Shown here in pieces: positions 1 to 64,000 of a stretch of DNA of 64,000 bases. Position 1 is the first letter of the stretch; every line of letters begins with the position of its first letter. A program made the translations under genes and the position numbers. The stretch is from a bacterium. GTDB taxonomy: Bacteria; UBA8248. The stretch lies in NCBI GenBank assembly GCA_965213685.1, contig CBDBZY010000064.1, positions 1,312,001 through 1,376,000 of the forward strand. Direction: 5' to 3'. The notes beneath the pieces are model-generated. The model saw only the letters and a program-made list of their open reading frames with translations, was not told the origin of the DNA and did not search any database.

Positions 1-1198
1 TTCTGTTCCAACATGACCCTTTGGCTAAGAATTGAATATGTCGCGCATTTTATAGTCATGCCTGGCACCTACACTAAGGAATAACCTCTCCTGAAAGCAG
101 ATGGAAGCCTACACTACTTTGAGTCTGGCTATGCTGACATAATGTCAGAACATCATTGCTTTAGACCTGACAAGTACCAGTCTTGTCCTGACATAAATGC
201 TTTACTTTCATCTCAGCATCAGCATCTAGGCCTTGGCTATTGGCACGTATTCAGTGACGTTACTCAAGCTCCGCTTCTTAAAAAGAAGCATTGTTCGCTT
301 GTGTATGTGCTGTCTACAGCCTTTCGTAGTGGAAGCTCCTGGTGCCAGTTTCTGAAAATGAAGGTGAACCCAAACCAGTGTTCCCTGAATAATGTACACA
401 AGCCTTGGATCATCACTGATGGCCATATAGTCTGCGCTCACTGCACCTGTAATGCAGGGTACCTTAAGGTGACAATTTTTTGCGGGTACCAATCTTTGCG
501 GATTGGCACAAAAACGTTTGTACATGCAAACAAAAGTTTTACTAGCTTTTAGTCTTGTCAACATTACATTTGAATGATTGGTAATCTCAGTCACAAGTGA
601 AAATAGCAAAATTTAATACCTGCAAAATGATGATAATCCCAAAATTGCAAAAAAAATGTACTTGTAAATAATAGTCACCTTAAGGTAAGTGAGCATGCCT
701 GTTTTCTGGAATGTTTAATTCTTGAATCTCATCTATACTAGGCTTGGTGAAAGATGCTCACATATAGCAGCTGTCATGTGGAGTGTGCTGTGAGATTGGG
801 CTACACATCTCAAGGGTGCAAGTGGAATGAGACATTCTGTAACAAGGTATGTTACTTCCGTGATATGTTCCTATGATTTTAATATCTAACTTAAAATCCA
901 GCTATCTCCGATCACAATTAACCGACCAAAGAGAGGAAAAAGTTCACATGACACTGAAAGTTCCGTAGTTAGAAAGCCTCCTCCAAATACAGAGGAGGTC
1001 CTTTTGAGTGCATTAAAAAGCACTCTACTATCATTCTGCTGTGGTGTTTCCTCATTAAATCCACAAAGTCCATCTATTCCACCTCCTGATCCAGTCCTCT
1101 GCAAGCTCCCTCAACCCCTTACAGCTCTAAAGAAAATTAAATCTTGCAAAATATCCACAAAGGAGCTAGAAGCTGCATGTGAGGATGTTTTTGAGTGA
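1..1198 (+). pseudogene. ISL2EU accessory ORF (SWIM-finger N-terminus of the YqaJ exonuclease protein), degraded and spliced
   Basis: Reads PGTYTKE..KQMEAY..FESGY, then KVNPNQ..HKPWII..GHIVCAHCTCNAG|LGERCSHIAA. The SWIM motif CxCx(n)CxH is split by an intron ending ~741. Contains stops and frameshifts. Confidence 0.75.
462..685. mobile_element. MITE with TA target-site duplication
   Basis: TA|CCTTAAGGTGAC ... GTCACCTTAAGG|TA terminal inverted repeats. Confidence 0.85.
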
Positions 1199-1209
1199 GG
1201 CACTATTGT

Positions 1210-1460
1210 GAGTCACTAACAGCCACCCTAATCTTGTGCCACCAGAGCTCCCTTAGGCATTGACTGGAAACACCTCTCCATCAGAGGAGGGGCCATAGGT
1301 GGATTCATGTCTAAGATGTTAATGTATGACGTCAGCACCTGGTGATGGATAAAATGAGTATTTCTGGTGACTCAGGTGAAAAAGAACTTCCATCCTGAGC
1401 ATCAAACCTGGGCCTAGTGACTGGGAGTCCAGTGTACCAAGCACCAAACCACTACTTGGG
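1210..1460 (-). repeat. tRNA-derived SINE-like repeat (family also at ~17005-17330, ~32960-33120, ~44210-44790)
   Basis: Copies share blocks such as cctaatcttgtgcca, ctccatca, cacctggtgatgg, gactcaggtg and cttccatcctgagcat. The minus strand has A-box-like GTAGTGGTT and B-box-like GGTTTGATGC. Confidence 0.6.
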
Positions 1461-1579
1461 ACATGTACATATCTTTTATCTATTCTGCTTACTGAAAAAT
1501 CAATCAAGCAGCCAAGTAATAGATCCAAAGAGAGTGCTATGTTCAGATACATGCAAAGGTGAAGCTATGTATGTAGTTG

Positions 1580-2562
1580 AAATCAAGAAACGTGATTGTG
1601 TTGTTCCTTTTGTAACTTGATTATGTTTCTGCTTTTGCTTCATAGGAGTGTGGTTGCTCTATGTAAATTTCTGAGCAGTCAGTAATGCACTTGGTGTGAG
1701 GATACAGATCCTTCAAAATGAGAGGCATGTTGGCATGGCTTGCACTGGCCACTTAATTAGAAACCAGAGATGTAGATGCATTAAGTACATGTATCTGTTG
1801 AATATGTCAGAAGCAGTTGAAGAGCCAATTATTCAACCAATAAGCAAGGTCTTCAGCAAGTAAGTTGATCAAGAAAGAATAGGGCAGCAAGTGCTCAAAA
1901 TGTAGCAAGATGGTTAAATACCGCACATGATAGCAAGCCAGTGTAACACTTAATGCATTCATCGGTAAGTGGACTCCTTGCCTCAAGTATGCAAATGCTT
2001 GGAGCACAAGACGAAGCAAAAGTAGAACACTGACTTCCCATTGTCTTCCGTTCTTTGGTCTCAGATTGAGTTTCTGCATGAACCTTCCTAGGGTCCTTAA
2101 GAAGTAGTAGACTTTCTGCTGCATTCTCAATACCTTTCATTTCACATTCTTCTGCCACTCATCTGTTCTCTTTGTCAAACTCTTCTGCCTCCACAACTTT
2201 TCTCCTTTTATCACTCCTCTTTTGGCGCTCAATTCAAGAGTCCTTGACATCATGGAGTGGGCAAACACAGTCGGGACATAATGTCATCAAACCTCTCTAC
2301 TGGCTTTCCTGAAACAGAATGAAACAATAACTACAAGTTCCCACTTATACGCCTATCATGTACAGGTCTGTCATTACCTGATACTAAGTGCTCTCTGCGA
2401 ATAATGTACATGTTTGTTTGCTCAACTGCCAATCTTGGTCCTTATGCCAGTAATCCACCTCTTTCATCTGTCACTTGGTTGCATTGAAAAGCAAAAGAAG
2501 CCAAGCCCACACTTTTCTTCATGATGATTTATGCATCTGATAGCCCAGCAGCTAACAACCAT
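1580..2562 (-). pseudogene. THAP-domain + HTH + DDE_Tnp_4 transposase remnant (ISL2EU)
   Basis: THAP: MVVSCWAIRC..GFFCF..RWI, an intron, then DYVPTVF-like. HTH region: IKCYTGL..F and EDLAYW. DDE start: KCITDCSEIYIEQP..SSYKRNNT. Multiple stops. Confidence 0.8.
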
Positions 2563-2889
2563 TGTACTGCTGACATTTTGTGCCAGCCAGGTGTGCATTA
2601 ATTGGAATTTAGTGCACCACACTTATTAGTCCAGTCCTATCTATAGATTCTAAGTATAATGAGTAATTTTTCATTATGTTTTCAGAGGCTACACTACATC
2701 AAAACTTCAGTGCACAAATTCCACTGCAACATCACAATCCATGAAAGCATTCCATAGTGCTAGCTATTATCCACTCCCCCCTAAATACAGCCCATTGTGG
2801 TAACTACAAATGTATTTTAGGTACAACCATCACATTGTACATCATGCTGGGAAATTACAGTACTGGTCACAGACAAGGTACATGTATAA

Positions 2890-3487
2890 CGCAAACGTGT
2901 TTATCTCCAGAGACGAATGCATTTATCTCCGAAGACGAACGCGTTTGTCTCCGGAGATGAACACACTTGTCTCCAGCGATGAACGCGTGTCTCCAGCAAT
3001 GAACACGTTTGCCCTCGTGTGTAAACATGTTTGTCCAAACACGCTTGCTGAATGCGTATACCGTTTGTAGTACCCACTCCCATTTTTTGCACGTGCTGCT
3101 CGTATTGTGTCGCTGTGTGGTATGTGACGCCTCAGAGTTTTCTGCTACCGAGCAAGTATCGTGCAAGCAAGTCAGTGAGGAGACTAACCATCTTATGAAT
3201 ACGAGCATTCAGCATGTCTGTGTGCAGGCGTATGTGTGTTTGAAACTCTGTTTGCGTACGCATATGTATCGACGTCGCGGCGACACGATCACAAGGGAAT
3301 TAGTGGCACATGTGCAAAAAAGGGTGGGTACGTACCTAGGATGGTACACGCAACTAAATGCATCCAGCAAACGAGTTTACAGCAGGGAGCAAAAGCGTTT
3401 ACACGAGAGGGCAAACACATTCATCGCTGGAGACAAATGTGTTCATCTCCAGAGACAAACACGTTCGTCTCCAAAGACAAACACATG
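2890..3487. mobile_element. Foldback/MITE whose arms are built from ~21-bp subrepeats
   Basis: 2890-3025 (tandem tgtctccagagacgaa-like units) is the reverse complement of ~3397-3487. This explains the overlapping repetitive ORFs here. Confidence 0.7.
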
Positions 3488-3555
3488 CAGAATGCGCTTG
3501 TGTTATACCTTGTCTCTGATCAGTACTGTACTGATCAGTAGTGTTCCTTTATATA

Positions 3556-4249
3556 CAGTATGGGTCAGTAAAACATTTCCATTCCGTGTTCGTGCAATGG
3601 TTGTGCAACGATGTTTACCATTCCGTCTTCATACCGTTTCCATTTTTATTGCATTCTGTGTTTTGCTTGGCACGTGCACCGTTTAATAGCGAGGTGAGAA
3701 CGGAAGGCAGCATTTTGGTTGTAGAACAACAGTAGTTTTCACTAAGTACACTAAGCAGTGCATTTAGTTCAGGTTCAGAGAAAGAACCCCCCCCCCCCCG
3801 ACTATTTCGCGTCTTCTCCTAGAGGAAGATATTGTAGTGAGTCGGAATACGACACTGAAGTTTTTGCGAGGCTACAAGGAAAGTAGTACAATCGTACGAA
3901 AGCCTTGGGAGCAGCTATTGCAGCGAAGTGAGTGATGAATTGAAGCAGATATATGAGCGAAGGAAGAGCAATGACGAGACCACGGTGGCACAGCTGGGCC
4001 AGCTTACTGCTACGCTCTTGTAGTGCCTATCTTAGGGACATCTTGGCAGACATAATCTTTCCAACTTTGACACTTCAACCTTTCTACGCAACACGTGGCT
4101 GAAAAAATTGCATTTCACTGAAATAGACGCTGCGTAGAACGTACTGTTGTACAGTGCGTGTTCGTCAATTTCAGGTCTTTCCAACGTGGAACGTACACGA
4201 TGCGTGTTTTAATAAACACAAAACAGAAAGTTTTTACAGACCCATACTG
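3556..4249 (+). mobile_element. Tc1/mariner-like deletion derivative
   Basis: TA|CAGTATGGGTC ... GACCCATACTG|TA. Internal HTH remnant PPTISRLLLEEDIVVSR..KFLR..RKP and SNDETTVAQL. Confidence 0.8.
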
Positions 4250-4411
4250 TACTTTGAAACAGCATGCTAACAATTATAATTCACATACAAAACAAAAGCC
4301 AGTTCTAGTAACACTTCATTTCTCAATGTCAAGAAAGTGTATGATAGGGTGATTGAGTGTATTACACACTCCGTGCAATAAGTGAAGATTGAAGGCTAAT
4401 GCTGTGATGTA

Positions 4412-5272
4412 CAGTAGGTGTCATTAAAAAGTACGTGTTTCTGTTCTGTACAATGGCCATTCTATGGAATAGCCCACCCCGTTCTGTTCGTGTCAATTTC
4501 CAGTTTCTCATTGTTGTTCCGCGAACCTTTCTGTTCCATTGGTCTCCTGTTCCATTCCATTCCGGTCTAGTCTGTTCCGTTTTCTAAACCGTTTTCACAC
4601 TTTCAGTCGTCACTTTAGTGAAGCCAGTCGAAGATGGTATTCGATGAGTACACAAAGAGAAGAATCATAAAATACTACAGAGAAGGGTATAGCTCGAGAA
4701 AGATCGCGTATCTGTTCAAGAAGGAAGGTGTGAAGGTGAGCTACAGTGGCATCAGGAAGTTTTTGTTGAAGTTCAAACAAACTGGGTCTACCTCTCAACG
4801 CTCAGGTAGCGGACGTCCATCGAAGCTGAGGCCGCAAGAGAGATCATAGAATGGCAGATGTATAAAGATGATGAAACGACTGCTGTCCAACTTAGCACAA
4901 TTTTGTCAAGCAGAGGATACACTTACGATTCAGCTCCTGGAGAGCACGAAGGGCCGCCTGTCAGGACATCCTTGCTAGTCCACAGGTGACAGCTACCCAA
5001 GAGATACAGCTCAACGTCAGTAGCAAAGGGATGGGAAGAACGAATTGCTTCGTGCGACTTTGCACCTGGACTCAGGCCATTGACACGTGGAAGAATGGAA
5101 CAAAACGGGAACAGGATGGAATGGGATGGAAAAAAATGGAATGGGTGACAAATTAATGGAAATTGAGAGCCCGGACATGCCCCATTTTTCTTCCATTTTT
5201 TTTTTTTAATGGGAGCCCATGCAACAGCCGTACTATGGAACGGAAACGCATACTTTTTAATGACGCCTACTG
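4412..5272 (+). mobile_element. Tc1/mariner-like deletion derivative carrying the N-terminal HTH ORF (4634-4849)
   Basis: TA|CAGTAGGTGTCATTAAAAAGT ... ACTTTTTAATGACGCCTACTG|TA. ORF MVFDEYTKRRII..GYSSRKIA..GSGRPSKL, then frameshifted DDETTAVQL. No DDE domain. Confidence 0.85.
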
Positions 5273-5872
5273 TACTTCAAAGGTAGTGAATAGGTATAGG
5301 GGAGCATGTAGTTCAGTATTAGACATTGATTTGGTTTAGGATGCTGCACAGAATGGTCATGTATAGAAGATGAATATAGGAATAGAAATTGTCTCAAGAC
5401 ATCACAGCATTAATTTGATTGTTAGTAGGTAATTATTGCTTTCAGTCATTGGGTTGTTATCAAGTATGGCAGCAAGTAAGATTACAGTTTCAATTAGTGG
5501 CGGTGGTGCCAGTTACCCATTGGACAGTTTATTGAGCAAATACAAGGTCGGCAAATGATTTTGAGCCAACTCTTCGATGCATTTGAGAGCTACTAGCCTT
5601 CATTAATAGGATGTTAGTACAATGGTCATTACAGATATTCATATGCAAGCCTAGTGCCCAGAGGACGATCCTCACTACCCCAACTGGTGACACTTCATTC
5701 AGCTTACACATACAAATTCACTTAATGCAGAACATTGTGGGTGAGAGGGAACGAGCCAGCTGCTGAATCTGCTGCTGAAATGTAGGGGCAAAAGAACGGA
5801 AAGCTGATGTGTGAACCCATGCTATATGTCACCACAGTCACTATTATCCCATCTTCCGTGTGAGGATACTTA

Positions 5873-6373
5873 CAGTAGGCATCATTAAAAAGTTTCCGTA
5901 CCATTTGCGTTCTGTTTTGCATGCTACATGTATTTGCGTAGGGTTTGCATTGGGCTACCGAGCAGTTTGTGGGGAGTTGCGTAGGGGTTGCGTGGGGCTT
6001 CCGTTCGGTGTACAATCCATTTACCATCTGTCTAACTATACGTTATTGTAATTCCGGTACTCAATGAGTGCGAGTGCAAGGTATGTACTCTCCCAGGTGC
6101 AGTCAACGATTTTTGACTATTACACTAACGAACAATGCTCTTCTGTTACTCCGACAGTCGACAGTCCTTCGAGGTTTAACAGTTTCATGTGCGCACACAC
6201 GTTGCTCCTCTGTTTTCAAAATTTCATAGACTGTTCAGGTACCATTCATTAGCTTGCATTCTCTGTCTGTTCTCCATCCATTTAGCGTCTGTTCACTGTC
6301 CGTTTTGTGTCCATTTACCATTCATCGAAAACGAAATGCAAATGGTACAGAAACTTTTTTATGACGCCTACTG
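5873..6373. mobile_element. MITE with the same TIR family as 4412-5272
   Basis: TA|CAGTAGGCATCATTAAAAAGTTTC ... GAAACTTTTTTATGACGCCTACTG|TA. A solo end of this family is at ~11900-11920. Confidence 0.85.
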
Positions 6374-7224
6374 TACATGTACTTAGACTGCAGCTGTATT
6401 CAATTCTGAAATCTGATTGGTCAGGAGCGTGGCTTCTACAGCCGATAGTGACCTGGACTGTGAATTCTATTGTGTCCGCAGGCTATTCACGTAAAATTGT
6501 AATAGTGCATGTTAAATAGAAATCCGCGTGGTGAGCAAATGCGAACTTCATTGAAAAATTTAAACACCAGCGCAATCCTTGCGCTCTTCCGCGTCTAATG
6601 GTACCTTTCATTACACCTGAATTATTCCTGTTCAAACGTTAGGGGTATGTTCCATAAAGAAAGTAGAGATGCCATTGACCACAAAGAATTTAGTGTGCGT
6701 GACCTCCACACACGCACCTCGCGCAAAGATGGCACATACGTACACTGTCGACTGTCACAGAGGAGTAAGAGTTGCGAGAAACCTTCACTACAAAAACCAT
6801 GAAGGTTTGTCAGGTGATTAGAGCAAGCTGCTATCCTAGACTTTATATTATAGACAGTGAAACATGGAGCAGCTGTCCCAACGCTTAAAATGTGAACTCA
6901 CCTCTGCGCCCCTGCCCTTAGCCGTAACGTAACCCTTGCCTTCTCTCTAGCCTACTCCTGGGTCTAACCTGGCCTAGCTTGAGAGCACATGGGTAAGGCT
7001 GGGCTAAGGGCTAGATGCCCACGCAGCCATTAACCGCAAAAATGTGTGTAGTTGTAACAATGACAGGCGCTTACATAAGCAAGTAAACCACAGCTATTTC
7101 TGGGGCTTAGGTGAAGTCAATTAATTACAAGGATACATGAGTAGAGGTACACATAAGTTGAGTAGTGGTGCTGACTACTTATTCGCCCCCAGGGTCACTA
7201 TCAGTGGCAGATAAGACAGTCTGC

Positions 7225-8531
7225 TTAGGCCACACAAAACAGCTGATGAGTCTGGGTCTCGCTTGAAATATAGGTCTGTGCAAGGGACCATGGCGGTGGT
7301 GGTTGGAGGGCTGACTCAACACTATGGGTCCTGGGTCGTTCTGGACAGTTGAGTATGTCAAAAAGAGCTTTCCACTGTTGATCTGACATCCTCTTGTAGG
7401 AACACACACCCTCCAGACTACGGTGACTTGTTTGTTCCATGACTAACTGTTCATCAACGCCTGAGTGGAGTGGTATAGCCTGCTGGTAGTTGTGGCTCTT
7501 AAAAAGTGATTGGTCTTGTGCCCCAGAATGCCAGCTGATGAACACAGACGAACAACTGTTTTGCACGGCTTGGTGTGGCCAAGTGGCTGTTTTGAATACC
7601 AGCAGGTGGCAGTTGGATGGATTGCTGGTCTGAGGTGGAAGGCGTCAGCTGGTGCATTGTTTGAGCACAAGGACATGTAGAGCTTGAAGAGACGCACAAA
7701 GCACCATTATCTGGCAAGAATTATGCCTAAGCTGTCTGTGTTCTCTCCCACTCCTCAGGGCAAAGTAGTACCCATTATAAAATATAATGGTGTCCAGGAG
7801 AGTTTGAGATGTGTGGTCGCCAAGCAAGCCTTTTACCCATAGACTGTCCTCTCAGCCTCTGTTAGTGTTTCAGCTTGCTTCCTGGTGGAACCTACTCCTA
7901 GTTGCTATAGCCTCTTCATCTCTGCATCTAGAGATTTTCGAGTCTACGAATTCTGGGTCTTTGAAAGAGTCAAGCCCAGGCTGACCAGTGCATCTCACAT
8001 GTCTCATTATCCCAACAGTAATGTGGTGCAGAGTTAGGTGGGTACACTTCTTCAGACTTCTTCGAACCTCAAGCACAAATCTTGTTAACCAATACTGCAT
8101 TTGTGTGTTGTCATGTTTGCTATTGTTGGAAGGTCAGAGTTTGTTGTCTCCATTCTGTGTTTCCTCCATGCCTCTAAAAGTCCAATGCATTGTTTTGTGT
8201 CTGCCACAGGTACAGCTCTCTCTTGCATGTGTTCAATCTCTTCGTCTGTCACAAGCTGTGTGAAACAAGCGCCAGAGTGGGTGGGGCTGGTGTAAGGGAC
8301 TGGTACCGGGCCCGGGTCAGACTGAGGGAGTACCATGTGGGATGTCGAAATGTGTATGAGTTTGGGACTGGATGTGGAGGCGGTGGTGTTGTGCTCTAAG
8401 GTCTCACTAGCAGCTAGTAGTAGGCTGTCTATCTCCTTGTCGTCGTTCTCGTTATCGATCGGCTGCATGAACTGAAGAATTTCTGCACTGAAATACAACT
8501 CCAAATCCATCGCTAACCCCTGTTTTGACAT
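7225..8531 (-). pseudogene. Crypton-type (DUF3504/ZMYM-like) tyrosine recombinase remnant
   Basis: Frameshifted pieces: YWLTRFVLEVRR, LGDHTSQTLLDT..YFALRSGREHRQLR, WYSKQPLG, KTNHFLRATTTSRLY (HxxR), GVDEQLVMEQTSHRSLEGVCSYKR. These carry the R-H-R-H-Y catalytic pattern. Confidence 0.85.
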
Positions 8532-9763
8532 GAAAACAGGTCGCCTTAGCTACAGGTACATGTAAGATGGGCTCATCCAATGAAAGGTATGAGAGTTAGA
8601 ACGCCTCAGGCCCTTAGAAATAGGTTGTTCTGTTGCTACGTGTAAGTGCATTGCCCTAGCTACAGTCTAAAATAGTTAGACAGTCTCGTCCAATGAAAAC
8701 TACGGAATTTAGCAGGCTGAGGGCCCTGCACTGTAGTGTCCGAGCGTCTCGCCGTCTAACTATTATTTGTCAGTCAAATGTACATACTTCTACTTCTAGT
8801 TCTACATCCACAGTATACTTGCCTAGCATCCACCCATGAAAGAGCTATGTCTTCGTAGCATCATCAATATAAACATTCCTGTTTCCCGTCTGTTCGACAG
8901 ACTGCTCTGTACTGTTCTGTTCCCCTTTTCTTCCATTCAATTTGCATGCAATTATTATCCATTCCATTGTGTGCTGTTCTGTTCAGTCCTTCGTGTAGCT
9001 TGCATTCTAGTACTGTCCAACAGTCCCCTGCGTGCTTTAGAGTGTGCCAAGAAGCACACTGCATTTCACGACCAGGGGTTACAGTGTGGGAGAGATTGCC
9101 ATGCTATTCAAAGAACTTAAAGGGGGGTTTGAGAGGGATTGCGACGTCATGAAAGTGTGTTGCTTACCAGTTAGCTTTTACCGAGCTTTTAGGCTTATGT
9201 GTAGAGCTGTATTCCTTCCTGGATGTTCACTGTACTCCATAAATGGACTAACCAAATTCAAAACAGTGGCGATCTTGAATTTGAGCACAGTTTTTTTTAG
9301 GATTTCCGTATATTTTGTGTGACATTATTAATTAACGCCTAGGGTAAGAACTAGTTTTACAACCAGTACGTTTTGTGAAGTACATGTCATAGGCAAACCA
9401 AATGCAGGCTTATGATTAGGTAAACTGATGGAACTACTAGGACTTAAGCTCACAGCCCTGCTCTACTACCACACTCAGATTATGGGTCGATCTTCTTTTG
9501 TTTTAGAGGAAAGTATTTTGCTGCTTTCTTTCTTGTTAGTGGGTGTCCTTGAGGAGCCATTTTCATATCACTTGGGACTCCAGAATGATGTCTATTAATC
9601 TCTGTGGCTCCCAGCACCCTTGTCTGACTCTTGATTATACAATCTATGTTGAAAGAATGTGCATGCATTGTTGTCACTTACTGTCTGAAGGTCCATGTGT
9701 GTGCAGCATACAAGCAATTGATGTTGTTAGTGAATGTGATGCCTTACAGTATGCTAGGATTTA

Positions 9764-18593
<8,830 letters not shown>

Positions 18594-18677
18594 GTTGACT
18601 GACAAGCCGTTAAAAGACAGATTACCAAGCGCGTTTAACCCCTTACGCCCTGCGCCTCCGTTGCGCGCGCCTCTTCA

Positions 18678-20044
18678 ACAAGCGGCTAGGGACAGGAATG
18701 TGACCGTCGACCTTTGACCCTAACTGCATGCGCTAAGCGTTATTGCGACCTGTAAATGTACGTCAGGCTGTAGCGCTTCTTTATGCGTGCGTCTCAGATC
18801 AGAGTTAGGCATTTGTTATAATTGTACTGTCACGATGCTCATGTCTTCTTGGATAACAAGTGAGTTACCATACAAAATGCAGAACGTGGACGTTCTGTAC
18901 AAACGCGCTTAGGTGGGCAACAATTGGAACACCTTGACCCCACTCCTGGCTTCTTTTTTTGTTTCTCGTAACCTACACACCGCCTGCAATGTGACTACCG
19001 ACAGTAAGTGAGGTATCAGTGATAGTTACAAGTCTGCATGCGCTATGCAGGTTAGACTGTCTATCTGGCTTCATGAGCTGGTGGAAATACTGTAGATATG
19101 GTATACGTCTAGTGTAACATGTACATGTAGTTTAGTACTTTCTGTGTGCTGCTTTCTGATGAACGTCAGTCATCCAGATACCTTCTCATTCTCCAGTTTA
19201 CAGAGTCAAATGCCTTATCCCTGGCTACTTTCATGAGTATGTATGTAATTTAAATTGCCTGTTTCACCTCTATCTCCTATAGCTAAGTAAATTAAATTTT
19301 GGAAGATAATAGAGGTATTGCAGTATGGAGACAAAACATGGGTGCAGAGTACGTGCTATAATACACAATGTCTCATGGCAACAATGATGACATGATGAGT
19401 ACGCCACATCTGATTATGTGATATAAGCCCTATATTGTTGAGCATGCAGCCACCTTAGAAGACGTTACTACATGCAGTTAACAGACTTGAATAATGTGTA
19501 GCTACTGCATCTATACTGTCGATGCATGTATTCACATAATCACCAGTCTGATATGCATATCCTAGGCTGTTAGCACATTTGAAGCATCACGCACTTTAGT
19601 CACACATGGCATACTCGTTGAGTCATTGTTCCTGTGCGTATTATAGCATGTACTCTGCTGCCTCCATACCCCTTTATAATCCCTCTCTGTAATCTGCAAT
19701 TTTTTTAATTACAGTAAGCTGGTGAGAAATGCTCTTGATACAGAGATGGCATAGGCTGAGGTATCAGTTACATGTAGCATGTTTACTAATTAACACACAC
19801 GTGCATTGAACAAAGAGGGTAAGGTTCACAATTCCAATAATTGTACAAAGCCAGATCACCTGCACACCTTGCTGTACAGGGTCAAGTTATGGAACTACTC
19901 TGAACTAAACGTGGCAGTGAGGACATGGTTGTGTAACAAGTGTGAGAATTGGTTTTCTTGGTAAGAACACATAACTATCACTGGTGCCTCACTTACTGAT
20001 AGTACTCACATTCGATGGTCACTTTCCTGTCCCTAGCCGCTTGT
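18678..20044. mobile_element. Non-autonomous TIR element with a 4-bp TSD
   Basis: TTCA|ACAAGCGGCTAGGGACAGGAATGTGACCGTCGA ... TCGATGGTCACTTTCCTGTCCCTAGCCGCTTGT|TTCA. Confidence 0.8.
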
Positions 20045-20220
20045 TTCAATTAATGCCTCTCGAGCAGTGAGAGTCTTGTCAGACCAAGTGATGATCAACC
20101 TTCTGTTGTTTGCTGAACCGAGTATTAAGGTGGATGAAATGTGGGACACTCATCGACGTTAAGATTAAGGGGAATCTCGTTATGTATAGACTTGCTCATG
20201 AGATTAAAATTGCGGGTTCA

Positions 20221-21816
20221 CCCCAAGTGCAACGTTAACCCTCCCTTCGCGCACTTTAATAGCCACTGAAATACAAGATCAATATGTTGGAAGTATGCAG
20301 CACCTCGAGGTAAAGAAAGTAGATGTCTAACTTAGCTTCATACGCAAAATGCGCATTTTGGCCCTTGTGTAGCGGCGTAGGGGGAAGTAGACTGCCAAAA
20401 CTAAGATCTTCTCACACGTTTGTAGTATTATATAAACGGTGGACACAGGCCAAAATTTGCAGGGTTCATAGAGAGGGTTGCACCCTGGGATCCTCCCCCC
20501 TGAAATTCAGGTTTGTACTCTAACATCATTAGATTTTAAGCAAGTGAAAGCATTTTGATAGCAGACGGGAATTGGTAGAGCATACGGTTTCCATAGGAAT
20601 AATAGCTACCAGGCTCACTTATAAAGTGTTGGCTTAGTTCATACAAATTTTGGCACTGCAGAAAGCGTTGCATGTTATTGTGACTTAACAATTCTGCAAT
20701 GCCCCCCCCCTCCCCTCCTCCCCCAGCAAAATATAATCCTAACTTGTGTTACAAAAGATTTTGAACTAACTGGCTGCTTAGTACTTCCAAGTCAAGTGTT
20801 TGGTGCAATGTGAGCTGTGTGCCCTTTGATCTAAAATACCAAGGGATTTAACACAGGCTGCCAGCTGTATATACTGTGGCTTACAGGATTATTCTGAACT
20901 CCAGTTAACTCTGTACATGATTATGATGGCATGAGTACACCGTCAGATGGAGTGCAGTGACGTGATCAGTAAATAGGTTTAAGATAAGTCAATGGAGAGA
21001 GTGATATGTACTTCTGACAGCTGTGGAGGACCTGGAGCAAAGATATTGTGAACATCACTTTTCAAACTTTGTGTATACATCTTTGAGCATATAGTGAAGA
21101 ACGGAGCTGGGAATTAATGGATGTGGTACAAGCCATATAAGTAAGAAGTATCAGGATCCCTGAAGTTCCGGATAACTTTCACTTTGAGATACTCTACAAT
21201 GAAGCAGAAGCCATTTTGATCTGAGAGTTGCCATAAATGCTCACAATATCCTTGCTCCTCCACAGTGTCATATCCCTTAGTATAGTTAGACAAGACCAAT
21301 GCTCATCTCCTCCATAGCTGACAAGTGTGTCAGATCCCTTGCTATATTACATCAAAAGCACACAGCTCACTTAACTTGGAAGTACTATGCAGCCAGTTAG
21401 TTCAAAGCCTTTGTAAGTGCGTATGAAGCTATACCAAAATTATCATGCTTAATCGTCTACTTTCTTTACCTCGAGAGGCTGCATACTTCTTCACACATAC
21501 TTCTAACACACGATGTGAGATGCTGCATGCTTCTAACACGTACTTCTAACACACGGATCCTTTGAGAAGAGCGCTTAGTTTTGGCAGTCTACTTCCCCCT
21601 ACGCCGCGACAGAAATGCGCATTCTGCGCATGAAGGTATACCCAAATTATCATGCTTAGACGTCTACTTTCTTTACCTCGAGATGCTGCATATCTACTTC
21701 TAACACACCGTGTGAGATGCTGCATACTTCTACACATACTTTAACACACGGATCCTGTATATCAGTGATGAGTTATGTGAAAGTGCGCGAAGAGAGGGTT
21801 AACGCTACACTTGGGG
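20221..21816. mobile_element. Foldback element with long TIRs
   Basis: CCCCAAGTG..AACCCTC..TCGCGCACTTT..GGGGAAGTAGACTGCCAAAACTAAG is mirrored at 21570-21816. The arms continue inward (~20750-20835 vs ~21345-21415). Confidence 0.8.
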
Positions 21817-21829
21817 TAACTTGAGACTT

Positions 21830-22670
21830 GAGAGAAGTAATTGGGTTCTGTTTCCATATCCTGGTGTTCAGTTGGTTGCGAGTGTTGAGGTGACTCCTGT
21901 TGTAGCAGTGCCATTTTGATGAAATGTATATGTTTGCAAACAGTAGTATGGATTGTTACATCCACACACATGCAGGAGTACATGTGAATGCATACTCTAC
22001 AGCTGGCACATTTCATTTTGCAGTTACATTGTTGGTCTTCCTTCAGTACAGTGTAGTTAACTCCTTTCAGTTGCTCTGATGCTATTTTCCACCCTGTGTC
22101 GTCCTCCAACTGAGAATAGGAAGATTTCGTTTGCATTGCAGCTTTGTGCTTTGAGAAATTCAGTGTGAGTTCTTGCCTCTTTCTACTTTACACAGTCATT
22201 CAAATGTTTTGTCCCATGTAATCTTCATTAATGTAACAATAAGGTGATCCAACCGCCTGTTTTGTTTGTGTTGTAAGTAGACAACCTTTACAAGCCTGTG
22301 AAAGGTTTCCAAGAACATGTTGGTATTCACAGCCGTTTTATGTCTATAACATGGTGCCCATTGCATAAGACGTGTACAGTAGTTGGCCTTAAAGTATGCT
22401 GCAAAGCTTGGTTGTGTCTTTTCCACAAAAGCTAGAGATTGTTGTAGTCTGAAGTCTGCTTCATTTATTTCCTGCAATAGAACCCAGAACCCTGAGATGA
22501 TGGCATCATCTCAGGGTTCTGGGTTCTATTGCAGGAAATAAATGAAGCAGACTTCAGACTACAACAATCTCTAGCTTTTGTGGAAAAGACACAACCAAGC
22601 TTTGCAGCATATCATGGTATACTTCTAGTCTATTTGTGACATTGGATATGAGGTTGTTAAGTGCCTAACA
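21830..22670 (-). pseudogene. MULE/MuDR-type transposase C-terminal half with SWIM finger
   Basis: FAAYFKANY..QWAPCYR..VNTNMFLETFHRLVKVVYL..NRRLD; CxxCRVCIHMYSCMCVD..TVCKHIH. Frameshifted. Confidence 0.8.
22395..22611. repeat. Perfect palindrome, 108-bp arms with a 1-nt spacer
   Basis: 22395-22502 is the exact reverse complement of 22504-22611. Confidence 0.95.
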
Positions 22671-22904
22671 TATTTGCAAAACTGTGTTGTTTTCACCACC
22701 ATTTTGTTCATGTGACTGTCACATGACGAAATGATATTATAATCGGACTATTCCCTGATGATGGAAGATTAATTTTAATGTATATTAGTATGTCCCACTA
22801 GCATGTACCCAATGACAAAAACTTCAAAATTGGATAGTTTTCGATCTCTTCATGTGGCACACTGTACACTAAGATGACATTTTATGCCAATCAATGGAAG
22901 CATC

Positions 22905-23280
22905 CCTAATTGCATTGATGACAGGGTGAAACCTTCACTTGCCAGCACTGCCATAATATATATATGACGGTTACACAAAGGTGAAATTTTGTGCCAATTG
23001 CTTTAGTCAATGGACACATCCTTAATTGTATTAATGACAGAGTCATACTCTCACCTGTCTGCCTAATTTGCATTGATGACAGGGTCAAACCCTCACCTGT
23101 CAGCACCACAAATGGTAGACGTTGACACAAAATTATTCCATATAATATATATGACAGTTACACAAAGGCAAAATTTTATGCCAATTGCTTTAATCAACTG
23201 CAACATGCCTAACTGTATTAATATCAGAGTCATACCCTCACCTGTCTGCACCACAAATGGTAGATGTTTACACAAAAATG
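22905..23280. repeat. Imperfect tandem duplication with ~40-bp subrepeats
   Basis: Two ~160-190-bp units, each cctaattgcattgatgacaggg..ataatatatatgac..ccaattgcttta..agagtcatac. Confidence 0.75.
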
Positions 23281-25470
23281 TTGCCTTATAATATACTTAC
23301 TCTTCTCTTCTATGCTAAATGCTCCACTGAATGACCATGCCTCAGGAATAGTGAATAATAGTGAGGAAGAGGATGGGCTTTAAAGGTGGAAAGTATGAAG
23401 CTTTGCCAGAACCAAACTTGGTTGCCTGTTCATGCATGCTAATTTACAACTCCATGGTACTGTTTCTATACTACTATATTAGTGCTATAGAGTCACAGCC
23501 ACAGACACACTGCATAACCATTACAAGATTAATCCAGATATCAAGGCAAGCTCAAAATACCACAGGTCCAAGGGGCCACAAATAACTCTGTTGGATGTAA
23601 TTGTATGTAGATGTGAAAAATACAGGTTTTGTATAAATTTTACGTGATTGGGTGAGCATGTAAGCAAGCAAGTTAATAACACACTGAACACACAGCATCT
23701 TTGCATTGTTGAGTATTTATACTCACTAGTGGAGAGTCGTTCTATAACTTCTATTGCCTACTGCTAACCCAGACTCATGGCGGCAAACAGCTTGTTACAC
23801 ATGCGCAGATAGATGTTTGTGGTAGACTTGAGCAGGAAACACCACTGCGATTCTCAACCTTAGTTTGTGACTGACAGAAAACTCTGGTCATGACCAATCA
23901 CAGAGGTTTGTTGGTCTTCCTGCTCATGTTATCGGCACTTTCTCCCCCATTCCTTTCAGAATATCCTTCACAACTTTCAGACGAGCTGCAGTTTTGAGAG
24001 CAACCTCACAACCAAGACATTCAGCACCTCTTGCTAACTCCAACATTCTTCGTACATCTCTCTTGGATCGTTGGACTGCTCTTGCTCTCCATGATTGCAG
24101 ACCTGGAAGTTAGTATGTGTGTTTGGGGCTAATAAAATGCTGGCATCACTTCCTGGAACCCGATCACAGTATGACATTTCATAATGGGCAGGGGTCGCTT
24201 GACTCATGCATTTTTTTCATAAAACAGTCCTATACACAGAGTGTACTCATCAGTCAGATCTGTATAATGCTGTAAGCAAGAAGTGGAACCATGTGCAGAC
24301 CTTAATTCACATATATAGGAAGGAGAGTGAACACTGTGGACTCCATAGCCCTTGTGCATGGTTTTTATGTGTTTTTTAATGACCAGACCAAAAGGTGGTG
24401 AGAAAACATTGATCAAATTCCCTGATGTAGATGTACATCTGCTCTAACTAGCAGTTTATCATGACATCATGTTTCCTCTACAAATTATTCCAGGAAGACG
24501 ACAATTATTGGTGTTATGATTATTATTAAGTGCATACTTCATTTCACTTTTGTTATTTCTCATGTGATCAAAAACATGTAAGTGCACAAGTGTTGCTTGC
24601 ACTCATGCATTAAAAAGCAAAAGACATGTGACTGCACACTTTCATATGCATCATAGAAAGAATCAAACATTGATGTGTGGCACCACAGTGGGAGATAGAT
24701 ACTTGCAGACAGGCCACTAACTTGTAAGGTACCTGTCTGGATGTTTCTAACATAGTGACTGTAATGGAGGAGCATGAGGGTATGACCCTGTTATTAAGGC
24801 AATTAGGGGATAACTGCCTCTAACACGTAGTACTGTAGGGGTTAAATATGTATGGTATTTGTCAGATTACATTCCACGTGCGTGTAATTGGCAACTCTGC
24901 AATCTGATAGGATCTGCAACTATAGTTGCAGACGCATAAGTCATTGATGCTAGCGTTCCCTGACCCCTTCCGCGTGTGCGCGATTAGAAGGGTGTGGTCA
25001 GGCTACGCCAGACTAAGATTCTGTCTGTGGGCAAACTGAATGAATTGCTGTACAAACTACAGAAGCAGGGAGAGGGAGGGTAGGCAGGTGTCTTGACGAC
25101 CTAGCGAAGGCTCACTTGTGTTTCAGAAGGCAGCAGAAGAGCTAACACAATACTGGCGATCGCTTCCAAATTTTCACCAGCCACACCTCAATGATATCAT
25201 TCATTGCGCTATCTTGATTTCGGTAGCGGGTACAATGTGGTCAGTTTTCGCAGATCCGGTCACATATATCAGACCGCACGCAGCTAAGGGTATTTTTGTG
25301 CAAACGTAATGGGCTTACCTTGAGTAACACAAAGGTAAGTTTGGCAGAAAATATTGCCTTTATGTATAAAGGCAGCATTGGCGAAAAACAAAGGCAACAT
25401 TGGCATAACATTTTGCCTTTGTATTTTATGCCCAACTATGGTTCTTTATACCCAACTATGATCTGTATGT

Positions 25471-25720
25471 TAGCGTGCAAGAATGGCTCAGTGTGCCACT
25501 GTGCATTTGCGTGCCAGAATATCAATGCACGGTAGCGTTCCAGAATGGCTCACTATGCCAATGTACATTAGCGTGCCACTATGGCAGTGTACAGTAGCGT
25601 GCAGGAATGGCTCACTATGCCACTGTGCACTTGCGTGCCAGAATGGATCACTAGGCCTATGTAAAGTAGCGTGCCAGAATGGCTCAATATGCCAATGTAC
25701 AATACGGTGCCAGAATGGAG
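25471..25720. repeat. ~32-bp minisatellite
   Basis: About 8 degenerate units of agcgtgccagaatggctcactatgccactgtac. Confidence 0.85.
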
Positions 25721-26434
25721 ACGTGTGATCTTCCTCTGTTTGAGGTGGTGTATATTGCAAACACACTTCTTTCGTTTCTGGATTAGTCAAAAAAGCAGTA
25801 GTTGATGTGGCTGGCAGGTTCAGTTTGGTCTATAAAATATGACTTCTGGTAGTGGGTTTGAAGACTAAAAAGGTATTGCAGTACAGCCTACATTGATTGC
25901 AGTGAAATATACAGCAATGAAAACAGGAAATCAGCACAAAGAATGGTTTCCTCCTCTTGATACACAAAATGTGTACAAGTATGTAGTATAGAGATATTGC
26001 AGTATGCAAACATGCACATCATAGTGATTATTCTGTAAATGCATTGTATGCTAAAACGAACAGAGCTGCTACATATTATTTTATATGTTAACTTACCTGA
26101 AGCATTTGGAAAAGAAGACAGCATGTTCACTAAGTATTATGTACACTATGCACACCAAGCGCGGTACTGGATGTATATTGTAGTACTTAGTGCAGTACTA
26201 ATTACATGACATCACTTCCAGCCGGTCTGACTGGCCGAGCCATTCTCAGTGCAAACTTGGAGGGCTGAGCAGTGATGATAGTGCAGCAATGGACTGACAT
26301 AATTGGAGTTACTTCTAGTAAAACTACATTGTACATTTTGTTTGGAGGTACATACAAGCATAGTAGGCATATGCAGAGTACATGTATACAAGAACAGTAT
26401 AGTACATGTACATTATTTATAGAACTGTAGTAAC

Positions 26435-29400
26435 TTAATCTGTAGGAGTCTGTAGAGCATGCGCGCAGTCAGTATAACCCTGCAGAGTAAAGGTAAGTTC
26501 AGGTGAACAGTACATGCAAACTCAGATGTCCATATTCTTCAGAGTTAAATACAGTTCAGACCCCTCTAACCTACTGCTAGTCTGGCAATATTTCTTGATG
26601 TAACACACCAAAAGGTAGACTGAAAGAGGTACTGTATTTCCTCGAATAGACGCCCGGGCGTTTATATCCTTCGCGACTTCGCGGACCCGGCGTTTAAACG
26701 GGGCCGGCGTTTATTTACTTCACGTTTTTCTTGCCCACGCCCACCCACGCTACGTAGCGCACGCCGAGGTCGAAATTCACTTCAGTTCGTGCGACCGTAT
26801 GGCACGTCAAGGGAGTGACAGGCACACTCAATAGCCTTTTACTTGAAGGACACGTCGCAGCATCTCTTCTGTGCCATTGGAGTAGCAGTAGGTGAAGTTC
26901 AGCTATCCCCTTTGAGTCTACCGTGCGGTGCACGTGGACTACGCGCCACGCCCCCAAGCTGGTACCGGGCCTTAATACCCCCGGCGTTTAAACGGGGCCG
27001 GCGTTTATTCGAGGAAATACGGTAGAGTAAGTTACCGAATTTCGGACAACATCCAATGTCGGACACAAACATCAAGGCTTCGGACATGCTAACATGAATA
27101 CAAGCCAAACTTCACTATAGAGTACCTATTAAACGCCTCGCCAGCTTTCCGATTCCAGTCTGTCTGAGAACGAGTTTATTTCTGCACATGCGCAGAAAGC
27201 ACAACAGATCTCGTGCTGTAAAATGGCCTCCTCCAGCAGTGTCCCACTAAGCCGCAGGGTTGCCAGAAGTCGATCTAAAGTGGCTCTTACCGAAGGAAGT
27301 AAGGAAGCGCCCTTGCAGGAGTGCGATGACCTGCCCATGGCCGGGAGCCGGAAAGCCCAGCCAAACCTGGTTGGCCTGAGGAGAGCGTGGACCGAAGAAA
27401 GCATGGAAAGGGCTCTAAAGGAAGTTGGTGAGGGAAAGCTGTCCGTTAGGCGCGCTGCGTTACAGTATGCATTACCCAAATCGACCTTACATGATCGAGT
27501 TACGTGTAAAGTCATCCCTGGTGCTAAGGTCGGAGGGCCACGATACCTTGATGACGAGGAGGAGGAAGAGCTGGTCAACTTTCTGATTGGTGCAGCTAGC
27601 ATCGGCTACTGAAAGACGGTTCAGGAGGTGAAGGCCGTTGTGGGTGCTATTGTGGCCTGCAAATGAGGTTTACAGACTGCAACTGTTAGCCAGGGTTGGT
27701 GGGAGAAATTTAGGTGTCGTAACCCAAAATTCGCTCAGTGCAGAATCTCTTGCTTTTCATCGTTCAGTCTCATTGACCAGAGAGGTGGTCGACACATACT
27801 TTGACCTTCTAGAGGAAACTCTTGAGCAGAACCTCCTATCAAAACCAGCATTAATTTTCAACTGTGATGAGAGTGGCATGCCACTGAATCACAGACCTGG
27901 AAATTGCATTGCCAGGAAAGGACAGAAGCACGTCAATTCCATTGTGTCTGGCAACAAATCCCAGGTCACTGTCCTGGCCTGTGTAAGTGCCATGGGAAAT
28001 TCAATTCCACCATTTGTTATCTTTGATCTAGCAAACCTGAATCAAATGCTAACAGTTGGTGAAATACCCAGAACCATGTATGGCCTTAGTCCGGGGAGTG
28101 GGTGGATTGATTCTCAGCTTTTCCGGGAGTGGTTTGAGCACCACTTTCTCCTGTATGCTCCAGCTGCCCGTCCCCTTCTCCTCTTGCTCGATGGCCACTC
28201 CAGCCACTACCAGCCAGAGGTGGTTCATTTGGCAGCTAGCAAGGGAGTGATCTTGTTTACATTCCCCCCCCCCCCACACCACACATGTTTCACAGCCGCT
28301 TGATGTGACGTGTTTTCACTCCCTTAAGGTGTATTGGGATCAGGAATGCAACAGCTACATGGCAGCTAACCCTGCGAAAGTGGTGACAATATACCAATTT
28401 TCTGAGCTATTTGCTGCTGCATACAAGAGAGCCATGACCAGAGAAAATATCCTTTCTGGATTCAAGAAAGCAGGTGTTTACCCCTTGAACAGACATGTGA
28501 TTGTCATACCAGGGGAGGAACCAGTCAAAAAGGCAACTCCTACGCATGCTCTTGATCTTGCGAGAAGTGGAATAACGTTCTTACCACTATACAGTCCTGC
28601 TACGAAGACCAGACAACCTGAATTTACAGCTGAAGAGGTTGCCAAGTTCACCACTCGTTTTGAGGAAGGCTATGATCTTGACATTGATGAACGCTACCAG
28701 AAGTGATTAGATATTTACAAACCCATGCGACTGTTCGATAAGAGTGAGGATGAGTCTGATGGTGGACAAGAAGTAGAGCCTCTCCAGATTCGCACATCTG
28801 ATAAGGCCTCAGTGCTTCCTCTCACCAGCAAACTGCAAGCAGATGCTGTCAAGAAGGGCTCATCAGTTGAAGCCCCGCCCCCTGTGGTTGAAGAGCCTCC
28901 TAATTCTCTGAACTCCCAGGCCCAACCAGTTGGGAAAGTCCCTGGCAAGTTAACTGAATTCTTGCAGCTTCCTCCCCCCCCCCCCCCCCCTTCTAAAGTA
29001 AGCAAGCCAAAATCTCTGCCTAAAGCTCATGTGCTTACTAGTGAGGAGAATCTGAAGAGGAAGAAAGGCAGAAGAAGGAAGAGATTGAAATGAAGGAATA
29101 GCATCGCCAGGAGAGAGAGGAAAAAAGGCATCTAAAGGAAGCTGAGCGTGGGCATCGAAAGCAGGCACAGGAGAAGGCTAAGCAGAAGCTGCAAGAAGAG
29201 CAAGTAGCACATGACACTGGTGGATCAGAGTGTGCTTTGGGGTCCTGTGAGCATAGGAGGGCAAGAAACGGGGTCCAATGCATTTGCTGTGAACTATGGT
29301 TTCACTGTCTTTGTGTGGATGTATCACGAAAGTTAGCTGAGTCTGAGGGTTATGTGTTTACATGCATAAATTGTACGTATTGAATGCAAAGTGCGATACA

Positions 29401-32400
29401 CTTTCACTTCCGGCATGAGACATATCTGGCTTCCTGTACGTCCGGAAATAACGCATATTTGGCGTTGAGATTGCTCCTAGTAAATGTATATGCGCTGGCT
29501 TAGGTTTGTGGCCTTGAGTTACTCTAACTTTAGGCTATTCGAATCTTGTCTAGCAGCAAACCAGAGTGTTGTGAAAAAACGTACATGCACTGCGTCCGAC
29601 GAAGGAGTACAAAGTCCGAAAAGGGAGACCAACACCAGGTACAATATTTGTAGTTCGCAAAAAACATTGCAGTACCCACTAGCGCTGAGATACATAGAGC
29701 ACAATGTGGAGAGCCTCTGCTATCTGTGCATATGCGAATTGGAATTGAGCATATTTAGGCAATCGACATCTGTGCCATTTTCCAAAAAGTGTCCGAACAT
29801 CAATAACTTACTCTATATAAACACTGGACTTGGGGATTATGTGCTTATGTGTTAGCCTCCCTTCTTAAGCCATAGTGACAATGATCACATGATGGAACAG
29901 AGAACCTAGAATGATAGCCACACATATTCTAGGACCTCATAAAGAACACATGACAACAGGGTATAGCACAAGCAATTATCCCACATTTTGTACATATGCA
30001 GTTTGGCCACTGAAGGCACTGAAACGTCATTCCATTAGCGAGTACTAGTCCAGTGTTTAGAGACTCCCTTAAGGGAGGGCGAGTCATGATTGCATTCTTC
30101 ATCAATTGTGACCGGATCTGCGAAAACCGACCACCTTGTAAAATATGTACATTAGAGATACGGGCGTTTGAACGCGGTCATGTAGTTCTAGACCCAAACT
30201 TTTTTTATTATACCACTGTAATCCTGGGTCCTTTAGCTACATCGTGGTGGAGTTTGACAGTCATCAGCGCTTCCGTTCGAGCGCTATAGCGTGAAACATG
30301 CAGCCTATTCGAGCGCCCTGTTATAGTCTAGTATAGTATACGATGTGCGTTGCTAAGCCAAAGAACATGATCTACAAGCTACGCTAACGACTTGTAGCTT
30401 GCCTAATGGCTATATCGTATGGAGAATCAGCCGATTACAAGTAAACACGAGTACTCGTGTAAAAACTGTAAGTATCGCGGAAGTATACGGACTACGCAAA
30501 ACACGCCCTAGCAACCGCAATAAACGCCCGTTTTCCGGAAAACGCGTGCGTCTAAATTAGCCGACTCTCCGTGCTTCTAAGGACTGTATCTCTAAAACTA
30601 TGCAGGCGATCGCTTCCAAATTTTCACCAGACCTAGACCACACCTCAATGACATCATTCATTGCGCTATCTCGATTTCGATAGCGGGTACAAGGTGGTCG
30701 GTTTTCGCAGATCCGGTCACAATTACTCTACCGTCGCTTTCCCCCTACATTTACCAATGCTAAAATGACAGCAATTCTTTGGTGCGGTTGCAAATTCACT
30801 GGGAAAAAATTCATATTTCCCGCTACCGTTGGATGTGCGGCGCTGAGTCTTGTATTACGTCATTACTAAAATTCAAAGTTGTCCGGACAATATATGGAAA
30901 ACCAACGTGGTACTGACAAAAGATTCCGAGTCCTGTTCTAAATTTAGGGGGAGTATCCAACCAGTGAAGAGGTGGATGCTCACCAAAGGGGAGTGAACTA
31001 GTTTATGCGCAATGGGTTCCTCGAGGCTTGGCTTGCTACTTTACGGCAGAATTTGCTACCGTTTTTCTAAATTCTGCAGCACGAAGAAAACAATTATATA
31101 TGTCTAGAAAGAAAGATTTAGTATGGATTTTTAAAGCAAATGTAGATAGCCAACATGCTTAGTAATCATCCACCGAAGTTTCGTCTCTGCAGCATTAGCC
31201 GTTATTGGCAAATTTTTTTCTATAATTAGCGATATGCATATTGCGTAAATTTTATAATTCTATAAACCGACATATCACGCAAAACTACATTATTTCGCTA
31301 ACAGGCATCATTAGGAGAATACAATAAAACATAAATCAGGCAAAATTATGTCTTAGGGTCGTCCTCCCTTAATTAGCAACTAATGCACAATAATTTGACA
31401 GGTTTAGAAATGTGTACCAATTCAATGCTGTAGTGCAGAGGTGTTCTGTTCTTCTTGTCCTTTAGTGCTACACTTGCTCCCCTTGAAAGAAGTATCTTCA
31501 AAATATTAGGCCTGTTTTCCATTACAGAAATGTGCAGTGGTGTGCATCCACATTGGTCTTTGAGGTTAAGGTCACAGCTATGTATACAAAAAGAGCAAAA
31601 TAATTTCTGACTTCTGACAGAGTTTATTTTTAGCCTCATACCCAGGCGCCTCCCACAAAGCGGTGAGAGGGCCGGTACACACTGTGTGCTCATGCGTGTA
31701 ATATCCCCACTTCTTGGGGGATTTGTAATTATTACTAGAGATACGTATACGCAGTAAATAGCCTCGCGCAGTACACGCAGGAAGCCTGCAGTGGGAGTAG
31801 GCCGTCGTAGGCGCCTCGACTAATCTCCTCGGCGAAAAGACCTTTATAAAGCCGGCCGGAATCACGGAGACGGCCGCTCACATGCAGGAAGCCTGTAGTG
31901 GGAGTAGGCCGTCGTAGGCGCATCGACTTAGGTGGCTCTAGCTAGCTCTAGCTCTGGGCGCGGGCAGTGACATTCCCAAGCCGTTACACTGGGGCACGTG
32001 CACATACGTTTTCGCGTAGCGCACGAAATAATTGCATTCCTAAGCGTGACGGATACATACATACATACATACATACATACATACATACATACATACATAC
32101 ATACATACATACATACATACATACATACATACATACATACATACAAACTACTTGCGAGATGCGATGCAGAATTAGTTGCCTTGCTAAGGCGCTCGGCAAT
32201 TAATGGATATTTACCGTAGATTTTGGTACGTATACTAACCGTGTACATTCGTGTCACGAAGGTGATTGTCTGAAGTGTTGTCTTCGAATGATGCGCAGTT
32301 TGCCACAGCTGTGTCGTACGCTCTATAGAAGGTTGGGAAAGCGGGAATTGTGCTCAAGCCTGAGCAGCTACAAGCTATACGTATATGATGGGAGAGATGT

Positions 32401-34784
32401 CTTTCTGTGGCTACCAACAGGCTCTGGTAAATCCATCTGCTATGATGTTCAGCCAGGCCCCTCCCACAAACCGCTTTGTGGTAGGGGCCAGGGTGCGTGG
32501 CTAGTGGGTTAGTATAATTCTTCGCATGCATCCCACGTGGGCAAGGTAAGTGTATGATATTTTTTACGGAGAAAAAAAAACGGAATATGTTGCGCATGCG
32601 CAAACAGCGTGTAGCAGGCCTTCTCCCCGATTTGTGGGAGGGGCCTGGGTATGAGACTAATTAATTTTGTACTCCCAGGTAGTGTGCTGTAACCTTACAA
32701 GTGACAGGTCTTGCATATTCTTTATGCATGTACAACCATAACCAACTTCATCACATATACACAGCAGCAAAACTTCATAGAGAGCTCACACCTAGATAGG
32801 CTTTCAGATAGACTTGAATGTGCATCAGGTCATAGCTTTGTTACAAGTATTATCCTTTTGGCCTAACAATCATTGTTTTGCTAATTGGCATTGTCACAAG
32901 GTGATGGATAGGCAAATAATTGTTGACGCAGGCAGAGAAAGAAAAGAATGGAAGACAAACCACATCCTGCCAGAGCACCAAACCAGGACCCAGTGACTGC
33001 AAGTTCGGTGCACCAAGTGCCAATTAAGCCACTACCTCGGAAAAGTTCATCTCCCCATTCTTTTTTATGTGCAGCCAGTGGTCGTTGACTATTCAGTCAA
33101 CTTCCCACTGACGATCCACTGGCAGCACACAAGGAGATGAACTTTTGTCTGGGATAGTGGGCTTGATACTTGGTGCACTGGGCCCAGGCTCTGTGCTCTG
33201 GATGGGAGGTTGTGTTTCCAATCTTCCTTTCTCCATCTGTGTCAACCAGAATTACTATTTTACCTTTGGAATGATGAAAGGTAGCTCACAATCTCTGGTG
33301 GACCGTCCTTGCATGCAAGGTGCAAGGCACTTGATCCTGCAGTATCCACTAAATTGATGTCATTGGGCTGTAAGTATACAAAGTGTGAAGAATTAAACAT
33401 GAATACATAGAAAATGTTCTTCTACATTTGTTTCCACAATAGCCTGAACACATGGGAGGCTGTTACATGTCACAGCATAATGGAGGGCAGTCCTTCCTTG
33501 CTTGTCACTTATACCCATGTCTGCCTGTGTTAAAGAAGTACTCTTCACTAACATGAGTTACAAAACACTTAACAAACCTTTGCCATCAGTAATCTTTTAG
33601 CATGTCCTGGAAGTTTTGCTAACACAGAAATATGAAGAGGTGTTCTGTACATATTGTCTCTAGTGTTGATACCAAGAAGATCTGATCCATATTTGCAGAG
33701 GTATTCCAGACACCTGTAACCAATTATTGGACTTTAGAGGTTTCTTACATGTGTAGTAGACCCCAAATGAGCATACATGTATGTACATACAAGTCACAGA
33801 CCTGCTAAGCTCACTCAGGTCTGGATGAGTTAGCATGCAGTGCTGTCAAGTAGTAACAAGCTACTTACAACTACCACCTTATAATGGTAGACTCAACTGT
33901 CTTGAACACAGCATGTATTATCATACACCAACCATAATTTGATGCTAGTCTACACACAAGGTCAGTGCAGGCCATTAGTTGTAAAGAGTGTAAATTTGAC
34001 GCTGCAGATTGTCCACTTCCAACATACACTTGTGTTTTTTTTTGATTGAATAAACCTGGTGCCTAAAAAGGCATAGATTACTTGTAATTTTGACTTCCAG
34101 CAGACAAGTGAAATGCAGTGCTTCCATCAGCATCCACAAAATGTGTCTGTGCTCCATTTCTACAAATAATAGCAACAATAGCCATTGTGCACTGAACATT
34201 GTTCCGAAACTTACTTAATGAGTACTTTGACAATATCTTCATATTCATACTTAAGAGCCAGAAGAAGAGAGGTACACCCTGAGGAGTCAGCTGCATTCAC
34301 ATCTGCTCCATAGCGAATTAACAATAGGCAGCACTATGAGAAAAACCATAACTAATGTAAAATCAGAGAGATAGTGCTATCAGTTGTGACAAGAATATGA
34401 TACTTCTATACTTGACCATGATCATTAGTACAAGTGTTTCTTTCAAAGCCAGCCTAGACTATACACAGTATCTAAGACATACCTTTGTCTGTTTTCCAAT
34501 GACAGCATACATGAGGGGAGTACGCCCCATAGCATCAGTGATATTAATGTTTTTCTGTGTTATCCATGTCTTTACTTGAGTTCGTTCACCTACAGCAAAG
34601 GCGTTAAACAAATGGAAGTATGCACAAGATGATTACAGCAATCCAACAACCATAAAGTGCAGCAATGTGGAATTCTGTTGGGTTGCTTGCTGTAAGACCA
34701 AAGTGATCTAACAAATCACCACTGATGCCAAGAGACACTTCTGATGTGGACAGTGTTGCTCTGGAGTCTACTGTCCATGTACTG
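26435..34784 (-). CDS. Ankyrin-repeat protein (ANKRD55/inversin-like, ~7 repeats); 5' end unresolved
   Basis: Phase-consistent GT-AG exons: 34784-34651, 34589-34483 (DAMGRTPLMYAV), 34333-34215, 34159-34082, 33713-33578, 33524-33426 (GRTALHYAV), 33367-33264, 31577-31418 (GCTPLHISV..RTPLHYSIEL), 26479-26435 (GYTDCAHALQTPTD*). Confidence 0.88.
26632..27022. mobile_element. pogo/Tigger-like MITE
   Basis: TA|CTGTATTTCCTCGAATAGACGCC ... GGCGTTTATTCGAGGAAATACGG|TA. Confidence 0.85.
27025..29813 (+). mobile_element. pogo-family DNA transposon, near full length
   Basis: TA|GAGTAAGTTA..TTCGGACA ... TGTCCGAA..TAACTTACTC|TA enclosing the transposase. Confidence 0.9.
27223..29382 (+). pseudogene. pogo transposase: HTH_psq, CENP-B HTH, DDE_1 and C-terminal PHD finger; disrupted
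   Basis: WTEESMERAL..SVRRAALQYALPKSTLHDR; IFNCDESG, LLLLDGHSSH and QPLDV (DDD triad); C-terminal VQCICCELWFHCLCV..FTCINC. Several stops and frameshifts. Confidence 0.9.
30073..31368 (+). mobile_element. Kolobok-like non-autonomous element (TTAA TSD) carrying a nested MITE
   Basis: TTAA|GGGAGGGCGA ... TCGTCCTCCC|TTAA; a second, inverted copy is at 41784-42362. Confidence 0.8.
30108..30720. mobile_element. MITE with AATT TSD (Sola-like); partial copy at ~25155-25265
   Basis: AATT|GTGACCGGATCTGCGAAAACCGACCACCTTGTA ... TACAAGGTGGTCGGTTTTCGCAGATCCGGTCAC|AATT. The empty site is visible in the 42 kb copy of the host element. Confidence 0.9.
31631..32659 (+). mobile_element. AcademH-like non-autonomous element with a RecQ helicase fragment
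   Basis: TAGCCTCATACCCAGG ... CCTGGGTATGAGACTA TIRs; degenerate 9-bp flanks GTTTATTTT/ATTAATTTT; internal LKPEQ..YDGRDVFLWLPTGSGKSICY (~32355-32445). Confidence 0.75.
31735..32203 (+). mobile_element. HINE/DINE (Helentron-associated)-like repeat with (TACA)n, nested in the Academ element
   Basis: Internal ~48-bp direct repeat, (TACA)n at ~32054-32145, and a 3' stem-loop ttgcc..ggcaa followed by TTAA. A similar 3' hairpin ends a repeat at ~48700-48736. Confidence 0.5.
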
Positions 34785-36343
34785 CTGAAAACAAGGATGG
34801 TGCACAATTGGCAGCAATGTAACTAAACGTGTAACTACATATACAGTTTGGACAACTAAAAATTCTAGTTAGAATATGTACAGAGTATTCCACACACACA
34901 TGCAAGCAGTTTCAAGTTGGTCAGGTCCAGAAGTGGGTGTGGCAATTATTAACTATATACAGGCCCGAAAGTGAGAGTGGCAATTACTAATTGTTATGAT
35001 TGTTATGGTGTTAGTGGCTTGCTGGCTGTAGGGGTTGTACCAGGCATCAATGACACGCACTGTAGATATTCAACCTTGTGTCAGTGAGGCTAAGTATGCA
35101 CGCACAGTCACAAAGCACACACATATACATGCACACGTTTCATTAGAACCACTTAGTAGCTTCTTATTGTCTCTTGATGACCAAAAAGCTGCCATCCAAT
35201 GCCTAAGTGCCACCATACCCAGCTGGCAAAGGTATGAGTTTGTCTGCTAGCTATATATTCGTGCAAACTACCCAGTTGAAGTTGAAGGGTAGCTACTGCA
35301 GCCACGTTTTGTAGTGCAAATAGCACTGAAGGCTATACAGCAGGCTAACCCAACTCTTGCACCCAGAGGAGGATGGACACGATTTAATGTCACGTGACAC
35401 AATGCGCAATTCTAATTGCACTCCTATGCCGCGGTAGGCCTTAGGGTGAACCCAACTCGCATAGCTAAAGCTTTATTTGTGAACAACAGGGTGTCAGGAA
35501 GGTAGGAGTACCCATCTTTGCTTTGAACAGATTGAGAAGAGGTTTCTGGGAGTCTTGATTGGTTAACAAGAAACCATGGCTGGCTTCAGTCACTATACAC
35601 GCCATTCAACGCAGAATACTAGAAAAGAGACATAGGGGTTGGGTTCAGATGAGTAGATATTTGATATGTACTCAATGAGGGCTTTCAAATGACATGTCTA
35701 TCTACATGATTGCAGCGGGATAAGGTTCCTTTCCAGGCATCATACTAGATTTTATACGGAGATCTCTATAAGGAAACGTTGTATGTGAGCGTTGGCACGT
35801 GCACCGCAGTTGTGTCATATGAAGCATCACCTTTGCAGCTAGTGGTGGCACTTCGACGTTGAATGGCAGTTTGCAGACAATAAAAAGCTAGCTTGTCAGA
35901 CTAATGAAACGTGTACATGTGTGGGAGTGTTTTTCGTATAAACTAATGCGAACAGCTTGCCTACGGAGAGTATTCGCAACGCAACACGTAATGCCATGAC
36001 GTAAGAGTGAGACCCTGTAATTTCGGATGCGGCTTTTACTCTGCACCTTGCAAGAACTAGTCTCAGCCTCAGACCCTTTCTAATGAGGCCGAGACTAGCA
36101 ACAAAGGTAGCAAAGCCTACTAACACGCGCTTGCTCAGCTTGCACAGCTTGCACAGCTAGTAGCACAGGCAGCACAAGGCAAAGACAGCGGTTTGAGACT
36201 TTTACCGGGGTACAAACCAGTTACACCACGGCAGTCTGGGCTGTATGGGATCACCTCGTGCAGGAAGTACTTAGAGTCCTCGTGCCCTAATTACTTCCTG
36301 CCCTTGGTGTATATCCCATATAGCCCGGACTACCATCGTATAA

Positions 36344-36635
36344 CCAGGAGCCCATAAGCACCACAAAGCGGCGCCAAGGAGCGTCCAACTGCTGAGAACA
36401 GTGATGTCCTAAACGGGAACTTTGACCTCTCTGTCATTGACCATATACAGCAGTAGGAGAACCCACACTACTGTTACACCTGTAGAAGTTGTACACTTTT
36501 GTAGCTTCTGTAGCAGCTGTTACGTAACAAATAAGGCCATAACCTGGCTGCTGTGGTTAGTACATTGCTGTTCCATGCCATCATGCGCTGTTGGATGCTC
36601 CTTGGCACCGCTTCGCAGCGCTTATGGGCTCCTGG
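36344..36635. mobile_element. MITE; minimal hairpin version at ~56261-56318
   Basis: CCAGGAGCCCATAAGC..GCCAAGGAGCGTCCAAC ... GTTGGATGCTCCTTGGC..GCTTATGGGCTCCTGG. Confidence 0.8.
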
Positions 36636-36703
36636 TATAACTAGTACTTGTATCCTGGTAGCACACGAGAACAATGGAAAATTGCGTGGTGTAGAGCCTA
36701 AGT

Positions 36704-36834
36704 AGTACTAGGTGTGAAAAGTAGTGGGCAATATGACTGCGGGTGTGAAAAGTAGCGGGCAATATGACGGTGGGTGTGAAAAGTAGCGGGCAATATGACT
36801 GTCATATTGCCCGCTACTTTTCACACCTAGTACT
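36704..36834. repeat. Three tandem 31-bp units followed by one inverted unit
   Basis: (ggtgtgaaaagtagcgggcaatatgac+4 nt) x3, then gtcatattgcccgctacttttcacacc. Confidence 0.9.
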
Positions 36835-37211
36835 CTAGCCCTAGCCTTGAAGCATATACCTGCGGAAGGTACAGGCCTGAAGGCACTATGTAGTAGAAAC
36901 GGTGACATCAAAGCTGGCTCGAGTCGACAGCTAGGCCTGCGGTGAGGGCAAGCGAGCGGTACGAAAAACGACCCAGACTTTCGCTTACCGAAGTAGTGCA
37001 CAAGGTCTGAGAGGCCCTGGCACTTCTCCACTCACTAAAACAGCTTACAGCCCACTGGGTGCTTTTCACGGTACAAAAACTAAGCCATGTCTTGGTTGGA
37101 AAGCGGCTGCTCCATGCTCCCAGCCTCTCAGACTTTGTGAACTTCTTCCTTGAGCGAAAGTCTGTGCCCTTTTCCGTACCGCTCCCTCGCCCTTGCCGCA
37201 GGCCCCGACTT

Positions 37212-37234
37212 TGACGTCACTGTTTCCTAGCAAC
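37212..37234. promoter_or_regulatory. Candidate promoter: CRE (TGACGTCA) next to an RFX X-box-like motif (GTTTCCTAGCAAC)
   Basis: Adjacent motifs in a CpG-rich patch, upstream (minus strand) of candidate 5' exons at ~36860-37150. Confidence 0.45.
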
Positions 37235-37265
37235 AATCGGGTATCCAGGATACAAGCTACTAGTA

Positions 37266-37526
37266 CACAGCCAAAAATAATTGGGCTCGATTCGATACCG
37301 ACTGCCGTAAGGTATCGAATCGAGGACAATGAGGAGCTCGAATCGAGCACGTAAGGCCCTTACGGCCTCGAACCGACACTGGGGTTACATGTCGATTCGA
37401 GCTGTAAGGCAGACCCCATACAAAAAATACAATGGGACTGCCCCAAATGAACGTACCGATACTTGTCATTCCGTACCGTATCGAGCACGTTTACGTCCTC
37501 GAATCGGGATTCAATTTTTGGCCGTG
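37266..37526. mobile_element. MITE with CAC termini
   Basis: TA|CACAGCCAAAAAT ... ATTTTTGGCCGTG|TA. Confidence 0.7.
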
Positions 37527-38529
37527 TAGCACGCCTACAGGCGGGCCATTCACATATGCACTCCATAATATTGCATAATCCGTTATGCAATATTACTTCG
37601 CCCTATAGCAGGTACTTTTTGGGGGGTAAAATTTTTGTAGTTTTCATGGCTGAGAGGCGAACCACAAATATTTACCCATAAAACAGTACTGCATAGTACA
37701 GGGGTGTGGTTTAGTATACCGTGACCACTGGCCAAAAGTTCACTGCTCACGAAAATTTTTCCCTGCAAAAAATACCTGCTATACAGTATGTAAAAGAGCC
37801 CTGGTAGGCGTGCTACTACTATAACTGAAACAGGTTTAGAGTGATCTACTAACAGAGCTAACATGAGAATCAATTTTGTGGGGGTATGTCTAAACAGTCC
37901 TTATCAGAAACAAAACAGTATTCTGTGTTTACAAAAGACAAAAAGTTAGTTCATCTTCAGTACACTAGTACCAGCACAGACTACTCTTCATCATGGGATT
38001 TTCATTCCTGCCAATGATCATACATATTTGTCCCTTAGCTACACAGATAAGCAGGTGTTCTGGTATAATGTCCTATACACATACCTTGATTGGTGAACAT
38101 TTGCAGCAAGTAGGGTGTTGTGCCCAGGGAATGCGCCAAGAGATTTTGTTGCCATCAGTCTACATCAGTTTGAGTAAATTTGTGAGTTCATAATGGCAGT
38201 ACTTCTAAAAGTACTATGTATATGTATCACAGGTTGGTTCATAATTAATCTATGACACTTTCTGAACCTAGCAAACAGTAGTATAAACAATAAAGCACTA
38301 AGTACTCAATGTACTTATTGAAGATTTTGAGAAATATATGTTCATTACAGCTCAACTTTAATGTTCTCTTACTGTGTTGTCAAACCCTACAGCAAACCTA
38401 TTGTTCAATGTTAACAAAAGACAAAAGGGGGATGTTTTGCAGCAACCCCAAAATCTATACACACAGTAGTACCTACATCTGTTGCTTAATTCCTGCAATA
38501 GTTGGAACACTACTGAGCCTACAGTATTA

Positions 38530-41000
38530 GAGAGTCAGTATACTCTCTATGTAGGGATGGCGCCGTCACCCCCACAGTGTGCATACATTGGAAAGCCTAC
38601 TTAACTCAGAAACATTCGCATTCTAAGCATTTATATTATGGCACCTGAATAGCCCATTCCCTAAGTAGCTAAACAAATTCCTTGACTCTCAGCCAGATAA
38701 TGGCCAAAAAGGTGACCTTGTTTTTCTTTCCTCTTCTTCTTCTCATGAGATTTGTTTCAAACACTTTTCTCAAAACTAATCACCATAATTCGTTCAATGA
38801 TCCACTGTAATCACTACCAAGTATGATGTGCACTAACAGTATCTTCAGCAGAAAGTAGAAGCCCCAGACAACTTCACTATAATTTTTTGGAATCCATTTT
38901 CTAATACTTATCATCATGTGGCGGAAATTGTAAGCACGTGAAGGGTGGCCTCAAAGCCACACCTCTAATTTCTTGATGGCTTGACAAAGGTTACTGTAAT
39001 TCAAGCCCTATGTGTTATGCAATAACGCAGATAATTGCACATGTTTGTGGCAAGCAGTTTCCACAACTACAATGTTCATACTGAGTAAGCGTTGATAACA
39101 TTCCCTATTGCCCATGCATCAATGCATTATGGCATTTGAGCACCATCACTAATACAGTGGGGAAGCTGAGCCTCCCTCCCTCCAAGGACATCCTTAATCT
39201 GAAGTAGCTGCCATTGTATGTGACTCCCCTGTACAACAGTACAGTGATGGTCAAACACACACCTTTCAGACACAAAATCAGTAACTACAGTAGCCCTTGA
39301 AACATTCTAGTGGGAAACAAATTAATAGGCGAGGCCAGCCCTTGAAAAGCTTGGCCTCCATGTTAAACCATTTATCTTGTGGTGTGCATATACACAGTGG
39401 GGTTAATCAGTTCTGTGCCTGTTTATCAGCTCGCATCAAAATCACCCAAGTGTTTCATTTACAGCTCTCCCTGCATGCATTATTTGGGAGAGCGGGAGCG
39501 AGCCCCCCTATCAGGGAGTCGGTAGACTCTCTATGTAGGGATGGCACCGACACGCCCATAGTGCGTGTACATACAAAAGCCTTCTAAACTCCCCCGCGCT
39601 AGCGCTCTAAGCCTATCTAGGCACATAGCTCTCCTATTCTCCACCCAACAATACCACTCAAGTAGCTAGAGTCCATCTGCAGACTTACTGCCAGAGAACG
39701 GCTGAACCGTCGAATTGTTCATCTTTCTTTTTTTGAATTGACCTACGCCCAAACTGGCTAAAGATATCACGGTGGCTTTTGTATGTATGTCCTTCCACAA
39801 GTGGTGGTCCTCAACTTCTTCTTGCTATATACTCCCAGCCCATGACACGTAGCAAAAGCTGTCTGTGGTCACAAGTTTGTTTTTTAGTGCTCGAAGGAAG
39901 TGAACTAGAACAGAATCCTCCATAATGGTGTACTATCGCACAGCAAAAAAATGACACAAACAAGTAAATAAAACATTTTCCAAAAATGTATAGGGGTGTA
40001 GGGACATCATACTACATCTTTTTTTCATGCAAAATGTCGTTTCCCAGTAATCTCAGAGCATAATCAAAGAAATATGTCACGTACAAAAAATGATGTAGGG
40101 TTATTTGTGCAGTGTTTTTATGCCCTGTCTCTACACCTAGTTTCTGTGGCTTTTGGCACTGCCATCCCTACATCCCTATACATTTTTGTTTATTTACTTG
40201 TATATCAGAGAGTCAGTAGACTCTATGTAGGGATGGCTCCGGCCCGCCCATAGTGTGCGTACATTGGAAAGCCGTCTTAACTCGCGAACGCTCGTGTTCT
40301 AAGCCTTTCTGGACACCTAGCTATCCTATTCGAACGTTTCTCTACTCAATGATACCCCCCAAGTAGCTTAAATGTATCCCTAGGCTTACCGGCAGGAAAG
40401 GGGCGAAGTGGTGATTTCTTTTTCCTTCTAATTCTTCTTCTTCTTCTTCTTCTTAAGAGATTTCTTTCAAACGACTTTTCTCGAAACTGGCAGAAGTAAT
40501 CACCGTAGTTCTTTACAGATCAACTGTAATCACTACGGCGTATGATCTGCCTTAACGGCATCTTAGCATCTTCTCAAAAAAGCAGAAACTAGAAGCATGG
40601 ACAACATGCCCATATTTGGGAGCCATTTTCTAATAATTGTCACGTGACACAAATTGCAAGCACGTGAGGGCCGCCCGCCTCGCGCGCTCGCGCTTGCACA
40701 ATTGCTCAAAGCCACGGTCTCCCCAGCACAGAGCAGCCAGTTTCAGCAGTATCTTACTTCACTGTTGTTTCAGAGTTGGACTGTTCGTGTACAGATGGCG
40801 TCGAACAACCAATTGTGCGTGTACATAGGCTTACAAAAGCTTTCTTGGAGCGGACGCTCGTGTTCTCTTCAAGCCCCTCTGAGCACCAAGCGGCATTGTT
40901 CCAGCGACTTTCTACCAAACGGTACGCCCCCAAGATTGCATCACTGAGTTTCACTTCCGAGTAGGAAACGGAATCTTAGCAAACTTTCACAGTGGTGAAC
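38530..41000 (+). repeat. Cluster of one dispersed repeat family (copies ~38530, 39510, 40205, 40770; also ~45440-45930 on - and ~46620)
   Basis: Shared head gagtcagtagactctctatgtagggatggc..catagtgcgt, internal (CTT)n and a GC-rich 3' hairpin. Confidence 0.7.
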
Positions 41001-41199
41001 AGTACTATAATCTGCCGGGTCGTACTTGGAAGCCACTGATACTTCCCAAGGAGCTAACGTCTATATAGGTTTCGAGGGGCTCAGCCCCTTTTCCACAAAC
41101 ACACTAACGTACATGCATACTAAAGGTGTTGGTGCTGAACTTAGAGAGAAACAACCTCCAGCCTGTATGATAGTGTGGTACAACAAAAGGCACACAAAC

Positions 41200-41545
41200 A
41201 AGTATGAAAAACATTTTCCAAAAATGTATAGGGATGTAGGGATGGCAGTGCCAAAAACCACACAAACTAGATATATGGATGGCACTGTGCAGGCAACACA
41301 GAGGACTACACAAGTAACCCCATCCCTACATCATTTTTTTAATAGAACGTGTATCTAAGATTTGTTGTCAGAGTACTGGAAACAGCTTTGGGCGGATAAC
41401 AAAAATAAAAAATGATGTAGGGATGGGGTTACTTGTGTAGTCCTCTGTGTTGCCTGCACAGTGCCATCCATATATCTAGTTTGTGTGGTTTTGGCACTGC
41501 CATCCCTACATCCCTATACATTTTTGGAAAATGTTTTTCATACTT
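41200..41545. mobile_element. Palindromic MITE with ~140-bp arms (family also at ~39940-40200, ~44845-45150, ~48737-49080)
   Basis: 41200-41340 is the reverse complement of ~41407-41545; subrepeats tgtagggatg/catccctaca. Confidence 0.85.
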
Positions 41546-41783
41546 TATATATGTCATCCGGAGATGAAGCTTTTTTTGGCCCCCGGGTGCCCTGCGCTAC
41601 GCACAAACGTAAAGCCGGCTCAATCACATCTGGTTACTTGGGAAAGAGGGCAAACCTAGTGAGCTAGACCTCTACGTGTTACAACCAAGCCTTGGCTCGG
41701 GTATTGCGACTCACAATTCGGACTACCCCTGTTCCTTGCCTCATCAATGCTCAGAGCGCAGCTACCGTTCACTGCATCGTTAA

Positions 41784-42362
41784 GGTAGGATGACCCTAAG
41801 ACATGATTTTGCCTGATTAATGTTTTATTGTATTCCCCTAATGATGCCTGTTAGCAAAATAACGTAGTTTTGCATGATATGTCGGTTCATAGAATTATAA
41901 ATATTAATTTACGCAATATGCATATTGCTAATTATAGAAAAAACATTTGCCAATAACGGCTAATGCTGCAGAGACGAAACTTCGGTGGATGATTACTAAG
42001 CATGTTGGCTATCTAAGTTTGCTTTAAAAATCCATGCTAAATCTTTCTTTCTAGACATATAATCGTTTTCTTCGTGCTGCAGAATTTAGAAAAACGGTAG
42101 CAAATTCTGCCGTAAAGTAGCACGCCAAGCCTCGAGCAACCCATTGCACATAAACTAGTTCACTCCCCTTTGGCGAACATCCACCTCTTCACTGGTTGGC
42201 GCCACACAGTGCCGCACGTCCAACGGTAGTGGGAAATATGAATTTTTTCCCAGCGAATTTGCAACCGCGCCAAAGAATTGCTGTCGTTTTAGCGTTGGTA
42301 AATGTAGGGGGAAAGCGACGGTAGAGTAATTGACGAAGAACGCAATTATGACTCGCCCTCCC
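41784..42362 (-). mobile_element. Second copy of the Kolobok-like element, without the nested MITE
   Basis: TTAA flanks; long near-identity to the reverse complement of 30073-31368. Confidence 0.85.
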
Positions 42363-43503
42363 TTAAAAGGAGCCACAAGGGCCAGCTAGCTTCGGGCTGC
42401 CCAAGCTAGGCGTCTAGGCGGTAATTACTGGTCATGTGACGAGGCAGGGCTAGGGCTAGGGCTAAGGGTAGACTAGGGACTGAGATTCGCTTGTACACAT
42501 CATACAAAGTTGGTGTAAGCTTATCTCACAAGCTGTTTACTACATCTATGATTCCTCTTGATCCCTACAGGCTGAGAATGTCGCCGACTGGGCTTCTGGA
42601 ATACATGCAGTCATGCATCACTTTTTAGCTTATAATTAGCAGGCTATACACACAATTTCTCAGTAAGCATGGACATGCAGTCACTGAGAGGCCAGTCTTA
42701 GGGGATGTATATACAGCTAGTTATCCAACATTGTACTTTGGCTCCTCTTGTGATAGTTATTTCTCTATAAGATCTGCTATTCATTGTAGTGTTAAACCAT
42801 ATCAAACTATCATTCTAGGTAAGTATCTGATTATTGCAGCCTGGTTTGCTTCCGCTCGCCCGCAATGCTCAGCATTCTACTAGTATATGTATGAGGAGGT
42901 CCAAAAGCATATTTACAGCCTTCTTACATGTTGGTTTCTTTCTTACAGTTCTCTCTTTGCAGCTACTTCCATTCAAACACCAGAAAATAGCACATATGCA
43001 GAAAGTAGACAAAGAAATTTCAATGTATGGAGAGCATGTGGCACATGTACATATGTATACAGCTGCAGAACCTGTTCCACAATAGGAAAGGAAGCCATGC
43101 AGTGTGCATTCTGTAAATACTCTAGTGCATCCAAGTGTAAGTCTGGGGTTTCCAGACCCTTCTCACCAGTATTAAGGAAAGTACGAACATTTCATCTATC
43201 GTACTTGGTATAGATTACAGTGGATTTGTGCAAAAGAATTGCTTTCATCAGTTTAGAGAAATGTTTTCTACGAAATCTCACAAGAAGACACTACTATGAA
43301 GTGTGTATTGTGTGTTCACATGTATACATAGTTAGTAGATAATTGACACTACTCTCCACTACTACTGTGACAATAGATAGATATTGCTAGATAGGTAGAG
43401 CAATGATGTTTAAAAAAATACAGTTTAGAAGAGAGATAAGAGATAGCACCAACAGAACGAGGACTGTCTAGCAAGTAAGATGGAGAAGTTGAGGGGGCAT
43501 GAC

Positions 43504-44176
43504 CTGGTCACATGAAAGTAGTCCAGTTGGAAAACATTGCCTAAAGCTCTGGAAAGTGCTACAACATGTCCCACATGTAAGGTAAGCTCCTCTAAACTTA
43601 TTGTGCCCACTTGACTGTTCATCCTAGGTTGTTTAAAACTGTCATCTCATTTTCTGTACTATATCCCCTTTTCTATTTCTGCATCACCTTCTTCCTCCTG
43701 TTCTATCCAGGATGGTTGTACTCAAAGGACAGAATTGATAGTACACAGCACCAGAGACAACAAAGTTTTCAGTTCCATGAATTTCAGCAAAAACACCAAG
43801 ATCCATTAGCCGCTGACCTACATGCTGTTCATTGGTGATAAGTGTGCATGCAGGTGTAGCAAAAGAAAGTTTTTTGACAAACCTTATGTACATGTACGTT
43901 AGTTAAGATAAGTATTTGTTTACCTGTGCACTTTGAACAGAGGAAACTCCTTCCATGTTTTTCATAAACCACTGTACTGCAGCTGCCCCAGTGAATATAC
44001 GTATTCCTGAAGCTAATTCCTGTCATATGGGGTAATCTTGATCACCATGCCATTGGTTATTACAAAACCATATAATTATATAGTATGCACTCCAAACATA
44101 CTTGACAAGGTATCCCAGTCTGTCGGTGTGCTAGAGCTTCAGCATACATAAGTAGTGCTGCAGTTGACTCTGCATC
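43504..44176 (-). CDS. DEP-domain coding exons (internal; no start or stop found)
   Basis: GT-AG exons: 44176-44102 DAESTAALLMYAEALAHRQTGIPCQ; 44019-43924 ELASGIRIFTGAAAVQWFMKNMEGVSSVQSAQ; 43824-43688 HVGQRLMDLGVFAEIHGTENFVVSGAVYYQF. These fit the DEP pattern FxGxxxVxW..A..GQxLxxxG..H..F..YxF. Exon 43623-43504 is tentative. Confidence 0.75.
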
Positions 44177-44209
44177 CTGTAGAATGTGGTTGTATGAATA
44201 TTTATTACA

Positions 44210-44790
44210 TCACCTGGTGATGGTTAAGTTATTGCTATGGTGATAAATTAAAGAGGGTAGGGGAATGAATGGAAGAAAAAAACTACTTTCAGGAGCATAG
44301 AAATTGGGCCAGGACACTGTAAAATCAGTCAAAAAGCACAGAGCCATAACATCCAGACAGAAATGTGTCTTTCCACTCTTCCCTATGTACTGCCAGTGGT
44401 CGTTGACCATTCTGTCAACTTCACACTGATAACCCACCCTAATCTTGTTCTATCCAAACCTAGTTTAGTTGTTGACCAGAAACACTTCTCCATCAAGGGA
44501 GGAGCCAAGGTAGTTAGATTTACTGACTGCGAATTACAGAAATGTCTATAGTTTACCTGGTGATGGTTAAGTTATGATGACACTGATAAAGATGGAAAAA
44601 ACAAACTACCATAAGGAGCAAAAAACTTGGCTGGGAGACTGGTAATCCACTGCACCAAGCACCAAGGCATCACTCCCTAACAAAAGTTAGTCTGCCCACT
44701 CTTCTCTATGTACTGCCAGTGGTCATTGACAATCCTGTCAACCACACCAAGTCACACCGACAGACCAACCTAGTCTTGTGCAATCAGAAC
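44210..44790 (-). repeat. Head-to-tail dimer of the SINE-like repeat
   Basis: acctggtgatggttaagttat and cactctt..tatgtactgccagtggtc each occur twice, ~320-340 bp apart. Confidence 0.65.
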
Positions 44791-47700
44791 CCCATCTGAC
44801 TGTATCTCAATGCTACTGTATCAACTGTTGTGTAGGGCTAAACTGAAAGTATGGAAAACATTTTCCAAAAATGCAGAGGGATGCAGGGATGGCAGTGCAG
44901 AAACCAGGTATAGGAATGGGGCAAGACAGGTTATAAAAAGACTACACAAGCAGTCCATCCCTACATCCTTTATATACTTAAAGTTGTTTGCGAGTTTAGC
45001 TATGAGGTTACTGGGAACATCAATGTGCGGTAAAAGCAGATGTAGGGATCAGGTTGTTTGTGTAGTATTCTTGGTCCTGCAATCCCTACATCTCTCTATA
45101 TTTTGGGAAAATGTTTTTCATACTTGTTTGTGTACTTTTTTCTTGCACACTGGTACACTAAAGGAGGATGTTGTTCTTGCAAGCTTGTTCCAGAATCCAA
45201 CAAACATATCAGTGATTAGAGGCACCACAGCTACCAGTCAGTGCCAGATATATGGGGGGTAAGGCTGCCTAAAAACCCTGTCATCAGTCAGTTTCGAAGT
45301 TGGGAGGCCGATGTCTTCTAACATTTCTGAGCTAGAGTAGTTTCCTCACTGTATCTGACTCGCAAACTCATACTGGTTGTACAATTGTACAGTGAAGTAA
45401 GATCCTGCTCGAACATTCCTTTCAGAGACAAAACAGCGAGTAGCCTTTGCTATGTCAAGAATTAATAGGTGTGGCTTTGTGAGGCCAGCCCCTCACGTGC
45501 TTACAATTTGTGTAATGTGACAATTATTAGAAAATGGCTTCCAAATATGGTGAAGTTGTCTGGGGCTTCTAGTTTCTGCCTATAGTAGAGAAGATACTAA
45601 AATTTTGTTAGTGCAGATCATACTTAGCGGTGATTACAGTGGAACTGTCAAAGAACTACAGCCAGTTTCGAGTAAAGTCCTTTGAAAAAATCTCATAAGA
45701 AGGAGAAGAATAGAAAATAAAATCTAATCCCTTACCTTTCAGCCATTATCCAGCATAGGTCAAGGAATGCATTTTAGCTACTTGTAGAGTATCGTTGGGT
45801 AGAGAAGTAGTGGAATAGACCATTCACATGCCAAGAAAAGCTTAAAACGTGAGTTAAGAAGGCTTTCCAATGTATGCGCACTATGGGCATGTTAGCGCCA
45901 TCCCTACATAGAGTGTCTACTGACTCTGATAGGACTTGCGGACATAAGGAAAACAGTATGAATAGGCATGGTGTCACAGGGCCAGCCCGAAATGGTTTCT
46001 AAGTGTGGGGGATGTTTGGGGCTCCTACTTTCTGCTCACCAGGATTTGGAATGGTACAAATATGTGGTAGAGATTGCAGTGGATTTGTCCGAAAACTATG
46101 GTGATTACTTTTGCCAGTTTTGAGAAATGCTGTTGAAGAACGTGGAGGTACTCAGAAGTGGAAATGACATGGTAACTGTTGAAGTGTAGGTTTGCAATAG
46201 CCGATGCACAGAGTCAGTGAAACTGTGATATACTGTACGTATGTGCTTCAGAGAGCACATAAAGTACCCTGAGGGCACATAATTATATGTATTCCCAAGG
46301 GTGTAGCCTGAGGGAATACGTATAAGTGATAGAAGGGTACCCTACACCTGCAGAATCCCATGGTATGACTTACTTGTACCATGATGCATCCTAATTGCTG
46401 TTTATGACATTAAATATTGTCAATAGTTATGACAAGAACACCAAGGTTGCCATGGTAGCCTATACACCTCAGTCACTTACGTCTAGACGCACCAACAGCT
46501 TTGACAAGGACAGATTTTGAACAATTCGGTTGCCATGGCAGCCATTTACCCTATGGATATACCCTGGAGTAGGGTGTTCTACCCTGTGGCAATGTCTTTG
46601 ACCCTCTGTGCATCTCTATATCGGAAAGTCGGTAGACTGTCTATGTAGGGATGGTGCCAACACACCCATAGTGTCTGTACACATAAATGTCCCTAGCACT
46701 AAAGTTATACACCTTTCTAGGTACCTAACTATCTTATTCCAGCATTTCTCCACCTAATTACACCCCCTAAGTAGCTAAAACACAACACTAGACTTACCAA
46801 TCAGTAACATATCTATCCGATTCGACTGTGTATAGAAGATGAAGTTCTAGCACTGCGTATACGAAGGTGGACGCCTTTTTGTGACAGTTCCACAGGTGAT
46901 ATTGTTTGTGATGTAAGCAACTTATGTACATGCTAGACCCCCTCCTTCCGCAACGCGGGCACGCGGCTGCAGTCTAGCAAATCTTGCACTTGATCGCGTT
47001 TCTCAGGAATCTAATTTGCCCATATTTAACCCTTTAATTACGATAGTGCCTAAGGCATTTTCCCGCAAAATTACGATAACCGTACCTTTAGGCATGGTTT
47101 TCAAGGTATACCTACGTCGTATAAGGAAGCGTGTTTGGCGATAAAACTTCTCTAAAACTATGCAGTCTAAATGACTATTTCGTAGCGTTAGGTACCGCTT
47201 CGATAGGGAAGAAGTTAAAAGAGGGGGCGTGAACTTCGTTATTCGCGAGTGCTGACTCAGCATCATTGTTCGAGAAGCGGCACTGTTACGGCGTTTGTAT
47301 TGCTATACCGTGCGTCCTTACTTCAGGAAGCTTTAGACACATCGCTATGACGTTGCTAGAAGTTTCAGAGCTGCTTCATACACGTAGCCACTGCTAAAGC
47401 CTAATTGACATAATCCAATTGACCGCTTACCGTAGTACGGGAGGCTAATAAATTTAACCATTCCGGATATAAAGAGCTATCACACCCACACAGTACTTAA
47501 GCACTACTGCAAAGCTATGAATATAGTTGGGACACATCACACCTGTGCAATCTGATTGGTCAGCTGAAACGCAATCAAGTGCTAGACCCTCTCCCCGCGC
47601 GCGGCTTTGCCGCGCGCCTAGCGGAAGGAGAGGGTCTAGCGTGCTAGACTACTTAATGTACTCTAGTTCCTGTACAGCATCTTTCTGCTTACGAGTTGTT

Positions 47701-48157
47701 CATTCTTCTTTCTCTACCTGTCTGTTGATAAGACGCGTGCACCGTCTATTGGACCTATTGGCGGATGCATTAATAGCGAGGCCCGTTAGCGAACCTACCA
47801 TTCCAGCTTTCTATTTTCTCGATCACTAGAATTCCCTGGCAGAGGCTACCATAGTCACTGATTTGTGTCTGAAAGGAATGTGTTCGAGCAGCATATTACG
47901 TCACTGTACTATTTTAAAACAAACGTCAATGTAACTGGTAGCCAGTCAGACACATTGAGGTAGCTATTCTAGCTCAGGGTTTTTGGAGCCCCCAACTTCA
48001 TAAGTGATGATGGTGTTCATGTCCTTCCCTACACTCACATTTCTGTCCCTGACTGGTAGATGATCATTGATCAATATTTCTGAAAGCAGCTTGCAAGAAC
48101 AGTATCCACAACAAAATGAAAAGCACTAAAGTGCAAACCCTCAGCACAGTTTCATTG

Positions 48158-48253
48158 TAGCCTTGTTACTCAGACCCTTTCCTCGAACGGATATAATGAT
48201 CACGTCACACATGATGACTATCTGTTCAAGGAAAGGGTCTGGGGACGAGATTA
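48158..48253. mobile_element. Academ-like mini hairpin (related short TAG..CTA elements at ~36059, ~47580-47650, ~51297-51382, ~61953)
   Basis: TAGCCTTGTTACTCAGACCCTTTCCTCGAAC ... GTTCAAGGAAAGGGTCTGGGGACGAGATTA. Confidence 0.55.
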
Positions 48254-49419
48254 GTTGCACTACATGCTACCTCAGCCTGCACAGATGATGCAAGTACTGT
48301 TGGTTTAAGTCCACTCAATTGGGCTATAGTCTAGTGTCCTGCCTTGTCCTGCATGTTGTAGGGTCTGTGCACGTATGCGTGTGCACATACATGCACTTTA
48401 GCCATGTATACACATGCGCCTACGCTGGACCATTATCGCACTAGCTTTACGGACATGAAATGAAGAGGTATATGAAACATTGCAAGGTGAACAAAATGGC
48501 AGACTTGAGCTAGCTCTGTCCCAGGTAAGCTTATAATGCTTCTAACTTTATAACAAAGCAGTTTTAGAGAAAACGCCTTTTCCTTTTTGTGAAAATTGTG
48601 CCACTCAAGCCGCTAGTGCCTTCGGTTAGACGTCTACTAATGCCAGTCTGCAGATTAGCTCCCGTGGACAGAAACACACGCACAGACACACAGGACAACT
48701 GCAGTAACCCTCTGGTGCATGCGCGCCAAGGGTTAAAAAGCACACAAACAAGTACAAAGAATAATTTTCCAAAACTGTAGAGGGATGTAGGGATGGCAGT
48801 GCCAAAAATAACAGGAACTTCCTAGGTATAAGGATGGCAGTGTCCAGGCAAGACTGGGCATACAAACACTACGCAAGTAATGGCATCCCTACATCTTTTT
48901 TTGAATGTGGCAGTCCTTGCTCTGAAATTACAGGGAACAATCTTGCACAGGAAAAGAAGTTGTAGGGATGGGTTACTGGTGTAGTGCTTGTATGCCCTGT
49001 CCTGCCTGGACACTGCCTTCCCTATACCTAGTTTCTGTGGTTTTTGACACTGCCATCCTTTACATCCTCTACATCCCTCTAGGTATTTTAAAACTATATA
49101 CTTGTTTTTTAGAGCACGGCTACTCTGAATAGACCCCTTGCAGTGACGTCATTTCACACGTAATTTTGTTAGCAACGGTTGCTATCCGCTATGTTGGCAC
49201 ACATACAGTGTAGTAAACATGCTTCGTGGGTACTCGTGGACGATAGTAGATGCTGAATTGAGGAAGAGATATGTAGACAAACTTCAGATAGTCAATGGTA
49301 TTGACCTGTATGAATTGGAAAGAAGCGATAATATCAGCCTATTGCAGCCAGCAACTATGCCACTTCAAGTTTGCCAGTATCTGATTTTATCTGATTGTGT
49401 CTCCCAGCCCCTAAACGAA

Positions 49420-51427
49420 CAAGGCCGTAGGAGCTGCAGCGGCCAGGGTGGCCATGGCCGCTACACTTTTTTGCAGCTCATTAAATATTCATTACCACTT
49501 TTGGTGGCATGGGCGTGGCCACGAGTCTGCGAACAGTAAACTTAACTATTGCGCTATCAGTGCTCAGGCTAATATCTCCCACAATTGGTCATCATCCTCA
49601 CCAACCGCACGAATTCAAGTTCCCCAAAAGAGAATTCAGTCAGCAAACGAAAGTGAAGGTTCGTGGTTCAACAATGGAGTTGGCTGAAACTGGCTCAAAA
49701 TCCACCTGAAAATTTAAAACCTTTTTGCATGCCCCCAGACCCCCCTAGTAAGTGTGTGCGAAGCACGCACATTATACAGTGCTCCACGCAAAGAGACCGA
49801 AAACCACATTTTTGAAGTTTATGTAAGTTTACTGAATCATGCTATAGGCTAGTGGGACAAACTATATATCAAAATAATCCCCCTTCATCAGGGAGTAATT
49901 GAGTGTAATGGCATTCTGTCATGTGACAGTCACGTGAACAAAATGGCGGTGAAAGCAACACGATTTTGAAAAATGTTAGGCTGATTATTTGTGCAAATGT
50001 ACGAGTTAAGATCTGAAAATGCAACATAACACTTCTACCCTAAGGGGTTATATGTGGACCCACTATCATGAAGCAAATCCCAACTGTTTCCCTACAGTGA
50101 AAGAAAACGATGGTTTTTGAGGGCCTCTTCCGTTAGGCTCAGGAAATGCGCAGGTTTTGTAGCTAAGCTTTGAAACTTTGCATGCAACGTCCTCAGTCCT
50201 CATATTTTCATCACATACTCACCTCCGGTAGTACCCTCAAAGCTTATCTCTGCAAGCGAGCCTAACCTACCAGAGCATCACATTTCGGCGGCCATCTTGC
50301 CCATTCGGGACGTGTACACTTTTCAATGCAATCCTGGTGACGTTTCATTATTGCACGTGCTGGTTACGAGGTTGATATTGCGTGTGCGGTTGTGTCGACG
50401 AGCAGAGGATGGCCTAGTGCCAGTGAGCTTCCCTCGCTTCTTTTGTGGCACAGGTCAGAGGCGTCATGTTCTATGGGCTGCAGTTGTATGAGGCTAGGCA
50501 GGGAGAGAATGTTGCGCTGGTTAGGAGGCCTAACAACCGTATGACAGCAACTGTTTGGAAGTGAGACTGGTGCGCAGTTGAATGTCCTTTGTGCTGGGTC
50601 ACCTGGCAGTGGAAGTTGCTGTGCACCTGTCTCCGTTGCTGTGTGATGCTTCTCCATGTGAGGTGGAATGTTACACATTCTGGAGATCATGACCTTCTGT
50701 GACATCACGTTCACCACTTTGAAATCTACACACTTAATGTAGGGTCTCAAAAATGGCCGCCAAAAGTAGCATTTTGGTACAGAAGGCTTGCTTGCGGAGA
50801 TACACTTCAAGGGTACTATTGGAGGTGAGTATGCGATGAAAATATGAGGACTTAGGATGTTCCATGTGAAGTTTCGAAGCTTAACTACAAAACCTGCGCA
50901 TTTCCTGAGCCTAACGGAAGAGGCCCTCAAAAACCATCGTTTCTTTCACTGTAGGAAAATAGTTGGGATAGTGGGTCCACACATAGCCCCTTGGGGTAGA
51001 AGTGTTATGTTGCATTTTCAGATCTTACCTCGTACATTTGCACAAATAATCCGCCTAACTTATTTTTCAAAATCGTGTTGCTTTCACTGCCATTTTGTTC
51101 ACATGATTGTCACATGACAGAATGCCATTACACTCAATTACTCCCTGATGATGGGGGATTATTTTGATATATAGTTTGTCCCACTAGCATATAGCATGAT
51201 TCAGTAAATTCACAAAAACTTCAAAAATGTGGTTTTCGGTCTCTTTGCGTGGAGCACTGTACACAATCATAATATTATTTGAATATGCCGCTAATGTAGC
51301 CTCGTTCCCCGGTTCGATTTTGATTCTTGTGTAGTCAAACGGCATGCACATGCCCTAGAGGGCAGAGTGTGGGAATGAGGCTGTCGCTAATGGCCTCTCC
51401 ACTTTTTACTTGCTTCCTACGGGCCTG
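49420..51427. mobile_element. MITE-like element (CAGGCCCGTAGG-type ends) nested in the ISL2EU derivative
   Basis: CAAGGCCGTAGGAG ... CTTCCTACGGGCCTG; TSD not clear. Confidence 0.55.
49777..51259. mobile_element. Long-TIR (~520 bp) element with TA TSD; fragments at ~22690-22865, ~52010-52772, ~53130-53820
   Basis: TA|CAGTGCTCCACGCAAAGAGACCGAAAACCAC ... GTGGTTTTCGGTCTCTTTGCGTGGAGCACTG|TA; arms ~49777-50297 and ~50750-51259. Confidence 0.9.
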
Positions 51428-54400
51428 ATGAAGGCAGATCTACTAAAGTACAAGAGTTTCTTCTTCTCTTCTCATTGTAGAGCTCTCTCTTAACGACCTT
51501 CAGCTATCACTGTTGTACCCTCAGGTGCTCCGCCTAGCCGCTTCGATGGTGCCCAGTTCACAGGGTTGTTAGTAATAGTATCATACAAGGAGCTAGGTTT
51601 CCCTATTGAGATAAACATGCATATTTATCTGTAGGACATGCACTTGTATTTTACTTACCTAATACAAATTACGAGAGCATACCCTTTTGCGGCCCTAAGT
51701 CCTGCCTGTGAATTAGATATTTCGCCGCTGCTGGCTCAGCTTACAAGTTCCTTTGCCCTGATTGTGTACGACTGCAGGCAGACAGTACCCTTTATCCCGG
51801 TTGGACCTGCTCCCGCAGCTAACGACGGCCCAAAGTTAACCATATTTACAGCCACTCCCACTCGTGTAGCAACCGGATTGTCCTCCAAGATGGCCGACAC
51901 GTATTACGTAATTCATTGATGACGTCAATGCAAGGAGTCTATAACAAACCTCTAGGTATTTTGAAAACTATTATACTTGTTTTTAAGAGCACGGCTACTC
52001 CGAATAGCAAACTTTGCTGGCAACATCTAAAGTCCTCACATTTTCATCGCATGCTTACTTACTTTAGCGGTCTAGAAGTATATCCCCGTGAACGCGCCTT
52101 CTCCGCGAGAGCGCTACCTATCGGCGGCCATTTTCTAGACGTTACATTGGCTCCATACATTTCATTGTAGTGAATGCAACGTCACGGAACGTATTGTTAT
52201 AACCTTTGACCTCGGGTTTTCCGCTTTCTCCTCCGTTTTTTACGTCATGTAACGTCATCGGCGTAACGTTGTGGCGCAGTAAACGTCATCCATGGGCAAG
52301 ATGGCCGCCGAAAAGTAGCGCTCTCACGAAGATGGCGCGCTCGCGGGGATTATTGTGCGATGAAAATATAAGGACTTAAGATGTTGCCTGCAAAGTTTGG
52401 AAGCTTAACTACATTAACTGTGCATTTCCCGAGCCTAATGGCAAAGGTCCTCAAAAACCACTGTTGTCTTCTGCTGTGCAATAGTTGAGGTTTGCTTCGT
52501 GAAAGTGAGTTCACATATACCCCCCAGTATGAGTGTTTTTCTGCATTTTCAGATCTTAACTCGTACGCGTGCACAAATAATCAGCCTAACTTTTCACTGC
52601 CATTTTGTTCACGTGACTGTCACATGACGGAGTGATATTATAATCAGATTATTCCCTGATGATGGAAGATTAACTTGGTATAGAGTGTGACCCACTAGCA
52701 TATACCCTGAGAGAGTGAAATCACAAAAACTTCAAAAGTGTGGTTTTCGGTTTCTTCATGTGGAGCACTGTACTGTAACTACTTATGCAATGAAAATACA
52801 AGATTTATTGCACAAGGCCCAAGGGTGCAGCCCAAGGGCCGAGTGCAATAGAATCTGATACATCCTGAGTGGGCGTGTCATAATTAGCTTGTTGCAACTG
52901 CCTGCATTTCCATTTTAAAGCGGTTTGAACTGGATGAAGGCAGTTGAAACCATTTCCTCAGGTGGTGCTTCTTTGGCTTTGGCCAGTTATTGCACAGGTC
53001 ATGCCAGTTATTGCACGCTTGAAGCCAGTACTAGGCGCCAGAAAGTGCACTAGTCGATTTAACATCCTGGCGGCACCTTTGATGTACACACGCAGTATGC
53101 AAACTTAATCAACTTAATCTGATCATCAGGATACATTCTATCATGTGACAATCACGTGAACAAAACGACGGTGAGGTATATAAAAACTTTAGCAAATGTA
53201 CGAGTTAATATTAGAAAATGCAATAAAACACTTATAGCCTCGGGAGCTATATGTGAACTCACTTTCACGAAGCAAATCTCAACTATTTCTGCACGACAAA
53301 AGAAAATTTAAGACAGTGATATCTGAGGACCTCTGCCTTTAGGAGAAGGAAATGCACAGTTCTTGTAGTTAACCTCCAGACTTCACATGCAGCATCTTAA
53401 GTTCTTGCATTTTCATTGCATAAGTAGTCACAGTAGCAGTCCAGAAGTATATCCCCGCAAGTGTGCCATCTTCTTGAGAGCACTACTTTCCGGTGGCCAT
53501 ATTGCCCATGGATGACGTTTACTGCTCCACAATGTAATACTGATGATGTTACATGACGTAAAAAATGAAGGAAAACCCTAGAGTATGTTCCGTGACATTC
53601 ACCGCAATGAAACAAATGTATCATCATGAAAAGGGCTGCTGAAAGGTAGTGCTCTCACAGAGAAAGCATGTTCACGGGGATAGACCACTACAATAAGTAA
53701 GCATGCAATGAAAATATAAGGACTTTAGATGTTGCGTGCAAAGTTTGGAGGCAAGTGCAAACTTCAAACTGCATTTCTGCATAAAGTGTGGTTTTCTGAC
53801 TCTGTGTGGAGCACTGCAATAGCATACAAAGGACATCTACATGTACTTTCACAGATACACAATGACACATACAGAAAAATAATTGTACACTGTGCCATAT
53901 ACTCGCATCATCAGAGTACAGTATAATAGGCAGCACTTTTAGTGATATTAACATACTCACATGTATATCCATGCTCCACATAGTGACATTTCTGAATACT
54001 TGGCAATGAAAACATTTTCAGCACCCTTGAAATTGTACACACTCCATAGTGTTACACAGGTATATATACATGTACTGGTAAGAGGATTCATAGTAGGGAA
54101 CTGTACATCATTTCCAAAGCAATCAAGTTTTAGACCAAATTCTCATTTGTCCTTTTAACTTAGAGTGAATTATTGCAAAACTCAAGGTCAGGAAATAATT
54201 GTAAGTATAGCCATATGTACATGTATGTACATATGTACATAGCTACATGTAGATCAATACCCACTCATGTTGCAGCGTACTATACTAGTGTAGTTCTTTG
54301 TAAGTATACTGTATGTTACAATGAGAACAAAATGAAAGAGTGGATGGGTTTTCGAACTCACCATGGCATCTAAAACTAACCTGTTCATCAATAGTAGGAA

Positions 54401-55808
54401 ATGTCCAAGAGTGCCACTTTGATCCATAAAGATGGCTTCTGAAGGGTTGGTTGTATAGCAAAATAATTATATACATGGTAAAACCCCACCAGTGGTCCAG
54501 CACAACATTATGATGCATATGCAAACCTTGTCTTTCAGATTGTGATTGGAAATGGTGCATATTTCACACCCATTATAATTTTGTCAGATGTGAAGTTTCC
54601 GCGAGAAACATTCCTCCAATTAGAGCACATGATGTAAAGAAAGGTGTCACAGGAAATGTTGTTGTCCAGAAATTCTGTTGCCACTACAAATTTACTAGAG
54701 AATCCTATCACTCTATTTCAGCTTAGTGACCATACGTATTTCCTAAGAAAACATGCTGCATCACGAAAAAATTGCCACTGCAGTAGCCCTAAGGTTGCAT
54801 CTAGTGCAAGAGGAAGGAAGAAATTTATAGGTGTGGCTTCATGAGGCCAGCATGAGAGCAGCCCTCTCTAGTCTTGACTCAACCAGAGGAGGTGGGACAT
54901 TACATAATTCAACATGACATCACATGACCATGCACGTAATCTGTGATGAAAATAATTGCATGCTTTCGAGTTCAAAGTACATATTAGGCATACCTATGTG
55001 AGCCTGCACCTGGGTTGCTACAGTGTAGGAGCAGTCAAGCTCTCACTCAAGGATTGTGCTGTTGATTCTGCCCTAGTCACTCTTAGTCACCCTAAGCATA
55101 TTACCGATCATGGAAGGGAATGGCAGACTAGCAATTAAGGGTATATCTCTTCAGCAACCTAGGGATTGGGCGGAGTTCGAACAACATTTGGATTCAGCCC
55201 ATGATCTATTGAATGAGATGCCTATCATGCACACTTTTGCTACAAAAACATATAGCCGACCTGTAGCGAGAGCATGGTGTGTGAGAGAAACTGTGCATTA
55301 CAAGTATATACATGATGGCTGTTGCAGCTTCGAGTTGTCAACCACAAAGCGAATGCATGCCACGTACTTTTGGTGTAAATATTATTCCTATGAAGGTGTA
55401 GCTCCCACGTACACACACATTGATGGCATGAAGAAGTAGCAAGTAGATAGTGACCATTGCAGCTTCAAGCAGACAACCAGCAAGCTCATGCAACAGAGAA
55501 TGTGTAGGTTTAGTGTATGCGTACTTCAATGAACGCACTCAACGGATGTATGCACCCTCCTCTGTACATACGCAAGAAGCATTGACAGCATGAAGGTAGG
55601 GGCAAGTAGCAAGTAGATGGTGGCTGTTGCAGCTAGCTAGCTGTAGCAGCTATCACCTACCTGCTGGTTGTCCCTGCCTTCAAGTGAACTTGTGCTAACA
55701 TGCTACAAATATGCGTCAGTATGGATTGTACTCTTCTGAATGTGTAATGTCAATGCCACATGTGGTTCATGCATAACACTGTGAGCATATATACATCAAC
55801 TAACTCAC

Positions 55809-58800
55809 TGATAGTGTAGTGATTCCGCACTATTAATCCTTCTAGGAACACTAATTCTTTGTGGGAATGCTGAGGCCTTGGGCACTACAAAATGTGATTT
55901 GGAACACCTTTGCTGAGACACCAATACACACATCATACAAACCAACTAACATTGTGCTGAAGGCATTGATGTTCTTCTGTGTCCACTTGGTGCTGTGAGA
56001 GTAGTGTATTTTAGTCTGTATAATAGTAACACATGTTGACATACCAGTTTACCTTCTTCCTTAGCTGATCTTTCATCCTACACAAAAGTGAAGTTCACCC
56101 TTACACAAAGTACACATTTTACACTTTTACTAATCACCTTTCCACCATCAGGTTGTAAACCATTTCTCAGCTTGGCAAGATACTCCTTTTGTCTCTGAAT
56201 CTCCATCTTCTCATGTTCTAATCTGTTTTTAAGGCAATAGGTACATGTATTAGGATGAACAGGAGCCCATAAGCACCGCAAAGTGGTGCCACTTTGCGGT
56301 GCTTATGGGCTCCCGGTATGAACAACTGTGTTCCTGTGATAGTTTGTGAGTATCATTGTAAATCATGTTCTTCTTGTTGCTACCACTGATAATAGAAGGT
56401 GGGCCTAAACTAAAAAGCACATGCTAGCTGAGCTTTAAATACATGTTACTAGACACTACGTAGCACAGATATTAGGCACCCAAATGTCCCAGCATAGGTA
56501 CATCTAAACAGATGCGCAAAAACAACCACTTCACACAAAGTTTGAACATTCTCTACAAACTCTGCCAATATGGTATGCAGAGTGATTGACACTAGTATCA
56601 CATAAACATGAGTACCCATTATTAAGTTATGCAGAGGTGTACGGTACAGAATTTGCTAACCTGCCATGGCAACCACAATAAAGTTTTGCAGAGACTAGTT
56701 TTTCCTTTCACACACATACACATAACATAACATAACACTGCTGGAAACAGATAATAAGCATAAGCAAAGAGGTTTGGTGTATGCCTTCACACTGGCATAC
56801 AAGTAAGGTATAATGCATTTACAATGTTATTTCACTCTCAGTCATTGTGGTTTGCCGAGTACCTTGGTACAATTGGATAGTTGATAGTACTTGGTCGTCT
56901 GAGTGTTTGAGTAAGGTGTTAGGCCAAAAACACCTCAGAAGGATGTTGACTAGACCTAAGGATCCAGTTGCTCTGAACTTGTGAGCTAGTATCATGCACA
57001 GGATACTTTGTGAGTATTGTACAAAGGCTTAAAAAGGACAGTCTGGAAGATTTCTGTCATGCAGATTGAAGGAGCACAAATGTGCAGTATGAATTGGTGA
57101 CATGAACACCTCAGCCATAGCTGAACATGCATGGCAGGCAAAACAACACATCAATTGTTTATCAGCAGAGGTGTTGGACTCAGAACGATTTTTGTCTTCA
57201 CAATTATTGGAATCATGGTATACTAATTATACATCCACTGATAGCCCAATCCTGAGATTGTGGCTTGCTACCAATGAAGTATCACTCTCTCATCAAGAAT
57301 ATGTAGCTCTAAAATTATCAGTAAGTACTTTTTGGTGTTCTCTCCATTTCAGACGTCTGAATAGACACAAAAACACTGGAGAGTACTATGTTCATTACTA
57401 CAGCTAGCAAACAAGAGGAACTATCTACACATTACCTAGCCACACAGGCTTATACTAGATCTGAATCATTATCTGTTTCCAGCAGTGTTCGTCAAGGTTG
57501 TGTGCTGTCTCATGTATTGTGCTGTTTGCTGTGTATTTGCCCATTTGGATGTAGACCTGATCATAACAGTGTTGAGTATTGCTGGGGAGTTATTGCCAAG
57601 CGCCATACCATGAGGGATCCAATTTCGCAGCACTATTTGTATGTGTGTATGCTTGTAAGTATGCTTTTCTGCACATGTGCCTGTATGTAATACTGAAATT
57701 AATGTGTTGCAGGAAACTAAGTAACGAAAGTCATCATTTCCATAGTACATACCTCTTTTTTTCTAACTCCAGTTTTGCAAGTTTCACTTCATACTCTGTT
57801 GCAGTTTCTTTTTTGAGACGTTCTTGTTCCTAAACAATGACGTGTGAAGTTAAAAGTACATGATCAAATGTAGTGACATACTCACCTTCAGCAGAGCTTG
57901 TTTGAATTCTTCTGAGTCAGCTATTTTCTGATCACCACCATGCAGGAGCTGTGCATTATTACATAGTCAGTACAGGCTTTTTCTATTTGTACAATGAATC
58001 ATTCTCACATATGGACATGTATGTGCAAGTTACCATGTTCTCTAGCTGTTGTATTCTAGACAATAGTTTTTCCTTGTCTGCCTTTGCTTCAGTGACAATC
58101 TTCTCTTGAATCTCCAGCTTTGACTTCACTTCATCCTACATTTCACAAAAGCAAAATACACCTGATAGTGCAAATGATGTACATTCAGTGGCCTAGAGGG
58201 AATCTGCAGACTGAAAATACTTGCACACAGTCAATTGTACTAATAATCACTAGAGATCACATACCCCAATAGTCTGGCACACCTACATCTACAAGTACAG
58301 TCATGTGCAGCTCTGTTTCAGGTTTGTACTCAGACCCAGCAAGGGGTAGGGGGTAGTTGTACACATGCAACAAGTTTAGACCTACATGTACCCTATAGTG
58401 TGTGATATTGTAATGGTCATCCTTTTGCTAACTAGGAAAAGAAACATGGAATGGAACACTTGCTTGCTGTAACATGTGTGTACAAACATTGATTGTACCA
58501 TAAATAACCTGCTACTATCAAAGATATGCATACAATGCACACATATATGTATACTAGGCTGACCCTTTTAAGGGCAATTATGCAAACACAATCCTGGTGC
58601 CACAACAAAATGGGGCTAGTTCTCTGGTGTACGTACCTATGTATGTAAATAACGGTGTACCTACATATGTACATAATGGGCTCGGGGGATAAAAATCAAA
58701 CAAAATACAGGACCTTTTCCCTCTGAGCTTCTAGTCTCTCTCTTTGAAGTTGCTGGAGTTCAGGATTTGAATCTTTAGTCCTAAAGGTCATGAGTAAAAT

Positions 58801-61479
58801 CCACTATATTGGCATACATGTATAACATTTAGAGGAAGGTACACAGCTACCTTTCTTGAAGTTGGTGCTTGAGTTTTTTAATCTCTGCCTGGTAAGAGGA
58901 AAGGAGAGCTTTTTGAGACATATCTTTGTTCACTAGAGCTGTGTTCTTGATGTTTTTTGCTCTGGATAACCCGAACACACCATATGTCAATGCATTGTAG
59001 CATGAGAGTCGACAATACAACTTTACCGTTTTGCAAATTTCAAAGTGTTAAGACTTTCATTGTAGCAAACAGAAGCTGGAGTAACTGTAGCAATAAGTGT
59101 GGTTTTGCAATTTCCCCCAAGACAATCTTGTAGTAGACGTGTCAACTTCGAGTCACGATATGGTACATGCTTCACACTTGGAGTGGTAAGGGCTGTAACC
59201 ACCTAGTGTGTGATAGTAGGAAAACTTACTACAGCCCTACTAAATGTCTGTTCTGGATTCGCAACTAGTGTATGCTACATACACTAAATATACAACAAGG
59301 TGTACCTTAGACAAGGTGTGGAGTGACACATTGATATTTTTGGTTTCTTCCTGCTGCTTACTTTGAGCATCCATGTCAAGTCTACAGTACAGTAGTGGAA
59401 TTTACATGCATGGTGCACATTGCATGTACATGCAGTTGCCACTCAGATCACTCATGACATGATATCAACGGTTAAAACAAGATGGGAAATTGGGTATTTC
59501 TGTATTGGTGGTTCACATATACACACAGTAAAATACTTTTAAAAATATAGATGCCTGGAACTCAAAAAAACCCTCCCAGTAAGGTGCACATATACATGTA
59601 CATGCAGTCTAGGGTACCATAAATACAATGTACATGTAGATTAAATGAAGGGTGGATGAAACAATCAAAGCAGCAATCCACCCTCCATATATGTATATAC
59701 CTATCAACATACCACTCCCTCATAAGTAGCTGGAAAATGTAACAACACAAACATCATATCACTTGCTGAGAGTGTGATTCATAGAAACCATGCATACATG
59801 AATGTATTGACTGATCTACGTACAACTTAGCCAACTGAAGCCCACCTCTCTGATCCTGCAAGATCAACAAGTCTCAGTTTTCCAATGGTAGTCACACTTC
59901 CTCCAGCACCATCATGTTCTGCATGCTCCACAATAATCGTGAATACAGCATGGCTACGGCTACTCTCCTAAAGAACAAGAGTACATAGGTAAATGATGCA
60001 GTACAATGTGTTGCTATTATCACTGAAGAATTTGCAAAACTAATAGGTTTGCATATACGTACCTTGTTCATTTTAGTCATAGCTGTAATCCGTAGATGAG
60101 CACCAATCTGTAACAGTCTCATTACTTCAGCTGTATTGCGCACAACATGTTCAGAAAGACTCTCCACGTACACCCCTCCGACACCATCTTCCCTCATTTT
60201 CAGACTCTCTTTGCGAGGATCCTGAAACAACCATATACATACATGTATGAATCCAATGTCAATTACAAGAGACTTCCTATATGTAGAGGCTTTACCAACA
60301 AATCTGATATCTTCTCATTGTAGATTTCTACGAAGGATGTACGTACAAGAAACTGCTCACTTTTATTTGCACATGTTCGTATGTCTAGTCACAGTCAAGG
60401 ATATAAGTTATAAACAGTAGCACAACAGTACAGATGAAAATGTAGATAGGATATGAGAAAATATCAGCTCTGTAGCTCTGGGAATAATTCCTCTTGTGTC
60501 ATCATCACCTCCTTCAATTGTGTAGGTTTTTCCAGAACCTAAACCATGAAAACATACAGTGATGACATGTGTTGTACTGTTTCTACATAAATAGTTCACT
60601 GATCAGGGGTGTAGCTAGGGGGGAAGGGGTTTGGATGAACCCCTTTTTTGCTTTAGTTCTGGTGACTCTGGTAGCTTGGATGGTGTGGCTGAGATGACAT
60701 CATGTAGTTTAGCCCAACATGCGAGTAATAGCTAGTTGCTAAAATGGTTGGCCAGTGTAAAGTCTAGAGACACGTTGAAGCAGAAGCTGTTTCTAGAAAT
60801 TTAAACTATACAGATTGCCCTATGAAGCAAACCTACAGTCCTGGCTACACCCCAGCTCATATGTACGTAAAGACAAATCCCAAAGTTCATGAAATGCTGG
60901 CGCATTACACTTGCTAACATCGGATAACAGGTGTATGAAGGTACTTGAGGACAGATCCTTTAAAAACACACCAGTTTGGCCACTGGCAATGATACTGCCA
61001 TTGTATCCCTCCAGTACAGATGTCACTACATCATGGGCACAGCATTTGAAGACATCCTCTTGGGTATTACTACAGAAGTATAGCAAGTCTTTTTCACTTT
61101 AGTACAATCAAGAGTGCATAATATACACTCTTGGTACAATGAACACAAAATTTACCTTGAACCAAGAGCTAGATCAAACGAGAAATTTTGGACAACGCTT
61201 TGGTCATTAGGAACTAACTGTCCCAAGTCCTCAATGCCAATTCTGGAAGACGGTCTCCTTTGTAGATCAGGTTTTTTGATAATTACTGTCTTATGTGCCG
61301 CGTCCACCTCTACACACTATTAGTGCAAGAGTACGAAGTCTTTGGATCAAGGACAGCACCGTAGCTAGATTGCTTTCTCCACTCACCTGCTCAGATGCCG
61401 CGGTCACCTCTCTGGGAATCAACGGTCTAACTCTTACAGCTACAATGAAATTGTCTCGTCTTTTTCCAGCGGTGTCCAT
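55809..61479 (-). CDS. Kinesin-2/KIF3-like N-terminal motor protein with coiled-coil stalk; 3' end unresolved
   Basis: 18 phase-consistent exons: 61479-61387, 61316-61156, 61069-60972, 60538-60455, 60384-60296, 60221-60063, 59967-59846, 59381-59306, 59202-59027, 58961-58851, 58780-58714, 58135-58034, 57948-57886, 57829-57753, 56222-56138, 56077-56053, 55992-55951, 55884-55809. Motifs: [44 protein letters not shown], neck AKNIKN. Confidence 0.93.
56890..57225 (+). pseudogene. Penelope-like GIY-YIG fragment in a kinesin intron
   Basis: [39 protein letters not shown]. Confidence 0.75.
60385..60454 (-). other. U12-type (minor spliceosome) intron, 70 nt, apparently AT-AG
   Basis: 5' splice site ATATCCT; branch site TCCTTGAC at 60401-60394; splicing restores ..IFSH-IRTC.. 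in frame. Confidence 0.8.
60604..60855. mobile_element. hAT-like MITE in kinesin intron 3
   Basis: CAGGGGTGTAGCTAG ... CTGGCTACACCCCAG. Confidence 0.6.
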
Positions 61480-64000
61480 GTTCTTGAGCTTAGAAGAGGT
61501 TCACGGCTAGGAAGGGTGGGGCTCGCTCGCAAAAACAAATAGGTGGACCACACCCACACCATGGCCTCGCTAGCCGCTACGCGCTAGGCCGGCCATAGAG
61601 AATTCTTGTGCGCGCGCATTACGTCACTAGGATGGGTAAGGTACTAGGTACTAGGTAGAGGCTGGGGTTCCGGACAAATTTTGTAGTGGCTTCCGTATTC
61701 GGCCCTCTATTTCAAGTGTACTTTGAAACCTTACTGGTATTTATAAGCTCGTGTATGAGTGCGTTAGACCTACGCTCCGGGTCAGGTTTGAGGCAACCTC
61801 TGCGCTGTTGGGCCGAAACTTAGAACGGCGGGGGTTCCCGGACACTCTCGCCTTTGAAAAGACTGCAACCCTAGACTACGCACAAAGATAAGGGCGTTCA
61901 CTCGTGGATAATACATCACCATGGTTCACTTAGCTCTTCTGCAATGGTACAGTAGTCTCGCGTAGCCAGACTTTCTCGGCAAGCGAGAGAGTCTGATGGT
62001 GCAGTGCTGTCTCCCTCGATCGAAACACACGGACAAGACTACACGTAGTCTATATCCGCTATGCCGTGAAAAGACGGTCGAGGGAGACAGCACTGAACCA
62101 TTGCACACACTTGTCTTTGTATCAAAAGCGGTGACTGAAAGCTTATTGAACTCAGCGAAGTGTCCGGGAACCCCCGTCCCCCTACATGTATTAGCGAGCC
62201 CTTCTTCCCTGGCAGCGAAACCTTCATGAGCTCAAGCACTTTTAGTCACCAATGTCTCGACCAGCACTATAAAGCTGAGTTTGGATCACAGCAAATGGCC
62301 TATCCGTCTCCGATCTTGGACTGAACTCTTTGAAAACCTACACACAGTGGAGTGCTACTCACTTATAGATTGGCACACCCAAAGTCAAAATTCTTTGCAC
62401 TAAAGAGAGCAACTGCTCTGGCCACCAATACTGAACAGTGAGGAAGATCCAGAGATAGCTAAGACGGTGTGATAATTCATACCCCAAGGAAAGCAACCAA
62501 AGAAAAAGCCGCAGCTGGAATATTTGGAGCCTGCCACAGTGAATGACCCCAAGGGAGTGCTCTGGGAAACAACTGGTTCCTGACATGCCCTTTGAACTGA
62601 GGATCAATATTGGGGAAGATTCAAAAGATTGCCACAAATCCCTAGTGCCCATGGTACATGTATAACCTATAATTGTAGCCCATAGTTGCGGTTGTCTTCA
62701 AAGACACCACACTAGTGGTAAATCCTGTATTCCAGCTGCATGCTGAGGCAATACTCATATTCAGTCCCCAGAATGTGCGGTAACGTTAATTAAGTGAATA
62801 TCGATATTCTCTGGGCTCATGGGCAGTCGCTAGGCTACAAATAGGTTAACGCCTGGTTTTATCTTCAGCAGTACAGAATATCCCCTCAGCTGTTTACTCG
62901 GGTATATCAGTCCTGTACCGCTTCAGAACCAGTATACTTATCATAGTACACATTATATATATTTTTCCCTCTTCTTTCCTGTATTGCGTCATTTATGTTC
63001 TCTCCCACTTTCATCCTGTCATTCTAATTCTATTTCTACTTGCACCTCGGTTTTCTATTCAGCTATAAGTAACTTGTCTTACGCATCCAGCAACATCTCA
63101 TACATTCTTCCATTCTTGTCAGTTCTTGTCTTTTTTCTGTCAACTTGTCTTTCTGTGACTTTTTGCCTGAAGAATCCCAGAGCAAAATGCTGCAATTCAA
63201 AGTTTAGAGGGAGTATATGCAGCTCCGGTATTATATTACCATGCTCATCTTGTGAACCATTACATCCCCTGTGGTTTAAGAGGTAAGTATTGTGGTGCTA
63301 TTTTCCTTAAAAGTTTGTATGGACAGGTATCCTCTTGGAAGTCCAGAGTGATCTTGTCTTTTCATCCACGTGGCATTTCAATAGAGTGCCTATATGTGGC
63401 TCCTGAGTTAATGTGCTCCATTCCCTTCTCTGCTTCAAAAAGGTCTGGTTAATTGCATTATGTGTTGTAGCCATGAAGTCCAAAATTGTGGATTGTTGAT
63501 GCTGTTAATAGTCCCTGATCCATCACGAGTGGCGCTAGTGCTGATGCAATCAGTGCTGTGCTACTACTCTTTTTTTCTCTCATGTTTTCCTCGCTTGTGA
63601 TTCATTGCCGGCAGTAACAGTAACAGCTCATACCACGCAGGCTTGCCGAGTCTAGTTGGGAGCTACAAAAACGCGTCTTTCCCATTACATAAGCTTAAAG
63701 TGTCTAACCATAGATATTATACACGGAACCAAGAAATCAGTATCTATTTTCATGCTTTCCAATCTCTTCTTCCATAATATCAGGAGCTTATGAGCGGCGA
63801 AGCCGCGAAGGAGCGTGTAACTCGGTTCCATCCAAATCCTGATTAGTTACGTAGTTCCGTTTTAATGACGTATATTACGCGTCGTGCGGTTTGACACCTA
63901 GTATACTTTGCGTGCGGGCAGTGCAGCAGCGCGAGAAAAGGCTGGCAGCACTCCACCACCGTCCAATAAGAGGCTGGAAGTGATCTCCGACGAAGAAGCG

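Follow-up and report, generated by a model that had tools for sequence, protein, structure and literature searches.

Kinesins usually bind cargo via separate adaptor subunits or via tails particular to their family. In the kinesin-2 proteins (KIF3A/B/C, KIF17 and OSM-3) an N-terminal motor is followed by a stalk, as in the protein predicted here, whose neck presumably resembles that of kinesin-2. The cargo route of kinesin-2, through KAP3 or a KIF17-type tail, was however not encountered; the predicted tail consists of a DEP domain and ankyrin repeats, and no other tail domain was identified by Pfam. An identical order of motor, stalk, linker, DEP domain, linker and ankyrin repeats is exhibited by two computer-predicted and uncharacterised sponge proteins, P0010 of Halichondria panicea (LOC135334732 isoform X2, 1099 aa, annotated as uncharacterized) and P0018 of Corticium candelabrum (LOC134192702, 1162 aa; PF00225, PF00610 and Ank), both of which fall in the same motor clade as the protein described here. 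Kinesin, DEP and Ank domains are likewise carried by P0014, a 1034-aa ORF on a transcript-like contig of 3282 nt. No published work on a Kinesin-DEP-ankyrin lineage was found in the literature searched.

Judged from sequence, the kinesin, DEP and ankyrin blocks of the 64,000-nucleotide stretch analysed (the window) very probably constitute one protein-coding gene on the minus strand, at 31373-61479, of a sponge-like animal. The gene is a new member of a family already catalogued in databases and uncharacterised. An earlier note on this DNA had regarded the architecture as unfamiliar among characterised kinesins, which holds in so far as its members are uncharacterised, but the architecture was already present in sponge protein databases.

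Gene model

The gene is approximately 30 kb long and comprises 29 exons, or 30 with a doubtful exon at 43623-43504, encoding a predicted product of approximately 990-1030 residues (Table 1). Pfam matches and exon reading agreed with the earlier note in placing three coding blocks in order on the minus strand. The kinesin block comprises 17 exons (61479-55809), the DEP block three (44176-43688) and the ankyrin block eight (34784-31373). The full spliced model of 3084 nt has its sole stop at its end, yielding an open frame of 1027 codons with canonical splice sites throughout; every junction of the 29 exons is GT-AG, and translation revealed no frameshifts or internal stops. The predicted domain order from the N- to the C-terminus is kinesin motor and neck, stalk, linker 1, DEP domain, linker 2 and approximately eight ankyrin repeats. 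The stalk, of approximately 170 residues, is coiled-coil-like in appearance, and linker 1 would be short and disordered with a basic RRxS motif.

Table 1. Positions in the window of the exons and large introns of the Kinesin-DEP-ankyrin gene model.
Feature	Positions	Strand	Phase and evidence
Exon 1	61387..61479	-	ATG at 61479; phase 0 to 0; N-terminus aligns with starts of P0010 and P0014
Exon 2, kinesin motor	61156..61316	-	AG/GT sites, frame; tblastn, P0010 residues 39-86
Exon 3, kinesin motor, P-loop start	60972..61069	-	Pfam Kinesin on ORF 60823-61098; frame
Exon 4, kinesin motor, P-loop GSGKT	60432..60538	-	Pfam Kinesin E 4.7e-8 on 60411-60602; frame
Exon 5, kinesin motor	60296..60352	-	Pfam Kinesin on 60266-60388; frame
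Exon 6, kinesin motor	60063..60221	-	Pfam Kinesin; 69% identity to P0010 residues 184-235
Exon 7, kinesin motor, switch II	59846..59967	-	Pfam Kinesin E 1e-11; 88% identity to P0010
Exon 8, kinesin motor	59306..59381	-	Frame; inside tblastn match of P0010 residues 277-398
Exon 9, kinesin motor end	59027..59202	-	Pfam Kinesin E 3.1e-22; 86% identity to P0010 residues 303-361
Exon 10, neck and stalk start	58851..58961	-	Frame; aligns with ortholog necks
Exon 11, stalk	58714..58780	-	Frame; tblastn with orthologs
Exon 12, stalk	58034..58135	-	Frame; tblastn with orthologs
Exon 13, stalk	57886..57948	-	Frame; tblastn with orthologs
Exon 14, stalk	57753..57829	-	Frame; ungapped alignment to P0010 stalk
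Exon 15, stalk end	56138..56222	-	Ends phase 0; 65% identity to P0010 residues 499-529; frame
Exon 16, 25 nt, linker 1 start	56053..56077	-	Ends phase 1
Exon 17, linker 1	55809..55884	-	Ends phase 2; donor PWM score within training range
Inferred micro-exon, 19 nt	54362..54380	-	Phase 2 to 0, links exon 17 to first DEP exon; acceptor 11.0, donor 8.3
Intron, 10,185 nt	44177..54361	-	72% repeated DNA; no Pfam domain on its ORFs
DEP exon 1	44102..44176	-	Phase 0 to 0; 64% identity to P0010 residues 625-649
DEP exon 2	43924..44019	-	Pfam DEP E 1.3e-3; aligns with P0010 DEP domain
DEP exon 3	43688..43824	-	Ends phase 2; donor score 8.2; Pfam DEP E 6.2e-3
Doubtful exon, 120 nt	43504..43623	-	Phase 2 to 2; frame open with or without this exon
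Intron, 8,903 nt, if doubtful exon is skipped	34785..43687	-	70% repeated DNA
Ankyrin exon 1, linker 2 end and first repeat	34651..34784	-	Starts phase 2; acceptor 9.6; 57% identity to P0010 residues 771-817
Ankyrin exon 2	34483..34589	-	Pfam Ank_2; tblastn with orthologs; frame
Ankyrin exon 3	34215..34333	-	Pfam Ank E 1.5e-6; frame
Ankyrin exon 4	34082..34159	-	tblastn, P0010 residues 886-918; frame
Ankyrin exon 5	33578..33713	-	Pfam Ank_2; tblastn with orthologs; frame
Ankyrin exon 6	33426..33524	-	Pfam Ank families E 8.3e-6; frame
Ankyrin exon 7	33264..33367	-	Pfam Ank families; frame
Ankyrin exon 8, last exon	31373..31577	-	TAA stop 31375-31373; Pfam Ank_2 E 5.3e-11

An N-terminal kinesin motor domain is present: PF00225 matched six minus-strand ORFs between 61098 and 59026, covering profile positions 52-327 (strongest match E 3.1e-22, ORF 59026-59202), and over 384 residues the spliced motor shares 70% identity with that of P0010. 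An alternative donor of exon 16 at 56045 would give an end in phase 0; the donor at 56053 was adopted because it alone sets exon 17 in the ortholog-supported frame. The basic RRxS motif encoded by exon 17 is common to P0010 and P0014.

Matches of the individual DEP exons to PF00610 were weak (43906-44022, E 1.3e-3, 19.0 bits; 43687-43902, E 6.2e-3, 16.9 bits), each falling short of the 32.7-bit cutoff. The spliced region nevertheless aligns residue for residue with the DEP domain of P0010, which scores 40.5 bits, and a DEP domain thus follows the stalk and precedes the ankyrin repeats. These exons had been described as lacking both start and stop; no stop and no initiating exon were found, although one internal ATG occurs at codon 10 of DEP exon 1.

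C-terminal ankyrin repeats are present, with Ank families matched on six exon ORFs from 34632 to 31376 (best Ank_2, E 5.3e-11). The last exon aligns with P0010 and P0014 almost to their C-termini, to within approximately 15 residues, and closes with the terminal stop noticed previously. The earlier note had mentioned ciliary ankyrin proteins of the inversin type; the matches obtained for this block are generic, to Pfam Ank families and to Ankyrin-1/2 among the solved structures, and neighbours in the protein atlas scored below 0.8, a level that carries no evidence. The earlier note had extended the gene from 61479 down to 26435. None of the 117 minus-strand ORFs in 14076-31158 matched Pfam Ank and no ortholog tblastn match lay below 31388; nothing of the gene was detected below 31373 and the span is therefore corrected to 31373-61479.

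Sponge orthologs and motor phylogeny

In a search with the 59-aa motor exon, four of the 120 matches listed combined PF00225, PF00610 and Ank in a single chain (P0010, P0014, P0016 and P0018) and two more had PF00225 with Ank (P0017 and P0022, the latter labelled a complete Trinity ORF). All six were within the top 20 of the matches listed. All three domains were found in nine further cluster representatives; clusters at the 50% identity level that possess them number at least 13, and the named members belong to two sponge classes.

The suggestion that the blocks form one gene is supported by orthology, since P0010, P0014 and P0018 are each collinear with the kinesin, DEP and ankyrin blocks, and by the complete ORF; the four sequencing runs compared with the window consist of DNA contigs. 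By tblastn, residues 14-529, 625-712 and 771-1083 of P0010 matched the three blocks in order on one strand. The kinesin half-model (551 aa) is 63% identical to P0010 residues 16-551 and the DEP-ankyrin half-model (469 aa) 53% identical to residues 625-1083 (E 2e-159); residues 9-1012 of the full model aligned with P0010 16-1083 in a single alignment of 55% identity and 1097 bits. Identities of the full model to P0014 and P0018 were 54% and 40%, respectively. The domains thus follow the order of a single ortholog within one ORF, whose continuity depends upon the inferred 19-nt micro-exon. The idea that three unrelated genes merely happen to lie side by side on this strand can be given practically no weight, being contradicted by single proteins of several species, which match every block in an unchanged order.

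In the motor tree the window fell within a clade of 19 rows (support 99/97) comprising all 14 fused rows of the tree, the window and four short kinesin-only rows of 462-664 aa (P0013 from Geodia barretti, 507 aa; P0012; P0197; P0235). The four may be truncated models; P0012 occupies the whole of its 1503-nt contig. In this tree, which holds no KIF3A/B or other-family references, OSM-3 (P0088) and KIF17 (P0094) formed a separate clade outside both the fused clade and its sister. The label of kinesin-2 applied in the earlier note is not established, because the motor clade stands apart from the OSM-3 and KIF17 sequences. Relatives are named 'KIF3A' or 'kinesin family protein 3/17' by three sources, and OSM-3 was the best solved-structure match of P0010 (257.9 bits), but KIF13B (251.5 bits), KIF5A (239 bits) and KIF18A (237.6 bits) were nearly level with it.

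Junctions between the blocks and alternative readings

The kinesin frame is indeed still open at 55809, the exon ending ahead of any stop. The direct splice from 55809 to 44176 envisaged earlier is out of frame in the homology-supported reading, where an end in phase 2 meets a start in phase 0; a micro-exon is therefore required for a single frame. The candidate at 54380-54362 was the sole one in the 11.6-kb gap to combine an acceptor score of at least 8 and a donor score of at least 6 with the correct phase and a frame free of stops. It sits in non-repeated DNA and completes the ORF. The splice-site matrices behind this prediction were trained on 27 sites, all from the same locus, and likeness of the predicted micro-exon to the two nearest orthologs is confined to two residues (L-D).

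Read-through past the exon 17 donor leads directly to a TGA at 55807-55805, and a kinesin-only product of approximately 552 residues is possible if that donor is unused. Were this the only end of the kinesin, the gene would have undergone fission, with the DEP-ankyrin exons forming a separate gene that is driven by a promoter inside the repeat-filled gap and starts at the ATG of DEP exon 1 or in an undetected upstream exon. We consider this unlikely. The position of the stop and the approximately 10 kb of repeats between the blocks are consistent with fission, but DEP exon 1 is preceded by a good acceptor site, is in frame and lacks a start codon at its beginning, and initiation at its internal ATG would cut the N-terminal helix region of the DEP domain, which P0010 and P0014 share. 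The in-frame path through the strong micro-exon also argues against fission, as a candidate equally good arose in only one of 300 Markov-simulated gaps. The annotated kinesin-only protein of Geodia barretti lies in the same motor clade and would suit a split gene; however, the kinesin-only rows of that clade are all short, and its union of 14 fused proteins with the window indicates that fusion is the ancestral state.

The phases reported earlier for the second junction were confirmed by sequence reading and translation: the exons that finish at 43688 and at 43504 each do so in phase 2, the phase in which the exon at 34784 begins. In favour of the doubtful exon are its open frame and the resulting linker length, which matches that of the orthologs; against it are an acceptor score of 0.1, the lack of sequence conservation and the differences seen in run X2. 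A 1720-nt contig of DNA run X2 differed from the window at 15 positions, none of them in DEP exons 1-3, whereas all four differences in the doubtful exon were nonsynonymous.

The two large gaps between the blocks would represent introns swollen by repeated DNA. Repetition was assessed from additional copies elsewhere in the 8-Mb assembly and from the DNA runs, in which k-mer depth was very high. The earlier view that the gaps are mostly transposon DNA stands as regards repetition, which reaches 70-72%, but transposase and reverse-transcriptase domains were found on none of 50 plus-strand ORFs and on none of the minus-strand ORFs in the gaps.

Repeat insertions could also have broken an ancestral fused gene, with loss of one or more linker exons, such that full-length protein is no longer made although the remaining exons look intact. 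Such decay appears very improbable. Besides exon 17 and the micro-exon, nothing corresponding to the linker of the nearest orthologs (approximately 73 residues, 552-624 of P0010) was detectable in the 11.6-kb gap. Linker 1 of the model has approximately 9 residues after the RRxS motif compared with 38 in P0010; across the family, however, linker length ranges from approximately 25 to more than 400 residues, and a short linker is therefore normal. While the exclusively nonsynonymous differences in the doubtful exon would be in keeping with decay, the unchanged DEP exons and the 29 intact exons with GT-AG junctions speak against decay.

Predicted function and significance

The function of the Kinesin-DEP-ankyrin protein is wholly inferred. 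Plus-end-directed movement on microtubules would be predicted from the N-terminal position of the motor and a dimer from the stalk. With its own binding modules, the tail may stand in for a separate adaptor subunit, so that the motor would hold a membrane-associated or signalling partner directly via the DEP domain and ankyrin repeats. A candidate phospho-switch is the RRxS motif of linker 1.

The DEP region of P0010 gave weak matches to solved structures, of which DEPDC5 of GATOR1 was the best (E 1.6e-6 for a two-copy chain, 0.067 for single-copy chains), followed by Iml1 (E 0.0045) and DEPTOR (E 0.039). An H-P-x-(S/T)-G motif preceding the domain formed part of the match. PREX1 (E 0.21) and RGS7 (E 0.48) scored lower and no Dishevelled chains were among the matches; a membrane or GPCR role of the Dishevelled/RGS type is therefore not simply transferable. 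We tentatively suggest, as a possibility short of probable, that Kinesin-DEP-ankyrin proteins are a distinct and old kinesin lineage, in which a cargo or signalling module made up of a DEPDC5-like DEP domain and ankyrin repeats is built into the motor protein in place of an adaptor subunit, with regulation via the conserved RRxS site.

Fusion of a DEP domain and an ankyrin scaffold to the stalk of a motor would represent a compact alternative to adaptor-based cargo attachment, and deep sponge lineages have apparently retained the design. With two repeat-swollen introns, each of 9-10 kb, and a 19-nt micro-exon, the gene is likely to be split or truncated by automatic gene callers; the 507-aa 'KIF3A' model from Geodia may be one such case. 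The locus also shows the presence of megabase-scale animal DNA inside this 'prokaryote' genome bin.

Exon structure and fused relatives

Exon limits were set by sequence reading and coordinate-based translation, and every junction of the modelled gene is GT-AG. A Pfam scan of every minus-strand ORF of at least 35 aa between 31039 and 61583 matched Kinesin (PF00225) on six ORFs (61098-59026) and ankyrin families on six ORFs (34632-31376), while two ORFs between 44022 and 43687 gave weak DEP (PF00610) matches; there was no other credible match between the three blocks. The splice phases read previously (43688 and 43504 ending in phase 2, 34784 beginning in phase 2) were correct.

Exons of the kinesin-DEP-ankyrin gene in window coordinates
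Feature	Position	Strand	Basis or scores
Kinesin-side exons (17)	ATG 61479 to 55809	minus	sequence reading, translation
Predicted 19-nt micro-exon	54380-54362	minus	acceptor 11.0, donor 8.3
DEP exon 1	44176-44102	minus	sequence reading, translation
DEP exon 2	44019-43924	minus	sequence reading, translation
DEP exon 3	43824-43688	minus	sequence reading, translation
Possible exon, 120 nt	43623-43504	minus	sequence reading, translation
Ankyrin exons (8)	34784 to TAA 31375-31373	minus	sequence reading, translation

The earlier note had carried the gene down to 26435. No exon was found below 31373, where none of 117 minus-strand ORFs (14076-31158) matched an Ank family in Pfam and no ortholog protein gave a tblastn match. 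Downstream of the gene, within that range, a pogo/Tigger-like DNA transposon remnant lies at 27133-29383 on the plus strand (HTH_psq, E 2.1e-9; DDE_1, E 7.8e-11 and 2.3e-4); its domains are distributed over at least three ORF pieces, indicating that it is frameshifted. The minus-strand ORF 16010-16342, which matches the PLAC8 family below threshold (E 8.6e-6; 27.1 bits, cutoff 34.4), may belong to a neighbouring gene as one of its exons. The last ankyrin intron holds a long tetranucleotide microsatellite of ATGT/ACAT units (32043-32147).

Relatives were sought with a 59-aa motor exon. Among the 120 best matches listed, four proteins unite Kinesin, DEP and Ank in a single chain: P0010 (1099 aa, Halichondria panicea LOC135334732), P0014 (1034 aa), P0016 (619 aa) and P0018 (1162 aa, Corticium candelabrum LOC134192702). 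Two more carry Kinesin and Ank without DEP (P0017 and P0022, the latter labelled a complete Trinity ORF). All six rank in the top 20, and the nearest named proteins come from demosponges. P0014 is encoded on a contig of 3282 nt, which leaves no space for introns.

Whether the blocks match one sponge protein, a question raised with the original observation, was answered by tblastn: P0010, P0014 and P0018 each span all three in order, collinearly and on a single strand. Residues 14-529, 625-712 and 771-1083 of P0010 match the kinesin, DEP and ankyrin exons, respectively. Once spliced, the 551-aa kinesin model shares 63% identity with P0010 residues 16-551, and the 469-aa DEP-ankyrin model shares 53% with residues 625-1083 (E 2e-159). 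These collinear matches and identities indicate that the three blocks are the orthologue of one fused sponge gene, in support of the single gene first suggested. The architecture had been described as not known from characterised kinesins; public protein collections already contain it under the name 'uncharacterized protein', with fused chains catalogued under LOC135334732 and LOC134192702. No description of a kinesin that carries both DEP and ankyrin domains was found in the full-text literature, as judged by titles and abstract openings.

Other searches added little. The gene was absent from 40 further genomes treated as the bin's relatives, all of them prokaryotes. P0002 had no match among genome contigs, nor had a DEP-exon ORF among metagenome contigs. 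In word-index searches, the variable motor exon matched solely the window's own ORF and one ORF fragment (75% identical), and the DEP/linker region of P0010 solely P0010 and P0014. A protein-atlas search returned generic ankyrin clusters alone, with scores below 0.8.

Family and motor phylogeny

When a profile of six fused proteins was searched against 1.84 billion cluster representatives, giant ankyrin proteins dominated the match list. Twenty of 150 profile matches, picked for length and few matched stretches, were scanned with Pfam; nine carried Kinesin, DEP and Ank at E <= 1e-5 and the remaining 11 were kinesin-only. A maximum-likelihood tree was inferred for 34 motor domains, with P0016 and P0006 dropped for an aligned length below 250 residues. 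One clade, with support of 99/97, united the window with all 14 fused rows and with four short kinesin-only rows (462-664 aa).

The motor had been labelled kinesin-2. Rows named OSM-3 and KIF17 fell outside the fused-kinesin clade, and while OSM-3 was the best solved-structure match of P0010 (257.9 bits), KIF13B (251.5), KIF5A (239.4), KIF18A (237.6) and KIF3B (235.3) followed closely. Near-tied scores across kinesins and the position of those rows indicate that the label describes a resemblance rather than an established membership. The DEP region matched DEPDC5, Iml1 and DEPTOR above RGS7 or PREX1, though weakly. P0013, a Geodia barretti 'Kinesin-like protein KIF3A' of 507 aa, lies beside the window inside the fused-kinesin clade and ends at about the end of the window's stalk; the annotation may have been cut short at the long intron, in which case the protein is not a true KIF3A.

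Links between the blocks

Exon 17 (55809..55884), in the linker between stalk and DEP (linker 1), is coding, and alignment of the fused proteins identified its frame as one reading a basic RRxS motif, present in two copies in P0010 and one in P0014. This frame enters at phase 1 from donor 56053 and leaves at phase 2 at 55809, beyond which read-through meets a TGA at 55807-55805. The first DEP exon begins in phase 0, so the direct join 55809->44176 envisaged previously is out of frame; the exon's third frame contains a TAG.

Homology failed to locate linker exons in the 11.6-kb gap because the length of linker 1 varies so widely across the family, from about 25 to >400 residues. A motif search gave no match, local alignment of four ortholog linkers with 308 ORF pieces peaked at scores of 33-36, not above matches inside repeats, and composition ranking yielded nothing convincing. 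All AG...GT candidates in the gap were scored using splice-site matrices derived from 27 donor and 27 acceptor sites of the same locus. Exactly one candidate, the micro-exon, combined an acceptor of at least 8 and a donor of at least 6 with an open frame running from phase 2 to phase 0, and an equally high-scoring candidate arose in 1 of 300 gaps simulated by a first-order Markov model. It is located in non-repeated DNA and its 3' end encodes L-D, a pair also found just ahead of the DEP region in P0010 and P0014. The model including it is 3084 nt long with a sole, terminal stop; its residues 9-1012 align with P0010 16-1083 in one alignment (55% identity, 1097 bits), and identity with P0014 is 54%. 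The micro-exon remains a prediction, as the matrices derive from this gene itself.

A search for sequencing runs containing this DNA listed none of RNA. Four DNA sequencing runs (X1-X4) were compared over 36300-56299; all are DNA contigs and uninformative on splicing. In the non-repeated stretch around the micro-exon (53965-54979) their contigs, 590-1050 nt long, showed 0-1 differences each, whereas run X2 had 15 over 1720 nt at the DEP exons, a weak hint of constraint. A 42-nt candidate exon at 55702-55661 (acceptor 4.9, donor 8.9, phase 2 to 2) was frame-compatible yet unsupported. Direct joins to 44176 from the end of exon 15 (56138) or the alternative donor of exon 16 (56045) are in frame, yet appear less likely because they leave out exon 17 with its ortholog-conserved motif.

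For the second link, from DEP to ankyrin, donor 43688 (8.2) and acceptor 34784 (9.6) are both strong and their phases match. The 120-nt exon between them is doubtful, as its acceptor is poor (0.1), it has no similarity to the orthologs' linker and all four of its X2 differences are nonsynonymous; DEP exons 1-3 contain none of the 15 differences of the 1720-nt X2 contig. The frame stays open with or without it, giving 1027 or 987 residues.

The gene could possibly have split into a kinesin of 552 residues and an independent DEP-ankyrin gene, given the stop directly behind donor 55809 and the search that listed no RNA run. Against this, the first DEP exon opens at an acceptor and has no start codon there, an in-frame path connects the blocks and the whole clade has the fusion as its state. 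A decaying copy of the fused gene is unlikely, with 29 exons intact, and chance adjacency of three genes is excluded by orthologs collinear with the three blocks.

As a single fused protein, judged from domain order, the N-terminal motor would move towards microtubule plus ends and the stalk would dimerise, while the DEP and ankyrin modules might stand in for an adaptor subunit, themselves binding cargo or a membrane/signalling complex. A candidate switch of this binding, or of an autoinhibited state, is the conserved RRxS site of the linker.

Intron repeats and the origin of the DNA

The large introns are repeat-filled: 72% of intron 54361-44177 and 70% of intron 43687-34785 have further copies inside the 8-Mb assembly, compared with 1% of the kinesin block, and in the four DNA runs the introns attain k-mer depths of 10^4-10^5 or higher, where single-copy parts have about 6-115. 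The gaps had been described as mostly transposon DNA. Their repeated nature is borne out, but Pfam detected no transposase or reverse-transcriptase domain on ORFs of both large introns; that the repeats are transposons, as non-autonomous elements, is a reasonable inference. Interspersed repeats at 38968-42969, 44971-45637 and 48306-48972 reach k-mer depths of about 6.7e5 and up to 210 copies in the assembly; with no protein domain detected, they are probably very abundant non-autonomous elements.

The source genome is filed as a prokaryote of 7.97 Mb; 22 genomes of the same genus measure 2.9-4.6 Mb. The spliced animal-type genes in the window identify it as eukaryotic DNA binned with a bacterium. 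Contigs of the source genome form two sets, one at a GC of about 0.65 (including C3, C31 and C44) and one at 0.44-0.53, including the window's own contig C64 (1.64 Mb), C18, C41 and C2 (0.44-0.47). The low-GC contigs carry spliced animal genes and the high-GC contigs are bacterial; megabases of sponge-like host DNA were apparently binned together with a symbiont.
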